Part shown: positions 1-64,000 of the stretch, in pieces
Numbering within the stretch: position 1 is the stretch's first letter
How the letters are laid out: each line of letters starts with the position of its first letter
Virus record (IMG/VR): IMGVR_UViG_3300011443_000001
Direction: 5' to 3' (one strand)
Origin: a virus
Length of the DNA: 64,000 bases
The notes under the pieces: model-generated
The model's database searches: none
The model's input: only the letters and a program-made list of their open reading frames with translations
What the model was told of the DNA's origin: nothing
Translations under genes and position numbers: made by a program

Positions 1-73
1 GCCGCTACCCGAAGGGGCCAGTTGCCAAGGCGGTCGCACAAACTACCAACAGTCAATTCGAGAAACAACAACC

Positions 74-841
74 ATGAAGAACCTAGTCGTGGGGTATGCC
101 AGCCGGCCGGACGTGAACAACCGCGGAACAGAATATCTGTCTCGCTTCGGAACGTTCATGCCGCTGCATCCACACTTTTTCAATATGAGCGACAACCAAA
201 GCTACTACAAACCAGGGACGGACTTGAAGTTTACTCTTCTCTCCGCCGAGGACGAAACCGCATTGTTTACCAAGGCCCGCGAAAGTGGCGACCGGGAAGC
301 GCGCGAGTTTCTAATCACCAACCATCTGCTTTTCGCGGCGACCTACGCGCGGAAAATCGTGAAGGGCAAGCTGCCGGATAACGAAGTCGTGAGCGCGGCG
401 AACTTCGGGCTGATGAAGGCGTTCGAAGCGTTTGACCACACGCGCGGCAAGCGGTTCTCGGCGTATGCCAAGCCGTATATCCGGTCCGAAATCGCCACGC
501 TCTGGCGTTCGAAGGACATCGTGGACTACCACGGCAATTTTCCGGACGCCCCGGACGACAACGTGGCGCTGCTGGATGAGGACGCCGGCGTGGTGCAGCC
601 CGATGTGGAGGGCGACAGCCGGGAGATGGTTTTGCGATGTCTGGAGTCCGCCAGAAGCGTGCTGAACGCCAAGGAAGCAAAGGTCCTCCGCATGTTCTAC
701 GAGGACAACCTGAACTTCCGGGAAATCGGGGACACGCTCGACATCACGCGCGAGCGAATTCGGCAGCTTCACAACAGCGCGTTGAATAAGTTGCGTCGCG
801 CCTTTGTGCGCGCTGGCGTGGACGCCCAGGGGGAGGTATGA
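74..841 (+). CDS. Phage-encoded sigma-70-family RNA polymerase sigma factor
   Basis: Region 2 (SAANFGLMKAFEAFDHTRGKRFSAYAKPYIR) and region 4.2 HTH (NFREIGDTLDITRERIRQL) recognisable; region 3 short. Confidence 0.9.
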   Translation: MKNLVVGYASRPDVNNRGTEYLSRFGTFMPLHPHFFNMSDNQSYYKPGTDLKFTLLSAEDETALFTKARESGDREAREFLITNHLLFAATYARKIVKGKLPDNEVVSAANFGLMKAFEAFDHTRGKRFSAYAKPYIRSEIATLWRSKDIVDYHGNFPDAPDDNVALLDEDAGVVQPDVEGDSREMVLRCLESARSVLNAKEAKVLRMFYEDNLNFREIGDTLDITRERIRQLHNSALNKLRRAFVRAGVDAQGEV

Positions 842-1047
842 ATTGCCCCGTCTGCAAGGCGCCCGACGTGGAAGAGTGCGCCAATGAGGTCGATATCGGC
901 GTGGGCGTCCAGCGCTTCGTGTGGGGTTACCTCTGCTCGAAGTGTGGCGAAATTCCCGTGTGCCCGGACTGCGGTTGCTGTGGCAACGAACCGGGTGACC
1001 ACTTCGCGTGGTGCCGGGACGTGAAATCGCTGAGGGGGAGAGAATGA
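838..1047 (+). CDS. Small Cys-rich (Zn-finger-like) hypothetical protein
   Basis: CPVC, CSKC, CPDC motifs; ATGA-type overlap with sigma gene. Confidence 0.6.
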   Translation: MNCPVCKAPDVEECANEVDIGVGVQRFVWGYLCSKCGEIPVCPDCGCCGNEPGDHFAWCRDVKSLRGRE

Positions 1048-1562
1048 ACATCCTGGCCTTGGACCTAGGCACCAAGACCGGCTGGGCTAGCCGTTGGGCT
1101 GGCAGGCTCAACGCGGGCACTTGGAACTTCGAACAAAAGAAAGGCCCCTGCTGCGCCGTGGACCCGCGGCTAATTTGCTTCCGCCACCGGCTGGAAGAAA
1201 GCGGGGACACCTTCGACTTGCTGGCATACGAGGACGTGCAGTTCATGCGCGGGCGGGCGCAGGCTTTTCTGTGGTCCGGGTTCCGAACGGTCCTCTGGCT
1301 TTTCGCGCACGACCACAAAATCCCCATTATCTGTTGCCCAGTGAAAACGCTGAAGAAGTATGCGACTGGCAACGGCAACTCGGACAAGGACGCAATGGCC
1401 CTGGCCTATTATGAAAAGGTGCAGGTCGGTGGCCTTGTAACCTCAGTCGAGAACTTCGCGAATCCGGGGTCCGCGCTGGACGACAACGCAATCGACGCGT
1501 GGCATCTCCTGCACTGGGCTGAATCACAGCCATTGACAAATCCGAAAAATTCCACACCTTAA
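1044..1562 (+). CDS. RuvC-like Holliday junction resolvase / RNase H-fold nuclease
   Basis: MNILALDLGTKTGW start, AYEDV, LKKYATGNGNSDKDAM, DDNAIDA acidic motifs. Confidence 0.8.
   Translation: MNILALDLGTKTGWASRWAGRLNAGTWNFEQKKGPCCAVDPRLICFRHRLEESGDTFDLLAYEDVQFMRGRAQAFLWSGFRTVLWLFAHDHKIPIICCPVKTLKKYATGNGNSDKDAMALAYYEKVQVGGLVTSVENFANPGSALDDNAIDAWHLLHWAESQPLTNPKNSTP
1533..1558 (+). promoter_or_regulatory. Short-spacer motif TTGACA-N14-CACACC
   Basis: Copy of genome-wide motif, 10 nt before ATG 1569. Confidence 0.55.
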
Positions 1563-1568
1563 CTTGGA

Positions 1569-2138
1569 ATGAACCAACAGTATCCTATGCTTGTTCCGAA
1601 CCGGGAGTCCGTAAACTCGGAGCAAATTTCTACTCTCCTGCACGTCATCAACGCCTTCCAAGCGTATCTGCTGGCGCCTCACCGGGAGTTTGACCCGAAT
1701 AACGCGCACCCGGAGCTGGACGGCGGGGCGCTGGCCGCGGCGACCGTGACCTTCGGCAACGCCTGCAAAAAGCTGGACGAGATACTTAACGACAACGGCC
1801 GTTGGGGGCTGGACAAGGCGAACGACCTTTATGGGTCACTCGTCAAGACCCAGGAGGCCCATCAAGCGCTGCTCGGCGCGCAGAAGAAGGTCGCGGAGGC
1901 CGCGCTTCTGCCGCACAGTCAGCTCAAGCCGACAATTTTCCAGCACGGGGGAATTTTCCTCGCCATCTACGGCGACCCGTCTATCCCCGCCGGCCACATC
2001 GTGGGTCGCGGGTTCACGCCGGAGGCGGCGCTTAACGACTTTGACCTTGCTTTCAAACGACTGGCGAACGACCAATACCAAATTGCGGTCGAGCCGGGCG
2101 ACGACACCAACCCAAAGAACAACAAGAAGACCAAATGA
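1569..2138 (+). CDS. Hypothetical protein
   Basis: 189-aa ORF in operon, preceded by promoter-like motif at 1533. Confidence 0.7.
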   Translation: MNQQYPMLVPNRESVNSEQISTLLHVINAFQAYLLAPHREFDPNNAHPELDGGALAAATVTFGNACKKLDEILNDNGRWGLDKANDLYGSLVKTQEAHQALLGAQKKVAEAALLPHSQLKPTIFQHGGIFLAIYGDPSIPAGHIVGRGFTPEAALNDFDLAFKRLANDQYQIAVEPGDDTNPKNNKKTK

Positions 2139-3211
2139 AGTGGACCCCAAAAGATATCCAGGCGTTTGCCGGGCTTGTAGCCGCTGGCTACACTGATGAA
2201 GGACTGGCAAAGAGCTTTGGAATTAGTGAGCCGGCCGTGCGGCGTGCGCGGCAGCGGTTCGTTCCGTCCAGTGTGACGCGGCGCGGCGAAGCGGCGAAAA
2301 TTGAAGTGGTGGAAGCCGCGCCCGCGAAGCCGGTGGACCCGAAGGAGGCGTTCATTTCCAAGGAACCCCTCCCGTTCGGAACCATCCCACTCGACGTGGT
2401 TGACGGCGACGACTGGACCCGGCTCGGGCTCGTGTCTGATACACACCTTTGCTGCCGGGAAGAACGGCTCGACGCGCTGCACGCGCAATACGACATCTTC
2501 GAGCGCGAGGGCATCGTAGACGTTTTCCACGGTGGCAACATCGTTGACGGATACGTTCCGAGAATCAACGGCGGCTCTGTTTACGAGTCGTCCATCGACG
2601 GACAGGCCATCTACTGCGCGAAACAATATCCCCAGCGCAAGGGAATCACTACGCACTTCATCACCGGCAACGACCATGAGGGCTGGTGGCAGAAAGAGGG
2701 CTTCAACTTCGGTGCGTATCTCGAATTCGTGGCACGCACAAGTTTTCAGCGCACCGACCTGCACTACATCGGGCACGTTGAAGCGGACATCCTGCTGCGC
2801 GCCGGCGAATTTACTCAGGTGATGAAAATCCAGCACCCCGGCGGCGGCTCGGCCTACGCTCGGTCTTACAAGGGCCAGAAAATGGTGGAGAGCTTCCAGG
2901 GCGGCGAGAAGCCGGCCATTCTGGTGCAAGGCCACTATCATGTAAGCGGCTACAGTTTTGACCGCAATGTTCACATCATCGGCATGCCCGGTTTTCAGGA
3001 CCAGACCATCTTCGGCCGCACAAAACATCTGCGCTACGAAATCGGCGGCGTCACGCTGGACTTCAAAATGTCGTCCAAGACCGGCGCCATTACTCGAATT
3101 CGCCCTGAATTCTGCATGTTTTTCGACCGCGGTTTTTATAAAAAATTCCTTGCGTCGGACAAGCTTCTGGTGCATCCTATCCGGACCGTGGTGAACACTG
3201 GTAACATTTAG
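2135..3211 (+). CDS. Calcineurin-like metallophosphoesterase with N-terminal HTH
   Basis: SDTH, GGNIVDG, GNDHE, QHP, GHYH metal-binding motifs; N-terminal HTH-like LAKSFGISEPAVRRAR. Confidence 0.8.
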   Translation: MKWTPKDIQAFAGLVAAGYTDEGLAKSFGISEPAVRRARQRFVPSSVTRRGEAAKIEVVEAAPAKPVDPKEAFISKEPLPFGTIPLDVVDGDDWTRLGLVSDTHLCCREERLDALHAQYDIFEREGIVDVFHGGNIVDGYVPRINGGSVYESSIDGQAIYCAKQYPQRKGITTHFITGNDHEGWWQKEGFNFGAYLEFVARTSFQRTDLHYIGHVEADILLRAGEFTQVMKIQHPGGGSAYARSYKGQKMVESFQGGEKPAILVQGHYHVSGYSFDRNVHIIGMPGFQDQTIFGRTKHLRYEIGGVTLDFKMSSKTGAITRIRPEFCMFFDRGFYKKFLASDKLLVHPIRTVVNTGNI

Positions 3212-3242
3212 CGCCCCGTAAGCGCCTAAACCTACAGAGACA

Positions 3243-3683
3243 ATGAACAAAATCATCCTAATGGCGCTGCTCGTGGCAGCGGTCCCGGCGTTCGCCGGAG
3301 TCAAGGAAATCGGCACCGTGAACGGCCTGAAGGTCGTCCGCATCAAGACGGCCGGCGTGTTCGCTCCGAGCACGACGACGGTTGTGGTGTTCGACCCGAA
3401 GAAGCCCGGCACCATCGAAGCCGTTCTGAACGGCACCGGCGGTCCGGGCTTCGTTCCGGCGGTCGCGACGGCCGGCGGCATCGTGGGCGGCGCGGCTGTG
3501 CTGCGTCCGGCTCGCACGAAGGTCCAACAGTCCGGCGGCAATGCCACCGGCGTGGGAGTCGGGACGGGCGGCAATGGCACCGGCGGCAATGGCACCGGCG
3601 GCAATGGCACCGGCGGGGCCGGCGGCGTTGGCGGTGGGGCCTTCGTTCCTCCTGGCCACCAGAACAACCCCAGCAACAACTAA
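3243..3683 (+). CDS. Secreted protein with Gly-rich GGNGT repeat tail
   Basis: Signal peptide MNKIILMALLVAAVPAFA; repeats at C-terminus. Confidence 0.75.
   Translation: MNKIILMALLVAAVPAFAGVKEIGTVNGLKVVRIKTAGVFAPSTTTVVVFDPKKPGTIEAVLNGTGGPGFVPAVATAGGIVGGAAVLRPARTKVQQSGGNATGVGVGTGGNGTGGNGTGGNGTGGAGGVGGGAFVPPGHQNNPSNN
3567..3611 (+). repeat. Three exact tandem 15-bp repeats (ggcggcaatggcacc), coding GGNGT
   Basis: Read directly; degenerate copy at 3534-3548. Confidence 0.9.
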
Positions 3684-3687
3684 TCAT

Positions 3688-4020
3688 ATGCCCCCTGTCT
3701 CGGAATTCCACGCAATCGAAACCCTTCAGTTTTCTCCTGCGGCGGAGGACCTGCTTCGCCGGAAGCTGAGTGAAACCACGCCCGCGGACCGGGAAGAAGT
3801 TCGCCGGCTGTTCTTGGAAGACACCCTGGCTGACGCGGCCGTCCTCGGGGAAGCCCTGGCTCGCGCCAAGGGCCACCTCAAGGCGCCCGTGTGCCTCGCG
3901 GCCTTCCCGCTGGTCGTGGACATCAGCGCGCTGGAAGCCCAGTTGCGCAAGGTCCACGAATGCGTGGCCAACGCCGCGCTCGAGATGTCCAAGCTTTCGG
4001 ACATCGTTTGCCCGGAGTAG
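3688..4020 (+). CDS. Hypothetical protein
   Basis: ATG at 3688 within ORF 3541-4020; phage-like codon usage. Confidence 0.6.
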   Translation: MPPVSEFHAIETLQFSPAAEDLLRRKLSETTPADREEVRRLFLEDTLADAAVLGEALARAKGHLKAPVCLAAFPLVVDISALEAQLRKVHECVANAALEMSKLSDIVCPE

Positions 4021-4060
4021 TAGCACCTGCCAATGGCGCCACGGACGGCGCCCGATTTGT

Positions 4061-4279
4061 ATGATGACCGCCATTGCCTTCGCCTCGTGTGGAATTTCGT
4101 GTCTCGTGATGCTGTGTTACATGCGCCAACAGGACAAGCGCATTGACAAATTGCAGTGCGACCTGTTCCACTATGCCACTCATGAATACGTCATGGGTCG
4201 GTTCACCAACGTGTGGTCCGAAATTCACCACACCCAGGACGCCGTGAGTAAACTCCAGGCGAAGCGAGGTGCCAAGTGA
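4061..4279 (+). CDS. Small membrane protein
   Basis: N-terminal hydrophobic helix followed by coiled-coil-like tail; overlaps next gene GTGA. Confidence 0.55.
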   Translation: MMTAIAFASCGISCLVMLCYMRQQDKRIDKLQCDLFHYATHEYVMGRFTNVWSEIHHTQDAVSKLQAKRGAK

Positions 4280-4473
4280 CTTTTTGCGAAAAGAGCAAAG
4301 CCACTAGAACCGACGGACACCGATACACCATCGCGCTGGCGCCCGGCATCGGTATCTTGGCGCCCTACGTGGACGAGCTGATGTCCGGGGGCTGGGTTCC
4401 GACTGGCGGCGTCGCGTTCGACGAGGACGAATACGCATATCAAGCATTGACCAAACCAACTACTACTGACTAA
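4276..4473 (+). CDS. Hypothetical protein
   Basis: Coupled ORF; GWVPTGGV...YQAL pattern reminiscent of DUF1737-like proteins. Confidence 0.55.
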   Translation: MTFCEKSKATRTDGHRYTIALAPGIGILAPYVDELMSGGWVPTGGVAFDEDEYAYQALTKPTTTD

Positions 4474-4928
4474 TGAAACGAAAACTCTTTTGCATCTGGT
4501 TCGCGTGTGTGGCTTTTGCCTACGCGGCTCTGGCCGCGCCGCTACCGTCGTTCAAAAACGTTCCGGGGTATTGCGTGCCCATGAAGTGTGACCCCTTCAG
4601 CCGCGCCGCGCTGCGCGCACTCCACGCTCACGGCATCCCCGCGCACCGCGTGGTTTATGGCTGGTCGCAGTATGGCTATGGAAGCCAGTCCCACGCCATC
4701 GTCCTTTTCCAGTGGGAGGGCAAGTTTTATCTGATGGACAACGCCCGCCAAGTCCCGCATCCCGTCGCCGCCAAGACCGACTTGGGTTGCGTCAACCGCA
4801 CGGTCCGCAACTGGAATACGCACTGCTGGATGGTGGACGAGAACGGCGACCGCATCGCGCCGCGCAAGATGGCGGACCTTTTTGCTCCGAATCCTGCTTG
4901 GCTAAAACAACTACAGGTGGGCCGATGA
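4473..4928 (+). CDS. Secreted transglutaminase-like cysteine protease (BTLCP/LapG-like)
   Basis: Signal peptide; Cys-His-Asp pattern KCDPFS...GIP...SHAIVLF...YLMDN. Confidence 0.6.
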   Translation: MKRKLFCIWFACVAFAYAALAAPLPSFKNVPGYCVPMKCDPFSRAALRALHAHGIPAHRVVYGWSQYGYGSQSHAIVLFQWEGKFYLMDNARQVPHPVAAKTDLGCVNRTVRNWNTHCWMVDENGDRIAPRKMADLFAPNPAWLKQLQVGR

Positions 4929-5113
4929 AAATCAGCGAAGTCATCGCCGAGTTGGAAAAACTAAAGACCGAGCACGGGGACATCCCGATGGTCGTTCGCT
5001 GGTATGACCAATTCTGGGAAGAAGTCGGAGACGTGACCGTGGGCTCCCACTATTTTATGCATCATGGCGACGGCGGCAACTACAAAGAAAAATCGGCGAC
5101 CCTGACGCCATGA
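4925..5113 (+). CDS. Hypothetical protein
   Basis: MKISEVIAELEKLKTEHGDIPMV, common phage small-protein pattern; coupled overlaps. Confidence 0.6.
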   Translation: MKISEVIAELEKLKTEHGDIPMVVRWYDQFWEEVGDVTVGSHYFMHHGDGGNYKEKSATLTP

Positions 5114-5316
5114 AACGCCTCGATGAAGTTCCTCGGGACCTTATGGTGCGGGCCGGTATTCGACTCTTGCGGCAACACGGAACGAGAGCGGTGAAGGGCG
5201 CCCCGGTCTGGGTGGCTGTGGTGGACCTTTGTGGCGTCGGCAGCACGTCCGCCTGCGCCATATGCAAGGAGCTGGGAATCGACCCCGGCGTCTCCATAAG
5301 AGACACTCTCGTATGA
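5110..5316 (+). CDS. Hypothetical protein
   Basis: Coupled ORF (ATGA overlaps both sides). Confidence 0.55.
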   Translation: MKRLDEVPRDLMVRAGIRLLRQHGTRAVKGAPVWVAVVDLCGVGSTSACAICKELGIDPGVSIRDTLV

Positions 5317-5516
5317 AACCCTTTTACGCCAAACTCCCGAACCCGCGCGAATACTGGTGCGAGAGTCACCGGCGCTGGGCCACGCATGTTTTTGTCCGCT
5401 TACACGCTCCGCCCGCTATCTGCTGCGCGCCCGGGCTGGGCGGAATTATGTTGCCCTGTTTTTGTAGAAAGAAACCCGATGAACCCACTTCGCTTACACC
5501 TGCTCGGATTACCTAA
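5313..5516 (+). CDS. Small Cys/His-rich hypothetical protein
   Basis: ATG at 5313, coupled to previous gene. Confidence 0.45.
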   Translation: MKPFYAKLPNPREYWCESHRRWATHVFVRLHAPPAICCAPGLGGIMLPCFCRKKPDEPTSLTPARIT

Positions 5517-6546
5517 CGCCCCCGTCAGCGAAAAATACTCGCTTGACGGATTCGCTGCCGCCGGCCACCGTTTCTCCCGGATGATGAAATCACTCGGACA
5601 CCACGTCATTTTGTATGGCGCGGAGGGCAGCGACGCCCCGTGCTCGGAATTCGTGCAGTTGATTTCCGAAAAAGAACGGACCCAATTGCTGGGCAACGCC
5701 CAATACCAACACGCAATCATGGACGAGCGGTATCCGCTCTGGCAGCTCGGGAATTCCCGCGGCGCTGCGGAGGTTTCCCGTCGGAAACAGGCGGGTGATT
5801 TCTTGCTGACCATTGGCGGCTGGTCGCAGTCCCCGATTTTCCATTTCAATCCGGAGCTGCTGGCCGTTGAGTATTCGATTGGCTATGAGGGCAGCTTCGC
5901 GGACCACCGCGTCTTCGAAAGTTACGCCTGGATGCACGAATCATATGGCCGGCAGGGCATCCGCGACGGACGATTTTTCGACACGGTGATTCCTGTCCCT
6001 TTTGACCCGTCGCATTTTCCATTTGCGGACAAGCCCGACGATTATTTTTTGTATGTGGGACGCCTCATCGAGCGAAAGGGCATCGGCATCGCGTGTCAGG
6101 CGGCTACGGCCGCGGGCGTGAAGCTGAAAATCATCGGCCACGGCGGGGACACCAAATTCATCACCGGGGGTCACGAATACCTGGGGGCTGTTGATTGGCG
6201 CCTCCGCAACGAGCTTGTGGCAAAAGCCCGCGCGGTGTTTACCCCAACGATTTATCTCGAGCCCTTCAACTGCGCGGCTGTCGAAGCCCAAATGTGCGGC
6301 ACGCCGGTCATCTCCACGGACTGGGGCGGCTTCACGGAGACTGTCGAGCAGGGGCGCACGGGCTTCCGTTGCTCGTATCTAGGTGAGTTTGTCCGAGCGA
6401 CCCGTGACGTGGAAAACCTCGACCGAAATTACATCCGCGACCGCGCGCTTGCAAAATACTCGATGCATGTGCTGCGGCACGACTACGACCGGTATTTGAA
6501 CCGGCTTACGAAGCGCTGGAAGGCCGGCTGGAACGCCCTGGACTGA
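5479..6546 (+). CDS. GT-B (family 4-like) glycosyltransferase
   Basis: FLYVGRLIERKG and EPFNCAAVEAQMCGTPVISTDWGGFTETV motifs. Confidence 0.9.
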   Translation: MNPLRLHLLGLPNAPVSEKYSLDGFAAAGHRFSRMMKSLGHHVILYGAEGSDAPCSEFVQLISEKERTQLLGNAQYQHAIMDERYPLWQLGNSRGAAEVSRRKQAGDFLLTIGGWSQSPIFHFNPELLAVEYSIGYEGSFADHRVFESYAWMHESYGRQGIRDGRFFDTVIPVPFDPSHFPFADKPDDYFLYVGRLIERKGIGIACQAATAAGVKLKIIGHGGDTKFITGGHEYLGAVDWRLRNELVAKARAVFTPTIYLEPFNCAAVEAQMCGTPVISTDWGGFTETVEQGRTGFRCSYLGEFVRATRDVENLDRNYIRDRALAKYSMHVLRHDYDRYLNRLTKRWKAGWNALD

Positions 6547-6766
6547 CAATTTTCCGCGCGTCAGTTGTAACCAACTTCATCACCTCCGGAGCGTGGTCGT
6601 CCCGGTTGGCTGACGGGCCGGTGCAAATCGGTTCGTATCGGTCATCAAAACGAAACCGGTTTTTGCACAGCGGGCACTCGTAGACAAACACACCGCGCGT
6701 GACGAGCTGGGTGCCCGGCACGACGCGTGTGTATAGCGGCGAAAAGAGAGGCTTAGACGTATTCAT
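6506..6766 (-). CDS. Small hypothetical protein (CxxC motif)
   Basis: Last ORF of the late operon; YECPLC...PICTG. Confidence 0.55.
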   Translation of the reverse strand: MNTSKPLFSPLYTRVVPGTQLVTRGVFVYECPLCKNRFRFDDRYEPICTGPSANRDDHAPEVMKLVTTDARKIVSPGRSSRPSSAS

Positions 6767-7076
6767 AGCCCCACGCCCCGAAGTTCGGTGCGTTGGTTGC
6801 GATGGAATCCGCCCTCACCTGCAAAATGCCCGCCGATGGGATGACCCACCAGCCGTTCGCTGTGAGCGGAACGCCGGGCGTGATGACTTGGTTTTCCACG
6901 AGGACCGTTCCCTCACCGCCGGCTTCTCGACTGAGAAACGCGTTGTGAGTTGTGGTCAAGACGTTGAAAACGTAGGTCCGCATGATGCCGGTGACCGCCG
7001 TTGCCGTGTAGACTGTCGCGTAGGTAGCCGTGATGGCTGTCGGTGCGCGAAGTTCTTTTGGTGTGTATACTGCCAT
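6753..7076 (-). CDS. Putative virion beta-sandwich protein
   Basis: Beta-rich, Thr-rich 107-aa ORF directly downstream of the fibre gene. Confidence 0.6.
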   Translation of the reverse strand: MAVYTPKELRAPTAITATYATVYTATAVTGIMRTYVFNVLTTTHNAFLSREAGGEGTVLVENQVITPGVPLTANGWWVIPSAGILQVRADSIATNAPNFGAWGYEYV

Positions 7077-7100
7077 AGTGTTTTGTGTTAGTTGCCGCCG

Positions 7101-9410
<2,310 letters not shown>

Positions 9411-9413
9411 GGT

Positions 9414-9875
9414 TCAGCAACAATTTGAAAAAAACCACGCCGGCGCCAAACTCATCGAGCTTGAGCCCGTCCCGGCCGGACCGGTTGGCCCCGGCTGGCC
9501 GGCATCGCCAGTATCGCCCTTTGGTCCCGGTGGACCGGTTGGTCCAGTAGGGCCAGCCGCCCCGGCTGGTCCGGTCGCGCCCGCGCCGCCGCCACCTCCG
9601 CCCCCGCTGTCACCATCCTCAAAAATCTCGAAGTTCCAGCCGCGCCATAACTCGGAACCCGAAACGGTGTCCACCGTGATGACCAGAGTTGTGCGGGAGA
9701 GCGATTCAATCGGACCTTCCAGGAACACGGCCGGATTTTCGGCCGCGGTTGCCCGCACCCGGCTGCCCGGTGCGAATGATACGTTGTCCATCGTCTGGCG
9801 AAGGGCAAAGACGGCCGAACCCAGTTGGACGGCTACCAGAGAAGGCGATGAATTGCTCCACGAGACGATGGCCAC
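9414..9875 (-). CDS. Short collagen-containing virion protein
   Basis: Beta-rich N-terminus, poly-Gly, GPT repeats, ends WFFSNCC. Confidence 0.7.
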   Translation of the reverse strand: MAIVSWSNSSPSLVAVQLGSAVFALRQTMDNVSFAPGSRVRATAAENPAVFLEGPIESLSRTTLVITVDTVSGSELWRGWNFEIFEDGDSGGGGGGGAGATGPAGAAGPTGPTGPPGPKGDTGDAGQPGPTGPAGTGSSSMSLAPAWFFSNCC

Positions 9876-9878
9876 GGG

Positions 9879-10520
9879 TTACACCACGGGCTTAGAAATC
9901 GCATTGAGCACCCGGCCACGCCCAGGTGCAGGACCCGAGGTCGGGGAACCCGGCATCAAGTTACTGACGCGCGAGCCTAGGAGCCTTTTCTGCGTGCCGG
10001 CGGACGGCGGGGGACCAGAAGACACGGGAGCGGCTGCGGCTTGTCCTGGGGCAGCCAGGGCAGCCGGCGCCCCGTCTGGCGCGGCCGTCGCGTCCGGGGT
10101 TGTTCCGCCCCGGCGGGCAGCTTCGAACGACTGCACGAGTTGCTCGAAGGGGACGCCCATTTGCTCGAGCTGCCCGGCTTTGTCCGCATCGACAACCTCT
10201 TGGGGCTTAACAATTAACCCGTTAAAAAGCACGAAATTCCCCGGTATAGATTGGGATTCAAACGCGGCGAAACCGACCTTTTTCAAGGCGTTCGCGTTTT
10301 GGCTAAGAGTCTTGACTTCAGGCAGTTCGGAATCCATCGGACCGTAGGTGACCGGCGGGGAGCCGTTCATCAAGGCCGCAACCGCGGGAATCTTGGCCAC
10401 CGCCTCCGGCAAAACCGGCTCGCGCGCGGGAGTTTGCGACTCTTCGGCGGGCATTACTTCGCCGGCTTCGGCGACCGCCGGCTCGGCAACCGGCTGGATA
10501 TCTTCAGGCATCACGGGCAT
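9879..10520 (-). CDS. Hypothetical (putative virion) protein
   Basis: 213-aa ORF in late operon. Confidence 0.65.
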   Translation of the reverse strand: MPVMPEDIQPVAEPAVAEAGEVMPAEESQTPAREPVLPEAVAKIPAVAALMNGSPPVTYGPMDSELPEVKTLSQNANALKKVGFAAFESQSIPGNFVLFNGLIVKPQEVVDADKAGQLEQMGVPFEQLVQSFEAARRGGTTPDATAAPDGAPAALAAPGQAAAAPVSSGPPPSAGTQKRLLGSRVSNLMPGSPTSGPAPGRGRVLNAISKPVV

Positions 10521-10523
10521 ATT

Positions 10524-10682
10524 CTAAGAAGTGGGGGGTTTGGCCAGCTTGTCAACCGACTTGTCGCGGTCCGGCACGATTTGGTCCTCGTGCGCCGCCG
10601 TGTGCAGCATCTCAACCAGAAATTGCATCATTTCCGGCGAAAAGTCCTTTTCGATTTCCTCGCGCTTAGGTTCGGTTTTCAT
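10524..10682 (-). CDS. Small hypothetical protein (52 aa, not in ORF track)
   Basis: Hand-translated MKTEPKREEIEKDFSPEMMQFLVEMLH...; fills the gap exactly. Confidence 0.6.
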   Translation of the reverse strand: MKTEPKREEIEKDFSPEMMQFLVEMLHTAAHEDQIVPDRDKSVDKLAKPPTS

Positions 10683-10687
10683 CAACG

Positions 10688-13600
10688 TTAATCTTCGCTC
10701 GGGACAAGTGGAATGTCAAGCTGGCCGGACTTGCGTTGTTCGGTGCGTTGCCGGGCGTCCCGCCCCTGGCGCGAGGCTTCCTTTTTCGCCGACACCGGGA
10801 TATCTAACGTCTCCGGGTGTGCCCCCGGCTCAAGCGACTGGAGCCAGTAAGCGTAGTCCGACTTGGCCGCGCCAACAAAACCGGTCCAGCCATTGTCTTC
10901 CCAGCGCTGCTTCTCCGAAAACCAAACCAGCGCTTGCAACGCGTCGGGCTTCACGCCCATTTTGTCCGCGGCCATTTGAAAAGCCTTCTGTGCGGTCGTG
11001 AAGTTTTCCGCAGAGATGCCCCAGCCGGCCGGCGGCGCCACCCGCCACTGGCCTTGCAACGACTCCGGGGACTGCCCCAGGCGCATTAGAAATCGCGTGG
11101 CCCAGATGTCGATAGTCGCATCGTGGCCCTCGCCCGTCAGGTTCGACAAAAAGTTTTTCACCTTCGGTCCGCCTACGTCCTCGAGCCACGTTCCGGCCAA
11201 AACATCGAGCACGGCGAACGAGTGCATCCCGTATTTCGCCGGTTCGCCGGTTGCGCTGGACTTGCGCTTGGGCAACAGGTCATGTTTGTCCACAAACCAT
11301 GTCAGAAAGTTGTTTCGGTTTTTCTGACCAACGACCGTCGCGTCCGGCTTGTGTGTTCCACCGGTTTCCTCAACCCATTCGCTGACCTCCGGTCCGCCGG
11401 TCTTCCATTCGGCCCGGCCCTCCTTGTATTTTTTCACAAGGCCGTCATATTCGCCGCGTCGGGCGGCGTTCCAGGCGTCGAGCGCGTAGTAAAAATTGAC
11501 CTGCACCCCGTTTTGGGGTGACGTGGCAGCAAGCAACTGGGCAAACAGTCCGGGGTCGGCCCCAAAGTATTTCTTGATGAGCTTGACCGCGTCGTCATAC
11601 CACGTCAGACCCTTGTTCATCTCCGGATTCTTGAGCGCGGTGTTCGCTTCATCCACAATTTTGTCCGACAACGCTTGGGCGATGGCCTCTTGTTTCGGAA
11701 CGCCCGGGTTATTCCGGACTGCGTCGCGCGCGAGCGGCGTCTGGTCAAGCACGGCTTCTTCGTCGGCCGGTGTCAATTTGCCGCCAGTGAGTTTCAGCTT
11801 GTCTTTGGAGTCCCGAACAAACCGCGTAGGATACGCTTCCGGGTAGGCTTTGTCCATTTCCTCGTTGTGCGACTTCGCCGCGGCTTCCGCGGTCTTCGGC
11901 GTAAGTTTTTCCTTGGCCAGATATCCTTCACGCTCGTCACCACCAAGCGCCCGAGCACGCTGAATAGCGGACGGACCGGCCTTGGGTGCGCCCGCGCGAG
12001 GATTCACCGAGTCCAGCATTTTTTCCAGCTCTATACGCGGGTCATCCGCATCAAAAAGCTTGGCGGTTGCTTGGTCCGTTACGTTGCCCTTGCTGTCCAA
12101 AAGCGTGAGCCGAACGTTGTCCACGTTCTCCGCGTTGTCATCCAGAAGTTTTTCGATGGCCCGTTTCTGGGCACCCCTGTAAAAGTCCTTGTTCACTTCG
12201 ACAACCATACGGCCTGCGTAATCGCGAGCGCGGACGAAGCCCTTATTGAGCGCGTCAACGCGGTCCATAACGGTCGCCTCCGACCCGAACGCGGTCCCGA
12301 ATTGGTCGTTCAGTCGGGACGAGTTTTCGCCCAACCACTGTTCGTGGAAATCAGTGTCCAGGCCCACAAACTCACCGTCCGGCAGAATCCAACCCGTCGG
12401 TTTTCCAGACTTAGGCTTGGCTTCCTCCGGCACGTTGTATTTCGAGTAGTCGGTTGCTGCGACCCGCGCCATGGCTTGTTCTTCCGTCTCTCGACCGGCC
12501 GCTTTGCGTTTCTTCGGCAAGTATCCGCCTCGAGTTTCTTCTGCGACTTTTTTCAGCTTGAGCGTTTCACTCAGTCCGTCGAAGGTGGGGACTCGGTCTT
12601 CAACAGTGAAGAGTCCTTTGTAACTGTCACCGACCTGTGGAAAAGATTCGTCCATGCTCGAACGCACCAGGACCGTAGCGTCCGGCTTAACCTGTGCATG
12701 AACGTTGGACAAAATCTGGCCCTTTGCTTCGGGCGTTGTGCCAGCGTCCAGCGCCACGACCACATTGTCATAGTCACCCAGGCGAGCTTCTTCTCCGGCG
12801 CCAGAAAACATTCGGCCTTTGACTCCGGCTTTGTTGAGAACTTTGTTTCCAACCGATACCGCTTCGGGTGCGATGTCCAGCCCGTCCACTCGGCGACCCA
12901 GGTTTTCCTCCAGGAGAATTTGGCTAATAGGCATCGGCCCGCTTCCGACAAATACGACCGAGCCCTTGTCCACCAACTTCGCTTCGTCCGCGAGCGTTGT
13001 CTTATACGAGTCATAGAAAGGGTAGTCGGAGATTTGCTTAGCGCCGGCGATTACCTCTTTCGCGAAGTCGGCTTCCTTGCGGAATTCAGACTCCGGCGTG
13101 AGGGGTTCTTCGGTAAGCATTCCCTTGCGCGCCTCAGCCGCAAAAGGCGCGGTCCGCTCGGGATACGCTTTGCGCCAGCCGGACGGGCCGGCAGCCGAGC
13201 CGCTGTCCGTCGCAGCTTCGATGGCTTCTCGGAAAAATTGTGCTTTGGTCGCGTTGGCGGATGCCTCGTCGAGCGCGTCAAAGTTCCCGGCCTTGACCTT
13301 GGCCATCGACTCCTGGGCCGCTTTGCTTGCGGTTTCCTGCGCGGACAACAGCGCGGCCACGTCGTCTTTGGACTTCAGACCCAGGCCCAGCTCGTATGCC
13401 GTCCGAGTCAGCGAGCCGCTAGGCCCGAAGAATTGTTGCCACTCTTCCGGGGTCGTCTTGTGAACATCCTCGATGGTTTTGGCCACGGGCTGGTCAGTCA
13501 AAAATCCGGCGCGGGCGATGTCAGTAGAACCTCCCCGTCCCGTGATGGAGGGCGCCCGGCGCGCGGTGACAATGTCGGGTGCGTTTAGTCGTTCGACGAC

Positions 13601-16600
13601 CGTGTGTAAATTCTGAACCGGCATTCCGGCCGCGCGAAAACGGTTGCGCAACGGATTGGTTTCGCGCAGCTCCACCGGACCGCGGCCCTTGGTCGCTGTC
13701 TCGGGGTAAACCGGAATTTCGGTGCCCGGAGCGATACGCTCGGACTCCAAGCCCTGGGCCGCGCGGATTTCCTGCGCCTTGATGTTGGCCGGGAGCTGGC
13801 CCTTCACCGTGCGGGCAGTCGCGGGCGGACCCACATCTTTTCCCTGGAGCAGATTGAGCCACTGTTCCTTCTCCGCGCCGAGCAAAATACCTTCGCCCCG
13901 CTCGGCGGGGATTGACGCACCTAGTTCGGCCGGCGGACGCACCAGCGGCTCGCCACCGCCGCGGAAGCCGCGGTCTTGATTGTCCCAGTAACTATTCAGG
14001 TCCGCCATCAGGTCGTTCAGACCGTCGGGGGTCAATGCCCCGTTGGCGTCTGTGGCCCACGGCACCGGCTCGCCCGTGGCTTTGGCCCACTGCACCGTCC
14101 GGTCCACGTTGGCTAAAACTTTGTCCGTGCTGCGCGCAATGAGCTGCGGCATGCCAGACTTCGTCGTCTCCCATCTTGTGGGACGCAATTCCTTGCCATG
14201 AAGTTCGCGCGCCTCGGGCGGCAGCCCGCGGCCTTCTTCAATCTCCACGGCGCGCTCGGGCTCGGTCGCGTTAAACTTCTCGGCCTTAGCGCCGGAATGC
14301 TCAACCTGAAGCCCGACATTCTCGTCCATCGCGCGATTGACTTCCTGGACCGCTGGTTGGTTGGGCTTTCCTTCGGCCCACTTCTGAGCGACTCCGGCGT
14401 TCGTCGTCTCAGCACGACGGGCCGACAAATCTTTCTGCGTGGTCCGAATGGAGCGCGCCGTCGGCTGACCTTCGACTGGCACCGGCGCGGGAGGGGTCGC
14501 AGCCGGGGCAGGTTCGGGTTGGGCCGACGGCTGCTCAAAAAGAGGTAGTTCGCCCTGCGCCGTCACAGGTTCAACGGGGACTTCCACGGGCTTGGGCGGT
14601 TCGGCCGTCACCGCCGGCTCAACCGGCAACTCCACAGCGGTCTTGGCTTGCGCCTGTCGCTGGTTGCGCTCGCTGAGTATTTCACCCGTAGCGTTTTCCA
14701 ACGCCTTGCGGAGACTGTAGGACGGCCGCAAATCCAGCCCAGGCGTTGCCCGGCCGGCGGTCATGTCAATTCCCAGCGCTTCACCAAGCTGGACCGCAGC
14801 ATCCAAAAATTTCTGCCTAAATCCCGACTTCGCCGGCGGCAAGCCCAACGTCTCGAGCGGCGTGTTGTATAACAGGTTCGCCCAGTTGTCCGCGATGAAT
14901 TCGCTACGGGCTTCATCGGGCGTGACCGCACGTCCGAGCTGTTGCTCATAGTGAGCCTGCAACGCATCGAGTTCCTCGGGCTTATACGCTTTTCGAACCG
15001 CGTCGTGCAGCGCTTCGCGAGCCTCGGGCGCCATCACGCTCTCGAGGACGTGGGAAAATTCGTGGGGCGCGTCAGCCGACGACTTGACGAGCGTAACCAT
15101 CTCGCCAACCCCCGCATCGTCGGCCATGAAAATCTTGGAGATGCCACGAGACTGAGCTTCTGCTGCCACAGCCGCGGCTTGCTCAGGCGTCAGCGCTTGA
15201 CCGCTGTTCGCGCGGACGGTGTCGTTCTCGATTGCTTTGGCAAACGTTGCGTCGTCCACCAAAAACAGCTTTTTGCCGAATGGCCGGAGCGTTTCCCGCA
15301 GGCTGTCCACCATGTTTCGGGAATTCTCGGGTGTATGAGATGCGACCTGCTCGTGGACCGTGTTAAGTTCGGTGAAGCCATCATAGGCCGGAGACTGTGT
15401 TTTCTCCCAGGTGATTTGGCCGGGGTCGAAATAGCGCTTGGCCGCGCGCTCCGCGACGGCGCCCTTGACGCCCGCGACGCCGCCATGAATTGCGCCGCCC
15501 ACCGCACCGACACCCAGCAAGCCACCTTGGGGCTCATCGGTTGACAGTGCAAGCGGGGCGGTCGCAGCGGCACCTTTTGCGGCGCCGGCCACGGGCGGTT
15601 TGACAAATGCAGCCGCGGACTTCGCGGCATCCAAAACTTTAGCTCCGGTCGTCGTCTGAAGGCCCAGCGAGAGCTGGCCCTTCGGGGCCGCGCCGGCGGC
15701 TTCGCCAACTTCTTTTGCCACACGACCGCCAACCTCGATAATTTTTCCGGCGCCCTTCACTGCCAGCCCCGTAGACACGGCTTTGATATAATGACCCGAA
15801 CCCAAGCCCGCCGCAGTAAAAGTAGGAAGATGAGCCGCCTTCTGAACGAGCTGTCCGGTTACCTCCGCCCCGCGGCCCACGAGCTGCGCGCCCTTGGCAG
15901 CCGCTTGGCCCGCTTGGCGACCCAAATAATTCAACGCAGCGGTTGCGCCGGACTGGTTGGCCGCGGTAAAAAGAACCTTGCCACCCAGGCCAACGGCCTT
16001 GAGTCCGCCGCCGGTGGCGACGAGCGTAATCGGGTCGGTCAAACTCAGTAGCTTGATGTTTTCCGGGTTGAGTTCGACGCCTTCGCTGACGAGGTCTTTG
16101 ACACCTTCGCCACTCGCGAGACCTTCGACGGTTTCGCGCCAACCGAGGTCTTTGAATAACTCGTTTTTGAGTTCATCGTCAGTAATTTTTCGCCAATCTT
16201 TTTTACCGCCCAGTTCAAAAGCGGGTCCAACCAGCTTGCGGGTGCCTTGTCGGACCATATCCTGCAACGAGCCAACCGCGGTCTGCGAGCCGGCGATGGC
16301 TTCCGCGATTGCTGCTTCCTTCCCATCCTCCGTCATGTTCTCCCACTGGTCGCGCTTCTCCGGGTCAGTGCCCTCGCCGCGGAGCTTCATGGTGACTGAA
16401 TCCACCAGAGGTGCAATAGCAATGTCGCTAATGTTCTCCAGTCGTTTCGGAACAGACTTCAAGATGTCCTTCAGAAGCGGCAAAGTGTCCTTCTTCGCGG
16501 ATTCGTAAGTCTTCTTGAGAGTGACGCCCTCAGCTTGCGCTTCACGATAAGTGTCCAGCGCTTTTTGGTAGCGACGCGGGTCGCTGAAAACATTGTCCTT

Positions 16601-16963
16601 GTTCGCGAAAATGAACTCGTGAATCTTGAAATTCGGGTCACGCGCCAAGTCCTTCGGGTCCCGCTCATCCAGAGCGTCGGCTTGACGCTCGCCCTTGAAC
16701 GCGTCCGAGACTTCCTCTTCGCCTGCAAAAGCGTCCGCCTGCTGCTCACCCGCAAACGGGTCTGCCGGCTGCGCCTTCTCTCCAGGGGCAAGCGGAGGCG
16801 CGGGGATGCCCTTCTTCGCGAGCGCTTCCCGCATCTGCTTGCGGCTCTCAGCAAGCTGCGCCTCCACTTCGGGAGTAATCGCCTGCGGCTCCGCGGGAGC
16901 GGGAACGATAGGGATGTCCGTGAACGACTCGCCCTTCCTCAAGTCTTCGATAACAGACGGCAT
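10688..16963 (-). CDS. Giant polyvalent putative internal/ejected virion protein (HExxH peptidase, NAS-like SAM enzyme, HhH-glycosylase-like C-terminus)
   Basis: 2091 aa; position after tail and ejection genes; HEFSH at about 15050; NAS motifs at 12560-13110; LAATSPQN...TIDIW...QALVW at 10900-11620. Confidence 0.8.
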   Translation of the reverse strand: MPSVIEDLRKGESFTDIPIVPAPAEPQAITPEVEAQLAESRKQMREALAKKGIPAPPLAPGEKAQPADPFAGEQQADAFAGEEEVSDAFKGERQADALDERDPKDLARDPNFKIHEFIFANKDNVFSDPRRYQKALDTYREAQAEGVTLKKTYESAKKDTLPLLKDILKSVPKRLENISDIAIAPLVDSVTMKLRGEGTDPEKRDQWENMTEDGKEAAIAEAIAGSQTAVGSLQDMVRQGTRKLVGPAFELGGKKDWRKITDDELKNELFKDLGWRETVEGLASGEGVKDLVSEGVELNPENIKLLSLTDPITLVATGGGLKAVGLGGKVLFTAANQSGATAALNYLGRQAGQAAAKGAQLVGRGAEVTGQLVQKAAHLPTFTAAGLGSGHYIKAVSTGLAVKGAGKIIEVGGRVAKEVGEAAGAAPKGQLSLGLQTTTGAKVLDAAKSAAAFVKPPVAGAAKGAAATAPLALSTDEPQGGLLGVGAVGGAIHGGVAGVKGAVAERAAKRYFDPGQITWEKTQSPAYDGFTELNTVHEQVASHTPENSRNMVDSLRETLRPFGKKLFLVDDATFAKAIENDTVRANSGQALTPEQAAAVAAEAQSRGISKIFMADDAGVGEMVTLVKSSADAPHEFSHVLESVMAPEAREALHDAVRKAYKPEELDALQAHYEQQLGRAVTPDEARSEFIADNWANLLYNTPLETLGLPPAKSGFRQKFLDAAVQLGEALGIDMTAGRATPGLDLRPSYSLRKALENATGEILSERNQRQAQAKTAVELPVEPAVTAEPPKPVEVPVEPVTAQGELPLFEQPSAQPEPAPAATPPAPVPVEGQPTARSIRTTQKDLSARRAETTNAGVAQKWAEGKPNQPAVQEVNRAMDENVGLQVEHSGAKAEKFNATEPERAVEIEEGRGLPPEARELHGKELRPTRWETTKSGMPQLIARSTDKVLANVDRTVQWAKATGEPVPWATDANGALTPDGLNDLMADLNSYWDNQDRGFRGGGEPLVRPPAELGASIPAERGEGILLGAEKEQWLNLLQGKDVGPPATARTVKGQLPANIKAQEIRAAQGLESERIAPGTEIPVYPETATKGRGPVELRETNPLRNRFRAAGMPVQNLHTVVERLNAPDIVTARRAPSITGRGGSTDIARAGFLTDQPVAKTIEDVHKTTPEEWQQFFGPSGSLTRTAYELGLGLKSKDDVAALLSAQETASKAAQESMAKVKAGNFDALDEASANATKAQFFREAIEAATDSGSAAGPSGWRKAYPERTAPFAAEARKGMLTEEPLTPESEFRKEADFAKEVIAGAKQISDYPFYDSYKTTLADEAKLVDKGSVVFVGSGPMPISQILLEENLGRRVDGLDIAPEAVSVGNKVLNKAGVKGRMFSGAGEEARLGDYDNVVVALDAGTTPEAKGQILSNVHAQVKPDATVLVRSSMDESFPQVGDSYKGLFTVEDRVPTFDGLSETLKLKKVAEETRGGYLPKKRKAAGRETEEQAMARVAATDYSKYNVPEEAKPKSGKPTGWILPDGEFVGLDTDFHEQWLGENSSRLNDQFGTAFGSEATVMDRVDALNKGFVRARDYAGRMVVEVNKDFYRGAQKRAIEKLLDDNAENVDNVRLTLLDSKGNVTDQATAKLFDADDPRIELEKMLDSVNPRAGAPKAGPSAIQRARALGGDEREGYLAKEKLTPKTAEAAAKSHNEEMDKAYPEAYPTRFVRDSKDKLKLTGGKLTPADEEAVLDQTPLARDAVRNNPGVPKQEAIAQALSDKIVDEANTALKNPEMNKGLTWYDDAVKLIKKYFGADPGLFAQLLAATSPQNGVQVNFYYALDAWNAARRGEYDGLVKKYKEGRAEWKTGGPEVSEWVEETGGTHKPDATVVGQKNRNNFLTWFVDKHDLLPKRKSSATGEPAKYGMHSFAVLDVLAGTWLEDVGGPKVKNFLSNLTGEGHDATIDIWATRFLMRLGQSPESLQGQWRVAPPAGWGISAENFTTAQKAFQMAADKMGVKPDALQALVWFSEKQRWEDNGWTGFVGAAKSDYAYWLQSLEPGAHPETLDIPVSAKKEASRQGRDARQRTEQRKSGQLDIPLVPSED

Positions 16964-16966
16964 AGA

Positions 16967-18145
16967 TTACGGCGTTGGGGGCCGGTAGTTTCGATTCACG
17001 AATTTTCGGCCGTCAGGCGACATATAAAACTGCGCGTCTGCCGGGGCCTCCGCGGGCGAATTCACTGTCGGAATGGGCTTCTGCTGAACCGGGGCAGCGC
17101 CGGCGGCAGCGGGAGCCGCGCCGGCCGCGGGAGCCGGCTGCTGTTGTTGACGCTGTGCCTGAGCCGCTTCTCGCTGCTCGAATTCTCGAATCATTTCCTG
17201 ATGCTCCGTGGGCACTACCGAACCAACGGCATGACCGCCCGTGCGCTCCTGCTCGGAGAACTGTTTGATGATTGGCGCCACGTTTGCGAGCTGCCCGTCC
17301 ACCACATCTTCGGACGCAGCCAACAGTTCAGTTCGTTGCTCTGGCGTCAAAATCGTTCCCGCCAGCACTTTGTTATATAAGCCCTTAATCTTCTCGGGCA
17401 CGCTACGCGCGTTTTCCACCGTCGCATACTCGCCCTCTCGAACGGTCGAGCCGGGGTCCAAAATTTTCATCCAGGAAAAAATGGCCGCTTGGTCGCGGAA
17501 CGGCGAGGGATTCTTGGTCGTGTTCAGCGCACGCAAAAGTTTGTTGTAACCCGAATGCACTTTGTTAAACTCATGGACCGGGGGCTGCGCGGTATATTCC
17601 TTGCGCAGCGGGTCTGTCTGGGGAGCCTCCGCGGTCACCGTGCGGACTCCGCTGACCGGCTGCCCAGTCTTCGTGACCATCTGGCCCGTCACCGTCTTCT
17701 GGCCCGTAGGGGTTACCGTGGTAGTCGTCTGCTCCGTCGCTCCAAGCGTGAGCTGACGGTCCAGGTCGCGTTTTTCCCTGGCCTGAAGCGCCGTCTGGAT
17801 ATTCTTCAACGTCTGCGCGGTGTCAACGATTCCATCGGGACCAACAGGAAGTTCCAGTCCCTCGTGCGCTGCCGTATCCGAATGCAGTTTGGACAACGCC
17901 TCAATCGAACCGCCGCGGCGCAAGTTTTCAAATTCCTGGCGGGCTTTGAGCGCATGGCCCTGTTGCAGCACGGGGGACAGCGCCTCTTTGCGAAGCAGGT
18001 CCCGCGCCTGAAGGTGATGAATCAAGTCCTCAGAATCCCACTCGTTTAGCAAGTCGGAGGTCGGCATCTTTGCGAATTTGTCTTCAAACTCTTTCCGATA
18101 CTTCGCGTAATTCGGATGCTGTCGTGAAACATTAGGTCCAGCCAT
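16967..18145 (-). CDS. Putative internal virion (ejection) protein
   Basis: Helical, charged; immediately upstream of the giant protein; ATG at 18145. Confidence 0.6.
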   Translation of the reverse strand: MAGPNVSRQHPNYAKYRKEFEDKFAKMPTSDLLNEWDSEDLIHHLQARDLLRKEALSPVLQQGHALKARQEFENLRRGGSIEALSKLHSDTAAHEGLELPVGPDGIVDTAQTLKNIQTALQAREKRDLDRQLTLGATEQTTTTVTPTGQKTVTGQMVTKTGQPVSGVRTVTAEAPQTDPLRKEYTAQPPVHEFNKVHSGYNKLLRALNTTKNPSPFRDQAAIFSWMKILDPGSTVREGEYATVENARSVPEKIKGLYNKVLAGTILTPEQRTELLAASEDVVDGQLANVAPIIKQFSEQERTGGHAVGSVVPTEHQEMIREFEQREAAQAQRQQQQPAPAAGAAPAAAGAAPVQQKPIPTVNSPAEAPADAQFYMSPDGRKFVNRNYRPPTP

Positions 18146-18147
18146 AA

Positions 18148-18723
18148 TCAAAATCCTCCCCAACCAAAAATATCATCCTCCGCGGACGTAGCCGGCGCCG
18201 CGCTGAATTCACCAGTGCTCCCCGTGAACTCTCGGACCGGAATGGCGTTACCATACTGGTCTGTGGTTCCCGTTATGCCGCTTACACCTCCACCGGGTGG
18301 CGGTCCCATCAACTCACCGCCCCCGAGCGGGGACACCCCGAACGTGGGCGCAGTTGGCTGTCCGGGCGTGACGCCCTGGGACGGCGCAGCCGCGGGTGCG
18401 GGCGGCGTGATAGTCGGGGCAGCCGGAGCGGGGGCGTTGCCCTCTTCCATCTGCAACCCGGTCTTGCGGGCGGTCCCATTCTGCTCCAAAAGTTTTCGCT
18501 TGTCAGTCTGACTGGCCGCAGCGTCTTTGCGCGCCTGCTCTTTGGCCGCAGCGTCCTCTTGCTGGGCCTTTTTCTGGGCTTCGCTCGAGGCAGCTCCGCC
18601 GCCTCCGCCGCCACCGCCCGAATTCTGAGCGAGGTGCAGATTGTTAATCGCCTGAACCAGCGCGTTCGCCGCGAAGGTCTTCGCCTCATAGTTTACTGGC
18701 ACCAGCGGAATGTCTAGGGGCAT
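18148..18723 (-). CDS. Putative internal virion protein, Gly/Pro/Ala-rich
   Basis: 191-aa ORF in ejection module. Confidence 0.55.
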   Translation of the reverse strand: MPLDIPLVPVNYEAKTFAANALVQAINNLHLAQNSGGGGGGGGAASSEAQKKAQQEDAAAKEQARKDAAASQTDKRKLLEQNGTARKTGLQMEEGNAPAPAAPTITPPAPAAAPSQGVTPGQPTAPTFGVSPLGGGELMGPPPGGGVSGITGTTDQYGNAIPVREFTGSTGEFSAAPATSAEDDIFGWGGF

Positions 18724-18724
18724 A

Positions 18725-19993
18725 TTAAGCCTTTGCCGTCTTCATCTGTTTGATTTCCTTCACGAGCGCTTTCACACTCGCCAAGGCCACTCCAATCGCA
18801 TCGACAATGGGGATGGTTTTCGCATCTCCCTTGCCGGAACCAAAAAGCACGTCCCAGTCCTGAGCCATTGGGCCAGTGTGCCGACCCTGGGGAACGTTCT
18901 CCACGTCCTTTTTGTAGTCCCAGTTCGACACCGGCAGCCGGGAAACCTTTTCCAAAATCGCAGACTCGTCCGCGGTCTCGATATTTTCCTTCGAATTCTT
19001 GTCCGACATCATTCCACCGGCCATGCCCATGATGGAACCCATGCTGCCCTGAGACGCTTGGCTACCGCCACCGCCGCCTCCTCCGCCGGCCCCGCCGTAG
19101 GCGCCAGTCGCCGTGCCGCCCCAGTTACCGGCGGACTGATTCAGCGCGGTGTCGCGGATTCGCGCAAACTCCAAGGCGCGCCACGCGCGCAGATTCTTAA
19201 TCTGCGAGTTGATGTCGCGCTGCGCCTGACGACCAGACAAGTCGAGGTTCAACATCTCGCGGCCGGTCAAACCCGTGCCCGTGCCGGCCTCCGTCGAGTT
19301 GGCCAAACCAAAAATTGCAGCCGAGCGCGCCAGACCTTCTCGCTCTGCGGACTGAATCGTCGGGAAAATAGACCCGAGAATCTTCGCGCGGGACTCCGTC
19401 ATCGATTGTGCCGTGTCCGCGAGCTTGGTCGCTTCCATCGTGCGGGCCTGCCGAAGTTTTTCGCCTTCGCTGCCGAGGACTTTGCTCACGACACCGCCCA
19501 CGGTCGCCGCCTGGGGTTTCACCCCCGCCTGGGCTGACCCGCTGACGCCAGCGCGAATCAACTCAGCTTGATATTCTGCCGGCAAGTCGCCGCCCATCGC
19601 CAGCACGTCGTTCGCTCGCGCGATGACGTTCTGCTTGAGCTTGGCCAACTCCGGGTCCTCGTCGATGTTCTCCGCGAAAAGCTTTCGGGCGGTCTTGCTG
19701 GACTCCAGCGCGGACACGGGCGTCTGCGCCTGTGCGAGAATGTCCTTGCGGGCCTGCTGGCCGGCGGCATACATCTCGGGCTCAAACTCCTTCTGAAGTT
19801 CGACTCGGCGGTCAAGGTAGCCCTTGTCGTATTGCTTGACCAAATTGGCAACGCGCTCCAGGTCGTAATCTTCTTTGAGCGCGGTGCGCTGGTCACGCAG
19901 ACCGTTGCGCATGTTTTCATACGCGTCCTTCATCGCGGCTTCGTCAGTGAAGCGCATCGCGATTGACGCGGCAGTTCCGATAATAGCACCCAT
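18725..19993 (-). CDS. Putative ejection protein with C-terminal peptidase S74 (intramolecular chaperone) domain
   Basis: MSDKNSKENI...LPVSNWDYK...HTGPMAQDW S74 signature after a Gly-rich linker. Confidence 0.75.
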   Translation of the reverse strand: MGAIIGTAASIAMRFTDEAAMKDAYENMRNGLRDQRTALKEDYDLERVANLVKQYDKGYLDRRVELQKEFEPEMYAAGQQARKDILAQAQTPVSALESSKTARKLFAENIDEDPELAKLKQNVIARANDVLAMGGDLPAEYQAELIRAGVSGSAQAGVKPQAATVGGVVSKVLGSEGEKLRQARTMEATKLADTAQSMTESRAKILGSIFPTIQSAEREGLARSAAIFGLANSTEAGTGTGLTGREMLNLDLSGRQAQRDINSQIKNLRAWRALEFARIRDTALNQSAGNWGGTATGAYGGAGGGGGGGGSQASQGSMGSIMGMAGGMMSDKNSKENIETADESAILEKVSRLPVSNWDYKKDVENVPQGRHTGPMAQDWDVLFGSGKGDAKTIPIVDAIGVALASVKALVKEIKQMKTAKA

Positions 19994-19995
19994 AA

Positions 19996-20463
19996 TTACA
20001 GTCGTTTACGAAAGCCTAGCTCGATTACTTCGTAGCCGCGCTTTTCGAACATTTCCCGTCCTCCGTCTTTTTCGACGGTAAACATATGACCATGCACAAT
20101 GTTCGTGCATCCGTGGAGCCGGGCATCCCGCTCGGCTTGGTCCAACAAAATACGTCCCAGCCCTTGTCCCCGGCATTCCGGCACCACATACAGAAAAACC
20201 ATCGTCCCGGTCATCTGACCGTTGAACGTGTCCTCCATATACGTCGTCCCGACGACGCCTCGAGGCATCTCGTCCCGATTCCAGTCCGCCGTAATGGTCG
20301 CGTGACCGTTTTTTATGAGCGGAACCCACACGCGCTCCAATGCCGCCATGTCCAGCCGGCCAGGATACTTCACATCATCGAAGTATCGCTGGAACAGCGG
20401 GCGCAGCAAGGGAACCCCGTGCGGAACCACCCGGACCAAACTTAATTCTTGGTTAAGTGCCAC
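19996..20463 (-). CDS. GNAT-family acetyltransferase
   Basis: LYVVPECRGQGLGRILL (motif A) and MFEKRGY. Confidence 0.85.
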   Translation of the reverse strand: MALNQELSLVRVVPHGVPLLRPLFQRYFDDVKYPGRLDMAALERVWVPLIKNGHATITADWNRDEMPRGVVGTTYMEDTFNGQMTGTMVFLYVVPECRGQGLGRILLDQAERDARLHGCTNIVHGHMFTVEKDGGREMFEKRGYEVIELGFRKRL

Positions 20464-21521
20464 AAAAACACAGTCGGCTGAATCGTGTTGTGCCCGGTCG
20501 CCGAGCCGGTGTAGCTGGGGGCATCTTCCATCGTGAACTGGCGACTCGTCACCAGTTGCGTGCCCGTCGAACCCAGCGAGGTGCCGCCCTGGCTACCGTT
20601 CGGGTTCGAGTGCGTCGTGCGACCCGTCTGCTGGTTAGGCGGCGTCGGAAGCGGGATACCCGCGTCCTGGATTTCCGTATCCGCGTCTTCCACGCGGAAG
20701 AAAACCAAATTCGCGTTTACGCTGCTGAGAAGAGTCGCGTGTCCGATTAAGTGCGTATGCTGCTCAACCTCCAAGGAGGTCAACACATGGGTTTCCTCGC
20801 CCGCGGTTTCTCCGGTCGCGCGCTGGGTGATGCCGCTAGGAACGGACGCCGCGTCTGCCGGAGACGCACCAAAATCCTTGGCCGCTTGACCAATCACTCG
20901 GCCCCGCTTGGATTCATCGTTCGCGTAAAGCAGCGACCATCCCGGGTTCGTTGCCAGCGCCACCGAGAGCGTGGGCGCCGTCACAGCTTTCACATCCCCG
21001 GGGGAGCCAGACACCGTGCGCCATGCGCTTCGTTCCCAATGAATCAGAACATTGATGTCCGTATCAAAATATGTCTCGAGGTCCACCGGGTTGCTCGGCC
21101 GGTTCACCGTGTTGCCGCTGTTCGGAACGCCGGGCGCTGCCTCCCATGAATTGCCGTCCCAGCCATACCAGCCCAGGGGTCGCGTGCCTACGGTGCGAAA
21201 CCAGATGAGCGGGTCGTTGTTACCGGGCTGTCCGGGGTCGTTCGGACCGATAAACGCAAACGCGCTCAACGAATCCGAGATGTCCAGCGGGATATAGTGC
21301 CCGGTATTGATATCGAACACGTAGAGCTTGGTCCCGTTTTTGAACCACGGGCCAGAGTTGCTGGCCGGCTCCACATCGCCGATGACAAAAAAGTTGGTGC
21401 CGACGGGGGACTGGATGTCCATCCGCTCGAGCATGGCCGCGAAAAATTCCTGGGGCGTGCCTTCGAAGTCGGGCGGAATCTGCGACGCGACGATTACTAG
21501 ATTGGTCTTTTGAAGTGGCAT
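20442..21521 (-). CDS. Tail fibre/collar-type protein
   Basis: GEETHVLTSLEVEQHTH and GHNTIQPTVFL, typical tail-collar/short-fibre motifs. Confidence 0.7.
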   Translation of the reverse strand: MPLQKTNLVIVASQIPPDFEGTPQEFFAAMLERMDIQSPVGTNFFVIGDVEPASNSGPWFKNGTKLYVFDINTGHYIPLDISDSLSAFAFIGPNDPGQPGNNDPLIWFRTVGTRPLGWYGWDGNSWEAAPGVPNSGNTVNRPSNPVDLETYFDTDINVLIHWERSAWRTVSGSPGDVKAVTAPTLSVALATNPGWSLLYANDESKRGRVIGQAAKDFGASPADAASVPSGITQRATGETAGEETHVLTSLEVEQHTHLIGHATLLSSVNANLVFFRVEDADTEIQDAGIPLPTPPNQQTGRTTHSNPNGSQGGTSLGSTGTQLVTSRQFTMEDAPSYTGSATGHNTIQPTVFLWHLTKN

Positions 21522-21524
21522 ACG

Positions 21525-21860
21525 TTATGGGCGGCGCTCCAGCACCTCAACTCGGGTTTCCAGCGCCTTGAGGCGCTCACTCAGCGAAAACGTAAGTGCG
21601 AGCAAGAGCTGCACCGGATTTTCAAGATACAGGGCCAGGGCATCGCCGTCCCCAGAGTCCACCAGCGCGGTGAATGTTTTTACGGCGTCCTCGGTCACGA
21701 TTACGAACGTGGACCCATCGCGCTTTCGGAAGTCGCGCGCGAATGCGTCCACCACCTTCGCCATGTTCTGATGAGCATCGCCGGGCGTCGGGCGTTTTGG
21801 GGGGTTCGCAGGACCGCCCGCGCCGCCTTGCCCGCCGCCAGGATTATTAGGATTCGCCAT
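21525..21860 (-). CDS. Hypothetical protein with C-terminal coiled coil
   Basis: 111-aa ORF in tail module. Confidence 0.6.
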   Translation of the reverse strand: MANPNNPGGGQGGAGGPANPPKRPTPGDAHQNMAKVVDAFARDFRKRDGSTFVIVTEDAVKTFTALVDSGDGDALALYLENPVQLLLALTFSLSERLKALETRVEVLERRP

Positions 21861-21865
21861 AAACT

Positions 21866-22285
21866 TTATTCGCAGAGCGGCACCACGACCGCCAAAGGTT
21901 CTGACGGATTCGACAAACCAAACTCGCCGAACGCCGACACTTGATAGTAATAGGAGGCACCCGCCACCACATCTTCCGCAAACGCGGGATTCTCTACCGA
22001 CTGCACATACAAAAATGGTCCGGCCGGATTGTCGGCCACAAGCACGTTATACCCCAGCGCGCCAGGAACCGGATTCCAGGTCAACGTCACCGTTCGCGGG
22101 CATTCACTCACTACAGCTTGCAAATTCGTCGGTCCATCCGGCGCGATAATCGGCAGGAACGCCGACACGGACGTTCCGGTCCCGCTCCCGCTCTCTGACG
22201 GCCCCAGTTGGCAAATCAACGGCGACCGGTAGTTGATTCGCAGTTCCCGGCGGGTAATTCCCCGCAGTGCATCGAACTGAATCAC
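21866..22285 (-). CDS. Fibronectin type III domain protein
   Basis: PTNLQA...VTLTWNPVPGALGYNV...YYYQVSA. Confidence 0.8.
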   Translation of the reverse strand: MIQFDALRGITRRELRINYRSPLICQLGPSESGSGTGTSVSAFLPIIAPDGPTNLQAVVSECPRTVTLTWNPVPGALGYNVLVADNPAGPFLYVQSVENPAFAEDVVAGASYYYQVSAFGEFGLSNPSEPLAVVVPLCE

Positions 22286-24249
22286 AGTCCGGTCCCGGTC
22301 GAAGCGATGAGAGGCAAGGCCAGCTCAAGCTGGCGTGCCGCTTTTCGCCGCGCAGTCGTTCGCGCGATTTTATCCGCATCGTCTTGGCTGATGACAGACT
22401 CGCCATATCCGGTGCCGACTTCAGTCAAACCCTGCTCAGTCAACGTCACCGTCTGGTTGCTCGTGAATAGCGGGATGTTTTCATTTAATTCTTCGATTGA
22501 ATCGGACGCCGCGCCGTCGAACCGAACAAAATTCTGCGCCGGTCCTTCGTCTTCTTCACACCGTCCCGACAACTCTTTATTCGGGCCGACTGCACCCGGG
22601 GTTCCAGGAGCCGGCTCCACGTATAAACGAATTCCACGAACAGCACCAGGACCAGAGCCAACAATGAGCAGTTGAAAAGATTCATCCAAAAAATCCAGAT
22701 TAAAGGATTCCACCTCACACGCGGACAAGTCCTCTTCTGAGGCCAGCTTCCAGGCATCCTGCGTTCGCAGTGGCCGCGTCTGTTTCTTGAACGCGAACAT
22801 TTTTTGGTCGCTGGTAATCGGGTGACCAACTCGAATCGAACCGCGAGGCGATTCAATTCGCTTCGTCATGATTCGTTTGTATCGTCCACGATAAGGACCC
22901 GCCCAGAATACCGCAAAATCATCCAGCCCCGCAAGCTCCGACAGATAAATGTCCGCATACCGCATGGTTTTGTCTTCCAGCGGAACGTTGAATGAGTAGG
23001 CCCGCGTCTCGACATACCACGTAATCGGGCATCCGTCGTCCAGGCGGTCCGGCGAAAAGGCTTCCCACAGTCGGTTCTGTCCGTCGAAGTCCACGCTCGC
23101 AAAAAAGATTCGGTTCGTCCCGGCGAAAAGACCCTCGAACCACTCAACAGGACGGGTTCCCGTCCACACGGAGTTCCACGCGAAGGGCGCCTGTTGATTT
23201 TTCTTCTGCCACGTAGCGCCGTCCAACACCCAGGTGTGGACGTTGTATCGGTCACAGTAAGGGACCGACACCAGCAAATAATTCTCGAAGGACCCGCACG
23301 CAACCCCGTGCAGGTCTTCTCCCAGGCGGGACTTGCTGTCCGTCATTTCGTTGTCCTCATACGGCGTCGCCGAAGACTGCCGAGTGAGCATGGCCGAATT
23401 GACATTCGTGAGGCCGCTAGACGAATACCACCACAGCAGCCCGTGCATAAGAATAACGGAACGCTGGGACACGCATCCCACTTCAGGGAACTGAACAAAC
23501 TGAAAGTTCGGGACGTTATACCACGTCGCGCGGTCCCGGATTCCCGATTGAATCAGAGTCGTGGTATCCTGGGTGAAAACAAAGAGCTGAGCCAGTTCCG
23601 CGTTTGCCGTCGGTTCCGCCAGCGCCGTAATCTCTCCCGGAAGGGTAAACGACTCGAAGGTGGCGAAGTATTGGGGTTCGAGGAAGTGCCGGGGGTCATA
23701 AATGTCCGATGCGAAAAGCTTGGCGCCCTGAGCAACCCACAGCCGGTCGCCAGACCACGCCATCGGGCCACCAAGTTTGATATTTTCGTCGTGAACCGCG
23801 TTAAAGCCGTCGAACACCGCCGGCGCGGTCAGCCCGCCATCCTGGATGATTACCAGATTGATTGGCGGAACCAGACGGAGGCTGCCGTCGTCGTTGCGCG
23901 TCACGGCCTGTTCTGCCTGGACGAAGAAAAGTTGCCGAGCGGTCGGGGAAAACTGAACCGCGAGCTGACGAAAATCTCGGAACGGGAATTCCGACAGATA
24001 CACGTTCCCGTCAACCGCAAAGACGATTGATTCCAGTCCGACTTTCGGACGGAACACAATCCCACCTTGCAGATTTCCGAGCGGCATCACAAATTTGCAG
24101 CGGTATCCGGGCCGGCACTGGACTACCCCGCCGCGGTTCACCGTGTTCATGCTGCGCGCATAAAATCCAGGGACCAACTGCGAGGGGTCGGTCATGGAAT
24201 CCATGCCCCCTAGAAAGGTCAGCTCCCCGTCCTCTGCGCGCGGCGTCAC
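22282..24249 (-). CDS. Tail tube/nozzle protein (T7 gp12 / P22 gp10-like role)
   Basis: 655 aa beta-propeller-like, size and position typical of podophage nozzle. Confidence 0.65.
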   Translation of the reverse strand: MTPRAEDGELTFLGGMDSMTDPSQLVPGFYARSMNTVNRGGVVQCRPGYRCKFVMPLGNLQGGIVFRPKVGLESIVFAVDGNVYLSEFPFRDFRQLAVQFSPTARQLFFVQAEQAVTRNDDGSLRLVPPINLVIIQDGGLTAPAVFDGFNAVHDENIKLGGPMAWSGDRLWVAQGAKLFASDIYDPRHFLEPQYFATFESFTLPGEITALAEPTANAELAQLFVFTQDTTTLIQSGIRDRATWYNVPNFQFVQFPEVGCVSQRSVILMHGLLWWYSSSGLTNVNSAMLTRQSSATPYEDNEMTDSKSRLGEDLHGVACGSFENYLLVSVPYCDRYNVHTWVLDGATWQKKNQQAPFAWNSVWTGTRPVEWFEGLFAGTNRIFFASVDFDGQNRLWEAFSPDRLDDGCPITWYVETRAYSFNVPLEDKTMRYADIYLSELAGLDDFAVFWAGPYRGRYKRIMTKRIESPRGSIRVGHPITSDQKMFAFKKQTRPLRTQDAWKLASEEDLSACEVESFNLDFLDESFQLLIVGSGPGAVRGIRLYVEPAPGTPGAVGPNKELSGRCEEDEGPAQNFVRFDGAASDSIEELNENIPLFTSNQTVTLTEQGLTEVGTGYGESVISQDDADKIARTTARRKAARQLELALPLIASTGTGL

Positions 24250-24257
24250 TTATTTGA

Positions 24258-24476
24258 TTATCCCAGTGGACCGTTGGCGGGCCAGCTCCACGGACAAATG
24301 TGTTTGTCGTGGTATTTGGCGCGCTCGGCACGGTCCTTTTCCTCCAACTTCGGGTCGGAGTAGTCGAAGATATCCTGCGGCGCGGGCACCTGGGCGTTCG
24401 TCTTCGCGTTCTCAGTCGAGCCGCTGGACGGACCCATGCCCTTGTCTTGTTTCACGTTCTTCATATCAGTTAACAT
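24258..24476 (-). CDS. Small hypothetical protein
   Basis: Fills gap between tail genes; start 24476 or 24464. Confidence 0.5.
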   Translation of the reverse strand: MLTDMKNVKQDKGMGPSSGSTENAKTNAQVPAPQDIFDYSDPKLEEKDRAERAKYHDKHICPWSWPANGPLG

Positions 24477-25413
24477 CCCAGTCATCTTTTTGCACGATGC
24501 TATTGCGGTCTTCCACCTGCATCGGCAGCGCATTCGGACTGGTCAACGCGCCTTCCTGTTCCGTCAAAATTCGCGAGGCGTGCGCCTCGAACTGCATCCC
24601 GTTTGCCACATCGGAGTCCAGATAAAACTTCACTGCCTTCATGGCCATCACGAGAGCGAACCGACTGTGCAGCAAAATCCGCGTGTTCAGGCTCGTAATC
24701 TCGAAAGACTTCTTCCGATAAACAATTCGGACCCACGGGCAGCCGCGAGAAATTTTGATGCGACGATACCGCGGATGAGTTTCATCCGGGTCGTAAATCC
24801 CGATTAGCGTTCCCGAGCTGGACGAACTATCAAAAGTCGAAAGTCTGATAATTCCGTCCGACGGCTCTTTGACGATGTCGGTGATGCGCCCAACGGTCGG
24901 GTCCGACGCCGCCGGCACCGCGTATCCATAAATCGTCGGGACGAGCAAACCCTCTTCCCACACGCCGTCAACGAGCGTCTGAAGCGGTTTGTTCTGCTTG
25001 TCGAATCCAAACACACGGAGTTTCTTCCCGCTGTCCGAGGGCTTGTCCACAAACGCAATCAACTTGCCCGGACAAATGATGTCCTTGTAGGTCACCGCGG
25101 GCAGCTCGTCGAACCAGGAATAATCACATCGACCTTTGCAGTCCCCCGGCCCATTCAGGTGCCAGGAGAAAAGTTCGTTGTGCCCCAGCGCCGGGCGACC
25201 GGCAAGATTCACGCCGAAGACCGTTTCAACTTCGCGCGGGAGCGTGACGCACTTATTTTGAACGCAGATATCGAGCGCGCCAACCAGAGGGTCAATGTCA
25301 CCCTTGTTGGCGAGCATCCGAATCGCGTCGGTCATGTATCGGAACAGCTTTTCCTCGCGGCAAATTCCGAAGATGTCCTTGGCGTCATCAAAAATGTCTT
25401 TGGCCTGAAACAT
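24466..25413 (-). CDS. Putative head-tail adaptor/tail tubular protein
   Basis: 315 aa, position upstream of nozzle-like gene. Confidence 0.55.
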   Translation of the reverse strand: MFQAKDIFDDAKDIFGICREEKLFRYMTDAIRMLANKGDIDPLVGALDICVQNKCVTLPREVETVFGVNLAGRPALGHNELFSWHLNGPGDCKGRCDYSWFDELPAVTYKDIICPGKLIAFVDKPSDSGKKLRVFGFDKQNKPLQTLVDGVWEEGLLVPTIYGYAVPAASDPTVGRITDIVKEPSDGIIRLSTFDSSSSSGTLIGIYDPDETHPRYRRIKISRGCPWVRIVYRKKSFEITSLNTRILLHSRFALVMAMKAVKFYLDSDVANGMQFEAHASRILTEQEGALTSPNALPMQVEDRNSIVQKDDWDVN

Positions 25414-25745
25414 CAATACCCCTCATCGGACTCCGACATCTTGTCCTTCATGTGGCGGTCCAAGGCGTCAGAGCCAGATTCCTCTTTTTCGTCTTCCTCG
25501 ACTTCGCTCTCTTCGACCGCCGTAATGGCCTTGATTTCCAGGTCCACCGTATACCGAGTCTTGCCGCCGGGCTGTTTGGACTTGTTCTCACCCGTCTTGC
25601 GGAAGGTAACGGTCAGCTCCCCAGACTCCGGCAAATTGTAATCCGTTGGCCACTCCAGGTGCAGGTTCGGATACATCTTTTTGTCCATTGACGCGGAGCT
25701 TGGCCCCATGTCCATTTTGTAACCCAAATCCATCGGCATTTTCAT
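25413..25745 (-). CDS. Hypothetical acidic protein
   Basis: First gene after promoter-like motif at 25755-25780. Confidence 0.65.
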   Translation of the reverse strand: MKMPMDLGYKMDMGPSSASMDKKMYPNLHLEWPTDYNLPESGELTVTFRKTGENKSKQPGGKTRYTVDLEIKAITAVEESEVEEDEKEESGSDALDRHMKDKMSESDEGY

Positions 25746-25754
25746 CGTGTAAGA

Positions 25755-25776
25755 AGTGTTGATTTACAGCCGTTTG

Positions 25777-25780
<4 letters not shown>
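25755..25780 (-). promoter_or_regulatory. Short-spacer motif TTGACA-N14-AACACT-TCTT
   Basis: Upstream of tail operon. Confidence 0.7.
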
Positions 25781-26991
<1,211 letters not shown>

Positions 26992-26994
26992 ATA

Positions 26995-28125
26995 TCAGTA
27001 AACTTTGTGAACCGCCATGCCGCAGATTTCCAGCGGATGAGCGCCATCCCAGCGGACGTTCAGAGTGTCAAAAGCTCCCGTAGACTCATCAAAGCTAATG
27101 GTGTTCGTAACCGCCCCCGACCCCGAGCCGGCCACCGTCACAATCGTGTCGTCCGAGGCCACCGCAGAGGTGTTCGCGCTATCCATAATCGTATGCAGCA
27201 ACGCACGCTTGCTCAGCGAAAACTCCGCGTTGGTTACGTTCGTCGAACGCATACCCCACTCATAATTCACGGCCGTGCCTGCCGTCGCGAAGACTGGACG
27301 CCGAACCTCCAGGAACATAATCGTGCGCAGAGCTTCCGTGGACCCAAATCTCCGACCATCCGACCCAGCTCCACCGCCCTGGTCAGTCGGGGCTCCAGCA
27401 CCTCGTTTGGTAACGAATCGTGTGCTGACGCTCTGCGCAAAAAAGTCTGTGGTCGTGCCGTTCACGAACGCCCACGAGTTCACGTTCACCGGGTCAAAAT
27501 AAATCCCGATGGCGTTGTCCGTGGTCCCGCCGAACGGATTGGTCGTGCCGCTGCACAGACCGATGAATCCGTTTCCGGTAAAAGTCGTGGCACCGTTGAC
27601 GCGAAGAAGGAGAGCGATGCGCAGCCGGTGCCAATCGCCGCCGACGTAAAGCTTCCGGGCGAATTCTCCGGCAGACAAACTAAGACGCCGCTCCGTGCGA
27701 CTGTTGGCGATATTTCGCTGCACAATTGTTCCACCGGACACCACTCCGGCAGCATCCCAACCAAACCCGCCTGCCGGCGCGACAATCGCGCCCGCGTCGT
27801 ATTCCTCAAACAAATCCACAGACAATCCGTCGGGATGAACCCACTCATCCGAGCTATTTGCGCCGGCGGGACCAGTCGGCCCGGTTGCGCCCGTCACGCC
27901 GGCCGCGCCAGCCGAACCAGTCGGGCCGGTGGGACCCGTCGCGCCATCCACACCGTTCAATCCCGGCAGTCCTTGCGGACCCGCGGGACCAGTCGCGCCG
28001 AGCTTGTCGGGCGCAATTTTCTTCGTGATGTAGGGCTTCTCAGACCCCGGCGGCTGCTGCTCAGCAATGAACAGCCACCCCTCCGGGTTAGCCTCAGCCC
28101 CGTTTACGTAATCAGAAACTTTCAT
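26995..28125 (-). CDS. Collagen-containing fibre/appendage protein, paralog A
   Basis: Short collagen then globular domain (RRLSL..GEF.RK...W.RLRI.LLLR.N). Confidence 0.8.
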
Positions 28126-28334
28126 TCTCGCAAATCATCAATGATGGTTGAGCCGGTGGCTTCATCCAAAATCGGGAAGCCGTCCTCATCCTGTAGCACG
28201 TCAATCGTCTCATTCACGATGATGCGCGGTGGAAGCGTCCGCCCAGGTAAAATTTTCGTCGCGCCCCGCGGAAAACATGGACGAGACAAATCACCTTCGT
28301 CATCACGATGAAGAGGGAACGTGCAATCTTTCAT
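28122..28334 (-). CDS. Small hypothetical virion-associated protein
   Basis: Coupled ORF; [12 protein letters not shown] motif common in phage fibre-associated proteins. Confidence 0.6.
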
Positions 28335-29494
28335 GCCAGTTGGATAAACATGATGCTCGAGCCATCCTGAAAAATGGTTTGCGGGGCCACCGCGCTATCC
28401 GAGGTCACATGAACATCGATAATCTCGTTCGGGCTGGACGTTGTGACAATCGCCCAGATATGGACGTAGTTACAATGGTCTGACCCTCCGGTATTCCACA
28501 TGATAACCTCAGGGTGCTCCCCGCCGGGAACGGGGGTCGCCGTCGTCTGGTTATTCAAATAGAAATCCCAGCTCAGGTTATTGCCGCTCCCCACATCGTT
28601 AAAACAGCGGAACCGCGCCAAAACAAAGTATGTCCCGACCGCCGGCAGCGTGACTTCCGGGTCGTCGATGCCGAAAGAAATTTTCTGGTCCACGTTCGTG
28701 ACCGCCATGTCCGTAGCACCGGTAATAGTAACCTGCCCGTTAGAATTGGTCGCCACCGAGCCCGCCGGACCCGTAGGACCCGTGGGACCGCCCGCGCCCG
28801 TCGGTCCGGTATTGCCTTGCGCGCCGGTAGGACCCTGGAGGCCCGGCGCACCCGTCGGACCGGTAATCGTAAGACCGCGGGGACCGCACGGCAGAGCAAT
28901 GGTCCCGGGAGTCGTCACCGCATTTGGCGACGGCACGGATTCGATGAGCTGCGCGAAGACAGAATTCGAAATTCGGCTCGTGACCATGTAGTAGCCCGAG
29001 CCCGGAATGAAAATCGTTTGGCCCGGCGTAATGGTGGGCGAGGGAACGATATTGAAATTAACGGTGCCGCCGGGCGACGGCTGCACGAACGCCGTCAGGA
29101 TAATAGTCCAGGCGTTCGCCCCGTTCTCGCCGGCGGCGCCGGCGGCGCCCGTCGGACCCTCCAGCCCATTGATACCGTCTCGGAACAGGCGGAGAAAATA
29201 ACACGCCAGCCCTTCCCCGTCCGCGCGCGGGTTGCCCGGCAGGCCGATGTCCAGGTTACAAGGCAGCAGCCACCGGACTTCTCCATCGATTTCCGTTTTG
29301 GTTACCGAACCAAAAAATGCGTCTACAAAGTTTTGGAGCGCGCTCGGGAGCGTCTCGCAGTCCGCCGTGTTGGGCGGGCATGCGCTGCACGGCGTGCGGC
29401 ACCCCGTCGCACAATTCGCCGGAAAAGTCTGGTTGCAATCTCCGCAATTGCCGCCCCCGCCGCAATCACAATTTCCGCAGTTATTGCAAGCCAT
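28331..29494 (-). CDS. Collagen-containing protein with Cys-rich N-terminus and BclA-like C-terminal beta domain
   Basis: 12 Cys in first 46 aa; GPT repeats; GTYFVLARF...SSIMFIQLA ending. Confidence 0.75.
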   Translation of the reverse strand: MACNNCGNCDCGGGGNCGDCNQTFPANCATGCRTPCSACPPNTADCETLPSALQNFVDAFFGSVTKTEIDGEVRWLLPCNLDIGLPGNPRADGEGLACYFLRLFRDGINGLEGPTGAAGAAGENGANAWTIILTAFVQPSPGGTVNFNIVPSPTITPGQTIFIPGSGYYMVTSRISNSVFAQLIESVPSPNAVTTPGTIALPCGPRGLTITGPTGAPGLQGPTGAQGNTGPTGAGGPTGPTGPAGSVATNSNGQVTITGATDMAVTNVDQKISFGIDDPEVTLPAVGTYFVLARFRCFNDVGSGNNLSWDFYLNNQTTATPVPGGEHPEVIMWNTGGSDHCNYVHIWAIVTTSSPNEIIDVHVTSDSAVAPQTIFQDGSSIMFIQLA

Positions 29495-29497
29495 AAT

Positions 29498-30049
29498 TTA
29501 ATGTTGCGTCCGGTCATCGATGCCGTCCTTGTTGGCGTCAACGAACCCTTGGAGTTTTCCGTGTCGGTGCGAGAACCAGTAGAGGACAATCGCCCCGACA
29601 CCCGCGCCGAGAATCAAAATCTCGTTCCCAACAATTAAACTCGGGAGCACAATCATCCCAAGACCAGCCGCCACGATGATGACACTGGTCGTCACGCTCC
29701 CGACAATCGCCCGCAGGTAGGGATGAAAGCTCGCGATGCCGAAAAGCAGCACAAAGATTCCCACCCACATCACGGGGCGGAGAGCGCCGAGCTTCGCGAC
29801 CATCTCGCGCGCCACGTCCTTCTGGGCCGCGCCGATTTTCGTGTGGACCTCTTCGACAACGATACCCGTTTTCGGGTCAACCGTGCGCTTGTAGTCCTGC
29901 ACCGTGTCCGTCTTCGGGTTTTCCGATTGGACCACGGAGACAGAGGAGCCGTCCGGCCGCACAAACGAAGACGCACCGGGCTTCAACGGCAGGATACCGC
30001 ACCCGGCCAACAGAACAAGAGCGAAAGCCACTGAAAGTAATTTCATCAT
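29498..30049 (-). CDS. Lipoprotein with C-terminal transmembrane helices (unimolecular-spanin-like topology)
   Basis: Lipobox LLAG-C; hydrophobic helices near C-terminus. Confidence 0.6.
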   Translation of the reverse strand: MMKLLSVAFALVLLAGCGILPLKPGASSFVRPDGSSVSVVQSENPKTDTVQDYKRTVDPKTGIVVEEVHTKIGAAQKDVAREMVAKLGALRPVMWVGIFVLLFGIASFHPYLRAIVGSVTTSVIIVAAGLGMIVLPSLIVGNEILILGAGVGAIVLYWFSHRHGKLQGFVDANKDGIDDRTQH

Positions 30050-30870
30050 GCGCCGATAAGCCCATGGCTGATTAAGTCGTCGAGCAACGCCTTAAGCCGT
30101 TGCGCCAACAACTCGGTCGTGACAGTCGCCGTATCGAACGACGTGCGAGTCGCGGTCCCCGTCGCCGCGGTCCACCCGGTTTTCCGAGACGAAACCACCT
30201 GCGTTCCGGACGACTTCACCGTCAGAACGTCCAAGGACGCGTAAGCACTATCGTCGCCCAGGCGGACCTGAACATCCGTCAGGGCACGCTTAAGAGCCGG
30301 GACGGTCACCAGCGCGTCTCCAAACGAAAGAAACGAGCCGGTAGCGGCCTTGTTTTGGAGTCGCAAAACCTCGGCGCCGAGCGCGGACCCGATAGGCGTA
30401 ACACGAAACTCCAGGTGCCCTCCCGCGTTGCCCCCAGACTGCGCTTGGTCCGTCTTTACAATCATGGTCACGTTGGACACGTAGGCCGCGCCATTCCAGG
30501 ATTGCCATGCGAGATTTCCGACTTCCGCACCAGACGCGACCGCCGCGTTTACATCGCCGGTCGCCCCGCGCTTGCGGAAAAATGAGGTATACGCAAAGTT
30601 AGTGGCCGAGTCAATCGTGTTCAGCAAAATGCCACCGGTGTTTGCCGTGACCATGCCGCCTACAACCAACGCGCCGGTCATCGTGTCGCCGGACTTCAAA
30701 ACATACCGAGCATCGGCCACCGCGGAAACATCGGCCTGTGTAAGCGTGATTGCACCGGTTCTCGCGTTAAAAGAAATCACGCCGGACGCAATCGCGCCGT
30801 CGAGCAGAAGACAAATCTTCTTTAACAGCGTGTTGTCCGTGTCGTTGATGCGTGGAGTCGTGTCGGGCAT
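30046..30870 (-). CDS. Putative fibre/spike protein
   Basis: SFNARTGAITLTQADV and YVLKSGDTMTGAL fibre motifs; QRLKALLDDLISHGLI end. Confidence 0.7.
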   Translation of the reverse strand: MPDTTPRINDTDNTLLKKICLLLDGAIASGVISFNARTGAITLTQADVSAVADARYVLKSGDTMTGALVVGGMVTANTGGILLNTIDSATNFAYTSFFRKRGATGDVNAAVASGAEVGNLAWQSWNGAAYVSNVTMIVKTDQAQSGGNAGGHLEFRVTPIGSALGAEVLRLQNKAATGSFLSFGDALVTVPALKRALTDVQVRLGDDSAYASLDVLTVKSSGTQVVSSRKTGWTAATGTATRTSFDTATVTTELLAQRLKALLDDLISHGLIGA

Positions 30871-30873
30871 AAA

Positions 30874-31020
30874 TCAGAACGTGTCGAGCAGTTGGGCAAT
30901 ACGAAAAAGAAGCATGTGGTCCGAGTCCCCAGGCTTTGCTTCCCCTCCAAGAATTTCCAGCCACTTTCCTAGCAGCGTGTTCTCAGAGTCTCCCCATTTA
31001 GGTGACGGGTCGGGATACAT
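30874..31020 (-). CDS. Small hypothetical protein (48 aa, not in ORF track)
   Basis: Hand-translated MYPDPSPKWGDSENTLLGKWLEILGGEAKPGDSDHMLLFRIAQLLDTF. Confidence 0.6.
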   Translation of the reverse strand: MYPDPSPKWGDSENTLLGKWLEILGGEAKPGDSDHMLLFRIAQLLDTF

Positions 31021-31224
31021 TTACGAGATGACGGGGCTGGCTTCCCGAATCAGATTCAGGATTGTCCCCAGCTCCGCGTAGTTCACGCGGCTCGCCGGCA
31101 CGCCCAGGGCGATAGCGCTCTTGCGAGCCAAATCCACATAATCATCGGCCGTGGTATAGTTAACACCAAGCGCCGCCTCGAGAATCGCCCCCGCGATATC
31201 TTTAGGGTCATTAAACGCGTTCAT
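31021..31224 (-). CDS. Small hypothetical protein
   Basis: Coupled 67-aa ORF. Confidence 0.55.
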   Translation of the reverse strand: MNAFNDPKDIAGAILEAALGVNYTTADDYVDLARKSAIALGVPASRVNYAELGTILNLIREASPVIS

Positions 31225-31487
31225 TGTTCTTTGTCCTTGTTCTTTTCGCGATGAAGTGCTTGAGCCTTACGGAAAATGTAGAGGGTCGTCACCGCTGCGA
31301 CCGCTACCTGTCCGACCAACACGAGCACGCCCAAGACGGACGTGGCCGAGTCGATAAAAACGTTTGCCAGGGGAGAGCCGAATCCGATAACTGCGGCCCC
31401 ATAAACCTTGAAGTTGTCGAACACAGCAAAAAAGGTTGAAGGGGAGGTTTGAGCCTCCCCTTCAAATTGGTTACACGGGCTCGTCAA
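31221..31487 (-). CDS. Holin-like small membrane protein
   Basis: Two hydrophobic segments and a basic C-terminal tail. Confidence 0.5.
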   Translation of the reverse strand: MTSPCNQFEGEAQTSPSTFFAVFDNFKVYGAAVIGFGSPLANVFIDSATSVLGVLVLVGQVAVAAVTTLYIFRKAQALHREKNKDKEQ

Positions 31488-31668
31488 TGTCGAGCGCGGC
31501 GACCAAGGCGTTATCCCAGTCCGAGCTGGGGGCCTTGTCGGTGATGGGCGAACCGCCCGAAATGAGAATCGACTGCAACAGACTGGACACGGACTTCCCT
31601 TCCAACCCCGTTAGGTTGAGTGAATGTCCGAGAGCCAGCAGCGCAGTTTGAGCTTCAACGTAAGTCAT
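31471..31668 (-). CDS. Small hypothetical protein
   Basis: First ORF after capsid gene. Confidence 0.55.
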   Translation of the reverse strand: MTYVEAQTALLALGHSLNLTGLEGKSVSSLLQSILISGGSPITDKAPSSDWDNALVAALDIDEPV

Positions 31669-31698
31669 GATGTGATTTGGTTAAGGTTTGAATCCAGT

Positions 31699-31728
31699 CT
31701 GGTTGGCGGGGTTTCCCCCGCCAACCAG
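31699..31728 (-). terminator. Perfect 13-bp hairpin (GAAA loop on the transcribed strand) downstream of capsid gene; terminator/attenuator or RNA stabiliser
   Basis: ctggttggcgggg-tttc-ccccgccaaccag; no U-tract, so function uncertain. Confidence 0.5.
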
Positions 31729-31742
31729 CCTACAGACCATCC

Positions 31743-33023
31743 TTAGGAGTCGCAGACTCCCAAAGAGGCAAACGCGTCGCTTCCAGAGAAGCTGGAGCTG
31801 TCCGGAACCACGCAGTCGGGCAGACCGAGGTCAGCCGTGCAGCGCCGGTAAAGGATGGGGATGACGTGCTGCGGGCGAATCGGCTGATACGCACGAGTAA
31901 TCTGATACTTGTGCCAACCGAAGTCACCGAACTGATTGCAGTCGTTGTCCACGATGTAGTGCCACTCGAGTTCGCCCATGTGCAACTGGGGCGCGAACTT
32001 GAAGGTCCCTTCGCCAACATACTTCTCAGGCACGAGCCGGTTGAAGGTGTTGTCGAACATGAGGAACCCGACTTCGTAATCCGCAGCCAACCACGCAGGG
32101 TTGATTTTGGCGAAGGCCGTGTTCTTCGTGAGGTTCGGGACATTCACGACGGGGTCAACCAGAATGAGGTTACCGTCGGCGTCAAAACCAGTCGCGCGGA
32201 GCGGACGTTGGTCCACACCGAAAGACAGACCGCGGTAAGCGGGCGCCTCTTCGAACTGATACGCACTGACGGCTTCCTTGCCGAGCATGTAGCTACCGCA
32301 AGTGAGCCCGATGAGAATTTCCTTCACGCCGATTTCATTCCGGAAACTCTCGATGATGTCGGAGCTGCCGATGAAGCGAGCGTGGGGCATGCCCTTACCA
32401 CCGCTGTCGAACATGGAGGCGAACAACGCTTCCTTGACGAAACGGGTGACGTAGTGCAGCGCCTTAAAGCTCAGCGGCCCGGTGGGCAGCAAAGGAGCGA
32501 ACTGGACGCCGAGGTCGGTTTCGGTTCCGCCGGTGAACAGAGAATCGAAATCATAGCCGGCGACAGCGTTGAACTTCGACGCACTGCGCAGATACAACTG
32601 CGCGCGAATATCCGAATTCACGTATTGCGTAATCAGCTTCCGCAGGGAATCCTCCGCAGACAGGTAGCTAGATTTGAAGGCCGCATAGCCTTTCTTCACG
32701 CACACGCGAGGACCGCGGCCACGTTTCGTTTCGAGACGAGCGGTGAAGTCAATCGCATCGGTGAGGTCCTGGATGCCGTTGGTTCCGCAAACTTCAGTGT
32801 CGCACTGAAAAGTGGGGAGGGCCAGCGAGTCGCCGGGGGCGGCTTGCATCTGGACGGGGAAACGGATTTCATCCGACACGCCGGACGGGAACACCCCGCC
32901 GCCGATTACGTTGATGAAAACCGAGTTTGCAGCCAAAGTCTTGGCTACGGTGCCCACCAATCGCGAAACGTCCTTCTGGGCAATTTCGCTTATGGTATCT
33001 GGGCTGTTACAATCTGCACTCAA
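31743..33023 (-). CDS. Major capsid protein (probable)
   Basis: 426 aa from TTG at 33023 preceded by aagga; own promoter-like motif upstream and hairpin downstream; position between scaffold and tail genes. Confidence 0.7.
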   Translation of the reverse strand: MSADCNSPDTISEIAQKDVSRLVGTVAKTLAANSVFINVIGGGVFPSGVSDEIRFPVQMQAAPGDSLALPTFQCDTEVCGTNGIQDLTDAIDFTARLETKRGRGPRVCVKKGYAAFKSSYLSAEDSLRKLITQYVNSDIRAQLYLRSASKFNAVAGYDFDSLFTGGTETDLGVQFAPLLPTGPLSFKALHYVTRFVKEALFASMFDSGGKGMPHARFIGSSDIIESFRNEIGVKEILIGLTCGSYMLGKEAVSAYQFEEAPAYRGLSFGVDQRPLRATGFDADGNLILVDPVVNVPNLTKNTAFAKINPAWLAADYEVGFLMFDNTFNRLVPEKYVGEGTFKFAPQLHMGELEWHYIVDNDCNQFGDFGWHKYQITRAYQPIRPQHVIPILYRRCTADLGLPDCVVPDSSSFSGSDAFASLGVCDS

Positions 33024-33186
33024 GGTATTTTTCCTTGGTTGTGTCTGAGGAATTTTCCCCAGACGGGTTAACGATGTCACGCAGTAGGGCGTAACTGCCT
33101 CTCGCTCCAGAGCCACCGAAGCGTCTTAGGCTCGTTCCCGTTCGACCAAGGCGGGCAGATTGCTTTTAAGGTCTGTGCAGGGAAGA

Positions 33187-33212
33187 AGTGTGTGAAAATC
33201 CTAAATTGTCAA
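33187..33212 (-). promoter_or_regulatory. Short-spacer motif TTGACA-N14-CACACT-TCTT
   Basis: Upstream of capsid gene. Confidence 0.7.
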
Positions 33213-33692
33213 GGAAGCGTTTCTATGCCGGCGGACATACGCCGCGCCCGCCTCTAGCCGGCTGGGGTCTTCTTCAAAATGCCCAATTCCCGCATTACAA
33301 CAATGACATAACAACTCGCGAACTTTTCCCGTAACATGGTTATGGTCAACGTGTAACCTACGAAATTTTATGATGGAAGAAGCCGGGTCGGGAGGATGCC
33401 CGCAAATTGCACACTTTCCGCCCTGGGCCATCACCATCTGCTCATATTGTTCCACCGTAAGGCCATAGGTCTGCTTAAGGTGGCTCTTAAAATTAAGATG
33501 TTCCGTTCGACCAGGATTATTTTCCTTCCACATTTTGCTGGAACGCGCGACCTTTTCAGGGTTTTTAACTCTGTATTGACGGGAATATTCAGCCTGACAC
33601 TTCTTGCAATTATACCGGCGTCCGTCCGGCGCGAGTCCAAACGAATACTCCGACAAGGGCTTGCATTGCCCGCACTGAGAACAAGTCTTCAC
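33201..33692 (-). CDS. Endonuclease VII-type (HNH) homing endonuclease
   Basis: CSQC/CKKC Zn motifs; YGLTVEQYEQM..AQGGKCAIC...LHVDHNH.TGKVRELLCHCCNAGIG. Confidence 0.9.
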   Translation of the reverse strand: MKTCSQCGQCKPLSEYSFGLAPDGRRYNCKKCQAEYSRQYRVKNPEKVARSSKMWKENNPGRTEHLNFKSHLKQTYGLTVEQYEQMVMAQGGKCAICGHPPDPASSIIKFRRLHVDHNHVTGKVRELLCHCCNAGIGHFEEDPSRLEAGAAYVRRHRNASLTI

Positions 33693-33701
33693 ACCCTTCC
33701 C

Positions 33702-33727
33702 AGTGTGACCTATTTCGCCAATGTCAA
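33702..33727 (-). promoter_or_regulatory. Short-spacer motif TTGACA-N14-CACACT-GGGAA
   Basis: Upstream of endonuclease VII gene. Confidence 0.7.
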
Positions 33728-34648
33728 GCGCTGAAGAAATCCGTTGTAGGTCAACCGCAACCCCCCTTCAAAACTCACCTTCGGGGTCCACCCGAGCGCA
33801 CGGATGGCCGAATTGTCCAAAATCTTGCGCGGGACGCCCGTGGGCTTGCTCGAGTCAAAGTGCAGCCACCCTTCCCAGCCCACCACCTGAGCCACCGCTT
33901 CGGCAATCTCCTTGATGGTCCACTCGTCGCTGCTCCCCGCGTTAATCACCTCGCGCCCGTCATACGCCTGCATCAAAACCAGAAGCGCGCGGGCCAAATC
34001 ATCCGCGTAGAGTAGTTCCCGCTGCGCGGTTCCGTCGCCCCAGACATCAAATTCCCGCATCCCGAGCTGCTTGGCTTGGTGCAGCCGAGTCAAAAGCCCC
34101 GGGACAACGTGCGACCGAACGGAGTCGAACCGGTCGCCCGGCCCATAAAGGTTGCATGGCATCGCCGCAATGAAGTTACAGCCCTTCTCATCCCGAAGGT
34201 ATTGGCAAAGTCGAATGCCGGCCACCTTGGCGATGCCGTATGCCTCAGTCGTGGGCTCGAACGGCCCCGTCAGCAACGACTGGGGCTTGATGGGCTGGGC
34301 CGAGTCGCGCGGGTAGATGCAGGACGACCCGAGAAACAAAAGCTTCTTCACGCCATACTCCGCCGCGTTCAAAATCACGTTGCTCTGGATGGCGAGGTTC
34401 TTCGTGATGAAGTCCACGCGTTGTGTGTCATTCGCCAGGATTCCCCCGACGTGCGCCGCGCACAGGAAAACATACTCGAAGTGGTGGACCGAAAAAAACC
34501 ACTTCACGAACGTTGGGTCCGTCAGGTCGCCTTCCTGGTGCGTAACCGTCACGATGTTGGTGTAGCCTCGCGCTCGAAGTAGCCGCAGCACCGCGTCTCC
34601 CACGAGCCCGCGATGTCCGGCCACATAAATCCTGGAATCTTTGTTCAT
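33710..34648 (-). CDS. fcl: GDP-L-fucose synthase
   Basis: IYVAGHRGLVG, LCAAHVGGILAN, LGSSCIYP, YGIAK, MPCNLYGPGD, KPTGVPRK motifs. Confidence 0.95.
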   Translation of the reverse strand: MNKDSRIYVAGHRGLVGDAVLRLLRARGYTNIVTVTHQEGDLTDPTFVKWFFSVHHFEYVFLCAAHVGGILANDTQRVDFITKNLAIQSNVILNAAEYGVKKLLFLGSSCIYPRDSAQPIKPQSLLTGPFEPTTEAYGIAKVAGIRLCQYLRDEKGCNFIAAMPCNLYGPGDRFDSVRSHVVPGLLTRLHQAKQLGMREFDVWGDGTAQRELLYADDLARALLVLMQAYDGREVINAGSSDEWTIKEIAEAVAQVVGWEGWLHFDSSKPTGVPRKILDNSAIRALGWTPKVSFEGGLRLTYNGFLQRLTLAK

Positions 34649-35361
34649 ACGTGTCTGTTCGTGTATTGCTTGCGCGCGAATTGCAACTGCCGCCGGACGG
34701 GACCGCTCTTGACCGAGTGGACAAAAATCTTGCCGTGTCGCCAGACCATGTCCGTCATAACACGAAGGCCGTGCGGACTGCGGGTGCAGCAACTCATTCC
34801 ATCCCGAAAGTTGTTGTGCGGTATGTTGCCCTTCACCGCCACCGCCATGAAGAACCAGTCGATGAATGGAGTTTGGATTCCCTCTATTTCCACCGCGGGC
34901 GCCGCCGCAATCAACTTCTCCAGGATGTTCCGAGACAGAAAATACGGCGGCTGGAACGCGAGGCGGGGCAGCGGGTATTCCACCGGCCGCTTGTGACACA
35001 GGTCGGACACCTCGTTGCTCCACAGCACGTCTTCCTTATACAGATACTCCGGCAGCTTCGGGGACAAGCAAAAACTGTCCGAATCATTGCACAGGAAATG
35101 GGTGGCATTGAAGTCCAGCAAAAGCTTCCACTGCGCGAGCTGGCGACGCAGGCTATCCGCACCGATATACTGGCGCTTGCCGGCGAACCGGCAGATATGC
35201 GGACCCGCGCTTTCGATGCGAGAGTCGTCAGGCGTAACGATGACGATGGGCAGGTTGTGATGCTCGTAACATGGCATCAGCGCTTTGATTTGATGCGCGT
35301 CTCCCGCGTATCCATGAACAGACACGATGGTCTTCATGCTTTGTTGTATCTCGTCGGGCAT
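34645..35361 (-). CDS. Putative GT-A glycosyltransferase
   Basis: NDSDS (DxD) after beta strand; FQPPY; glycan-cluster context. Confidence 0.55.
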   Translation of the reverse strand: MPDEIQQSMKTIVSVHGYAGDAHQIKALMPCYEHHNLPIVIVTPDDSRIESAGPHICRFAGKRQYIGADSLRRQLAQWKLLLDFNATHFLCNDSDSFCLSPKLPEYLYKEDVLWSNEVSDLCHKRPVEYPLPRLAFQPPYFLSRNILEKLIAAAPAVEIEGIQTPFIDWFFMAVAVKGNIPHNNFRDGMSCCTRSPHGLRVMTDMVWRHGKIFVHSVKSGPVRRQLQFARKQYTNRHV

Positions 35362-35897
35362 GTCTGCGTCCTCCGCACCAGGGGGAACTCCCGCAGTGCT
35401 TTTTGAATCTTTGCCACGTCCACGTTTTGTGTCCGGGTCACAAATTGAATCACGCTGGTGACCGTTGAGAGCGGACGCTCCATCAGGTCTTCATACCAGA
35501 CGACTAACCGGTGCGGGATTGGGGCAAGCACCCATTTCTTAACGAAGCCGGCCCAAAAATCAACTCGGTTCTCCTGGGTGTCCGTCGTCTCCCCAACTAG
35601 GCGACGGTCCAGCTTGTCCCACGACTCGATTGACTCGAGCGGATTGCGCACCTGCACGATATAATTTCGCTCCGGCAAGACAGGAGTGACCAGCCCAAAG
35701 TCGTGGTTCTTCTGCCAATTTGTGGGCGTAGTCGGGCCTATGACCAGCGGGCAATCCCGATACAGTTCACAGTAATAGAAATTGTCGCCGAAGTAAGCGC
35801 TCAACACCTGAGTGAGCGCGTGGTGCCCAGACCGAGGATAAGTAATGCACTCGGTTGGAATCAGGGTTCTCGGAATGTTTTCGCAATCGGTGCTCAT
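35334..35897 (-). CDS. Sulfotransferase-family protein
   Basis: TYPRSGH (5'-PSB loop), VRNPLESIES (3'-PB), VVWYEDL. Confidence 0.8.
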   Translation of the reverse strand: MSTDCENIPRTLIPTECITYPRSGHHALTQVLSAYFGDNFYYCELYRDCPLVIGPTTPTNWQKNHDFGLVTPVLPERNYIVQVRNPLESIESWDKLDRRLVGETTDTQENRVDFWAGFVKKWVLAPIPHRLVVWYEDLMERPLSTVTSVIQFVTRTQNVDVAKIQKALREFPLVRRTQTCPTRYNKA

Positions 35898-36643
35898 AAC
35901 CAGCGTTTCCTAACCAAATCAAACACGTCGTCGTTTTTGCAGCCGTGCAGATAAACCACTCCCTTGTCGAGAAGGGAGTTGTATTGTTGCTCTGACACCT
36001 GGGGGCATCTCCACCAGGATTCCATCTGCGGAGCATTGGCCCATCCCATCCGCTTGAAATACGGCGCCAGAATCCAATCCCACCCCGCGCGCGGGGTGCA
36101 GCCCCCAAGCTTTCGGGTAAACCAATGCAAGAAAATCTTGTCCCCGGACATCAAACAATTGCCGTTGATGTGCTGGTGACCTGCGTCCTTTATGCCCGTC
36201 GGCAATAGCGGCCCAAACACTCGCACCGGCTTAACTTTGTTCGCCGCGTCCCAGGCTCGCGACAACTCTTCTATCCAGCCCTTACGAAGAGGCGCACCAT
36301 CCGCCTCCAAAAGCGCGACAGCCTTGTAAGGGGGGATTCGCTTGGCCTCGCTGTAAGAGTAAACGTAGTCGAGCGTGCCAAACGCGATGTCGTTGCATCC
36401 AGCGGGCCACCCGACGCCGCGACGGTTTCGGTTGATGTGAGTGTGAACCTTGAATTTTCGGGAGACATACTCAATCGTAGGAATGTCATGAGTGCAATCG
36501 AACCGCGCCGAGAAAAGCACGTCGGCAGACTCCGACATATGCGGCTCGAGGTCCGCGACGAGTCGGGCGAGCTTGCACATCTGCGCCTTATCGCGCTCCC
36601 AAAACACAAAAGCCAGCAGTAGCTTACTTGGTTGGTTCGCCAT
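35894..36643 (-). CDS. Putative GT-A glycosyltransferase
   Basis: ALLEADG (ExD), HINGN, HGCK; cluster context. Confidence 0.6.
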   Translation of the reverse strand: MANQPSKLLLAFVFWERDKAQMCKLARLVADLEPHMSESADVLFSARFDCTHDIPTIEYVSRKFKVHTHINRNRRGVGWPAGCNDIAFGTLDYVYSYSEAKRIPPYKAVALLEADGAPLRKGWIEELSRAWDAANKVKPVRVFGPLLPTGIKDAGHQHINGNCLMSGDKIFLHWFTRKLGGCTPRAGWDWILAPYFKRMGWANAPQMESWWRCPQVSEQQYNSLLDKGVVYLHGCKNDDVFDLVRKRWL

Positions 36644-37427
36644 AGCAATAGCTTCCAATGTGACCGCACAGGCAGCCCATGTCCACATGCGGATGGTGCC
36701 CGGCCTGGGTCGCGCGAATGCAGAACTGAACGTCCTCACCCATGCCCATGCTCGAGTGCCGCTTCGTAACTTGAAGTGCATACTTCAGCAACTTCACAGC
36801 CTTCGCCTCATCGTGTTCTTCATCAAGTGCCCGGATTGCGGCTCCCGCCGCTAGCCGCAGGTCGTGTTCCGAGCTAGTGAACCACTGACCACCTTTTCCG
36901 TCCGACCCGCGCGCGAGGTGCGGAAATTTCTTTTCGATGTCGAGGAAAACATTTCGATGAATCAACATGCACCCGGTCCCAACCCACCGGGTAGGCTTGC
37001 AGGTGTCGTGCGGACCGCGCTTGGCAAACTTCAACTCTTGCGGGTCCGAACCCTCTCCATACATTCCCTTGCCGTTGCGCCAACGTCCGAAATACAACCC
37101 ACCAACCAGAGTTTTATTATGGGAAAGAAGGCGGTCAACAGCATTAAGTCCGGCGAAATGCTCAGACAGGTTGAAACCAGTAAACGAGTTAAAAAGCGGC
37201 GCATTGCCGAAGGGGACGACCATGTCGTCGTCGATTGTCAAACACCACTCGATTCCCGTGCGCAAAAATTCATCGGCCAGCTTGTTTCGAGAATGCACGA
37301 TAAACGCATCCCCGAAGTCCAGCATCGCCGCCGTCTTGGTCCGGTCGATTAGCGACATGACGCTGAAAGCCATCCGCGGCTCCATCGTCTTGTAAGACGG
37401 CAAACAAATGCAGACCTGTCGGGTCAC
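36624..37427 (-). CDS. GT2-like glycosyltransferase
   Basis: IVHSRNKL, LTIDDDM, VGTGCMLIHR, MGEDVQFC motifs. Confidence 0.8.
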   Translation of the reverse strand: MTRQVCICLPSYKTMEPRMAFSVMSLIDRTKTAAMLDFGDAFIVHSRNKLADEFLRTGIEWCLTIDDDMVVPFGNAPLFNSFTGFNLSEHFAGLNAVDRLLSHNKTLVGGLYFGRWRNGKGMYGEGSDPQELKFAKRGPHDTCKPTRWVGTGCMLIHRNVFLDIEKKFPHLARGSDGKGGQWFTSSEHDLRLAAGAAIRALDEEHDEAKAVKLLKYALQVTKRHSSMGMGEDVQFCIRATQAGHHPHVDMGCLCGHIGSYCYGEPTK

Positions 37428-38731
37428 GAATTCTTCGCCTCCACTTCCGAGCGAATGCGGTCGAGCGCGTCGCTGGGACGCTCGTTGACAGTTCCGGCGC
37501 CCGGCGTGCTGACTTCTGAAGTCATAGCGGGGCTTTCGCGTAGACGATTGGTCGAGCCCTTCTTCACGCGCTCCAAAAGTTTGTTCGCCGCGTCCAGTTC
37601 GGTCCTGAGCTTTTCCACTTCCGACTTGTAGGACGAAACGGCGGACGAGTAGTCCACCCGCAGCTTCATCAACTGCGCCAGACCGACGGCCAGGAACGCC
37701 CGCATCTCGGGGCTGTCATCCTCCATCGCTTCCTTGATGGCCTCCTTCGTCTCCGTCAAAAATTTGTTGTGCTCGACGATGGACGCCTTCTCCGCATCCG
37801 TTGACTTGTCCGTGGGCTTTTTCTCCGCGAACCAATCCAGCTTCGGCAACATCGTGTCCAAGGTCTTGGACGCGTTACCACGAAACTCCTTCTTGGTTGT
37901 CTCCGTAGCCGCCGCGCGGTTTTGTAAAAATTCTTCGGAGTTTTTCTTCGCCGCAGCGACCGCGGCTTGCTTCTTCTCCTTCAGGTCCTCAAGCTGCGTC
38001 AGCTTCACCTCGATGAACCGGCGTGCCTGGGACGGAATCTTCTCCAGAATTGGGTCCCACTGCACCTTGAAAATGCCGCCCATCGACTTAATTTTTTCCA
38101 CGGTGGACTCGGCCACACCAACCGAAAGCAGCTTGCCATAAATGGACTCGGCCTGCGTGGTGGACTCAACGTCGTATTTTCGAAACTCCGGGTCCGCCTC
38201 CACATCCAGCTTGCGACGAAACTCGCGAAGCTCTTTCAACTCGGCCTCCACCTTCGGGTCCAACCGGCCAGATTTCTCCGACAGCTCCTTGTATTTCTTC
38301 TCCAGCTCGTCACGTTCCGACTGTAGCGCGGTGACCTTCTCCTTCGCCAACCGCTTCACGTTATCGAACGCTTCCGCGGCCTTCGGCTTCAGATTAGTCG
38401 GAGCCTGGATTGCATCAAACGGGTCAACCGCGCCGGACGAGCCAGTTGGTCCGGGGGAACCCGTGGGACCCGTCGCCGCCTCCAGACCAGAATCATCCGG
38501 GCCTTTCTCGCCGCGGACGCCGGACGGACCAGTCGCCCCGGTCGCAGTCTCCGTCCCTGCCGACAAAAATTTTCCATCCGGTCCGCGCGGCGACGACGAC
38601 TTCGGCGGGTCATCGGGCTGCTCGGACTGTTGCTTTAGCAACTCGTCGAGCGCGCTGGATGTCTCCGCGGAAATAGACGGCAGGTTTGCACTTAGGTCTG
38701 CGCCGGTCGCGTTAGGATTTGGATTGGGCAT
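37424..38731 (-). CDS. Putative capsid scaffolding protein
   Basis: Low-complexity N-terminus (with short GPT collagen), long coiled coil; between portal and capsid. Confidence 0.65.
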   Translation of the reverse strand: MPNPNPNATGADLSANLPSISAETSSALDELLKQQSEQPDDPPKSSSPRGPDGKFLSAGTETATGATGPSGVRGEKGPDDSGLEAATGPTGSPGPTGSSGAVDPFDAIQAPTNLKPKAAEAFDNVKRLAKEKVTALQSERDELEKKYKELSEKSGRLDPKVEAELKELREFRRKLDVEADPEFRKYDVESTTQAESIYGKLLSVGVAESTVEKIKSMGGIFKVQWDPILEKIPSQARRFIEVKLTQLEDLKEKKQAAVAAAKKNSEEFLQNRAAATETTKKEFRGNASKTLDTMLPKLDWFAEKKPTDKSTDAEKASIVEHNKFLTETKEAIKEAMEDDSPEMRAFLAVGLAQLMKLRVDYSSAVSSYKSEVEKLRTELDAANKLLERVKKGSTNRLRESPAMTSEVSTPGAGTVNERPSDALDRIRSEVEAKNS

Positions 38732-38734
38732 AGA

Positions 38735-39055
38735 TTAGGTTGTAGGTTTATCCTCATCGGGAGGAAGTTGAAGCTCTTTCGGCCACTGCTGATTATTGTC
38801 CAGGTCCGGATACCGATTCTCAGGCTCCGGCTGCGGGGGTTGATGCGTCTGCAAGTCCAGAAACGCCTGGACCGCCCGCTGGTATCCCTCGCGCAAAAGT
38901 GTGGACACCATCGTCGAGTGTGGCGTCGAATCGTTGAATGGCGGGAGCGCGTAGAGCGTCGCCGCCAATGCCGCCGACCCAGTAGGGGTAGCAATGAAAT
39001 CTTTAAGCAGCTTCGCGTTGGTGCTGTCCCACGCGACGGGTTCAGTTTGGTTCAT
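38735..39055 (-). CDS. Hypothetical protein
   Basis: Small gene between portal and scaffold. Confidence 0.6.
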   Translation of the reverse strand: MNQTEPVAWDSTNAKLLKDFIATPTGSAALAATLYALPPFNDSTPHSTMVSTLLREGYQRAVQAFLDLQTHQPPQPEPENRYPDLDNNQQWPKELQLPPDEDKPTT

Positions 39056-39073
39056 GGTCTGTAGGGGACCGTT

Positions 39074-41233
39074 TTATAAGGTCGGTGCGGGTGCCGTTTC
39101 GGGCGGAGGGGCTTCTGGCGCCGGCGGCGCACCTTCAATCGGTGCTCCGGTTTCGTCAAGCGGTCCGGGGGGCGCTCCCGCGTCGAGTTCCGCCTGTCGT
39201 TGTTCGGCCTTCGCTTGCTGCTCGGCTGCTTCCGCAAGTTTCGGCAACTGCGCGGCAAGTTTAGCAATGATATCGCTGAACGGCGCCATCTCATCTTTGG
39301 ACACGCCGACCTCAAGGCCAGCCTGCTCGTGCATCTTCGCGTGCTGCAAAATTGCCATCAACGTTTGCAGCGCATTTGGGTCCTGAACCGCCTGCTGCGC
39401 GGTAGACTCCAGTGCCGGCATCAAAACATTGAGATGGATGATGTGATTATCGCGAGGCGACACCGGAACATCCGCGCTCTGCGGAATAATAATCGAAGCC
39501 AGCTCCATCATCTGGGCACGCGTCTGCTCGGCCTCTTCCGTCGGGTCGTTGTCCGGCAACAGCACCGCATCCGCGAATTCCTCGTCCACGAGCGCAGTAA
39601 GTTTGCGCCGCTCAATTTCCTTCGCGTTGTAAAGGGGGTTCCCCCGGGCTTCGGTCGCGATGATAACGATTTGCTGCCGCTTAATCTCGGTGTAATCCTT
39701 CACCGTTTCCGCCGAGGGGGTGTTGGCAAGCTGGTCCAACTCTTCCCTCGTCATAATTTTCAGGAGACGCTCCTGCATCGCCTTCGCATCATCCTCGCTA
39801 GTGTTCGGGTCACACATGCGCTTCTGCATGGTCGTCACCGCCGCCGAAAACTGCGTCAGGAATCGCGAAATGATGTTGTCCTTGGTTTCTTCCTCACGCG
39901 ACGCGAGAAAATCCACCGCAGCTTTGGTCACACGCTCACCCTCCAGGGCCTTGGGGGTTGTGGCACCCGCCATCTGGTCCAGGAGGTTCGTCAAAAACTG
40001 GTCTAGCTGCACAAAGGGCTCCACCGCGGCGTCCAGCTTTCGCTCGAGCACGTTGTAGCCTTGCGCAATAAGAATCGCATTGCCGACGACGGACATTCGG
40101 AAGCGCTTGAGCACTTTTTCGTCCGCCTGGATGATAACTTTGCCGGAAAGATTGAGTCGGTCCACCACCTCGTTGCGCGAACGGTCGATAATGCCCGCAA
40201 TAGAGTAAAGCTCGCGACCAATTCCCTTCGAACCGTGAAGCGTGCCGTTGCCTTGCTGAAAACTGAAGAACGCGACGGCGTCCGCCATCGATTCATACTG
40301 GTCTTCGCTCGTGAACAGCTCCGTGAACGTCTTTTCTTCGAAAATGTAGTGAGAAACCTTGCCGTCAATCTCGGTGGCGAGCAAATGCCACACCACGACG
40401 ACCCGCGCGCCGCTTTCGTGCGACATCCCGAGGTTAGACTCACGAATCAGGTCCTCGTAAACGCGTTCCCAGGCTGAATACTGCGAGCGTCGGTCCTGCG
40501 GCATCGATGCGTTAATCATCATGACCGTATTTGCGAGATTCCAGCCGCGAGTTTTCGCCGACTCCTTATCCGAAATCAATTCGAACAGCTCATGAAGCAG
40601 AAAAACCTCCTTGAGCGCGACCACCTGGGCTTTTCCGGGAATCGGTTTCGTGCCCGTGGGCACGGCCATGAAGTCTTGACGGAAAAATTTCGGAAACCAA
40701 CTGAATTCATCGAGCCACGCGACCGACGCGAAGCCGAAAAGTGCGTTCTCCTGCGCCAAGTCGCCGAGAAAATCCCGCCAGCCGGCGCGGTTGCGCGCGA
40801 GCGCGGTCACTTCCCGCCGGAACGCCTCCGTTTTCACCGCGGCGCCCTCGATATCCTCCGGCAACGCCGAGTTGGTGATGTATTTCACGCCCTCGACGGC
40901 CTGAACAAACCGCGGAGCGACCTTCTCCACCAACATCGCGAGGACCTTGGTCGAAAAATTCGCCTTCCAACCCAGTCCCTCGTTCTCGAGCGAGTCGGTC
41001 CGGTGCGGTTTCTCCGAATTAACCTTCGCTTGGATGCGCGCGTTCTTGATGTTCCGCTCTCGCGACGCCGCCAGCAACACCAGGACGATGTTTTTGGCCT
41101 GATTCGCGTCCTTGATGGCCCGGTTCCCTGGCTTCAGGTTCTTGGACAGGGCGGGCGGAGAGACGGCCCCTTGGAAATCTTCCTGAGGTCCGCCGACCAT
41201 GATTGGTTCAGACCGTGATGGCGTAAGTGGCAT
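39074..41233 (-). CDS. Portal protein (probable)
   Basis: 719 aa helical protein downstream of TerL with Pro/Ala/Glu-rich tail as in podophage portals. Confidence 0.7.
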   Translation of the reverse strand: MPLTPSRSEPIMVGGPQEDFQGAVSPPALSKNLKPGNRAIKDANQAKNIVLVLLAASRERNIKNARIQAKVNSEKPHRTDSLENEGLGWKANFSTKVLAMLVEKVAPRFVQAVEGVKYITNSALPEDIEGAAVKTEAFRREVTALARNRAGWRDFLGDLAQENALFGFASVAWLDEFSWFPKFFRQDFMAVPTGTKPIPGKAQVVALKEVFLLHELFELISDKESAKTRGWNLANTVMMINASMPQDRRSQYSAWERVYEDLIRESNLGMSHESGARVVVVWHLLATEIDGKVSHYIFEEKTFTELFTSEDQYESMADAVAFFSFQQGNGTLHGSKGIGRELYSIAGIIDRSRNEVVDRLNLSGKVIIQADEKVLKRFRMSVVGNAILIAQGYNVLERKLDAAVEPFVQLDQFLTNLLDQMAGATTPKALEGERVTKAAVDFLASREEETKDNIISRFLTQFSAAVTTMQKRMCDPNTSEDDAKAMQERLLKIMTREELDQLANTPSAETVKDYTEIKRQQIVIIATEARGNPLYNAKEIERRKLTALVDEEFADAVLLPDNDPTEEAEQTRAQMMELASIIIPQSADVPVSPRDNHIIHLNVLMPALESTAQQAVQDPNALQTLMAILQHAKMHEQAGLEVGVSKDEMAPFSDIIAKLAAQLPKLAEAAEQQAKAEQRQAELDAGAPPGPLDETGAPIEGAPPAPEAPPPETAPAPTL

Positions 41234-41242
41234 CGTTTATTA

Positions 41243-41268
41243 AGTGCAGATTTTCAGACGTTTGTCAA
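41243..41268 (-). promoter_or_regulatory. Short-spacer motif TTGACA-N14-TGCACT
   Basis: Upstream of portal gene. Confidence 0.7.
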
Positions 41269-41514
41269 GGGCCAGCGGTTGTCCGGGCATTTCTCCGTAG
41301 ACAACTTCGCCTTCACCGCAACAAAACACCCACACAGGGCGCACTGCCGCCGCTTCGCCACGAAATTTGGGCACCGCTCACAAATACTGACCCGCTGGGC
41401 CGTAAGTTTTTCACCAACAAACACTTTGGAGCCTTGGGCGGCGGCGACTGTCACCCGGCGGACGGCGCCGGCAGCGTTTTTCACCGCCTTCGTGATTTTT
41501 TGCATGACGAACAA
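41254..41514 (-). CDS. Small Cys-rich protein (DUF6171-like)
   Basis: RVSICERC...QCALCGCFV..KAKL..EKCP...W. Confidence 0.7.
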   Translation of the reverse strand: MFVMQKITKAVKNAAGAVRRVTVAAAQGSKVFVGEKLTAQRVSICERCPNFVAKRRQCALCGCFVAVKAKLSTEKCPDNRWPLTNV

Positions 41515-41771
41515 CCTCGGGACGGCTGCGGGATAACCCGCTTTAACCTGTTCTTGTTATAACCAGTTCGGCAGTATCCAGGAAAATTCCTGCACAACTG
41601 GTCATTCACCTCGGTGGCCGGGTCCCCAACCGGTAACCGGTTCATGACACGGTAGTTGACAACCCGGGAGATGAGTCGGGCCAAGCTCGTTGACCGGTGC
41701 TTCACGCCCTGGGCGTCCGTAAACACCCAACCGTCTGGTGGAAAGAGATTTGTATTGAATTTGGACCCCAT
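41481..41771 (-). CDS. Hypothetical protein
   Basis: ATG at 41771; PPDGWVF...GCSSC. Confidence 0.6.
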   Translation of the reverse strand: MGSKFNTNLFPPDGWVFTDAQGVKHRSTSLARLISRVVNYRVMNRLPVGDPATEVNDQLCRNFPGYCRTGYNKNRLKRVIPQPSRGCSSCKKSRRR

Positions 41772-41784
41772 AAAAACTCGCCAA

Positions 41785-43716
41785 TCACATATCGTTGTCG
41801 TCCAGCGCCGTGTCCAGGTCCTCGAATCGGTTCGTCCGGTCGCAGCCGATGTCGCGCGCCTGGGGGTCCCACTCCGACTGGTGCTCGATGGGCTCCACGT
41901 CGGTGTCGCCGGCCATGCTGGGCGTAAACCCGAACCCGCGGCGCGCGGCCTGCAAAAGCAGGGTGAACGCGTCCGCGCTGTTCGGAGACTTGCCGGCGTG
42001 CCGGGACTTGTATTCTTTTTTGGACTCGACGTGTGACTTTTTTCCAATCATTCGGAACAGCCGGTCCGTAAGCTCCGGATACAGCTCGGACGTATCCAGT
42101 CCGAATGCGCAGAACATATACTTGAACTCGAGCCACCGTCGCAGAGCGAACCACAACTCGGAATTCACCCGGTCATAAAGTTCCTTGGCCGTGTCTTCAT
42201 CTTCGATAAACACCCGCGCGTCCGTCGCGCCCTCGTAAAAGTTCACGCCGACGACCGACGGCGACCACCGAGCCCGCAGGTAATCGTAAACTCCCTGACC
42301 GTTGCCCGTCCGGTCCAGCGCGAGGTGCTCGGGTCGAATCTTCATTGCGCGGCAGAGCCGCATGACTTCGTCTCCGACGACGAACGTGTCGCCATTCGGT
42401 ATGATGAAAATTTTCTCCGCGAGCAAAATGTGTTTCGGGGACTTATGCCCGTTGCGGTCCATAAAATAAATCGTTTCGCCCTCCGGATGCGCAAGGCTCG
42501 GACCCATACGCAGCCCGGTCGCCCGACCGAACAGCCCCTTGCACATCATGCACGCGTCACCGCCCTCGAGCGCAAGGTCCGCGCCCGCACACGGCTCCGG
42601 CACGTCATACCAAATCACCTCGCACTTCAGATTAACCGTTAGCCCTTGTGGAATCACCGCGAGCGCGACACCGATGGGCGGAAAACATCCGCGCACCATC
42701 GTCCAGTATCCCGGCGAGTCGAGCCCGCCAGCGTTGGCGATGATTTGCTGCATGCCCTCGTAGGTCTGCATGCCGGGATAAATCTCCCGCTTCTCTTTGA
42801 TGTTTTCGGACTGCATCGCGTCCAGGCGGACAATCCACCATCCGCGGACGGACATCCAATCGAAGTGCAGGTCAGGGTCGAAACTTCCCCAGCCGAACTT
42901 CGGCTCGCAGCGAACGCCTACGTCGTTGTTCCGGTCGTCCGGGTTGAACGCGCCGTAAACTTTCAGCCCGCCTCGATTCGAGGCGTTGGACAGCAAGTTG
43001 TCAATATCGTGCCACAGCCCTTTTGGCAGGTTGGAAATTTCGTCCACGAACACGAACAGCCGGCTCGTCTCGCCAAATTCCGGATGCGGAGTCTTGCGCC
43101 GAAAACGCGCGACACCTTGCAGCCGGCCCGCCGCCTTTTTCCCTTGCGGGATTACGACGCCCGCGATAGAGCCGCGCCGCTTGCGCAGGTCAAGACCGAT
43201 AAACAGCTTTCCGATTTCCCCCGGCAGCGGGATAGCCGAGTTTCGGTGCAGTTCGACGAGCTGCGAAAACAGGTTGGCTTCGAGATGGTCTTCACTCGGC
43301 CCTAGGACTCGGACCGACGTGTATTCGGGGTCGCGCAGCCACTCCAGAAAGAACCGAATCGCCATGCTGAAGGACTTCGACTGCTTGCCGGCGCCCATCA
43401 GCAATCCGAAGTCGTGTTCGTCAACGGCCGACCATACGCGCTTGGTGTTGTTCGGCCGCGGGTCAAACTGGTTCGGGGTCCACAACAACTGGGCGGCTTC
43501 TTCCATCGCGCCATGGTTCATGGCCCAGTGCAGGAGAATGTTTAGAAGCTCAAACGCCTTGGCCTTGGTTTCGACCGACTGCTTGGCCATCGCCGGCGTG
43601 GTCTGTGCTGCCCAGGCGCGAACGAGCCGCGCGGCGTCGTAAATCTCGCCGGCGTGAATGAGTTTCGCAGTCTCGCGAAGGAGTCCCTTAACGGGGTGTG
43701 ACTCTGGTAAAGCCAT
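41785..43716 (-). CDS. terL: Terminase large subunit
   Basis: Walker A-like MGAGKQSKS, Walker B FVFVDE, RNase H-like GADLALEGGD, ALDRTGNG, SPNSADA. Confidence 0.85.
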   Translation of the reverse strand: MALPESHPVKGLLRETAKLIHAGEIYDAARLVRAWAAQTTPAMAKQSVETKAKAFELLNILLHWAMNHGAMEEAAQLLWTPNQFDPRPNNTKRVWSAVDEHDFGLLMGAGKQSKSFSMAIRFFLEWLRDPEYTSVRVLGPSEDHLEANLFSQLVELHRNSAIPLPGEIGKLFIGLDLRKRRGSIAGVVIPQGKKAAGRLQGVARFRRKTPHPEFGETSRLFVFVDEISNLPKGLWHDIDNLLSNASNRGGLKVYGAFNPDDRNNDVGVRCEPKFGWGSFDPDLHFDWMSVRGWWIVRLDAMQSENIKEKREIYPGMQTYEGMQQIIANAGGLDSPGYWTMVRGCFPPIGVALAVIPQGLTVNLKCEVIWYDVPEPCAGADLALEGGDACMMCKGLFGRATGLRMGPSLAHPEGETIYFMDRNGHKSPKHILLAEKIFIIPNGDTFVVGDEVMRLCRAMKIRPEHLALDRTGNGQGVYDYLRARWSPSVVGVNFYEGATDARVFIEDEDTAKELYDRVNSELWFALRRWLEFKYMFCAFGLDTSELYPELTDRLFRMIGKKSHVESKKEYKSRHAGKSPNSADAFTLLLQAARRGFGFTPSMAGDTDVEPIEHQSEWDPQARDIGCDRTNRFEDLDTALDDNDM

Positions 43717-43876
43717 TCATCGAGTGAGCAAGACGCCAGTAAGCATGCCCCAACGAGAAAAAGTAGGGCGGGCGTTGTTTACCCCGAATGGCAAGCCAGA
43801 GCAGGTCCAACGCAATGGCGGTCGGAACCGTCGATAGCAAGAACCACAGCTTCAGATTTTCCCACCAGTTTCGCAT
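43688..43876 (-). CDS. Small membrane protein
   Basis: ATG at 43876 right after U-tract; hydrophobic helix. Confidence 0.45.
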   Translation of the reverse strand: MRNWWENLKLWFLLSTVPTAIALDLLWLAIRGKQRPPYFFSLGHAYWRLAHSMNGFTRVTPR

Positions 43877-43879
43877 ACC

Positions 43880-44262
43880 AAAAAAATGCAGAGTGCCGGG
43901 CAAACCGGCATCACCGTTCTGAGTGAACGTGTCTTTGGTTTAGACGAACCCTGCACAAAGTAAGCGGCGTGTTGTATTGAGCCGTTGTCGCCGACTATAC
44001 GCGTGACGGGGTGAGCATTCCCTGCTCGCTGCCACGATTTCCCCGCCGACAGCCCGGAAGCTAAAACGCCGCTTGCCGAGGTCCACAGTGTGATTACACC
44101 TTCGGCCAAAACGTTCCGTGCTGTCGAAAATGGTAACGGGAGCGGGCGGTAGCTAACCGGATGTCCCGCGCCCCGACCGAGAGAGCTGCGCACTTCGCTC
44201 TCGGCTTTTTCCCAGGTCGCCTTTAGGGCGTAGACTGGACTATTCCCGAGCACACGGCCCGG
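43880..44262 (-). ncRNA. Candidate structured non-coding RNA(s) downstream of tRNA
   Basis: No credible ORF; many complementary stems incl. 12/13-bp helix, 9-bp long-range helix, multi-branch junction ending in U7. Confidence 0.55.
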
Positions 44263-44267
44263 AAAAT

Positions 44268-44342
44268 TGGTTGCAGGAGACGGAGTTGAACCGCCGACCT
44301 TCTGGTTATGAGCCAGACGAGCTACCACTGCTCCATCCTGCA
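44268..44342 (-). tRNA. tRNA-Met (CAT), initiator-like, CCA encoded
   Basis: TGCAGGATGGAGCAGTGGTAGCTCGTCTGGCTCATAACCAGAAGGTCGGCGGTTCAACTCCGTCTCCTGCAACCA folds into a full cloverleaf. Confidence 0.95.
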
Positions 44343-44355
44343 TTGCCATGCGCTG

Positions 44356-44631
44356 TTAGGTGACCGTGACGGTCACAGTGCCCTGCCCGGGCTCGGTCGG
44401 AAGAGTCGGACCGTGCATCACCGGACCTTCCGGACCCAAGCCGACGATATTCTCAGCCCGAACGCGCCAGTCATAGACCTGCGGAACGGGGTTAAAAATG
44501 TCGAGGGACGGAACCGCCGTATTGGCCTTGAAAACAAATGGTCCCCCATTAACGCTTTCATAGACCTTGTAGTTGTTGACCTGTTCACCCGCCGGATTTG
44601 CGGGCCACGCCAAATGGATAGTAGTTGCCAT
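44356..44631 (-). CDS. Fibronectin type III / Ig-like protein
   Basis: LAW.....YKVY...YDWRVRAENIVGLGP. Confidence 0.75.
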   Translation of the reverse strand: MATTIHLAWPANPAGEQVNNYKVYESVNGGPFVFKANTAVPSLDIFNPVPQVYDWRVRAENIVGLGPEGPVMHGPTLPTEPGQGTVTVTVT

Positions 44632-44636
44632 GCCAC

Positions 44637-45344
44637 CTAAGAAGTGTGCGAACTTTCCGATTTGTCAATGGTCGTATGATGAAGTCTGTAAACCGTTGAT
44701 GCGTGCCAGAAACGCTCGCCAGACGGGTTAAGAATTCCGCCCTCGCGCAACCCGTTGGCAACTTGCAAATATGTCCAGCCCTCGCGCCGGCGCGCGTGGA
44801 TGTAGTTCAAAACGTGCCGCTCATCCGCCTGGACCGCCGGGTCCGGATGCAGCCCGTAGGGCCGGCGCCCGCCGCACGGCCGTCCGGTCCTGGCCTTTGT
44901 GCGCCGGCGCCCGTCTTGCAGCTTCTTAACGATTACGGCCTTCTCCCATTGCGCGATGACGCCGAGCATCTGCCGCAGCATGACGCGCGACGGGTCGCCG
45001 TCGGCCACTGTTAGTTCCTGCCCGGAGTCCGCCGCGAAAACCTTGACGCCGCGCTCCGCGCACCGCACAAAGAAAATTTCCTGGGCCATCAGGTCACGCG
45101 CGACGCGGTCGGACCGTTCCACAACGATGGCTTCAACATTAAAGGCCGGAGCCAGCTCGAGCATCTCAAGCAGCATGGTCCGGTCTTCAACGTTGACGCC
45201 CCCGGACTGGTTTTCCGAGAAGGTGCGACAGATGCTCATGTCGTGTTGTTCGGCGAACTGTTTGACCGTATCGCGCTGGCGGTCGAGCCCGCACTTGTCA
45301 ACCTGTTCTCGGGTGCTGACGCGCAGATACGAAAAAACTCTCAT
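44637..45344 (-). CDS. Serine recombinase (resolvase/invertase family)
   Basis: YLRVSTREQ catalytic Ser motif, ERSDRVAR, C-terminal HTH-like region. Confidence 0.9.
   Translation of the reverse strand: MRVFSYLRVSTREQVDKCGLDRQRDTVKQFAEQHDMSICRTFSENQSGGVNVEDRTMLLEMLELAPAFNVEAIVVERSDRVARDLMAQEIFFVRCAERGVKVFAADSGQELTVADGDPSRVMLRQMLGVIAQWEKAVIVKKLQDGRRRTKARTGRPCGGRRPYGLHPDPAVQADERHVLNYIHARRREGWTYLQVANGLREGGILNPSGERFWHASTVYRLHHTTIDKSESSHTS
44643..44668 (-). promoter_or_regulatory. Short-spacer motif TTGACA-N14-CACACT-TCTT
   Basis: Upstream of FN3-tRNA-ncRNA-TerL unit. Confidence 0.7.
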
Positions 45345-45841
45345 GGCTGTATCCTTTGGCCGGTGTCCGGGTCGTAGCCGATATACGCGGAAAAGTCCCC
45401 CGCGGTCATTCTGTTCCACGCGAACCAAATGTCCTTGAGCTGTTGCCGGCTGTGACAGGCCCGTGTCAGCAGGTGCGTAGCCGGGAACGAATACAGCCGC
45501 TCAAAGTCGGTCGTCGGACGACTTCCAAAAATGTTCGCGGGCGCCCACTTGTTCGATTGCAGCTCGGCGAACGCGCAGCACCAGCCCTCGCCCCAGTTCG
45601 GAAACCGATGTATCAGCGGCGCGCGGAACGCCACCGAATGGAAAACCTCGTGCCACAGCCCGTCAATGGGCTGGTCCCATCCCAGTGTTATCCGGGCGCA
45701 CGTATTCTCTCGCCAGGGCGGATACCACAGTCCGCCCGCGCCGTTTTCCAAGCGCCAAATAATTTCGTCCAACTCGACAAACTCCCAGGACGGCCCGACC
45801 CAGGTCTTCGCTTCGGCGATGATGTGGTGAAACGGACTCAT
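45341..45841 (-). CDS. Putative zinc metallopeptidase (HExxH...E)
   Basis: WHEVFH...WGEGW. Confidence 0.55.
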   Translation of the reverse strand: MSPFHHIIAEAKTWVGPSWEFVELDEIIWRLENGAGGLWYPPWRENTCARITLGWDQPIDGLWHEVFHSVAFRAPLIHRFPNWGEGWCCAFAELQSNKWAPANIFGSRPTTDFERLYSFPATHLLTRACHSRQQLKDIWFAWNRMTAGDFSAYIGYDPDTGQRIQP

Positions 45842-46149
45842 AGCTTAGCGATGTCGTCGAGTTCCTTATGCCACGCCTCGAGGGCGGACGTTAAAAGATG
45901 GGCGGACTCTGGCGTCATCGTGTTTCGCAACGCGGGAAGCTGCGCCAGGAGATGCGCCGCAAACGCCCGGTAGCGAAACTCTCGGCGGATGTGCCCGGTC
46001 ATCTTCTCCGAGAACGCCTTGATGTGGTCGTTCAGGTCGAAAAAACCCCCATACTCAACGAGTCCATTCCACTGCATCGGGCGTGCTGGCGACGGGCACA
46101 CACAACGATACGTATAGTTTCCGCAACGCGGACATAGGTCCATGCTCAT
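45838..46149 (-). CDS. Hypothetical protein with N-terminal CxxC
   Basis: Coupled ORF. Confidence 0.55.
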   Translation of the reverse strand: MSMDLCPRCGNYTYRCVCPSPARPMQWNGLVEYGGFFDLNDHIKAFSEKMTGHIRREFRYRAFAAHLLAQLPALRNTMTPESAHLLTSALEAWHKELDDIAKL

Positions 46150-46541
46150 GGTGTCTCGTCCGACCAAGCCTCGCTGTATTTGCCCATCGGGTCCGCGTAG
46201 GTGGCGAGTATCCGGTTGTGCCGCCTGCGAAGTTCCCGCGACATCGCTTCCTCGATTTCCGAGAACTTCGCGATTTTTCGCCGGAGCAACGCGCGAGCAT
46301 TAAGCAGGTGTTCCTGCTCCATTTCGTCGATGCGGACAATGCCGTTGTCTCGCGTCCTCCAAAAATAAAGGTGCGGTGAAGCAGCCTCGGCCAGCGGATT
46401 GTTGCGACCGCTGCCCCCGCTGCCACCGGCTCCGACGCAGGTGACATGAACCGCGGACACCCCCTTCGGCTTAGTCCAGGTATTCGCCTTGCGGCGACGA
46501 CGGCCAATTATTTTTTTGGTCTTGGTCTTGGTCTTTTTCAT
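46146..46541 (-). CDS. Basic hypothetical protein containing a fibre-like TWTKP...CVGAGG motif
   Basis: ATG at 46541; Lys/Arg-rich N-terminus. Confidence 0.55.
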   Translation of the reverse strand: MKKTKTKTKKIIGRRRRKANTWTKPKGVSAVHVTCVGAGGSGGSGRNNPLAEAASPHLYFWRTRDNGIVRIDEMEQEHLLNARALLRRKIAKFSEIEEAMSRELRRRHNRILATYADPMGKYSEAWSDETP

Positions 46542-46542
46542 T

Positions 46543-46809
46543 TTAGTCCCAGGCTGGCACGCAGCCAAACTTGTGAAACGCGCGGCAGATTCGAAAATGA
46601 GTCTCGATGCAGCCGCGCGGTCCCTCGTCCTGATGAACGATGTTTCCCCGCTCCCGCTTATCCCAGTCGTATTCCCACACGATGGTTTCGTTGTAGCGCC
46701 GCGGCCCTTCCGCGGCCGACGAGTCGCGCTCAATGGTGGACACCATAAAACACTTGCCTTCGTGGGTTACATACGACTGAATGACTCGTGCATTTTCCAT
46801 ATTCATCAC
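46543..46809 (-). CDS. Hypothetical protein
   Basis: Coupled 88-aa ORF. Confidence 0.6.
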   Translation of the reverse strand: MMNMENARVIQSYVTHEGKCFMVSTIERDSSAAEGPRRYNETIVWEYDWDKRERGNIVHQDEGPRGCIETHFRICRAFHKFGCVPAWD

Positions 46810-47075
46810 GGTTCAACTTCAAAAACATGCCACACATACGGACCGGCAAAAGCAGTCCCGCGATGCTGGCCACAGTTAATACCAAGTTCCCATCCCGTGC
46901 CGAAGACGCGAAACTGTCTCGGGGTTGGCGTGAAGTCCAGCACGACTTTGGCCCAGACATACAACGTGTCGCCCGGGAAACCAAAATGCAAGAGCTGCGC
47001 GCCGGCGGGCATCATCACCGTATGCAAGTCGCCGCCGCTAATTTCCAGCGGGTATTTGTAGATTGTCGTTCTCAT
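46806..47075 (-). CDS. Conserved phage hypothetical protein
   Basis: IYKYPL...MPAGA..L...VWA...R.F..FGTG...VWHVFE pattern common in phages. Confidence 0.7.
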   Translation of the reverse strand: MRTTIYKYPLEISGGDLHTVMMPAGAQLLHFGFPGDTLYVWAKVVLDFTPTPRQFRVFGTGWELGINCGQHRGTAFAGPYVWHVFEVEP

Positions 47076-47221
47076 TGGTCGTTGTCCTGGATAAAGCGGT
47101 TGGTGGCCTCGGCGGTCTTTCGCTTGCGGTCCGCGCGCTTGGCCGCAGCACGTTCCCGGTCACGCTTGCGCTTGCGGTCCGCGCGGGCGTTCATGGCGAT
47201 GATGGTCGAGAGTGAAAACAT
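47072..47221 (-). CDS. Small basic protein (49 aa, not in ORF track)
   Basis: Hand-translated; directly after promoter-like motif 47236-47262. Confidence 0.5.
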   Translation of the reverse strand: MFSLSTIIAMNARADRKRKRDRERAAAKRADRKRKTAEATNRFIQDNDQ

Positions 47222-47235
47222 ATTCTGCCTTTACC

Positions 47236-47262
47236 AGTGCCACTACGTGGGTCATTTGTCAA
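47236..47262 (-). promoter_or_regulatory. Motif variant TTGACA-N15-GGCACT-GG
   Basis: Upstream of 47221 gene run. Confidence 0.55.
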
Positions 47263-47263
47263 C

Positions 47264-47542
47264 TCAAACTTCGCCCAGGCAGACTAAAACTTTGTTCGCG
47301 GACACACCAAAACATCCGGCGCCCAGACTCTCGTCGCCCAGGTAGGCCCGCATCTTCGCAGACCGGGGGCAGCCAGCCTTGATGCAGTTTTTTCGGGCGG
47401 CGGCGATGGACACGCCGTAGCCGTAGTAGCCGGGACCGACGACAATAAACGTGTCAGCCGCCGAAAGGTTTTCCAGGTTTTGGAACTGGATTTGGGATTG
47501 GTTGTCCTTATGGGTGATTGTCAGAGTTAGGTCTTTTCTCAT
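47264..47542 (-). CDS. Hypothetical protein
   Basis: ATG at 47542. Confidence 0.5.
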   Translation of the reverse strand: MRKDLTLTITHKDNQSQIQFQNLENLSAADTFIVVGPGYYGYGVSIAAARKNCIKAGCPRSAKMRAYLGDESLGAGCFGVSANKVLVCLGEV

Positions 47543-47723
47543 TGACCCCACTCTCGCACACCGATGCCCGAGCGTCAAGCGGCACCGCAACAAAAAAGCG
47601 CCAGCCGCACGCCTTGCATTCTGCGTCGAGGTGCGGCGTCTCGCAAAGGGCGCAAGTGTGAACGACCCGATAATACGGGTGCTTGCACCTGGGATTTGGG
47701 CACTCAGCCTTTGGCGCCGGCAT
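47508..47723 (-). CDS. Zn-ribbon-like small protein
   Basis: CPNPRC, CALC, CKAC. Confidence 0.45.
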   Translation of the reverse strand: MPAPKAECPNPRCKHPYYRVVHTCALCETPHLDAECKACGWRFFVAVPLDARASVCESGVNEKRPNSDNHP

Positions 47724-47882
47724 GGGGGAAACACCTTACTGGTCAAATGAGCATTTTGACCCACTTCTTTGGTATGTCACTACGTGGGAATTTATCACGG
47801 TCCTGGGCGTTGGACTGGTTATCGGCTTCGGACTCATGAGCGCGCTCATCTCCTACCGTCGGCGGAAATAATTTGGAGCGCG

Positions 47883-48416
47883 TCAGCCTTCATAGGTGTT
47901 TAGATATCGGACGACCCGGACCGCCAAGTCGATGTCGGAGGACTTCGGACCGAATCCGGACTCGGCCAGGAAAAAGACGTTCAGGTCCCGAACCGTGTCA
48001 CGGATGATGACGTGATGGGGTTCGTGGACCAAGGCAAAACGTGGCGGGCAGGTGCAGACATCGGCACCCCCGACCGCGTGACCCGCGACGTATTCCTGAC
48101 ACCGGGTGCATATCATAGTAACCGTCCGCATTCGGTGGCAGTTCGCACATACGAGGTCGCACTTCGCTAGTTCCTCCAGCACCCGAACCCGGCTCCTACG
48201 GTTCGCTCGACTCAGGTCGAAGGATTTCTGTTCTGGGTCCCGGTGGTCAAACTCCATCACATCGGGGTGAAACGTCTGGCCACAATCCTGGCACGGTTTG
48301 TTCTTGGCCGCGAGCACCAGCTCCCGTGTCCTGGACCTCTCTCGCCGGCGCTCCTGCACCCGGCTCACAGCGCGTTTGAAACGCGCTTCCTCCTTCAAGA
48401 ATTCATATCGAGTCAT
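47883..48416 (-). CDS. HNH endonuclease
   Basis: CQDCG...EFDHRD...CDLVCANCH. Confidence 0.8.
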   Translation of the reverse strand: MTRYEFLKEEARFKRAVSRVQERRRERSRTRELVLAAKNKPCQDCGQTFHPDVMEFDHRDPEQKSFDLSRANRRSRVRVLEELAKCDLVCANCHRMRTVTMICTRCQEYVAGHAVGGADVCTCPPRFALVHEPHHVIIRDTVRDLNVFFLAESGFGPKSSDIDLAVRVVRYLNTYEG

Positions 48417-48419
48417 TTT

Positions 48420-48760
48420 GTCTCATCCTAATTTCTCGCGCGGGGCCGATTTTTCAAATCGCGCGGGGTTGACTGAGCGACTCTCCCCGCCAGCCGATTC
48501 CCCCGTGGGGGGTGGCACGATTCCTGCTTCACCACTGCTGCACCACGGACCTTGGTGCAACGCAACGAGTTACGGGGAATTCCAGAATGTGGACAGTGGA
48601 CCGAGTGACTAGGCAAGAGTTGCCTAGTGTGTCTCGTTGCGAGACAGGACACTTTCGCACCGGGCAACCTGTTGCTACGCGATGGGGTGCGAGGGTGGGG
48701 TGCGAGGGCACCTGTTGTGGATTGGGTGAATACACCCAATTGGGTAAATATACCCAGGAC
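48420..48760. other. Non-coding region with tandem palindromes and hairpins (candidate packaging/regulatory site)
   Basis: Palindromes 48722-48756, hairpins 48608-48628 and 48630-48646, direct repeat ggggtgcgaggg x2. Confidence 0.45.
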
Positions 48761-48762
48761 CA

Positions 48763-49419
48763 TCACGCCGGAGAATCGGGGCCGCGCTCGCGCTGGGTTC
48801 GCTCAGTAACATGAGTGATTTGGTCATGATTCAACTCCGCTTGTGCCTGCGCCTCAATGGCCAGTTCGCGAACGATGGCATCGGCCGGCTTGGTCGAGTT
48901 GCCGGGCGAATTCAGTGACGCAATCACAGCCGCGTGCAGCGCGCTTGCGTTCATCTCGTCCGGTTCGGTGTCGCGCTGCGCGCGGTCGGTCGCGGTGTCG
49001 CCAAGCGCAGCGTAGGTCATGCTGTGCGCCTTCTCGGCTGCCGCGGCAAGGTCAGTGAAAAATCGGGCAGAGACATGCTTGACGCCGTTCTTGCCGTAAG
49101 CGGTGACCTCAGCGCAAATCTCTTCGTCAGTCATTCCACTGAAACGGGTTATGACTCGGTCAATGAGCGAGCGCACGCGGTGGCCCTGGACGAAGCAAAG
49201 CGCGCGGTTCTGGGCACGCTCAAAGTCGCCCGGTCGCCCAGACTTGGCCATCAACGTAATGCGCTGAATCTTAACGCTCCAGCCCTCCGCGTCCGCAAGC
49301 TTCTGGACTATCTCGGGGTCAAGCTCAAGCGCGGCTGCTGTCTTCTCAACATCGCCAACCAGAGCAACATACGTGAGCAGGATTTGGCTCACGTCAAGCT
49401 TGTTCTTGTTCAGGTGCAT
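48763..49419 (-). CDS. HTH protein, possible terminase small subunit
   Basis: VEKTAAALELDPEIVQKLADAEGW HTH-like then helical region; TGATG coupling with upstream ORF. Confidence 0.45.
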   Translation of the reverse strand: MHLNKNKLDVSQILLTYVALVGDVEKTAAALELDPEIVQKLADAEGWSVKIQRITLMAKSGRPGDFERAQNRALCFVQGHRVRSLIDRVITRFSGMTDEEICAEVTAYGKNGVKHVSARFFTDLAAAAEKAHSMTYAALGDTATDRAQRDTEPDEMNASALHAAVIASLNSPGNSTKPADAIVRELAIEAQAQAELNHDQITHVTERTQRERGPDSPA

Positions 49420-49595
49420 CAAAGACCCTTGCGCTTCAAATCCTTGTTCTCGGTCCACCAAGCTTCACGCTTCTGCTTGCGCAACAGTTTCTTCGCCGCG
49501 GTGTTAAGCTTCTGCGCAGCATGAGGCGCAGCCTTGAACAATTCCTTTTCGATGTCTTTCGGTTCCACGTCTAAGAGGTGCGCAGCAAAAGCCAT
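49419..49595 (-). CDS. Small basic protein (58 aa, not in ORF track)
   Basis: Hand-translated MAFAAHLLDVEPKDIEKELF...; coupled to next gene. Confidence 0.55.
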   Translation of the reverse strand: MAFAAHLLDVEPKDIEKELFKAAPHAAQKLNTAAKKLLRKQKREAWWTENKDLKRKGL

Positions 49596-49711
49596 ATGTC
49601 AACCTGGGGACCCCGAAAAAGATAGCATAGGGGTGGGCGATGACCTCGGACCAAGTCACGGGGACCTAGACATGGTGTATACTATAAAGAGGTTCTGGGC
49701 TTTCCAAGTCC

Positions 49712-49747
49712 TTATCTATTATATATTTATAAATAAATTCAATATAA
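49712..49747. other. AT-rich patch at the strand switch
   Basis: 34 of 36 bases A/T in a GC-rich genome. Confidence 0.5.
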
Positions 49748-49822
49748 GGTTTTGATAGGTGAAGTGTCAGAAAAACACGTGGCCCAGAAGCTCTTGGTAG
49801 TCTACACCAAGTCCAGACCGGC

Positions 49823-49848
49823 TTGACAAACTCGAAAAACCCCACACT
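49823..49848 (+). promoter_or_regulatory. Short-spacer motif TTGACA-N14-CACACT-GGGAA
   Basis: Upstream of 49860. Confidence 0.7.
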
Positions 49849-49859
49849 GGGAAGGGTGC

Positions 49860-50147
49860 ATGAATTATTCGAAAACCCAGTGGGCGCCACGTCCAGCTAC
49901 CACAGCGGCCCGCGCGCGGCGCGTCACCGTGGTGGGACCGGACAACGTGCGACACACCGACACCTACACCAAGGTGGTTGGGAGCCTTTGCTACGCCTAT
50001 CGCATAGCCGAATCGGACACCATCGCAACCCAAGACTGGAAGCGACCGGGCAACGTGTATCTTTGGAGCGCCTCGCCGGGTCAGCCCATGCGGCTGCTCT
50101 GTATGCTCGCGCCACCTGAAAACAAACACCACAACTTCATGCCGTGA
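49860..50147 (+). CDS. Hypothetical protein
   Basis: First gene after promoter-like motif 49823-49848. Confidence 0.6.
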   Translation: MNYSKTQWAPRPATTAARARRVTVVGPDNVRHTDTYTKVVGSLCYAYRIAESDTIATQDWKRPGNVYLWSASPGQPMRLLCMLAPPENKHHNFMP

Positions 50148-50980
50148 GCCGTCGCAATCGGGACAGGAGTCGGGAACGCCGGCGTGGTATAAATCGGACC
50201 ATCCTGAATGGTCAGATACGGCGTCTACATTACAAATGGCGACAGTGGGATATGTGCGTCCGAACCGGCGGACCGGTGGAGACGGAGTTTGAATTGTTCA
50301 ACGAGCTGAAGTCCACGCTCATTTCTCAGGTTGCAGACTTCAAGGACCGGGACGCGTGGCTCGCGAAAATCGACTCGGCATGTGGACCTGCGCCGGAGCG
50401 CAAGCCACGAGCACCTCGGGCCGTTGTCGCGCGGACCGATGTCATTAGTCACGAGGCACGCATTCCGTTGTGGTCCGGTCCGAATGGTGATGCACCGCTG
50501 AAGCGCGTGGTTGGTGTGGCGTGGTGCCCCAAGGTAGGACGTTGGGCTATTCGCATTCGCACGCGCTTGGGTGAGTATATCGACACGCACACCGACGGCA
50601 TCTCGTTGTTCGACTTGGCGTATCTGACCGACCATTTCAAGTGCATCATGATGGTGGGAGCGTATGACCCGCTTAGCCTGGAGATAGATAAATCTGTGGG
50701 CGGCGGCTTTTTGTCTCCGCGTCCCGGCATGCGTAAATCTGCCTGGAACGACTACGAAAACGCCCAAGAGAAACTCGAATGCGGGGGCCTTAGTATCGAA
50801 CACGACCATGAAATGTTTGGGCACCTGCATACCAATCTGGCCGACTGGTTTTCCCGAGTAATTCGGAATGAGGGCTATAAGAGCCGCGGCTTTATCACCA
50901 CGGTTCATGCAATGCCGCGTCACTCGTCCATCGTCAAGCAAGTGGACAAAATGATGGGGCCTTCACTTAAGCCCTCTTGA
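50144..50980 (+). CDS. Hypothetical protein
   Basis: 278-aa coupled ORF. Confidence 0.65.
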   Translation: MSRRNRDRSRERRRGINRTILNGQIRRLHYKWRQWDMCVRTGGPVETEFELFNELKSTLISQVADFKDRDAWLAKIDSACGPAPERKPRAPRAVVARTDVISHEARIPLWSGPNGDAPLKRVVGVAWCPKVGRWAIRIRTRLGEYIDTHTDGISLFDLAYLTDHFKCIMMVGAYDPLSLEIDKSVGGGFLSPRPGMRKSAWNDYENAQEKLECGGLSIEHDHEMFGHLHTNLADWFSRVIRNEGYKSRGFITTVHAMPRHSSIVKQVDKMMGPSLKPS

Positions 50981-51002
50981 CATTTGGACAAAATCCTACA
51001 CT
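50977..51002 (+). promoter_or_regulatory. Short-spacer motif TTGACA-N14-TACACT-GGGAA
   Basis: Upstream of 51016. Confidence 0.7.
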
Positions 51003-51015
51003 GGGAAGAGTGGAC

Positions 51016-51210
51016 ATGAATGAAATCGCTACCATCCTATTTTTCCTCTTGGGCCTAATCGCTGGTGGTCTGCTGTGTCGCCGTGGGCCGAAAGGCGAAC
51101 CCGGTGACTGTGGAATTCCTGGACCTCAGGGGCCGCGCGGTTATGACGGTGGCGAGTGGCCGGCTGGACCGACTGGACCGCGTGGTCTGACCAACGCTGA
51201 TGACCGATGA
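51016..51210 (+). CDS. Small membrane-anchored collagen-like peptide
   Basis: TM helix then GPKGEPGDCGIPGPQGPRG. Confidence 0.6.
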   Translation: MNEIATILFFLLGLIAGGLLCRRGPKGEPGDCGIPGPQGPRGYDGGEWPAGPTGPRGLTNADDR

Positions 51211-51213
51211 CGT

Positions 51214-51978
51214 ATGAGCGACGAACTAAAAGGGCCACCGCCTCCGGGGCCAATAGCCCCAATCTTCAACGACTCGATGAGCCAAGTCGAGCGACACCGC
51301 CGAGCGCTGAGAGCGAAGGCGGATGCAATCACGAGTCCGGAAGCGCGGGAAAACGTGACGAGCGCTGCGGCAGCGTTCGGCCAGCAATACGGAAAAGTTC
51401 CCGGCAAGCGGCTCCCGCCAGTCGCATCATCGCCTACCAAAAGCGTGGCGACGAGGCCGACGCCGACTGGCGTCCAATTTACGACACCAATAACCAAACA
51501 GACCAACAAACCAATGGCTAAGCCACAAACCAATCTAATCGTGCCCGTCAACGCTATGGGACGGCCCGTCGAGGACACGCGTCCACAACCCGAGCCGGCT
51601 AAACTTTCCTTTTCGCCGGCGCCGGATGGCACGTTCGTCAAAATCGCGGACCGGCCGCGTCCGAAAAATCATCCGGCCAATCAGCCGTGGACCCAGAAAT
51701 TTTTGGCCACGCACAACAACGAGCCCTTCGCCATCGCCAAGGACCAGCCCGTTGCGGAGCTGCTGGCCAACGCTATCAACGTGTATTTTCATGCGCTGAT
51801 GCAGCGCCAAGCGGAGGCGAAAGCCCGCGCCGCTGCGGAGCAGGCCGCGGAGAGTGATGCAACGGTGTTCGATACGATACCTGATGGTGATACGACGCTG
51901 GACCCGCAGGAAGTCGATGCCATTGTTGGCGTGCCGGCGTCTGCGGTTGGTGTTGACCCGGACGTGGAGCGTTTATGA
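51214..51978 (+). CDS. Hypothetical Pro/Ala-rich protein
   Basis: 254-aa ORF. Confidence 0.65.
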   Translation: MSDELKGPPPPGPIAPIFNDSMSQVERHRRALRAKADAITSPEARENVTSAAAAFGQQYGKVPGKRLPPVASSPTKSVATRPTPTGVQFTTPITKQTNKPMAKPQTNLIVPVNAMGRPVEDTRPQPEPAKLSFSPAPDGTFVKIADRPRPKNHPANQPWTQKFLATHNNEPFAIAKDQPVAELLANAINVYFHALMQRQAEAKARAAAEQAAESDATVFDTIPDGDTTLDPQEVDAIVGVPASAVGVDPDVERL

Positions 51979-52346
51979 ATATCCCTGGATACGGAACTGT
52001 TAGCCCCGCCTATTTCCGCATGGAAGTATTGCGTGATGTTATCAACGAGCGTCATCGCCAAGAGGACCTGAAGGCCGCAGGCAAGTTTCCTGCAACCTGC
52101 GCAGACAACACAATCAGCGACGAGACTAAGTGCGCCGTTCTGACGGAGGAGAACGGTGAGGTGGCGCGCGTGTTGTGCGAACGTGCGTGCGGCAAGCCCG
52201 GCGGCAGCGACGACAACCTTTATGAAGAGTTGGTTCAGGTCGCGGCGGTGGCTATTGCATGGTGTGAAGCGCTGCAATACAAGCGTCGTAGCGTGGCCTG
52301 CCCAGTCCACGGGCTACCGCCCGGTCACGCGTCAGGAGGTTGGTAA
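51975..52346 (+). CDS. MazG-like nucleotide pyrophosphohydrolase
   Basis: LTEENGEVAR...LYEELVQVAAVAIAW. Confidence 0.75.
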   Translation: MNIPGYGTVSPAYFRMEVLRDVINERHRQEDLKAAGKFPATCADNTISDETKCAVLTEENGEVARVLCERACGKPGGSDDNLYEELVQVAAVAIAWCEALQYKRRSVACPVHGLPPGHASGGW

Positions 52347-52347
52347 T

Positions 52348-52593
52348 ATGTCCGACTCAAAAATCGTAGTGCGTCCCGGGGTCAGCCTCTCCGGGCTTTT
52401 GTTCCTCGCGTTTTTGGTGCTGAAGCTGACGGGCGTCATCAACTGGTCGTGGTGGTTTGTCACGGCTCCCTTGTGGTTCGGTTGGGCGTGCGTCATTCTC
52501 ATTCCGTTGCTTGTCCTCGCGTTCGGCGCGGTGCTCACCGGGTTTGTGTTCCTCGGGGCATTCATTTTCCATCTGTTTAAGCGTCGCCAATGA
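52348..52593 (+). CDS. Conserved phage membrane protein
   Basis: LFLAFLVLKLTGVINWSWWFVTAPLW motif. Confidence 0.8.
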   Translation: MSDSKIVVRPGVSLSGLLFLAFLVLKLTGVINWSWWFVTAPLWFGWACVILIPLLVLAFGAVLTGFVFLGAFIFHLFKRRQ

Positions 52594-52805
52594 GAACCAC
52601 GCAGCAAATCATGGACGCCATCGGTTACGACCGCGGCGTGTGTTGTGGTCATGGCGACTACCAAGACCTGCCTGCGCGCGTGACACCGGAAATCGTTTCT
52701 GAAATCCGGCGGGAGGCATTGCTGTGGGCCGTGGAGCAAATTGTTCCGGGCGGCAACACCCTTCTGGCACGGGAACGAATTATCCGGCGAGCGCAATCAG
52801 TATGA
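52590..52805 (+). CDS. Hypothetical protein
   Basis: Coupled ORF. Confidence 0.55.
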   Translation: MRTTQQIMDAIGYDRGVCCGHGDYQDLPARVTPEIVSEIRREALLWAVEQIVPGGNTLLARERIIRRAQSV

Positions 52806-53032
52806 ACCGCACAATCAAATCCGGCCAGCGCGGCAGCAACCGCAGCTTCGGACTCGAAGGCGCCGGAAAAGGCGACGGCGACAGAACAACGGACACGACC
52901 GCGTATAACGCGCGGCTCGCGGAGATAAATTTTTCGCGGCGTCATCCGCGCGACGACGGTTGGACCAAAACAAAACGTGGCTGGGTCAAATCTTATGGAC
53001 TACAAAGTAGCGCCGCGCCTGTGCCGGTTTAA
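52802..53032 (+). CDS. Hypothetical protein
   Basis: ATG 52802; GKGDGDR motif. Confidence 0.55.
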   Translation: MNRTIKSGQRGSNRSFGLEGAGKGDGDRTTDTTAYNARLAEINFSRRHPRDDGWTKTKRGWVKSYGLQSSAAPVPV

Positions 53033-53174
53033 GCTGGGCCGGCACAACGTCCAAGTGTATTGGACCGCGGGCTGGGTGTGGTGCCGTCGCGATGGTCCGC
53101 ATGACATCGCCGGCGTGACGGCTCGCGCGTGGTTTGTTGGGCGGTTCTGCATCGCCTGCTTATCGATGCCGTGA
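52995..53174 (+). CDS. Hypothetical protein
   Basis: ATG 52995. Confidence 0.4.
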   Translation: MDYKVAPRLCRFKLGRHNVQVYWTAGWVWCRRDGPHDIAGVTARAWFVGRFCIACLSMP

Positions 53175-53533
53175 CCATGGAATGCGCCGACCCCCTATCA
53201 ATCAAACCGCTGCCCATCCCGAGCGCGCAGCGCGTTGACGTGTTCGTGGCCACGCCTGACGAATACCTCGAGGCCACCTGGACGCGCTACGGCGGCACGT
53301 CTCGCTTTCATTATCCGGGCGGCGGCATGAACACCGACTTCGCAGCCTTCTGCGGTGTCGCGCTGTTCGAGTTGTTTAGCCCGCCCAACATCTCGGCCGA
53401 ACACTTTGCGCTGGTGCAACCCTTTTTTACGCGTGCGGGCGGCGAAGCAAATGTTTTCGAATTTGATGTGGTCCGGCGCATTTTTGTGCGACGCGATGAA
53501 GCGTGGTTTGACGGGAGAGTGGTTTCATCATGA
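53171..53533 (+). CDS. Hypothetical protein
   Basis: GTG 53171, coupled. Confidence 0.55.
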   Translation: MTMECADPLSIKPLPIPSAQRVDVFVATPDEYLEATWTRYGGTSRFHYPGGGMNTDFAAFCGVALFELFSPPNISAEHFALVQPFFTRAGGEANVFEFDVVRRIFVRRDEAWFDGRVVSS

Positions 53534-53778
53534 ACGCGCAATTTCTTGGCAAGTGGTTCCGAACGTTTCGTTGCAACTCATGTCTTTCCTCGCTGAGTCG
53601 TCGAGAAGTTTTTTGCACCCACGGCGTCTGCCCGCACTGCGGCGCGGTTTCGGACGGCACAATCACGGGCCATTTAGTTGAGGCAGTGGCGACGATATTC
53701 GCGCGGGACCTGAATTGGTTCGAGCGGCTCACCGGGCTGGACTTGCGGAAGGCCAACGGTCTTCACCGCAAGCATTAA
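53530..53778 (+). CDS. Zn-ribbon-like hypothetical protein
   Basis: CNSC...CPHCG. Confidence 0.6.
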   Translation: MNAQFLGKWFRTFRCNSCLSSLSRREVFCTHGVCPHCGAVSDGTITGHLVEAVATIFARDLNWFERLTGLDLRKANGLHRKH

Positions 53779-53814
53779 GTAATTCCCCTAGACTTTGTCC
53801 CGTAGCAATTGGGC

Positions 53815-53843
53815 TTGCGCGCGGTGTCCGCCGGGTATATGTT
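53815..53843 (+). promoter_or_regulatory. Sigma70-like promoter TTGCGC-N17-TATGTT
   Basis: Intergenic, upstream of 53886 gene cluster. Confidence 0.5.
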
Positions 53844-53885
53844 GTGGCGTCGGTAAGATAACAACAAACTGATTAGCAACAACTT

Positions 53886-54098
53886 ATGAGCCGCAAACAC
53901 TTCGAAGCCCTCGCCGAAAACCTCCGTGCCGCGAAAATCGCCGCGGTCAACGCCGACCGCCGGGTGTTCAGCGACGGCAGCCCCGGAACCCACGTCGCGC
54001 TGGTTGACGCGCTCATTCAGGACATGGCCGAGATGTGCGACCGGTTCAACGAAAACTTCGACTCGGGTCGGTTTGTGTCAGCCTGCAACAAAATCTAA
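53886..54098 (+). CDS. Conserved phage early small protein
   Basis: MSRKHFEALA...FNENFDSGRFVSAC pattern. Confidence 0.75.
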   Translation: MSRKHFEALAENLRAAKIAAVNADRRVFSDGSPGTHVALVDALIQDMAEMCDRFNENFDSGRFVSACNKI

Positions 54099-54150
54099 TC
54101 TCTCCACACCTCACCCACCTCCTGGGGCCACGGACGGCCCCACCTCTTAA

Positions 54151-54393
54151 ATGAAAAATTCATTCAGCAAAAAAGATATCGGGGCGGCGGTTGTGTTCGC
54201 GGGCTTCGACGGCGGCAGCTACAGCGCCACCATCGTCAACGCGGAGCCGCAGTATGTGACTATCAAGTATTTTCCTGTCGGCTCGCAGCCCGTGTTCACC
54301 ATGGTCGTGCGCGCGGACTGGCACCGGTTGACCCGTTTTGGAAACTCGCTTTTTCTCGAAGTCGAAGCGCCTACCCATGAGGTGAGCCTGTGA
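54151..54393 (+). CDS. Hypothetical protein
   Basis: 80-aa ORF in early cluster. Confidence 0.55.
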   Translation: MKNSFSKKDIGAAVVFAGFDGGSYSATIVNAEPQYVTIKYFPVGSQPVFTMVVRADWHRLTRFGNSLFLEVEAPTHEVSL

Positions 54394-54668
54394 ACGTCCA
54401 CACCGTCACCCTTTTCTTCACCGACGCCGCAGATGCCGAGTGGTTCGCCAAGTGCGCCGCGGCCAGCGTCAAGACCCACGCACGCCTGGACGCCTGCCGC
54501 GCGGGCATCATGCAGGACAGCTTATCAAAAGCCTATCAGGTCGTTAGCGACAGTTTTACAGCCGGACATCAGCACGTCCGCGTGGAGGCGGAAACGCCAA
54601 TCGAATACGCGGCCTGGGAAACCGACGGCGGCACGACGGCCGAACAAAACGAAGCGAGGTTTGCGTGA
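54390..54668 (+). CDS. Hypothetical protein
   Basis: Coupled ORF. Confidence 0.55.
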   Translation: MNVHTVTLFFTDAADAEWFAKCAAASVKTHARLDACRAGIMQDSLSKAYQVVSDSFTAGHQHVRVEAETPIEYAAWETDGGTTAEQNEARFA

Positions 54669-54841
54669 TGAAACAACGACAATTCGACACGCCACACACT
54701 GACGAATCGGGACCGAGTCGCGAGGTGGTCATTGCTATGTGCTTGGCCGGGCCGGACAGCGGAAAGACGGTGATGCACTTAACTCCGCGCGAGGAACGCG
54801 AATACAACGACGGCATGGCACGCCTTGCCGAGATGGGATAA
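54668..54841 (+). CDS. Small hypothetical protein (57 aa, not in ORF track)
   Basis: Hand-translated; TGATG coupling. Confidence 0.5.
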   Translation: MKQRQFDTPHTDESGPSREVVIAMCLAGPDSGKTVMHLTPREEREYNDGMARLAEMG

Positions 54842-54844
54842 ACC

Positions 54845-55003
54845 ATGAACCACATCAACGCCTTCACCGCGTCGGTCTGCGCCGTCATCAGCGTCGCCTG
54901 CCTGATAGTTACCGCCTCGCAAGGCAATGTAATCTTCGCTGCGCTGTTCTTGATGATACTGCTGCAATCGGCGCGCGACCTGTGTAACGAATACGACCCA
55001 TGA
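54845..55003 (+). CDS. Small membrane protein (52 aa, not in ORF track)
   Basis: Two hydrophobic segments. Confidence 0.5.
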   Translation: MNHINAFTASVCAVISVACLIVTASQGNVIFAALFLMILLQSARDLCNEYDP

Positions 55004-55209
55004 AAACAAACGAATCACTACCTACCAAACGCGGAAAAATTAACGGCTACAGCCACGCCAAGGCTGACGCCAAGGCGGACCGTAAGCGGCTCGATGCCCA
55101 GGCGCGCGACCAAGCGCATGCGGACCTGACGCCGGCGCAAAAGCTGGCCAAGTGTCGTGCGCGCCGCGGCTGCTCCGACCGTGAGGTGAAGCGCTTAACT
55201 GGGGCTTGA
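55000..55209 (+). CDS. Small basic protein
   Basis: Coupled ORF. Confidence 0.6.
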   Translation: MKTNESLPTKRGKINGYSHAKADAKADRKRLDAQARDQAHADLTPAQKLAKCRARRGCSDREVKRLTGA

Positions 55210-55242
55210 CAGCATGCCCGACCGGTGCGATATTACGCCATG
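55206..55242 (+). promoter_or_regulatory. Leaderless-type promoter TTGACA-N17-GATATT-acgcc-ATG
   Basis: One of three near-identical copies. Confidence 0.7.
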
Positions 55243-55362
55243 AAGAAACTGCTTCGTGAGTTGAAAATGTCGCCCGGTTGGTCGGTCGCCTTCGCCTTCC
55301 TCGGCCTGGGCATCGTGCTGAAGTTCGTGGTGTTGGTGATGGTCATCCTGGGAGTAAACTGA
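55240..55362 (+). CDS. Small membrane protein (40 aa, not in ORF track)
   Basis: ATG is part of repeated promoter motif; one TM helix. Confidence 0.55.
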   Translation: MKKLLRELKMSPGWSVAFAFLGLGIVLKFVVLVMVILGVN

Positions 55363-55363
55363 T

Positions 55364-55600
55364 ATGAACTATTCGATTGTTTGGAAAATACGGGAGGGTG
55401 GATTTGTCACCTTCCGCCGGGAGCTGGAGGACATGAAATCCCTCGAACACGCGCTGGAGGTTTTTCGGCGTGAGGAACCCGACGCGTATGTTGTTCGTGC
55501 GTATGTCCACGAACCCATTGACCCGGCTCTGCTCGCCGGGCTGTGGCAGCGCCTCGACCAGAAGGCTGTTGCGGATGGCTGGCGTTCCACCGGAGACTAG
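55364..55600 (+). CDS. Hypothetical protein
   Basis: 78-aa ORF. Confidence 0.55.
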   Translation: MNYSIVWKIREGGFVTFRRELEDMKSLEHALEVFRREEPDAYVVRAYVHEPIDPALLAGLWQRLDQKAVADGWRSTGD

Positions 55601-55604
55601 CACC

Positions 55605-55952
55605 ATGAACAAGTTCACCCACAAAATCGAGTTTACTTTTGGCATCGGCCTTGACAAAGACTTCCGGCGCATCCCGCGCGAGGTTGCCGTGGTGCAGTTG
55701 GAGTGCATCCGCACGGCAGCGCTGGACCTGTTTGGCGGATGCACCCAAATTACAGGCACCGGCGCGTGGCGCGATGACGAATTCATGGCTAACGGCCGAA
55801 CCTGGGTGGAGGACAATTGCACGCTGGTCGTCCTGACGGACCTCGAGTGGAACCGCTCCGCGGTGGCCATACTCGCGGAGCGCATCAAGGTTTTGCTTGA
55901 CCAAGCGGCTGTGCTGGTCACCTACCCGCATATCACGGGGGAAATGCTGTGA
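55605..55952 (+). CDS. DUF3574 / SAM-lyase-like small ferredoxin-fold protein
   Basis: G.T...TGAW......VE.N.TLVV...A..IK..LDQAAVLV pattern. Confidence 0.45.
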   Translation: MNKFTHKIEFTFGIGLDKDFRRIPREVAVVQLECIRTAALDLFGGCTQITGTGAWRDDEFMANGRTWVEDNCTLVVLTDLEWNRSAVAILAERIKVLLDQAAVLVTYPHITGEML

Positions 55953-56311
55953 GGCTGGACTTTCACCGGGACATCTACCTGCCGGCGGAGCTGGTCGCCC
56001 ATGTCCGCGCCGTGAATTATTCGCGGCTGGTTTACACCCGCCACGCTCTGGGCGCCGCCCTGGAGGACGGCCTGCGGCATACGGACCTGCCGCTGTCGCT
56101 GTGTTTGGACGACTGGACGCTGGTCCACGTCGAGACGTGGCACGGCCGGCCTACGGGAATCCTGGTGCGCCGCCCAGTGAATTCCAACCCGCGCCTTCAC
56201 TTGGTCCTAGCAATAAGCGTGCCAGATTGCCGCGTTAAGACCGTTTGGATTAACCGCGCGGACGACAATCACCGCACGCTGGACCGGGCGAAATATGTGT
56301 CCGCCCCTTGA
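55949..56311 (+). CDS. Conserved phage protein, possible BECR-fold ribonuclease
   Basis: YTRHA...LVLAI...VKTVWIN..DNH.TLD..KY. Confidence 0.5.
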   Translation: MRLDFHRDIYLPAELVAHVRAVNYSRLVYTRHALGAALEDGLRHTDLPLSLCLDDWTLVHVETWHGRPTGILVRRPVNSNPRLHLVLAISVPDCRVKTVWINRADDNHRTLDRAKYVSAP

Positions 56312-56344
56312 CGCGGGCCGCGACCTGCGCCATATTACGCCATG
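56308..56344 (+). promoter_or_regulatory. Leaderless-type promoter TTGACG-N17-CATATT-acgcc-ATG
   Basis: Second copy. Confidence 0.7.
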
Positions 56345-56491
56345 AATAACATACCTGATTTTGTTTTGATAGCTGCGTGGTTTCTCGGTCTCGGTGTATG
56401 CGCCGCGGCCAAGCTTTTTTTCTGGTATTGGGTTATCAAGCTTTGTATTAACGACGTTGCGGATGGGGTGGCGGACCGCTTGAAAAAGTAA
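56342..56491 (+). CDS. Small membrane protein (49 aa, not in ORF track)
   Basis: ATG within promoter motif; hydrophobic helix. Confidence 0.55.
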   Translation: MNNIPDFVLIAAWFLGLGVCAAAKLFFWYWVIKLCINDVADGVADRLKK

Positions 56492-56495
56492 TGAC

Positions 56496-56532
56496 TTGAC
56501 ATCGGCCACGACCTGCACCACATTACGCCATG
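56496..56532 (+). promoter_or_regulatory. Leaderless-type promoter TTGACA-N17-CACATT-acgcc-ATG
   Basis: Third copy, ATG is helicase start. Confidence 0.7.
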
Positions 56533-58542
56533 AGCAACGAGACAACGACGGAGATTAAGATTGAAACCCTGCTGCCCTGGGGTGCGCCGAAGCGCGTGCG
56601 CCTGCAAGACGGCACCGAGCGCATCCTTCGGACCTGCTTTTCCACGCCGTCATCCTTCTGGGACGCCTGGAAGCAAAATAAGCCCGCGCTCCAGCAAGCG
56701 GGCATCTCGCCGAAGCGCCAGCCGGACGGCGCCTGGATAGTGAATTGGTGGGCCGCGGTTGACCCGGTCGCCGCCAAGGCGGAGCAGGCCAAGCGTGCCG
56801 TTGTCGCCGAGGCCAGCCGCGCGACCGATGCGGCCATCGACCTGCCCCGCCCGGCCGGGCTGAACTACCTGCCGTATCAGAAAGCCGGCGTGGCCTACGG
56901 GCTGGACTGCTGGGCGCACAAGCGCGGGGTTCTCATTGGCGACGAAATGGGTTTAGGAAAAACAATTCAGGCCATCGGGCTCATCAATTGCACGCCGTCA
57001 ATCAAGTCTGTCATCATCGTTTGCCCGAACACGCTCAAGCTGAACTGGGCACGCGAGCTGAAGAAATGGCTCGTCCGGCCGATGTCGGTTGAGGTTCAGT
57101 ATTCGAACAAACCCTTTTCCCGCGCGGACATCGTCATCGTGAATTATGACGTGGTCCACAAGTTTCTGACGGACCTTTCGAACCGTGACTGGGACCTGCG
57201 CATTTGTGATGAGAGCCAATACATCAAGAACCCCAAGGCACGCCGCACGAAGTCCACGCTGGCCATCCGCGCTGCCCGCAAGGCTGCGCTGACGGGAACG
57301 CCCATCGAGAACCGGCCCATCGAGTTGTGGCCCGTCCTGAACGACCTGGACCCCAGCGCGTGGCCCAAGGGCGGGTTTTTCCAGTATGCTCGCCGCTATT
57401 GCGCCGCCAAGCAAAACGGTTTCGGCTGGGACTTTTCCGGTCACAGCAACGAGGCGGAGTTGCAGCATCGGCTGCGGTCGTCCATCATGATACGCCGCTT
57501 GAAAAAGGACGTGTTGAAGGAACTGCCTGCGAAGCAACGCCAAGTCATCGAGTTGGACACCGCCGGTTGCAAAGAGCTGCTCGAGCTGGAGGAGTCGATG
57601 GTGTCCGAACGCGAGGCCGCGCTTGTTGAGTTGCGCGCACGCGTCGAGCTGGCCCGCGCTGGTGAGTCGCGCGAAGACTACGCGGAGGCAGTCCACGCGC
57701 TGCGCAGCGGGCAAGGCGCCGCGTTTGAGGACATGGCTGAGTTGCGGCACAAGGTCGCCGAGGCCAAGCTTCCGCAATGCCTCGCGTTCATCGAGGACGC
57801 GATGGAATCCGGCAAGGTGATAGTGTTCGCGCATCACCTGGACATTGTCGCGGGCGTCGTCGCGAAGTTTCCCCAGGCGGCGGTCATCACGGGCAACACG
57901 CCCGCGCCGAAGCGCATGGAACAGGTTGACCGCTTCCAGAATGACCCCGAGTGCAACATTTTCGTGGGCAACCTTGCCGCGGCTGAAGGGCTGACCCTGA
58001 CCGCCGGCTCGCACGTTATTTTCGTCGAGATGCAATGGGTGCCCGGCAAGCATGCGCAGATGGAAGACCGCGCGCACCGCATTGGGCAGAAGGACAGCGT
58101 GCTGTGCAGCTACCTCGTGCTCGAGGGCTCGCTTGACGCGCATATGTCGCGCACCATCGTGGAAAAGCTGAATGTCATTGACGCGTGCCTGGACAAAATC
58201 ACGGACTGGACCGAAGCCGACGTGGAGGAAGTCGAGCCGGTGACCAAGGTCCGCCTGACCTTCGAGCGCGTCGCTGCCGAAGCGAAGCTGGTGTCTGACC
58301 GCTGCGTGGAGCTGGTCCACTTCGGGATGAAGATGCTTGCCGGCGTGTGTGACGGAGCGTGCAAGCTGGATGACGTGGGCTTTTCCGCGGTCGATGTTCA
58401 AATCGGGCACGCGCTCGCGCACCGCGCGACCATTACCCAGAAACAGGCCGCGCTGGGCTGGCGAATACTTTGTAAATATCACCGCCAGCTCGGCTCCGAA
58501 TTCATCGCAGAGCTGAAGGCAGCGGCAGCAATAAAACAATGA
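56530..58542 (+). CDS. SNF2-family (HARP/SMARCAL1-like) helicase/ATPase
   Basis: DEMGLGKT, CDESQYIK, LTGTPIENRP, QMEDRAHRIGQ. Confidence 0.95.
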   Translation: MSNETTTEIKIETLLPWGAPKRVRLQDGTERILRTCFSTPSSFWDAWKQNKPALQQAGISPKRQPDGAWIVNWWAAVDPVAAKAEQAKRAVVAEASRATDAAIDLPRPAGLNYLPYQKAGVAYGLDCWAHKRGVLIGDEMGLGKTIQAIGLINCTPSIKSVIIVCPNTLKLNWARELKKWLVRPMSVEVQYSNKPFSRADIVIVNYDVVHKFLTDLSNRDWDLRICDESQYIKNPKARRTKSTLAIRAARKAALTGTPIENRPIELWPVLNDLDPSAWPKGGFFQYARRYCAAKQNGFGWDFSGHSNEAELQHRLRSSIMIRRLKKDVLKELPAKQRQVIELDTAGCKELLELEESMVSEREAALVELRARVELARAGESREDYAEAVHALRSGQGAAFEDMAELRHKVAEAKLPQCLAFIEDAMESGKVIVFAHHLDIVAGVVAKFPQAAVITGNTPAPKRMEQVDRFQNDPECNIFVGNLAAAEGLTLTAGSHVIFVEMQWVPGKHAQMEDRAHRIGQKDSVLCSYLVLEGSLDAHMSRTIVEKLNVIDACLDKITDWTEADVEEVEPVTKVRLTFERVAAEAKLVSDRCVELVHFGMKMLAGVCDGACKLDDVGFSAVDVQIGHALAHRATITQKQAALGWRILCKYHRQLGSEFIAELKAAAAIKQ

Positions 58543-58742
58543 AAACAGAATTGGAAAAACAAATCGATGCCCGGTTTGCCGAAATGGGCTTTCCGGACCC
58601 TGACAACAAAGCCATCACGCCGGACTTGCGCGCGGAGATAGCGCGGCAGCTTGGGCTGTTCTACAACGGGCACACGCTCGTGGTTGACCGCCGGCAGCCG
58701 GGGCATTTGAAAATCTACGCGGTAACCCTTCAGGCCGAATGA
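58539..58742 (+). CDS. Hypothetical protein
   Basis: Coupled ORF. Confidence 0.55.
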   Translation: MKTELEKQIDARFAEMGFPDPDNKAITPDLRAEIARQLGLFYNGHTLVVDRRQPGHLKIYAVTLQAE

Positions 58743-58894
58743 AGACACTATCCTATTTGCTATTTCTGGTTTGTTTTATGTGCCTGGGCATTTCCTTTTG
58801 GCCTGCGGTGGCGCTGGTCTGGTTCCTCCGGCTCGAGGCAAAAACAGGGGTTGACAATTTGCCAAAACGCCACACTGGGAATAGTGATGAATAA
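58739..58894 (+). CDS. Small membrane protein (51 aa, not in ORF track)
   Basis: Hand-translated; ATGA overlap. Confidence 0.4.
   Translation: MKTLSYLLFLVCFMCLGISFWPAVALVWFLRLEAKTGVDNLPKRHTGNSDE
58851..58876 (+). promoter_or_regulatory. Short-spacer motif TTGACA-N14-CACACT-GGGAA
   Basis: Upstream of 58887. Confidence 0.7.
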
Positions 58895-59378
58895 CAACGT
58901 GATGGTTGGGCAGTTTTTGGTCGATGGTGCGCCGGTCACCGTCGAGGTTCCTTGCAACGGCGTAGGTGCCGAGGCGAAGGACGTATATAAGGCCCTGCTG
59001 GTTGAGGTGCGGAAGCTGTGCCCGGACGCGCAGACGGTCCGGCGCATCGGCAGCAAAATCGAGAAGCGCGACAAGGGCATTATCCGGTTGACCGAAGGCC
59101 AGACGGTGCGACAGCTTTTCCCGCAGAACGGCGACGAGAAATCGCTTTTCTTGAACGTGGGCCAAGTGTTTTTCCACGGGTCGGCTTGTGAAATTGTCCT
59201 GCGGTTCAGCCGCGGTCAGGACCGGGTTCACATCACGCTGCGTGACCGCCTGCGGGGCACGCCCGTGAACTTGACGGGTGGCTACATCCTGGGCGGCGCG
59301 CTCGCCGCCAACCTGGAACAGTCAATCACGAGCCTGCTGGGTTCCACGGCGCGGGACTTGAAGTTGCGCATCGAATGA
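58887..59378 (+). CDS. Hypothetical protein
   Basis: ATG 58887 after promoter-like motif 58851-58876. Confidence 0.65.
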   Translation: MNNNVMVGQFLVDGAPVTVEVPCNGVGAEAKDVYKALLVEVRKLCPDAQTVRRIGSKIEKRDKGIIRLTEGQTVRQLFPQNGDEKSLFLNVGQVFFHGSACEIVLRFSRGQDRVHITLRDRLRGTPVNLTGGYILGGALAANLEQSITSLLGSTARDLKLRIE

Positions 59379-59626
59379 AGTTTTGTTGCAACAAAATCTG
59401 TCGCTTTCACCTTGAATGCACAGATGACGCTAACCGATTACGGTATGTGGACGCTGTTCGTGAATTTGAGGGGATGGACGCTACAATTGAGGTTCGGCGT
59501 TTTAAGATTGTGGATAACAACGCGGGGCATTCGTATTGGTTTTGTGAAATCTGTGCGAATGCCGTTGCGATGGTAAACGAACCAAAACATGAGAACCGAA
59601 AAGAAGAAAAATCTAGTGGAGGTTGA
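59375..59626 (+). CDS. Cys-rich hypothetical protein
   Basis: CCNKIC...FCEIC. Confidence 0.55.
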   Translation: MKFCCNKICRFHLECTDDANRLRYVDAVREFEGMDATIEVRRFKIVDNNAGHSYWFCEICANAVAMVNEPKHENRKEEKSSGG

Positions 59627-59801
59627 ACCCCTCGGAAAAGTCCAGGTGGAGACGGGCCGATGCACTATCGTAACGATGGAAGACGGGCACCTGTCCGGCT
59701 GCGGCCGTAGTTTTGAAGAGGCGGTTGCGGCTCTGCGCCGCAACGTTGCCGTGGGCGCGGTAAACGCCCAGCGCGGCGCGAAGGGAGCGCAACCCAAGTG
59801 A
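59589..59801 (+). CDS. Hypothetical protein
   Basis: 70-aa ORF. Confidence 0.5.
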   Translation: MRTEKKKNLVEVEPLGKVQVETGRCTIVTMEDGHLSGCGRSFEEAVAALRRNVAVGAVNAQRGAKGAQPK

Positions 59802-60220
59802 ACACCGCCCACAACGACGAGCGCGCCTTGTCGCGCGTGCTGCATCTGACGCGCCAACAGCGCCGCGCGCTCGAGCGCAAGTCCGCCAAGCGCACGCCGT
59901 CCAAAATTTTTCCGACGCACTTTTCGGAGTCGTCATTTTTTGCGCGCCTTGAGAAACGCAGCATTGCGTATCTTGGTCGGCAACAATTGCGCCTCAAGCG
60001 GCTCCTGGCAAACTGTGACCGTCTCGTTTCTGAACACGGCGGACCGGATAGCGTGGTTGCCCGGCTGGTCATCCAGGACCGCGCCGTCTGGGAGCGGCAA
60101 CTCACTCTGGTTCATGGGGTTATAGTGAAACGCACCAAAATGCCCGCGAGACGAGATGCCCGGCCGCTGAAGGTTCAGCGGCAAAAAGTCAAAGCGGAAA
60201 TGGAAAAAAAGTGGAGCTGA
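59798..60220 (+). CDS. Basic hypothetical protein
   Basis: Coupled 140-aa ORF. Confidence 0.55.
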   Translation: MNTAHNDERALSRVLHLTRQQRRALERKSAKRTPSKIFPTHFSESSFFARLEKRSIAYLGRQQLRLKRLLANCDRLVSEHGGPDSVVARLVIQDRAVWERQLTLVHGVIVKRTKMPARRDARPLKVQRQKVKAEMEKKWS

Positions 60221-60231
60221 AAAATCAATCT

Positions 60232-60414
60232 ATGAACCCAGTTTTCTACCGAGAGTTGCGAGAAATTATTTTGTCGGCGAGACGCCGCGAGCAGACCTTG
60301 GAAGTCGCGCGCCGTTTTACCTGGACCGGCCGGCACATGGTTACGACCAGTGACGACCGCCCCCGTATACCCCAACCAAATTCCGATAATGAAATCGTCG
60401 GACCAACCTGTTAA
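60232..60414 (+). CDS. Hypothetical protein
   Basis: TAATG coupling to next gene. Confidence 0.45.
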   Translation: MNPVFYRELREIILSARRREQTLEVARRFTWTGRHMVTTSDDRPRIPQPNSDNEIVGPTC

Positions 60415-61409
60415 TGGCCATGAACAACTTTCAGGACCTACACAACCTAATCAAAACAATGAAAGAGACCGACCCACGCAACCGAATCAAAGAGATGAAA
60501 GACGCCGCGAGGGCACCCGCATGTCAGACCCCAACAGATATCCCGCCTGCCTTCACATCAACCCCGCCGGCGTTTGGCGCCGTGCTGCCTGGGCACCCTG
60601 GCAAGACTCAGAGTGGTTTGCCGAGTGGAAGCGGCTCGCTGGAATTACCTCCGCAAGTGAGCCCCTTGCGTATCTACATCCTCGGCCCGATGCGGGGACA
60701 TGACCAATACAATTTTCCCGCTTTCTATGCGATGGCGGAAAAGCTTTTGGCCGCGGGCTTTGACCCGGTGAACCCGGCGGACCTGGACCGCCAGGACGGT
60801 TTCCGAATTGAGTCATTGGACAGGGGCCACGACTTCACGAAGTATCCCGCGGGCATGGACGCGGAGCAAGTGGTGCGGCGTGACTTGGCCGCCATCATGG
60901 GCTGCGCCGGCTACGTCGCGCTTGCTGGCTACGAGAAGTCCAAAGGTGCGACCGCCGAGAAGTCGGTATTTGACTGGCGCTGCGCGAAGCGTCTGGTGTT
61001 GAATCCTGGCGGTCAGTTTGTGCAGGTGGCTAACGACCTCGCGCCTGAGAAGCCGACCAACCCCAAGGACATCGCCGGCTCCAAGAAACCCCCGCTGCGT
61101 TTGCTGCCCACGGTCGCGCTTCTGTATCTCTCGCGCGTGATGGCCTTAGGCGCCAAGAAGTATGGCGAGTGGAACTGGCGCGCTTCGAAGGTCCGCGCCA
61201 CCATCTACGACGAGGCCGCGTTGCGTCACATCTTCGCGCTACTCGACGGGCAGGACACGGACGAAGAGTCCGGGCTGCCGCACGAGGCGCACATTATGGC
61301 GTGCATGGCCATCAAGCTGGACGCGCAAGCGTGTGGCCAGCTTATCGACGACCGCAACAAGAGCGGCAACGTTCCCAATCTCATCAAACAACTCACCGAA
61401 AAATCGTAA
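60414..61409 (+). CDS. DUF4406 (NDT-like) domain fused to dATP/dGTP diphosphohydrolase domain
   Basis: RIYILGPMRG..YNFPAF...NPA...DL..I..C......W/YEKSKGA.AE; KKPPL.L...GAKKYGEWNWR......AALRH...D.ESGLPHEAH. Confidence 0.85.
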   Translation: MAMNNFQDLHNLIKTMKETDPRNRIKEMKDAARAPACQTPTDIPPAFTSTPPAFGAVLPGHPGKTQSGLPSGSGSLELPPQVSPLRIYILGPMRGHDQYNFPAFYAMAEKLLAAGFDPVNPADLDRQDGFRIESLDRGHDFTKYPAGMDAEQVVRRDLAAIMGCAGYVALAGYEKSKGATAEKSVFDWRCAKRLVLNPGGQFVQVANDLAPEKPTNPKDIAGSKKPPLRLLPTVALLYLSRVMALGAKKYGEWNWRASKVRATIYDEAALRHIFALLDGQDTDEESGLPHEAHIMACMAIKLDAQACGQLIDDRNKSGNVPNLIKQLTEKS

Positions 61410-62446
61410 TGAACAAGCTGGAAACCTCCCCAATCAATCACATCGCATTCGTTCTCGACGAGAGCGGGTCGATGGAAGACTTAGCCGACACTGTTGTGCG
61501 CGTGTTCGACGACCAAATCAAAACGCTGGCCAAGCGGTCCGTCGAACTGAACCAAGAGACACGCGTCTCGCTCTACACTTTCTCTGGCAGTGAAGTCCGG
61601 TGCGTGGTGTATGACAAGGACGTGCTGCGCTTGCCTTCACTTAAGGGCCATTATAGGCCCGGACACAACACACCGCTCATCACGGCGACCGTCAAAGCGC
61701 TGGAAGACCTGTTGCTTCAGCCGGAACTTTACGCGGACCATGCGTTCCTCGTTTACGTCATCACGGACGGCATCGAAAACGCGTCGGACGTTCCATCATT
61801 CGGCAAGCTGCCTTTGCTTTTTAATCGCACCAGGGCGAAGAAAAACTGGACGGTAGGCGCGTTGGTTCCCGACCGGCATGGCTTGCAGCGCTGTGTTGGC
61901 TTTGGTTTCGACCACGGCAATGTCATGGTGTGGGATGCCACGACCCGCAAGGGCTTGGAGGATGTCGGCGTGGCGATGACTGCCGCGACGGAAAGTTACA
62001 TGACACTGCGCTCGCAGGGCGTGCGTTCGACTACGTCGCTGTTCACCGCCCAGGTGACCGCGAAGCGGCAGGACGTGACCAAGGTTCTGAAGCCGGTCAC
62101 CAACCCGTATACGGTCTACACGCTGCCGACCACGGCGACGCGCGAGGCCATCAAGGACTTCGTCGAACGCCGCTCGCGCAAGGACTACGTGGTGGGCTCC
62201 GCTTTTTACCAACTGGTGAAAACGGAAACCATCCAGGCGAACAAGCGCATCTGTCTGCGCACGGTGCCCGACGGTCGTCTTTTCTCGGGCAACCTGGACG
62301 AAGTGCGCGGCGTGCTCGGCCTGCCGGCCGGCGGGGACATCAAAGTCGCGCCCGGTGAAATCAAGGACTTCGTGGTTTTCATCGAGTCCACGTCCGTCAA
62401 CCGCAACATTATCCCTGGCCAGGAAGTTCTGGTCATGAAACTGTAA
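61409..62446 (+). CDS. von Willebrand factor A domain protein
   Basis: MIDAS DESGS, NTPL, ITDGIEN. Confidence 0.85.
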   Translation: MNKLETSPINHIAFVLDESGSMEDLADTVVRVFDDQIKTLAKRSVELNQETRVSLYTFSGSEVRCVVYDKDVLRLPSLKGHYRPGHNTPLITATVKALEDLLLQPELYADHAFLVYVITDGIENASDVPSFGKLPLLFNRTRAKKNWTVGALVPDRHGLQRCVGFGFDHGNVMVWDATTRKGLEDVGVAMTAATESYMTLRSQGVRSTTSLFTAQVTAKRQDVTKVLKPVTNPYTVYTLPTTATREAIKDFVERRSRKDYVVGSAFYQLVKTETIQANKRICLRTVPDGRLFSGNLDEVRGVLGLPAGGDIKVAPGEIKDFVVFIESTSVNRNIIPGQEVLVMKL

Positions 62447-62724
62447 TGCCCTACATTCCACAAGACAATCGGACCGTTTACGACCTGGACATCGAGCGGC
62501 TGCTGGACACCATCGCTCGGCAGACTTTGGTGTCGCCGGGCGAGCTGAACTATATCATCAGTCGCCTCGTCTGGTCGCGCTTTAATGAGCGACCCAGCTA
62601 TACGCGGGCCAACGAACTGGTGGGCGTCCTCGAATGCGTGAAGGCCGAATTTATTCGGCGCAAGCTGAACGGATACGAAGACGGAAAAATTGCCGAGAAC
62701 GGCGACCTGAAGGAAGTTTTATGA
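62446..62724 (+). CDS. Conserved phage protein (DUF6899-like)
   Basis: MPYIPQ..R...PGELNY.I...G.LEC.K.E..RR....YED.KI.ENGD. Confidence 0.75.
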   Translation: MPYIPQDNRTVYDLDIERLLDTIARQTLVSPGELNYIISRLVWSRFNERPSYTRANELVGVLECVKAEFIRRKLNGYEDGKIAENGDLKEVL

Positions 62725-62930
62725 AGAAGCCTGAGGTTAAATTCACTCAAATCAAGCAACTTCCTGGGGTTGCGGATACGTATTCGTATCAGGTCCAGCT
62801 ACGAGTCGCCAATCAAACTTTCAACGTGGGCGGTGAACACAGCACGCGCCGCGAAGCCATGTGGTTCCGTCGGCAGCTCGTGACGGCGTTGCACAGTCTT
62901 GTTCAGAGTTTTGCTGTGGAGGACTACTGA
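62721..62930 (+). CDS. Hypothetical protein
   Basis: ATG 62721, coupled. Confidence 0.55.
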   Translation: MKKPEVKFTQIKQLPGVADTYSYQVQLRVANQTFNVGGEHSTRREAMWFRRQLVTALHSLVQSFAVEDY

Positions 62931-62933
62931 CGT

Positions 62934-63344
62934 ATGTTTAAGCGAATCAAAATCTGGCTCAGTAACAAGTTCAAATCCCGCGCGCAGCGTGACCGGGAGC
63001 GCGGGTATTATGACCGCCTGCCGTCCGTAAACGGGCTGGACCTGGATGAAATCAACGCGCGGATGGCCGGGCACAAGGCGTTTAAGGTCGTCACTTCGCG
63101 GCCCACGTCCGTCTGGGAGCGCTTCAGAACGTTTCGCCGGCGCTATGGCAAGTGGCCGAATCCGAAGGAACTGCTCGCTATTTTGGTTCCGTCGGAGTGG
63201 CTCGCGGAAAAGTTGTGGCCCAAGTGGGACCCTACAATGCCCAACGCGCTGGTGGCGCCCCGGGCCGGATACTACGACTGCGACACGGGACGCGTTTACG
63301 ACTGCAACCACAAGCTTATTCGCACCCGGCATCCCGGTGTTTAA
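62934..63344 (+). CDS. Hypothetical protein
   Basis: 136-aa ORF. Confidence 0.55.
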   Translation: MFKRIKIWLSNKFKSRAQRDRERGYYDRLPSVNGLDLDEINARMAGHKAFKVVTSRPTSVWERFRTFRRRYGKWPNPKELLAILVPSEWLAEKLWPKWDPTMPNALVAPRAGYYDCDTGRVYDCNHKLIRTRHPGV

Positions 63345-63687
63345 CCCCCATCGCAACGACCGTGAGCTGTGGTCATACCTCGTGGCCACCGCTTTTCATG
63401 TCCCGCCCTCGCCCCATCGCAATATCATTTTGACGGACCTGCGGGGGCTGCCGAAGACGGCCGCGCACTTTGGCGACTGTAGCGAGAACGGCCTAATCCG
63501 GCTCCGGTTGCGTCGGGCCAGCGGCCGGCGGCTCGAGCCTTATAACATCCTGGACACGCTGGCACACGAGCTGGCGCACCTGTCCTTCTGGGAACACACC
63601 GACCACTGGTTCCGGGAGCACCTGCGCATCCAGAGCCACTTCTTAAATCGTGGCATTTACGCGGATGTGTGTGGTTTGTGCCGTTGA
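63337..63687 (+). CDS. WLM/SprT-like zinc metallopeptidase
   Basis: G.C..NG.I.LRLR...ILDTLAHELAHL....H...F. Confidence 0.7.
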   Translation: MFNPHRNDRELWSYLVATAFHVPPSPHRNIILTDLRGLPKTAAHFGDCSENGLIRLRLRRASGRRLEPYNILDTLAHELAHLSFWEHTDHWFREHLRIQSHFLNRGIYADVCGLCR

Positions 63688-63709
63688 CAATTCGGACTTT
63701 TCCGCCACT
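63684..63709 (+). promoter_or_regulatory. Short-spacer motif TTGACA-N14-GCCACT-TCTT
   Basis: Upstream of 63724. Confidence 0.65.
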
Positions 63710-63723
63710 TCTTATGCAAGAAC

Positions 63724-64000
63724 GTGAAAACAATTCTAGCCCTCCTTCTGGCGGCAACGACCCTGTTTGCCGGCGACCCGACATCAATTCCGCTCCCGCC
63801 CCCGCCAGCCCAGACAGTGCTGACTTGGGACGAAGCGCTGACGGCGATAAGCCGCCGGCTTCACTACTGCCCGCCGGACCAGTTATTGCTCGGCCCGGAG
63901 GACGCCTACTACACGTCGCCGTCGCAGGAGCAAATCAACGACCTGATGGTCTTCTTCAAGGCGCGTCGGGAGATGGTGCCGTGGCTGGAGGAAGTTTTCG
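63724..64000 (+). CDS. Secreted protein, truncated by window end
   Basis: GTG start, signal peptide MKTILALLLAATTLFA, open to the end. Confidence 0.6.
   Translation, partial: MKTILALLLAATTLFAGDPTSIPLPPPPAQTVLTWDEALTAISRRLHYCPPDQLLLGPEDAYYTSPSQEQINDLMVFFKARREMVPWLEEVF

Follow-up and report, generated by a model that had tools for sequence, protein, structure and literature searches.

In the window, the whole 64,000-nucleotide stretch of viral DNA analyzed here, a short motif, TTGACA-N16-CACT, stands before gene runs at a rigid spacing; its positions are conserved in related genomes, and its bases co-vary with residues of a phage-encoded sigma factor. Judging from these sequence patterns, we consider it probable that this factor, the product of the gene at 74-841 (+), steers the host's core RNA polymerase towards TTGACA-N16-CACT promoters. 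We infer that the phage sigma is the binder of the CACT motif, and the same holds for the transcription start sites and temporal order discussed below.

The 255-residue product of 74..841 (P0001) carries both domains that define the sigma-70 family, with Pfam matches to Sigma70_r2 (PF04542, 9.5e-10) and Sigma70_r4 (PF04545, 4.4e-15) that each exceed the cut-off. It is laid out as sigma1.2/sigma2 (about residues 52-148), a disordered acidic linker (149-180) and sigma4 (182-247); an AF2 model likewise consists of two helical domains with the 32 linker residues disordered. A sigma3 domain was found neither by Pfam (no PF04539 match) nor in the AF2 model, where the region between sigma2 and sigma4 is disordered. 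The only NCBIfam model whose cut-off is exceeded is TIGR02937 (77.7 bits versus 42.9, residues 75-243), and P0001 falls far under the cut-offs of the RpoH, RpoS, FliA and SigB/F/G models (for RpoH, TIGR02392, a score of 85 versus 323). P0001 thus has neither of the two marks of a group 1-3 sigma, a sigma3 domain and a family HMM score at cut-off. Its highest fold matches are all sigma factors, with sigma-32 (8hkc) at the top in both fold and sequence. Region 2.3-2.4 reads FSAYAKPYIRSEIA at the place of FSTYATWWIRQAIT in Bacillus subtilis SigA, and region 4.2 reads DITRERIRQ.

Each complete genome of the group encodes exactly one sigma gene, the gene order polA-primase-sigma-RuvC-like is retained in distant relatives, and no match to a T7-type RNA polymerase was found in the complete genomes searched. 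At the nucleotide level the window had no match among 50,697 phage records, protein searches of phage records returned just remote sigma and terminase matches, and comparison of P0001 with other phage sigmas uncovered no sequence kinship past the general sigma-70 family. Most structural and early proteins stayed without a name in PHROGs and Pfam searches, and a tRNA was the sole match in Rfam.

A preliminary description of this DNA listed 11 promoter-like sites, all of which were found at the expected positions and strands. The class has two more members, at 10555 (-) and 49602 (-, with CACC), which bring the total to about 13. Exact matches to TTGACA-N16-CACT number 10, compared to roughly 0.1 expected (about 0.08 for a pattern of equal information); allowing up to one mismatch, there are 15 compared to 2.58 expected, and none of 100 shuffled sequences reaches that count. 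Every site points the same way as the gene run after it, as had been noted. The start codon follows CACT after 7-14 nt, most often 9, and so the transcripts would be leaderless or carry leaders of few bases; the exception is the site at 33212, where the leader before the capsid-like gene would be about 70 nt. Four related complete genomes contain the motif 14, 15, 7 and 8 times and a reversed control pattern 0 times, and in a set of five genomes 58 sites show the same spacing versus 2 at one base more. Orthologous positions retain the boxes, and the spacer sequence between them varies. The conserved block runs past CACT (K27, T29, W30, A31); sites reading CACT-TCTTA are called class A here and those reading CACT-GG[G/T]A class B. 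A search for other over-represented upstream motifs returned fragments of classes A, B and C (for the last, see below) and otherwise just a short CCTACAGAC near some start codons; it revealed no second multi-copy non-canonical motif able to serve the phage sigma. The motif, present in multiple copies, appears to be specific to the phage; it points the same way as the middle and late gene runs and stands apart from the canonical class.

The leftward arm's first promoter is a class A site at 49577..49602 (-; CACC-TCTTAG), with orthologous sites in relatives G002 (16028) and G003 (10833) and in the G006 phage (L031, 945), and the rightward arm's first is a class B site at 49823..49848 (+), upstream of the ATG at 49860. 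Other class B promoters on the plus strand lie at 50977..51002 (ATG 51016) and 58851..58876 (GTG 58884 or ATG 58887), the latter with orthologous sites in G002 (27109) and G003 (71701). The class A promoter at 63684..63709 (+) is followed by TCTTATGnAAGAACGTGAAA, which is conserved in relatives. A class A-like promoter, TTGACA-N16-CACC-TTAAC at 1533..1558 (+), lies 10 nt upstream of a gene that starts with the ATG at 1569, and the same gene is preceded by orthologous sites in G002 (39988) and G003 (57947).

Several class A promoters on the minus strand precede structural or packaging genes. The one at 44643..44668 (ATG 44631) heads a unit with a 91-aa gene, a tRNA-Met (44268-44342) and a TerL-like gene (41785-43716). 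At 41243..41268 (ATG 41233, 35 nt from TTGACA to the start codon) the promoter serves a portal-like gene (39074-41233), whose N-terminus from that ATG is kept in six orthologues; orthologous promoters reach relatives as distant as G007-G013. The promoter at 33187..33212 lies before the capsid-like gene 31743-33116, and that at 25755..25780 (ATG 25745, again 35 nt) marks the start of a tail-module gene run and has orthologous sites in G002, G003, G005 and G004 (47832). The CACT-TCTTA site at 10530..10555 (ATG 10520, also 35 nt) precedes gene 9879-10520 and has orthologous sites in G002, G003, G005 and L012. The class B site at 33702..33727 (-; CACT-GGGAAG) precedes the GTG at 33692 of an endonuclease VII gene (33201-33692; Pfam Endonuclease_7, 2e-22). 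Finally, the class B-like site at 47236..47262 (-; ATG 47221) has N17 before CACT-GGTAAAGG; the one extra base, already noted as a spacer exception, was confirmed, and orthologous sites in G002, G004 and G005 show N16.

Class C promoters have the canonical form TTGACR-N17-GAtATT, then 5 nt and ATG; they stand before early genes, and in relatives before the polA-primase-sigma operon as well. In the window they occur at 55206..55242 (+; TTGACA-N17 with TGn, GATATT, 5 nt, ATG; 34 nt from TTGACA to the start codon, a leaderless design), at 56308..56344 (+; TTGACG-N17-CATATT-ACGCC-ATG) and at 56496..56532 (+; TTGACA-N17-CACATT-ACGCC-ATG), the last before the helicase gene 56530-58542. In G002, G004 and G005, class C is placed 5.5-6.5 kb upstream of the sigma gene. 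The distance from TTGACA to the start codon is fixed at 34 nt in class C versus 35 nt in the CACT class. Considering that the two classes share a -35 but differ in the -10 within one genome, two sigma-2 specificities appear to be involved. The position of class C before early genes and the sigma operon agrees with a cascade in which the host sigma gives way to the phage sigma.

The preliminary description proposed that the phage sigma and its promoters form a cognate pair, with a retained -35 and a rewired -10, and this proposal gains support from promoter bases that co-vary with the DNA-reading residues of the sigma. The G004 and G005 sigmas have TRARVHQ in region 4.2, changed at the equivalents of sigma-70 E585 and R588 (E585A/R588H). 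In sigma-70, E585Q and R588H relax -33 specificity (PMC2613000), and one variant in this family, P0014, carries exactly the E585Q/R588H equivalents. Among CACT-class promoters the ratio of TTGACA to TTAACA is 15:11 in G004 plus G005 versus 38:0 elsewhere (Fisher 1e-5, phylogeny uncorrected). The TTAACA form thus occurs in CACT-class promoters of these two genomes only, and it was never seen in their canonical-class promoters. Across 15 genomes, the base before the invariant AC tracks one residue of sigma region 2.4, with Glu paired to C, Arg to G, and Ala to A or to G/A. As first base of nACyT at N16, the window's clade (IRSEIAT) has C in 34 of 35 sites, G008 (IRGRIAE) has G in all 8 and G010 (IRGAIAT) has A in all 5; in G012-G016 (LRGAIAG) this base is G or A. 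Exceptions are G011, with Ala and C at -12, and the L009 phage, with Val and likewise C. Sigma-32 matches the window's phage in this, with a Glu aligned to the same position and C as the -12 base. Promoter specificity thus follows the phage sigma at both -33 and -12, though the lineages that show this independently are few: TTAACA comes from one clade, and the Arg-G and Ala-A pairs from a single genome each. Distant relatives with strongly altered region 4.2 (RQAISV, REAIRI) still show TTGACA, and so any -35 "code" is loose.

What would this sigma factor read? Region 4.2 (TRERIRQ) would recognize the host-like -35 hexamer, and the diverged region 2.3-2.4 (KPYIRSEIA; nearest sigma-32 sequence VHWIKAEIH) would recognize C-12, A-11, C-10 and T-9. 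The A of CACT would be the flipped-out -11 base, T-7 would be dispensable, and the spacer would be an ordinary 16 bp. The host primary sigma would read class C, which would switch on small early genes and the helicase; in relatives it would also switch on the polA-primase-sigma operon. The phage sigma would then fire class B, which stands before endonuclease VII and genes for replication and nucleotide metabolism, and also class A, which stands before the terminase, portal, capsid and tail units.

The hosts of this phage family may be candidate-phyla-radiation bacteria, which is only a lead. A related phage turned up in just one genome bin, a Ca. Peribacteraceae MAG, and the link was made by binning only (tetranucleotide r 0.66-0.80); a search of 185,579 species genomes with a portal profile hit a single metagenome bin and no prophage. 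In the MAG, all 5 TTGACA-N16-CACY sites fall on its three phage contigs, TTGACA-N17-TAnnnT is enriched genome-wide (21 versus 3 for the control), and RpoD is canonical. One sediment metatranscriptome contributed six short contigs, too few for mapping starts and possibly DNA carry-over; one of them, 44235-44627, stops short of the 44668 (-) promoter and is weak evidence.

The preliminary description took CACACT as the -10, with an abnormally short 14-nt spacer and compressed geometry, and mentioned N16 with CACTnn as an alternative. The alternative proves to be the better reading, with CACT invariant exactly 16 bp past TTGACA; no CACT directly follows TTGACA-N14-15 in the window. The CA before CACT is only about 50% conserved: at 58 TTGACA-N14-hexamer sites, mismatches to CACACT at positions 1-6 number 28, 29, 1, 0, 1 and 6. 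Because positions 1-2 vary and positions 3-6 are nearly fixed, the recognized element is CACT at 16 bp, and the nominal 14 nt results from counting the half-conserved CA into the element. Across the wider family, the A and C of nACy are the sole invariant bases, and the invariant A fits A-11 in a normal 16-bp register. The nominal N13-14 plus CCCCAT of sigma-32 is likewise TTGAAg-N16-C-12 A-11 (PMC10216364). A separate candidate, TGG-TAAGAG as an extended -10, was rejected, because it needs a 22-bp spacer and puts the start inside genes. It is nonetheless conceivable, but very unlikely, that the same cognate pair is truly compressed, with CACACT as a -10 hexamer 14 bp from a canonical -35, its first A as A-11 and its last T as T-7, and the short sigma2-sigma4 linker as enabler. 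A T does occupy the would-be T-7 in 11 of 13 window sites and 52 of 58 across five genomes, class B has GGGA or GGTA right after the hexamer, like the discriminator favored by sigma region 1.2, most sites have a purine 7 nt downstream, and P0001 has a 32-residue disordered linker and no sigma3. Yet the would-be -12 and -11 are the two half-conserved positions, followed by four that are nearly invariant, and the second A is the invariant one across 15 genomes. Moreover, sigma2 and sigma4 occupy fixed sites on the core enzyme, and linker length hence does not set the spacer. The start-codon distance (35 versus 34 in the canonical class) and the geometry of sigma-32, nominally short and actually normal, add to the CACT-only invariance in leaving a compressed 14-nt spacer unsupported. 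To our knowledge, no sigma-70-family factor has been described that uses a -10 as close as 14 bp to a canonical -35.

Perhaps the CACT class is instead read by a host alternative sigma, or by a primary sigma with relaxed -10 needs, and the phage sigma targets something else. This would account for a -35 that equals the host consensus and is unchanged where region 4.2 of relatives' phage sigmas is much altered. We judge it unlikely, considering that no other multi-copy non-canonical motif was found for the phage sigma, that the -12 base, which differs by lineage, and the G/A variation at -33 follow phage sigma residues, that in the one candidate host bin the motif is missing from all contigs but those of the phage, and that CACTnn, which lacks T-7 and T-12, should be opened poorly by a canonical primary sigma. 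The least credible reading, and a highly improbable one, has the host primary-sigma holoenzyme on TTGACA, with a separate phage activator or appropriator reading CACT and the downstream block. The conserved bases past CACT and an operator-like palindrome, TTTTCnGAAAA, in the class B spacers of relatives would suit such a protein, but this reading would leave the covariation with residues of regions 2.4 and 4.2 to coincidence, and family searches of the phage proteins gave no candidate activator. We know of no system in which an activator binds right at the -10 region.

A phage sigma that reads CACT at an ordinary spacing leaves the sigma-70-type rule of about 17 bp standing. It would represent a previously undescribed phage sigma family in uncultured phages of about 72 kb that are widespread in freshwater sediment, groundwater and soil, and whose transcription units are mostly designed to give leaderless or near-leaderless mRNAs. 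The promoter map provides a testable, inferred three-class program, with canonical early promoters and two sigma-specific classes. Natural variants predict a sigma code, in which Glu, Arg and Ala go with C, G and A at -12 and the E585A/R588H equivalents with G/A at -33, and matched variants could yield orthogonal sigma-promoter pairs.

How does this system relate to known ones? P0001 resembles the ECF (group 4) sigmas in pairing sigma2 and sigma4 through a flexible linker and in reaching the TIGR02937 cut-off, and its promoters in a short conserved -10 of 4 nt with no T-7. It differs from them in a region 1.2-like helix and in having group 1-3 sigmas as top matches, and the -35 is TTGACA rather than GGAAC-like and the -10 CACT rather than CGT-type; no anti-sigma partner was matched among the genes neighboring the phage sigma. 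With sigma-32 (RpoH; CTTGAA-N13/14-CCCCATNT; 8HKC, PMC10216364), the likeness lies in region 2.4 (xIKAEIH versus phage xIRSEIA), in the absence of the Trp-Trp wedge (H107-W108 in sigma-32, Pro-Tyr in the phage sigma), and in a shared geometry of -35, 16 bp, and C-12 A-11, where in both cases the nominal spacer seems short just from counting upstream bases. Unlike sigma-32, the phage sigma has no sigma3, fails the RpoH model and is phage-encoded; its region 4.2 is of the primary-sigma type (TRERIRQ), the -35 is TTGACA versus TTGAAA, and the -10 is CACT versus CCCCATNT, with the upstream CC unconserved in the phage.

Phage sigmas with their own middle or late promoters include gp28 (with gp33/34) of the B. 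subtilis phage SPO1, T4 gp55, phiEco32 gp36 and that of phage 7-11 (covered in part by PMC4331800). Shared with these systems are a sigma-70-family protein that a lytic phage encodes among its early or replication genes, a multi-copy phage motif before later units, and host-type early promoters. The promoters of the window's phage are set for leaderless or near-leaderless mRNAs, unlike those of the SPO1, T4 and phiEco32 sigma systems. Moreover, SPO1 gp28 changes both the -35 and the -10, and T4 gp55 and phiEco32 gp36 use no -35, whereas the window's phage retains the host -35 and alters the -10 alone.

The window is 59% GC, and none of 50,697 phage records matches it at the nucleotide level; homologues of its sigma factor that are 68-77% identical are encoded on 8 IMG/VR contigs. 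The phages come from freshwater-sediment, groundwater and soil metagenomes. Complete relatives have genomes of 71-74 kb, two of which end in 127-bp repeats that look like assembler overlap from closing a circle; with the repeats read in this way, the phage genome would measure 72 kb, of which the window covers about 64 kb. Two divergent gene arms both start at 49.6-49.8 kb. The arm that runs leftward, from 49.6 to 6.7 kb, carries TerL-like, portal-like and capsid-like genes along with those for collagen-like and tail-fibre-like proteins and a giant protein of 2091 aa. The rightward arm, from 49.8 kb via the missing 8 kb to 6.5 kb, contains small ORFs, a helicase and nucleotide-metabolism genes and, by synteny in relatives, would go on with polA, primase, sigma and a RuvC-like gene. 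The region between the divergent promoters at 49602(-) and 49823(+) includes a very AT-rich stretch (49690-49770; TTATCTATTATATATTTATAAATAAATTCAATATAAGG) that may serve as an origin or in packaging or regulation. A serine-recombinase gene with a resolvase N-terminal domain (44637-45428, -) sits upstream of the terminase unit.

All 11 of the promoter-like motifs in the preliminary description are real, and two more were missed there, at 10555(-) and 49602(-), such that each of the resulting 13 sites (13/13) is co-oriented with the genes that follow, as had been claimed for the original set. Written formally as TTGACA-N16-CACT, the motif has 10 exact matches in the window; allowing one mismatch raises the count to 15, where 2.6 are expected. 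Four complete relatives (G002-G005) contain 14, 15, 7 and 8 exact copies, and no copy of the reversed control pattern; at orthologous genes the boxes are kept while the spacer sequence drifts. The distance from CACT to the start codon is 7-14 nt, with the capsid-like gene as the exception.

The sites fall into two subclasses, class A with CACT-TCTTA and class B with CACT-GGGAAG (in relatives also GGTAAG). Class B spacers in the relatives contain a palindrome, TTTTCnGAAAA flanked by GAC...GTC, which overlaps the -35 and the spacer (G002 17027 and 27109; G003 63877, 67620 and 71701; G004 21393; G005 2254) and is weaker at window positions 50977 and 58851. This putative operator for a dimeric regulator could be what sets the two classes apart. 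An endonuclease VII gene that starts with GTG (33201-33692, -) follows a class B promoter directly and lies between a glycosylation cluster and the capsid gene. Two strong GC-rich hairpins lie directly 3' of the capsid-like gene (31425-31470 and 31669-31742, -), where a highly expressed gene would be expected to have a terminator or attenuator. The short conserved sequence CCTACAGAC(C/A) occurs at 3231(+), 39065(-) and 31729 and at orthologous places in G002-G005. It stands immediately 5' of several start codons, for example that of the gene next after portal, and is also conserved beside the putative capsid terminator.

The preliminary description favoured a 14-nt spacer followed by a CACACT -10, and hence a compressed promoter, over a 16-nt spacer with a -10 beginning in CACT. 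The register was tested by taking every TTGACA in five genomes with at least 4/6 matches to CACACT at N14, which gave 58 sites versus 3.9 in shuffles. Mismatches to CACACT pile up at hexamer positions 1 and 2 (28 and 29) and are nearly absent from positions 3-6 (1, 0, 1 and 6), so the selected element is CACT, 16 bp from the -35. Spacing is all but fixed, with 58 sites at N16-to-CACT versus 2 at +1. Another ten complete relatives, with sigmas 31-46% identical, have nACy-T as the element, in which nothing but the A and C is invariant; this A, the second base of an element 16 bp from the -35, looks in sequence like the flipped-out -11 adenine of sigma-70-family promoters. The sigma-32 promoter, written TTGAA-N13/14-CCCCAT, is actually TTGAAg, 16 bp and C-12 A-11, and its open complex melts at the -12/-11 junction (PMC10216364), the same arrangement as in the phage CACT class.

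The same genomes also carry a canonical promoter type, class C, which consists of TTGACR-N17 (often with TGn), GAtATT, 5 nt and ATG, and numbers 5-7 per relative. Three of these, at 55206, 56308 and 56496 (all +), occur within 1.3 kb in the window (55206-56532) and are probably leaderless; the latter two share a duplicated block, GACCTGCnCCAnATTACGCC-ATG, and TTACGCC-ATG is kept after class C promoters in relatives. Class C precedes small early genes and the helicase and, in G002, G004 and G005, also the polA-primase-sigma operon, where it lies 5.5-6.5 kb upstream of sigma. The distance from TTGACA to the start codon is fixed at 34 nt in class C and is most often 35 nt in class A, so the two share one geometry. 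Considering this common geometry together with the mismatch distribution, the invariant A and the sigma-32 parallel, the 14-nt spacer is most probably a counting artefact and a compressed promoter is not supported, keeping only a small residual probability as a rival reading; TTGACA-N16-CACT is the correct formal description.

Short leaders may also affect annotation. Six orthologues conserve the N-terminus that the portal-like protein (39074-41233, -) has when translated from the ATG 9 nt downstream of CACT. The Atlas record starts 11 codons downstream of this ATG at 41233, perhaps for lack of a Shine-Dalgarno sequence before the ATG. Such a conserved start fits a leaderless or near-leaderless mRNA, and other leaderless genes of this phage family may likewise have wrongly annotated starts. 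The single RNA library yielded short contigs only; one (44235-44627) ends 4 nt within the first ORF downstream of the 44668 promoter, which is compatible with initiation there but not decisive.

Which sigma factor reads the CACT class? The phage sigma consists of regions 1.2/2 and 4 joined by a disordered acidic linker, with no sigma3 domain. Among the family models, the broad ECF-superfamily one alone scores above its cut-off; the best match to a specific family, RpoH, falls far short of the RpoH cut-off, and the best solved-structure match is sigma-32. HMMER alignments place FSAYAKPYIRSEIA of the phage protein against FSTYATWWIRQAIT of SigA and LVSFAVHWIKAEIH of sigma-32 and show region 4.2 as TRERIRQ, identical to primary sigmas, bearing out the earlier statements of an intact -35 reader and altered region 2 residues. 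The homologues form a phage-only clade, with the nearest cellular sigmas at most 31% identical. Every complete genome has one sigma gene, and none has a match to a T7-type polymerase.

Comparison between genomes favours the phage sigma as the reader in three ways. Every genome has two kinds of promoter with the same -35 and different -10 elements. The sigmas of G004 and G005 have TRARVHQ in region 4.2, changed at the equivalents of sigma-70 E585 and R588, and in sigma-70 E585Q and R588H relax specificity at -33 (PMC2613000). TTAACA versions of CACT-class promoters occur only in these two genomes, with TTGACA:TTAACA at 15:11 versus 38:0 elsewhere (Fisher 1e-5, without correction for shared ancestry). 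Neither the C at -31 nor its partner, the Arg584 equivalent, varies, and distant sigmas with RQAISV or REAIRI in region 4.2 still face TTGACA. In front of the invariant AC, each genome uses a uniform base that varies between lineages and follows the residue aligned with Glu139 of region 2.4. With Glu the base is C, at 34/35 sites in the window's clade and mostly so in the G006 phage, G007, L011 and L012; with Arg it is G (8/8 sites, G008), and with Ala it is A (5/5 sites, G010) or G/A (G012-G016). Sigma-32 likewise pairs Glu with C-12. The relatives G011 (Ala) and L009 (Val) use C and are exceptions, and each covariation draws on a small number of independent lineages.

If the host primary sigma were the reader instead, its invariant recognition helices (e.g., those of the candidate-bin RpoD) would not yield such lineage-specific promoter changes. 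That bin, of 'Candidatus Peribacteraceae' (candidate phyla radiation), was the only match among 185,579 species genomes and holds three related-phage contigs, L031-L033 (G006: C52, C49, C6). The CACY class is confined to these three contigs, while canonical promoters are enriched throughout the bin, the phage-host link being by binning only; together with the sediment and groundwater habitat, the bin is a lead to the host, no more. Of the proposed cognate pair, then, the pairing with the phage sigma gains support from covariation with sigma residues, while the compressed geometry is not supported.

The main interest of the system is this natural sigma-promoter covariation. The proposed function is a familiar one from SPO1, T4 and phiEco32, in which a phage sigma takes over the host core enzyme for later genes, and the sigma described here would serve in the same way. 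As judged by sequence, it is a new family. In promoter logic the closest system is sigma-32, with its C-12 A-11 and normal geometry, while the phage class instead combines these features with the -35 of primary sigmas.

Follow-up and report, generated by a model that had tools for sequence, protein, structure and literature searches.

A shortened nicotianamine synthase-type domain carried as a cassette in a giant phage protein

The giant gene and its setting

The window, meaning the whole 64,000-nucleotide stretch of DNA analysed here, comes from an uncultured phage of about 73 kb from freshwater sediment, groundwater and soil. Metagenome runs and independent contigs establish that this phage is real and recurrent, its DNA being present in at least 19 metagenome runs. 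Among cultured phages (INPHARED), neither whole-protein tblastn nor a 20 kb megablast returned a match, and the giant protein described below is absent there. The 2091-aa protein reported in the initial annotation was confirmed as an open reading frame (ORF), P0002, on the minus strand at 10688-16963. It and its neighbourhood contain the following features (NAS, nicotianamine synthase; MtNAS, the thermonicotianamine synthase of Methanothermobacter thermautotrophicus).

7101..9410, minus strand, downstream of the P0002 gene: collagen-like tail fibre gene, as context (PHROG tail fibre families, best E 8.8e-131)
10688..16963, minus strand: giant ORF P0002, 2091 aa, a polyvalent-type multidomain protein in a late/tail gene cluster (ORF list and translation)
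10814..11866, minus strand: constant C-terminal module DUF7178, aa 1700-2050 (PF23802, 40.1 bits)
12005..12445, minus strand: conserved module downstream of the cassette, aa 1507-1653 (common to P0003, P0005, P0050, P0153 and P0154 by BLASTP)
12506..13099, minus strand: NAS-like cassette, aa 1289-1486, a shortened NAS-superfamily SAM-binding domain (PF03059 above cut-off; profile and structure match to MtNAS)
12662..12724, minus strand: segment bounded by two family-invariant residues, K1414 and R1434, the K...RS portion of the NAS motifs (both align with the conserved K and RS/RT found in MtNAS and canonical NAS)
12929..12952, minus strand: NAS-type glycine loop FVGSGPMP, aa 1338-1345, putative SAM-binding site (G1340, G1342 and P1345 invariant)
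13004..13006, minus strand: codon of Y1320, which corresponds to catalytic Tyr107 of MtNAS (invariant in 44 members; aligned to Y107)
13073..13075, minus strand: codon of E1297, which corresponds to catalytic Glu81 of MtNAS (invariant in 44 members; HMMER alignment to 3fpe)
15050..15064, minus strand: HExxH motif, aa 634-638, a candidate zincin-type metallopeptidase site (APHExxH kept in P0003, P0006, P0007 and P0050; motif also in P0152)
18725..19993, minus strand, upstream of the P0002 gene: gene for a fibre or spike carrying an intramolecular chaperone domain, as context (Pfam Peptidase_S74, E 9.3e-11)

The P0002 gene is thus flanked by tail fibre genes on its own strand (7101-9410 and 18725-19993), with more fibre genes further upstream, and its neighbours include tail fibre and acetyltransferase genes as well as virion genes without an assigned role. 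No SAM, MTA, polyamine or metal genes were found among the scanned ORFs of the window. P0002 is 67% identical to P0152 over its entire length, and its full-length homologues are proteins of 2000-3500 aa encoded on contigs of 70-78 kb.

This architecture recalls the polyvalent proteins of phages and conjugative elements (Iyer et al. 2017, PMC5512222), which are very large, combine unrelated modules and typically are encoded beside late or virion genes. P0002 likewise joins at least two unrelated domains in a single polypeptide (the NAS-like cassette, DUF7178 and the HExxH motif), and its gene lies in a late/virion neighbourhood. The likeness extends to its homologues, since ART-PolyVal is found in giants that share the C-terminal module of P0002, and LPD38 and LPD22, together with SLT, in other NAS-bearing giants; GNAT and radical SAM domains also occur among the giant homologues. 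The conserved HExxH of P0002, which could process the polypeptide, is a further resemblance, and it is described as a motif only because a match to a Pfam peptidase family is absent. In P0002 itself, however, none of the polyvalent-protein Pfam domain models matches and no hallmark polyvalent or virion domain appears in Pfam or PHROGs, the hallmarks of polyvalent proteins being MPTase, ART-PolyVal, LPD domains and MuF, and the published description of polyvalent proteins mentions neither a nicotianamine synthase nor a glycosylase. Gene position and the analogy with polyvalent proteins are the two grounds on which P0002 would be packaged in the virion and ejected with the DNA.

Two further modules lie on the C-terminal side of the cassette. 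The conserved segment at aa 1507-1653 gave no Pfam match. The DUF7178 module, common to 73 giant proteins, is predicted from its structural model (pLDDT 88.9) to have a helix-hairpin-helix DNA-glycosylase-like fold: in an exhaustive structure search the top 22 matches all belong to the HhH-GPD fold group (best Z 9.1), comprising DNA glycosylases and the queuine-salvage enzyme DUF2419. Its invariant residues are Lys at aa 1934 and Asp at aa 1952.

Family membership of the cassette

The initial annotation had placed a NAS-like domain at 12560-13110. That range is sound on the minus strand, whereas on the plus strand it falls in an unrelated frame, and the borders of the module are now set at 12506-13099, that is, aa 1289-1486, the points where homology to P0152, P0153 and P0154 stops. 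All seven motifs quoted for the domain are present, and in the stated order, at aa 1290-1436 (window 12656-13096). The resemblance goes far beyond chance, given that PF03059 (NAS) scores well over its gathering cut-off of 27.1, at 39.5 bits with whole P0002 (E 5e-10) and at 44.7 bits with the excised domain (E 1.4e-11). The same Pfam family is matched by 18 of 19 giant homologues and by every one of the 40 canonical NAS-like proteins used for comparison. When the profiles are compared with each other, the family and these 40 canonical proteins align with a probability of 100% (E 5.7e-47), and a 44-sequence family profile searched against the PDB retrieves MtNAS at E 1.6e-18, CntL at 7e-12 and the best methyltransferase at 9e-6. 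Structure comparison gives the same order. The AlphaFold model of the cassette (pLDDT 93.6) finds MtNAS first (TM 0.79) and CntL second in Foldseek, and VIA-align places MtNAS at Z 21.4, the alignment covering 190 of 196 residues, ahead of CntL at Z 18.8. Matching AFDB clusters are nicotianamine synthases (TM 0.79-0.81). The proposal that the domain is NAS-like and not a plain methyltransferase is therefore borne out by Pfam, profile-to-PDB and profile-profile searches and by two structure aligners, including the two checks suggested with it: PF03059 lies above its cut-off where methyltransferase families lie below theirs, and the predicted structure fits MtNAS best and CntL next, both ahead of methyltransferases. 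The cassette genuinely belongs to the nicotianamine synthase superfamily and is no plain class I methyltransferase.

Family membership does not in itself fix the reaction, and an N-methyltransferase built on the NAS scaffold, holding SAM in the usual pose and passing its methyl group to an amine of a host or phage macromolecule, has to be considered. The core of the domain is a class I Rossmann methyltransferase fold to which many methyltransferases align at Z 16-18, matches to Methyltransf_25/31 occur, though weakly, two family members match a PHROG annotated as methyltransferase, and several related giants contain true methyltransferase domains. Yet no methyltransferase ranks as high as NAS and CntL, whether the search is by sequence, by profile or by structure. 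Methyltransf_25 reaches just 15.7-18.4 bits against a cut-off of 27, every methyltransferase Pfam match being below its cut-off, and the best methyltransferase in VIA-align attains Z 18.0 over 157 residues, with methyltransferases generally aligning over about 155-170. A plain class I enzyme would show a family match and lack the NAS elements, and neither holds here. In addition, the NAS-type glycine loop of the cassette has a hydrophobic residue at the position usually taken by Asp or Glu in methyltransferase motif I, and the NAS-specific helices and catalytic residues are kept. Methyl transfer is for these reasons an unlikely activity of the cassette.

The conserved residues point toward NAS-type catalysis. 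The helix with the conserved Glu and the FPYY-like segment noted at the outset are both found in the cassette and contain the invariant counterparts of MtNAS Glu81 and Tyr107, residues with a catalytic role in that enzyme (PMC10491745). In the plant enzyme AtNAS1, the E77Q and Y106F variants are both inactive (PMC10248798), and the equivalents of E77 and Y106 are conserved in the phage domain. The signature FIGSGPLP, matching the cassette loop FVGSGPMP, also appears in the consensus of the 40 canonical NAS-like proteins. Judged by this conservation of the Glu/Tyr pair, the catalytic residues of the phage domain appear intact. An inert SAM-binding or purely structural module would be a most improbable reading. 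It could draw on two slight departures of P0002 from the family consensus, LDAG where the family has LEAG and a one-residue gap within the GDA motif. Against it, all nine invariant family positions (9/9) are kept in P0002, the catalytic pair and the glycine loop among them, and contigs from four independent environmental metagenome runs cover the cassette with few or no differences.

The resemblance to NAS nonetheless has a limit: the claim that the domain belongs with NAS stands for the superfamily, but the domain is not a full NAS. A complete core-NAS domain spans about 260-290 aa with full N-terminal helices, whereas the family aligns to canonical NAS columns 68-275 of 290 and thus lacks the first ~67 residues of the N-terminal helical domain. 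Stand-alone members, of 186-215 aa, start 10-20 residues ahead of the catalytic Glu. MtNAS (PDB 3FPE/3FPF/3FPG/3FPJ), the best profile and structure match, has in common with the phage domain its glycine loop, the catalytic pair Glu81/Tyr107, Glu114, and Lys and Arg at the conserved positions, but it is a free-standing cellular enzyme of about 265-300 aa in which the complete N-terminal helical domain closes off the reaction chamber. The phage domain begins ~67 residues later and is embedded in a giant protein; its loop is of the LEAG type and carries an additional conserved acidic residue, and its C-terminal hairpin bears another motif (F.GLS). Plant and fungal NAS (core-NAS, PF03059), similar in Pfam match, in essential residues and in structure (AFDB TM 0.79-0.81), differ in their full-length core domain, in condensing three SAM-derived units and closing an azetidine ring, and in their role in metal homeostasis.

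Exchange and distribution of the domain

The three nearest relatives of P0002 (P0152, P0153 and P0154) are collinear with it over aa 1-1288 and 1487-2091, and in all three an unrelated module, here called module X, replaces exactly aa 1289-1486. Given collinear flanks and an unrelated module precisely between them, the NAS-like domain is best described as an exchangeable cassette. It is a rare one, found in 4 of 73 related giant proteins, and the alternative cargo in related giants includes ADP-ribosyltransferase, acetyltransferase and radical SAM domains. An Atlas search with module X returned viral hypothetical proteins only.

Sequence comparison further places the cassette in a clade of its own, shortened at the N-terminus and occurring mostly in phage sequences. 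In the tree its split from canonical-length NAS is supported at 100/99, with giant and stand-alone forms intermixed, and scores of the family HMM separate the two groups (190-248 bits within the family, at most 131 bits for canonical-length NAS). Members occur either as a domain within giant phage polyvalent proteins or as genes of ~200 aa in the accessory regions of large phage contigs, where they sit in arrays of small unannotated ORFs. No recurrent partner gene was found beside the stand-alone homologues examined; a T4_Y16D gene adjoins only one of them, P0028.

General phage resources hold little of this clade. The NAS-like domain has no family in PHROGs and is absent from BFVD, which yielded ordinary methyltransferases only (TM at most 0.61). 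With the excised domain, INPHARED gave one weak match, in Pseudomonas phage Y11, at 29% identity over residues 47-174 only, a region without the NAS helices. Searches with the stand-alone clade gave no matches in IMG/VR and one 1.8-kb contig in metagenomes, and a scan of genome contigs gave one distant match in Paenibacillus (27% identity), probably a cellular NAS-like gene. Shortening as such is not peculiar to phages, an idea that was rejected because the Atlas has short NAS-related clusters (188-219 aa) in Bacillota and Thermoplasmatota. In the literature no NAS or acp (3-amino-3-carboxypropyl) chemistry in phages was found. The shortened, conserved NAS branch in phages is thus one for which no earlier description was found. 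The initial annotation, which knew of no phage ejection protein with such a domain, agrees with the literature on this point, although the domain is not unique to P0002, being a recurrent cassette that also occurs as stand-alone phage genes.

Proposed chemistry and role

In light of the family assignment and the conserved residues, transfer of the aminocarboxypropyl arm of SAM to an amine, with release of MTA, is the probable activity of the cassette. SAM would be bound by the NAS-type glycine loop, and the Glu1297/Tyr1320 pair would deprotonate a primary amine, which would then attack the gamma-carbon of SAM; the 3-amino-3-carboxypropyl arm would move to the amine and 5'-methylthioadenosine would be released. 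Since this domain is also encoded by solitary genes of ~200 aa that lack a conserved partner, the cassette probably works alone, on a substrate that the host cell would already contain. Its action would fall at, or shortly after, DNA entry. The simplest model for a one-step phage enzyme is CntL (D-histidine 2-aminobutanoyltransferase of staphylopine biosynthesis, PDB 7C7M/7C9M; second-best match, E 7e-12, Z 18.8), which makes a single acp transfer to an amino-acid amine.

The acceptor would more likely be a protein amine or a small amine of cationic or zwitterionic character, be it an amino acid, a polyamine or the amino group of SAM itself, than nucleic acid. The acidity of the domain (pI 4.8, net charge -9 in P0002; family median pI 5.4) argues, if mildly, against direct action on nucleic acid. 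With the first ~67 residues absent, the choice of substrate, and even the outcome of the reaction, may differ from those of NAS and CntL. A more specific version, in which a minimal phage acp-transferase, delivered by the virion or encoded as an accessory gene, places acp on a macromolecule of host or phage or on a defence-related small molecule, can be advanced tentatively.

Loss of the second substrate altogether would leave a SAM lyase or cyclase, in which the carboxylate or amine of SAM itself attacks the gamma-carbon to give MTA and homoserine lactone or azetidine-2-carboxylate. Such an enzyme would serve to deplete SAM and thereby weaken defences that depend on it, type I/III restriction and BREX among them. 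An azetidine ring is also closed by plant NAS, and phage T3 counters defences with a SAM lyase (SAMase) of unrelated fold. The T3 enzyme resembles the proposed activity in coming from a phage, in acting early and in using up SAM with release of MTA, and differs in its unrelated fold and mechanism, in being a soluble early protein and in using no amine acceptor. A lyase or cyclase would also agree with a domain that functions without partner genes, with a cargo slot in a protein probably acting at the earliest stage of infection, and with a shortened N-terminus that could exclude a second substrate. The invariance of the acceptor-deprotonating Glu/Tyr pair nevertheless speaks against it, less constraint being expected were no amine used, as does the rarity of the cassette among related giants. 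Further, NAS enzymes are reported to be slow and inhibited by MTA (PMC10248798), so that a few injected copies would be poorly suited to draining a metabolite pool and any fall in SAM would be slow. A lyase or cyclase is accordingly improbable beside acp transfer to an amine.

Synthesis of a nicotianamine- or opine-type chelator that alters the metal supply of the infected cell has in its favour that all characterised relatives (NAS, MtNAS and CntL) yield metal-chelator precursors. The operon of CntL, however, includes CntK, CntM and transporters, and the phage domain has no such partners: the Cnt-type arrangement (an adjoining CntM, an optional CntK, an exporter or importer, and metal regulation) was found at neither giant nor stand-alone loci, with opine dehydrogenase, histidine racemase, exporter and metal-regulated genes absent beside the giant gene and the stand-alone homologues examined. 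A pathway is moreover hard to square with a single cassette interchangeable with ADP-ribosyltransferase, acetyltransferase and radical SAM domains, and a metallophore role is very improbable.

The best overall explanation is thus a shortened NAS member carried as exchangeable cargo and performing acp transfer early in infection, to which a probability of roughly 0.55 is assigned. To our knowledge, the only role described for NAS-type enzymes is the making of metal chelators, in plants, fungi, archaea and some bacteria. The phage domain would be a new type of enzymatic cargo for polyvalent proteins, probably an injected one, and would direct attention to SAM chemistry other than methylation in the first minutes of infection. 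If the tentative version above holds, with acp placed on a macromolecule or a defence-related small molecule, this would represent a previously unknown type of covalent modification in the conflict between phage and host, and the acp-transferase would join ADP-ribosyltransferases, acetyltransferases and radical SAM enzymes as a further effector cassette open to exchange. The clean swap between close relatives marks a cargo slot that could be mined for further effectors, module X for example. Finally, a domain of ~190 aa is small and easy to express, and its substrate is directly searchable.

The nicotianamine synthase-like domain

The giant protein P0002 and the features discussed below lie in the window as follows.

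10688-16963, minus strand: giant open reading frame of 2091 aa (P0002), from ORF call and translation
15050-15064, minus strand: HExxH motif, aa 634-638, motif only
12506-13099, minus strand: nicotianamine synthase (NAS)-like cassette, aa 1289-1486, bounded by loss of homology to relatives P0152, P0153 and P0154
10814-11866, minus strand: constant C-terminal DUF7178 (PF23802) module, aa 1700-2050, common to 73 giant phage proteins
18725-19993, same strand as the giant gene: fibre gene with S74 chaperone domain

By sequence comparison, the domain is a member of the NAS superfamily, with a NAS-type SAM loop and an invariant, putatively catalytic Glu/Tyr pair. All seven peptide motifs quoted in the initial annotation are found in the order claimed, at aa 1290-1436 (12656-13096), and its preference for NAS over a plain methyltransferase is borne out: Pfam assigns aa 1294-1436 to PF03059 at 39.5 bits in the whole protein and 44.7 bits when the domain is excised (cut-off 27.1 bits), whereas the top-scoring methyltransferase family, at 15.7-18.4 bits, stays under its cut-off of 27. 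The sole other Pfam match in P0002 is DUF7178, close to the C-terminus. Searched exhaustively with phmmer against 1.84 billion representative proteins, aa 1265-1480 yielded 344 matches in three groups: copies embedded within large proteins (1100-3800 aa); free-standing proteins, 186-290 aa long; and, more weakly, proteins of 250-300 aa whose match begins at residue 60-110 and which are canonical NAS-like proteins (40 of 40 tested match PF03059, best E 3.3e-68).

In an alignment of 44 copies from the embedded and free-standing groups, nine residues are invariant (P0002 numbering: E1297, Y1320, E1327, G1340, G1342, P1345, L1405, K1414, R1434). The derived profile matches the Methanothermobacter thermautotrophicus enzyme MtNAS (3fpe) at E 1.6e-18, the staphylopine-pathway D-histidine aminobutanoyltransferase CntL at 7e-12 and the top methyltransferase at 9e-6; profile-profile comparison with canonical NAS-like proteins gives a probability of 100% (E 5.7e-47). 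E1297, Y1320 and E1327 align with MtNAS E81, Y107 and E114. The acceptor amine is deprotonated by E81 and Y107 in MtNAS (PMC10491745), and mutants of the equivalent residues in AtNAS1, E77Q and Y106F, are inactive (PMC10248798).

Likewise, the AlphaFold model of aa 1280-1475 (pLDDT 93.6) predicts a NAS-type fold. Foldseek ranks MtNAS first (TM 0.79), CntL next and methyltransferases after; the same order is given by VIA-align, with MtNAS at Z 21.4 (190 residues aligned), CntL at 18.8 and the best methyltransferase at 18.0 (157 aligned). Because methyltransferases align over fewer residues, the two N-terminal helices are covered only by the NAS and CntL matches; the initial annotation had taken the helix with the conserved Glu (here invariant) and the FPYY-like segment as features that ordinary methyltransferases lack. 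The AFDB clusters matched are nicotianamine synthases (TM 0.79-0.81).

The domain is nevertheless not a complete NAS. The profile-profile alignment spans columns 68-275 of 290 of canonical NAS, and therefore some 67 residues at the start of the N-terminal helical domain are absent from the phage-type domain; the catalytic helices and glycine loop are retained. Free-standing members start just 10-20 residues ahead of the catalytic Glu. The family HMM leaves a clear gap between members (190-248 bits) and canonical-length proteins (at most 131 bits), and in a maximum-likelihood tree 48 short-type and 41 canonical sequences are split by a branch with support 100/99. Embedded and free-standing forms are mixed in that tree, with 7-8 changes between forms, and the domain has thus repeatedly entered and left large proteins. 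In contrast to canonical NAS, the phage-type family has a LEAG loop with a conserved acidic residue (LDAG in P0002) and a C-terminal F.GLS motif. Short NAS-related proteins occur outside viruses too: ESM Atlas holds clusters of 188-219 aa from Bacillota and Thermoplasmatota, and one all-viral cluster of 269 members. One free-standing clade (P0026, P0028, P0029, P0038, P0040, P0041, P0045, P0046, P0047) has in common a Lys-rich peptide at the N-terminus (consensus M..IPKMSAKKK), perhaps a signal for targeting or packaging, or a tail that binds nucleic acid.

The initial annotation knew of no described phage ejection protein with this domain, and none came to light here: no paper was found in the literature on NAS or 3-amino-3-carboxypropyl chemistry in phages, no PHROG family or BFVD structure represents it, and cultured phages gave one weak partial match to the domain and none to the whole protein or to 20 kb of the window DNA. 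Within a known enzyme family it forms a new branch, shortened and associated with phages.

Predicted activity

The domain would take the aminocarboxypropyl arm from SAM and attach it to a primary amine, releasing MTA, and would do so at DNA entry or soon after, without a partner, on a substrate already in the host. Among the scanned window ORFs none is a SAM, MTA, polyamine or metal gene, and no recurrent partner gene adjoins the free-standing homologues in the neighbourhoods examined; synthesis of a chelator (metallophore) is very improbable. Given the nine invariant positions, including the putative catalytic pair, a catalytically inert module is equally far-fetched. Two other chemistries deserve somewhat more weight while remaining unlikely, namely N-methylation on a NAS scaffold and, to the same degree, SAM lyase or cyclase activity. 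As the acceptor in aminocarboxypropyl transfer we tentatively favour a protein amine or a small amine that is cationic or zwitterionic over DNA or RNA, since the domain is acidic, with pI 4.8 and a net charge of -9 in P0002 and a median pI of 5.4 across the family, and carries the additional conserved acidic residue. NAS enzymes are reported to be slow and inhibited by MTA (PMC10248798), so a handful of injected copies seems unlikely to deplete SAM in bulk; depletion is more plausible for the free-standing forms, which could be abundantly expressed.

Exchangeable cargo in polyvalent-type proteins

Among 19 large domain-bearing proteins, Pfam detects NAS in 18, DUF7178 in nine, radical SAM domains in two, and ART-PolyVal, LPD38, LPD22, SLT, NUDIX, GGDEF, GNAT and ParB_N in single members. 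Iyer et al. 2017 (PMC5512222) define polyvalent proteins by such a make-up and state that in phages they are typically encoded next to late virion genes; that paper mentions neither nicotianamine nor glycosylase, and the NAS-like domain is a new cargo type for this class. The C-terminal 392 residues, used as a query, retrieved 73 proteins. Their lengths run from 1174 to 3564 aa, for the most part 2000-3500, and many of them are encoded on 70-78-kb contigs; the C-terminal module is common to all and the cargo varies.

Cargo domains in the 73 giant proteins (our own tally of precomputed Pfam domains)
T4_Y16D (PF26092), the commonest: about 31/73
ART-PolyVal: about 17/73
Radical SAM: 8/73
DUF3293: 8/73
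GNAT: 6/73
NAS-like: 4/73, including P0161, found with the family HMM

The closest relatives of P0002, namely P0152 (67% identical overall), P0153 and P0154, are collinear with it across aa 1-1288 and 1487-2091, and exactly at aa 1289-1486 identity falls to about 20%. There an unrelated module of ~150 aa (module X, motif GEKxGETFxGDG ... NNQEAIFD) fills the place of the cassette (P0152:1289-1475, P0153:1350-1530, P0154:1342-1522). This clean swap identifies the NAS-like domain as a self-contained cassette that can be exchanged within a cargo slot. At least 11 further giant proteins also contain module X, among them P0006, which bears the NAS-like domain as well; beyond giant proteins the module resembles viral hypothetical proteins only.

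The constant module is predicted to have a helix-hairpin-helix DNA-glycosylase-like fold. Its model (pLDDT 88.9) gave no significant Foldseek match; in exhaustive VIA-align, ranks 1-22 are all HhH-GPD-fold proteins, followed by unrelated ones at Z of 4.3 or less. The matches comprise the DNA glycosylases Ogg2 (Z 9.1, 183 aligned), OGG1, endonuclease III, ROS1, Mag1, MutY and AlkA and, within the top 22, the queuine-salvage enzyme DUF2419. Across 43 sequences a motif G-P-K-T/V-x-N-F ... A-T-I-D-x-W is conserved, with Lys (aa 1934) and Asp (aa 1952) invariant; it resembles the Lys of the helix-hairpin-helix and the catalytic Asp in endonuclease III, a lead only. The HExxH motif is kept as APHExxH in four same-architecture homologues and P0152; its region matches no Pfam peptidase family in P0002 and is a possible candidate for a self-processing metallopeptidase. 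In the N-terminal third, a long Gly/Ala-rich, weakly hydrophobic stretch (aa ~310-520; about 15400-16030, minus strand), conserved in P0152 and present in further homologues, might act on membranes or form a channel as part of an ejection protein.

Genomic and ecological setting

The giant gene lies in a late-gene phage setting, its strand also bearing collagen-like tail fibre genes (7101-9410, 25777-26991, 28331-29494), the S74 fibre gene, a GNAT gene and a gene that weakly matches an internal virion protein. The remainder of the window encodes an SNF2 helicase, a serine recombinase, sugar-modifying genes and one tRNA-Met (44268-44342), which adjoins a serine recombinase/invertase-like gene (44637-45428, minus strand). 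Large ORFs at 31743-33116, 39074-41233 and 41785-43716, in positions expected of capsid, portal and terminase genes, have no Pfam or PHROG match at the thresholds used; reference collections represent this phage lineage very poorly.

Free-standing homologues sit on contigs of 85-176 kb, within long runs of small unannotated ORFs that share one strand. One is directly followed by a T4_Y16D (PF26092) gene (L001:4316-4633), and another has a phosphatase and a macro-domain gene nearby; T4_Y16D and NAS-like domains are both cargo modules that exist also as small genes in large phages. A 382-aa protein with a C-terminal NAS-like domain is encoded on a 463-kb viral contig (L009:7446-8594).

DNA of the region occurs in at least 19 metagenome runs from freshwater sediment, groundwater and soil, and the cassette is covered by contigs of four independent runs with few or no differences. 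A few single, low-depth contigs from independent runs match the window to about 12417-12469 and 13190-13225 and then diverge toward the cassette, a slender suggestion that strains with alternative cassettes co-exist in nature.

Follow-up and report, generated by a model that had tools for sequence, protein, structure and literature searches.

A putative virion-glycosylation island kept in the head-assembly operon of an uncultured phage lineage

Why would a phage carry sugar-handling genes between its scaffold-like gene and its probable major capsid protein (MCP) gene? The question is raised by a 64,000-nucleotide stretch of viral DNA (the window; IMG/VR record IMGVR_UViG_3300011443_000001) from an uncultured phage of sediment and soil whose host is likewise uncultured. 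Five minus-strand open reading frames (ORFs), here called gA, gB, gC, gD and Fcl, exactly occupy positions 33710-37427. On balance, we favor the view that they represent one version of a hypervariable island for glycan building, kept in the head-assembly operon of this lineage.

Gene order and conservation of the interval

The five ORFs tile the interval completely (Table 1), and start/stop overlaps run without a break from the scaffold-like gene to Fcl. The scaffold-like stop and the gA start have GTGA in common, gA and gB overlap by 20 nt, gB and gC share ATGA, gC and gD overlap by 28 nt, and a single base is common to gD and Fcl. All five ORFs remain uninterrupted in related viral contigs, with 65-84% amino acid identity where the MCP is 92-95% identical, which marks them as genuine genes, not ORFs that arose by chance. 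The initial annotation had described a five-gene cluster lying between scaffold and capsid genes and coupled to the scaffold gene in the head operon. This description was borne out, with the correction that an Endonuclease VII-like gene separates Fcl from the capsid gene. Because similar nucleases in relatives lie elsewhere (in the gA/gB interval or before the portal gene) or are missing, this gene is probably a mobile homing element outside the glycan machinery.

Table 1. Features of the island and its flanks in the window
Feature	Coordinates	Strand	Length (aa)	Remarks
Scaffold-like protein	37424-38731	-	435	Upstream island anchor; short collagen-like run
gA, GT-A fold glycosyltransferase (modelled)	36624-37427	-	267	Universal first island gene
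gB, GT-A fold glycosyltransferase (modelled), GT8/GT31-like shape	35894-36643	-	249	Second, near-universal island gene
gC, minimal PAPS-type sulfotransferase-like protein	35334-35897	-	187	
gD, probable GT-A glycosyltransferase	34645-35361	-	238	Distant gB paralogue; variable, often duplicated in relatives
Fcl, predicted GDP-L-fucose synthase (GDP-4-keto-6-deoxymannose 3,5-epimerase/4-reductase)	33710-34645	-	311	
Endonuclease VII-like free-standing nuclease	33201-33692	-		PF02945 E 2.1e-22; PHROG endonuclease VII families
Probable MCP	31743-33023	-	426	From TTG at 33023; downstream island anchor

The position of the scaffold-like gene, downstream of the portal gene and a 106-aa ORF, suggested its identity; against Pfam its product gave only weak Collagen and coiled-coil-type matches, and against PHROG none. 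It evolves fast: relatives with portal identities of 83-89% retain 64-72% identity in this protein, and at an MCP identity of 72% it drops to 36%. The probable MCP had no Pfam or PHROG match. Among its Atlas neighbours, 11-40% of members bear Phage_capsid_3, Gp13-like or Phage_capsid_4, and no protein of the module is better conserved among close relatives. Its start is most likely the TTG rather than position 33116, as the TTG is conserved across the clade and yields the same length as in relatives.

To place the island in its lineage (its genomes measure about 72-74 kb and end in direct terminal repeats), 60 related viral loci with both scaffold and capsid genes were compared, their MCPs being 67-95% identical. 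The slot itself is kept: gA comes next after the scaffold gene in all 60 loci and gB is present in 58. The remaining content comes in 38 architectures, which draw on gD copies, Fcl, Gmd, another SDR and sulfotransferases, and slot length ranges from 1.0 to 6.0 kb. The cluster is thus not a recent insertion, and gA and gB are ancestral fixtures. The word "inserted", used earlier for the whole cluster, is misleading, since only gC, gD and Fcl are variable cargo. A tblastn search with gA and MCP against 50,697 GenBank phage records gave no match.

Predicted functions of the five products

The first product, gA, had been called GT2-like, which held at the level of the fold only: gA did not match Pfam GT2, and none of 779 gA homologues carried a Pfam domain. 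The AlphaFold model (pLDDT 87.5, pTM 0.85) was closest to STIV A197 (VIA Z 18.1, rmsd 2.4, 170 aligned residues), LH3 residues 294-519 (Z 17.8), and mimivirus R699 and COLGALT1 (Z 16.2 for both), with generic GT2 enzymes below these at Z of about 13.5. The DxD motif contains two invariant residues, D66 and D68, with D67 conserved in at least 90% of sequences; G230-E231-D232 is also invariant. The model thus confidently predicts a GT-A fold glycosyltransferase. Because LH3 294-519 and COLGALT1 50-318 are domains that we take to be accessory and not catalytic, the resemblance alone does not demonstrate activity.

For gB, we used the ATG start found in relatives; the open frame itself extends to 36781. 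The predicted structure (pLDDT 94.9, pTM 0.92) resembled CHSY3-CHPF (VIA Z 16.1), B3GalT6 (Z 15.9), and GlyE, LARGE1 and XylT1 (Z 15.1). At least 500 PDB matches were obtained at E ≤ 0.001, and all of those among the matches listed were glycosyltransferases. D115 at the ExD position, H158 and N160 are invariant, and the family comprises 459 representative clusters. These predictions confidently place gB among the GT-A glycosyltransferases. In contrast, gD had no match in Pfam or among PDB sequences, profile search included. An hhalign comparison joined it to the gB family (E 0.0058, 204 collinear columns), and the relation was reciprocal: the gB HMM detected 109 of 116 gD proteins and the gD HMM 90 of 150 gB proteins, with 6-8 gA proteins detected as a comparison. 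D93 and D95 are invariant within N-D-S-D-S, and among its Atlas neighbours are viral clusters annotated with Galactosyl_T (in 49% of members) and Fringe (in 43%). These weak profile signals suggest that gD is probably a GT-A glycosyltransferase distantly related to gB. Of the three GT-A enzymes originally proposed, gA and gB therefore model confidently as such, and gD joins them as a profile-level relative.

Judged from its sequence, the last island gene clearly encodes a GDP-L-fucose synthase, as first annotated. The product matched NF047922 (GDPFucSynFcl) over its full length (E 1.9e-112; 375.7 bits, where the equivalog cut-off is 500), and each of its best 18 matches among PDB sequences is a GDP-L-fucose synthase (lowest E 7.9e-92). 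The alignment shows conservation of GSSCIYPRD, of SHV and of the Tyr-x-x-x-Lys segment, which reads YGIAKVAG in the phage protein. The gmd gene, noted at the outset as missing from the window, was not found in complete close relatives either, indicating that the 4-keto intermediate must be made by the host; Fcl without Gmd is functional only if this is so. In 16 related loci the island does contain Gmd (for example L081:4078-5028, PF16363 E 9e-133), together with Fcl in 14 of them.

The assignment of gC is less firm. Its Pfam scores were below the cut-offs for both Sulfotransfer_1 (E 0.0021, 18 bits against 22) and Sulfotransfer_3 (E 0.007, 17.1 bits against 27), HH replaces the canonical TT in its phosphate-binding loop (PRSGHH against PKSGTT), and the hhalign match to the canonical sulfotransferase of sister phages was confined to the 3'-phosphate motif (P 0.032). 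Moreover, some close relatives have the order gA-gB-gD-Fcl and no sulfotransferase at all. These observations are compatible with virion proteins being glycosylated without sulfate, gC being a degenerate or repurposed P-loop protein or an enzyme whose sulfate acceptor is a small molecule or a protein side chain. We consider this somewhat unlikely, because the sulfotransferase motifs occur in the correct order and are invariant among 17 family members (P21, R22, G24, H25, H26, H65, R84, N85 and P86, and further S92, W93, Y135, D137 and L138), and nearly all weak PDB and Pfam matches are to sulfotransferases. They account for 20 of 25 matches of the gC profile against PDB (best E 0.0027), in which RNP and YEDL of gC also align with the canonical RNPKD and YEDI, and 10 of the 17 family members match Sulfotransfer_1. 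Among the nearest Atlas clusters by language model, 80 of the best 100 fall in sulfotransferase-bearing sets (top score 0.97), and in sister phages a bona fide Sulfotransfer_3 gene (PF13469 E 2.3e-28) substitutes for gC and gD in the same slot. The earlier sulfotransferase call is thus plausible as a putative assignment; the protein may be inactive or act on a non-sugar substrate.

Probable target of the glycan

We estimate a probability of about 0.55 that the island enzymes act in the cytoplasm and attach a glycan with fucose, and possibly sulfate, to a virion protein. Because the reading frames overlap, we infer that the island is expressed late with the scaffold and capsid genes. None of the five products has a hydrophobic or membrane segment (in gA, no 19-residue window exceeded a Kyte-Doolittle mean of 0.8), consistent with soluble cytoplasmic enzymes. 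Fcl would convert host-made GDP-4-keto-6-deoxymannose to GDP-L-fucose, gA and gB would initiate and lengthen an O-linked glycan on a virion protein, either ahead of assembly or while it proceeds, gD would add a further strain-specific sugar, and gC would sulfate the glycan using host PAPS; no APS kinase was found in complete close relatives. The outcome would be a sugar coat with fucose and probably sulfate that varies in composition among close relatives, much as serotype loci vary between bacterial strains. The order of sugars, the presence of fucose, the sulfation and the place on the virion are what we infer from gene content. The head-operon position amounts to guilt by association, and the best-studied precedent has its glycosyltransferase genes outside the head operon. 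The term "fucoidan-like", applied to this glycan at first, exceeds the evidence.

Candidate acceptors are the MCP tail and collagen-like fibres encoded downstream. The C-terminal MCP tail is Ser-rich with two Cys residues (ADLGLxxC...SSS[FY][ST]GxDxF...GVC) and is conserved across the clade. Five late proteins have Collagen matches; one contains 110 GXY triplets, 56 of them the Thr-bearing GPT, and no Lys.

The same enzymes could instead add fucose and sulfate to a host surface polymer (O-antigen, capsule or exopolysaccharide), which would block superinfection or keep progeny off the debris of lysed cells. Phage glycosyltransferases that alter host surface glycans are well known from gtrABC-type seroconversion, reliance on host Gmd and PAPS would tap host envelope-sugar metabolism, and serotype-like variability also fits an arms race at the cell surface. 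However, the lack of membrane segments in all five proteins and the invariable place of gA directly after the scaffold gene make this target unlikely, and GtrA-type flippases, priming phosphoglycosyl transferases (Bac_transf) and tyrosine integrases were not found in complete relatives. Direct terminal repeats and the lack of an integrase suggest a virulent lifestyle, and frame coupling to late head genes would leave only a short interval before lysis for the envelope to be rebuilt.

Targets other than the virion surface or host envelope would be phage DNA, the scaffold or another internal protein, a host cytoplasmic protein, or a free or secreted glycoconjugate. A protein with a Mom-family (DNA-modification) domain in the same slot of one relative (L031:8007-9200, PF25680 E 1.7e-29) and a short Gly-Pro-Thr/Ser run in the scaffold-like protein point in this direction. 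Yet no thymidylate-synthase-type (ThyA) hydroxymethylase was found in complete relatives, so that DNA glycosylation lacks its usual attachment point, a hydroxymethylated base, and the known genes for DNA glycosyltransferases are neighbours of replication genes instead of head genes. A multi-enzyme, strain-variable glycan is also typical of surface-exposed structures under diversifying selection, and we regard such targets as quite improbable.

Comparison with known glycosylation systems

Glycosylation of a virion protein, the reading that we prefer, has precedents. Virions of mycobacteriophages Che8, Corndog and Myrna are glycosylated by phage glycosyltransferases (Freeman et al. 2023, via PMC12363180 and PMC11256854), and capsid proteins glycosylated in the host cytoplasm form a glycan shield (PMC12363180, PMC11256854). 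Like these phages (Che8 gp110, Corndog gp38, Myrna), the present one would be a tailed phage using its own soluble glycosyltransferases. Its lineage and host are unrelated, and its island, which is hypervariable, adds a nucleotide-sugar enzyme and a sulfotransferase-like gene. Contrary to the initial assumption, the actinophage genes are not known to be operon-embedded; those of a Che8 relative map close to the genome's 3' end (PMC11256854) and not, as here, within the scaffold-capsid interval. Structurally, the only link found was to Ardmore gp87, a weak GT-A match (E 1.1e-4).

Chlorovirus PBCV-1 encodes GMD (A118R) and GMER (A295L) for its capsid glycans (PMC9614988). It shares with this phage cytoplasmic GT-A enzymes (gB against A64R, VIA Z 13.5) and a virus-encoded GDP-L-fucose synthase. 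PBCV-1, however, is a giant virus of eukaryotes, its glycans are N-linked and its glycosylation genes are scattered instead of forming a head-operon island; it also encodes both enzymes, whereas the phage has the GMER/Fcl step only; the relatives with both Gmd and Fcl are more distant. In the mimivirus family, clade-specific variable glycan clusters, some with sulfate-metabolism genes, decorate virion fibrils, and collagen-like proteins are encoded together with the collagen glycosyltransferases R699 and L230 (PMC9614988, PMC9546862). The variable cluster and the fold neighbours of gA (R699, LH3, COLGALT1) are reminiscent of this system, but sequence identity is only 8-16%, and those enzymes act on hydroxylysine, whereas the collagen-like regions of the phage are nearly without lysine. 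Giant-virus clusters also encode sulfate activation (SAT/APS kinase in Tupanvirus), which differs from the phage relatives in their lack of APS kinase.

A bacterial parallel is offered by BclA of the Bacillus exosporium, whose GPT-rich collagen-like filaments are O-glycosylated on threonine with deoxyhexose-containing oligosaccharides. The phage fibres have similarly long GPT-rich collagen-like repeats, which may be glycosylated, but BclA is a spore protein.

Organization of the island and its variation among relatives

The five minus-strand genes gA, gB, gC, gD and Fcl fill window positions 33710-37427 exactly, with start/stop overlaps or abutments unbroken from the scaffold stop (GTGA) to Fcl, and related contigs carry every one of them intact (65-84% identity). 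The cluster that the initial annotation placed between the scaffold and capsid genes is therefore real. Its position relative to the capsid gene also held, but a nuclease gene intervenes after Fcl and the capsid start moves to a TTG codon. The window DNA is a contig of an uncultured phage, whose host is likewise uncultured. The nearest record (G001) is an identical 15-kb fragment and was rejected as an independent relative.

Head-module genes of the window, in order from the large terminase to the capsid gene
Feature	Coordinates	Strand	Remark
Large terminase	41785-43716	minus	Start of the listed order
Portal	39074-41233	minus	After the large terminase
106-aa ORF		minus	Between portal and scaffold-like gene
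Scaffold-like protein, 435 aa	37424-38731	minus	Directly before gA; assigned by position
gA	36624-37427	minus	Predicted GT-A glycosyltransferase
gB	35894-36643	minus	Predicted GT-A glycosyltransferase
gC	35334-35897	minus	Sulfotransferase-like
gD	34645-35361	minus	Probable GT-A glycosyltransferase
Fcl	33710-34645	minus	GDP-L-fucose synthase
Endonuclease VII-like gene	33201-33692	minus	Homing-type nuclease, between Fcl and capsid gene
Probable major capsid protein	31743-33023	minus	TTG start at 33023; end of the listed order

Portal-based and capsid-based scans of IMG/VR yielded 21 and 80 loci, respectively. Sixty of the capsid-based loci hold both scaffold and capsid genes, and their capsids are 67-95% identical to that of the window. 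In the slot between these two genes, gA directly follows the scaffold gene in 60/60 loci and gB is present in 58/60. Contigs of 55-78 kb that carry more distant gA homologues are arranged in the same way. The cluster is thus not an insertion peculiar to the window phage, and a recent insertion was rejected because gA and gB are constant throughout the lineage. The other contents of the slot were variable: gD-family genes occur in 36/60 loci, often in two copies, Fcl in 30, Gmd in 16 (14 of which also carry Fcl), another SDR in 10, gC in five and a canonical Sulfotransfer_3 gene in three. An Endonuclease VII-like gene lies inside the slot in 17/60 loci, and several gene families without an assignment occur there as well. 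In total, 38 architectures were found among the 60 loci, with slot spans of 1.0-6.0 kb. The cluster thus represents a single allele of a hypervariable island whose anchors are gA and gB. Its DNA was found nearly unchanged in 24 metagenome runs of freshwater sediment, groundwater and soil, which carry 24 study codes; three of the samples may themselves have supplied the window DNA, and no RNA run was among those listed.

Several other features of the region were observed. Free-standing homing-type nucleases (Endonuclease VII-like, GIY-YIG and HNH-like) differ in position in and around the island among relatives (beside the window gene, L007:6974-7408, L016:13793-14284 and 18410-18862, and L014:17514-17987), and the neighbourhood of the strongly conserved capsid gene resembles a hotspot for mobile nucleases. 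In one relative the island consists of gA alone, and a 397-aa protein is encoded between gA and the capsid gene (L031:8007-9200); it joins an EndoVII-like N-terminus with a zinc finger to a C-terminal Mom-family domain (PF25680, E 1.7e-29), a nuclease/DNA-modification fusion. In some relatives, two paralogous small ORFs separate the last glycosyltransferase gene from the capsid gene (L081:5849-6349 and L081:6353-6814; 166 and 153 aa, 39% identical, without a Pfam match). Shortly downstream of the capsid gene, a 274-aa protein (window 30046-30870) shows 38-50% identity among relatives whose capsids are 92-95% identical, and this hypervariable protein may be surface-exposed.

Predicted glycosyltransferases

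The predicted structure of gA (pLDDT 87.5) has a GT-A fold. The nearest solved folds were STIV A197 (Z 18.1) and LH3 (Z 17.8); collagen glycosyltransferases (LH3, R699 and COLGALT1) scored Z 16-18 with their GT-A domains, and generic GT2 enzymes near 13.5. The gA family numbers 779 proteins at E <= 0.001. Across the family, D66 and D68 are invariant and D67 is at least 90% conserved (DxD), and a G-E-D motif is also invariant. Pfam, NCBIfam and PDB-profile searches with gA returned no glycosyltransferase match, and no Pfam domain was found among its 120 listed homologues. The label "GT2-like" in the initial annotation therefore stands as a likeness to the GT-A fold but not as a family assignment: the Glycos_transf_2 model of CAZy/Pfam GT2 (PF00535) was unmatched. 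Hydroxylysine-type collagen glycosylation was also rejected as a model for gA, because the collagen-like regions of the phage hold at most one Lys.

For gB, structure prediction (pLDDT 94.9) gave a GT-A fold of GT8/GT31-like shape, with a flat ranking against GT31, GT8 and GT14 enzymes (Z 16.1-15) and PBCV-1 A64R among the fold matches (Z 13.5). D115 is invariant within an E-A-D motif of the gB family. By hhalign, gA showed no relation to gB or gD. The gD protein gave a collinear full-length hhalign match to the gB family (E 0.0058). An HMM signal between gD and gB was weak but reciprocal and family-wide, and no such signal linked gD to gA or gC. In the gD family, D93 and D95 are invariant within N-D-S-D-S (D-x-D). 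Pfam, NCBIfam and PHROG searches with gA, gB and gD found nothing useful, and their PDB-profile matches were at chance level only. Of the three GT-A enzymes originally claimed, gA and gB model as GT-A glycosyltransferases with conserved metal-binding-type motifs, whereas gD is probably related to gB through profile links only. The three proteins represent three sizeable glycosyltransferase families without any Pfam model.

Fusions of gB-like domains were also seen. Such domains occur in tandem (P0121 and P0202) or joined to either Nucleotid_trans or a region with a weak DUF6492 match (P0202 and P0204). In P0237 and P0252, a gB-like domain lies behind an N-terminal domain weakly resembling gA (E about 5e-5, from a search of a small database), which may hint at joint action of gA-like and gB-like domains.

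Predicted fucose and sulfate functions

The assignment of Fcl as a GDP-L-fucose synthase (Fcl/GMER/WcaG) was borne out by sequence comparison. Its best 18 PDB sequence matches are all GDP-L-fucose synthases (E 7.9e-92 to 5.9e-38), followed by UDP-glucose 4-epimerase and GDP-mannose 3,5-epimerase at about 1e-24. It matches NCBIfam NF047922 over model positions 2-304 of 308 (E 1.9e-112), with a score of 375.7 bits that lies under the equivalog cut-off of 500. Fcl is a divergent member, and a related product, for example another GDP-6-deoxyhexose, is, strictly speaking, conceivable. The alignment preserves GSSCIYPRD, a Tyr-x-x-x-Lys stretch (YGIAKVAG in Fcl, YAIAKIAG in 7LL6) and SHV, which hold the Ser/Tyr/Lys triad and the Cys/His epimerization pair of the E. 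coli enzyme.

Searches for absent genes covered five close relatives; four of these are 98-100% complete, and direct terminal repeats are present in two. PF16363 matched only the Fcl gene in the five, in agreement with the earlier statement that gmd is not in the window and would come from the host or elsewhere. APS kinase was also absent in them, and therefore both the 4-keto sugar and PAPS must be host-derived. In the 60-locus set, Gmd sits in the island in 16 more distantly related loci (PF16363, E 9e-133 for one of them), which shows that the purpose of the island includes GDP-fucose production. In one relative, the Gmd ORF of the island (L088:3439-5523) is 694 aa long and its GDP_Man_Dehyd match falls in two stretches with a weak LAGLIDADG_3 match between them, a pattern suggestive of an intein in this phage Gmd.

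The evidence for gC (187 aa) as a sulfotransferase was mixed. Almost all of its weak matches are sulfotransferases, with E 0.00083 for the best family member against the family model and E 0.0027 for the best PDB profile. Sulfotransferase motifs align in order (PRSGHH on PKSGTT, RNPLESIESW on RNPKDCLVSY and YEDL on YEDI), and the 5'-phosphosulfate loop, the 3'-phosphate motif and the YEDL-type motif are invariant in 17 family members. Its language-model neighbours, which offer a lead only, are sulfotransferase clusters, one of them viral. However, gC fell under both Pfam thresholds (Sulfotransfer_1, 18 vs 22 bits; Sulfotransfer_3, 17.1 vs 27 bits), and binding of the PAPS cofactor is not assured because its loop has HH where canonical sulfotransferases have TT. 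When gC was compared by hhalign with the canonical sulfotransferase of a sister phage, the 3'-phosphate motif alone aligned (P 0.032). In the subclade of the window, the stretch between gB and Fcl is occupied by gC plus gD, by gD without gC, or by a single bona fide Sulfotransfer_3 gene (PF13469, E 2.3e-28). This pattern supports recurrent sulfation in the subclade. A virion glycan without sulfate, a variant nested within the virion-glycosylation reading developed below, would fit the missed thresholds and the HH loop; with the ordered, invariant motifs and the same-slot gene on the other side, it seems unlikely to us.

Candidate acceptors and comparison with known systems

The initial annotation allowed that the island enzymes remodel the host surface. 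No membrane-like or hydrophobic segment was found in any of the five island proteins, and the GtrA-type flippase (PF04138), the priming phosphoglycosyl transferase Bac_transf (PF02397) and tyrosine integrase (PF00589) were absent in the five close relatives. gtrABC-type seroconversion or host O-antigen modification does not fit these findings, and we consider host-surface remodelling improbable. A non-virion target or DNA appears slightly less probable still; the thymidylate-synthase-type hydroxymethylase was absent in the same relatives. Judged from these gene absences, the phage lacks the membrane machinery for envelope glycans and the usual handle for DNA glycosylation; it looks virulent.

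Our preferred reading, to which we give a probability of roughly 0.55 on genomic grounds, is cytoplasmic glycosylation of a virion protein. Soluble island enzymes would be made late alongside the head proteins and attach sugars to their virion target before release from the cytoplasm; the resulting glycan would contain fucose and, in the window phage, probably sulfate. One candidate acceptor is the capsid protein. Its Ser-rich C-terminal tail of about 35 residues (window 31743-31850; ADLGLxxC...SSS[FY][ST]GxDxF...GVC) is conserved across the clade, including the two Cys and the Ser run, at overall capsid identities of 71-95%, and it could be a site of glycosylation or cross-linking. Predicting a complex between gA and the tail (residues 380-426) returned no answer (score 0.00) and speaks neither for nor against binding. 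The other candidates are five late proteins with collagen repeats dominated by Gly-Pro-Thr. The 769-aa protein at window 7101-9410 has 110 uninterrupted Gly-X-Y triplets at residues 124-453, with 56 Gly-Pro-Thr, 81 Thr and no Lys, and the other four have shorter runs of the same kind. A further collagen-like protein is encoded at window 28331-29494.

A more specific version, which we hold tentatively and regard as doubtful, is that a widespread sediment, groundwater and soil phage lineage puts a strain-specific O-glycan on its capsid or on its collagen-like fibres, here one containing L-fucose and bearing sulfate esters. If so, this phage would be the first whose particle bears a sulfated glycan, with the coding genes in a hypervariable, serotype-like island whose anchors are two lineage-specific GT-A enzymes without a Pfam family. 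Overall, the cluster described in the initial annotation is confirmed, and its interpretation is supported in part.

Phage particles have long been regarded as unglycosylated. To our knowledge, the sole well-studied exception is a few mycobacteriophages, whose glycan shields the virion from antibodies. If the island functions as its anatomy suggests, virion glycosylation would be a conserved, fast-diversifying trait of a whole environmental phage lineage (at least 60 loci). A negatively charged, sulfated fucose coat would alter particle adhesion to minerals, to biofilm matrix and to host surfaces, and could mimic or mask host glycans. Among 50,697 GenBank phage records, none was matched by the region in megablast or by gA or the capsid protein in tblastn. 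A BFVD fold search gave a weak match to Mycobacterium phage Ardmore gp87 (E 1.1e-4, TM 0.42). Our literature search, which was incomplete, found no published phage with Fcl and a sulfotransferase in the head operon.

The closest functional precedents are virion glycosylation in the mycobacteriophages Che8, Corndog and Myrna, as described in papers citing Freeman et al. 2023 (PMC12363180 and PMC11256854), capsid glycosylation in chloroviruses, which encode GMD and GMER themselves (PMC9614988), and the fibril glycan clusters of giant viruses, of which some include sulfate-metabolism genes (PMC9614988). The present phage differs from all of these in lineage, and its island differs in being fixed between the scaffold and capsid genes and in being extremely variable, with a sulfotransferase or sulfotransferase-like gene. 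Probable sulfation together with serotype-like variability, both read from genomes, is what makes the system of interest.
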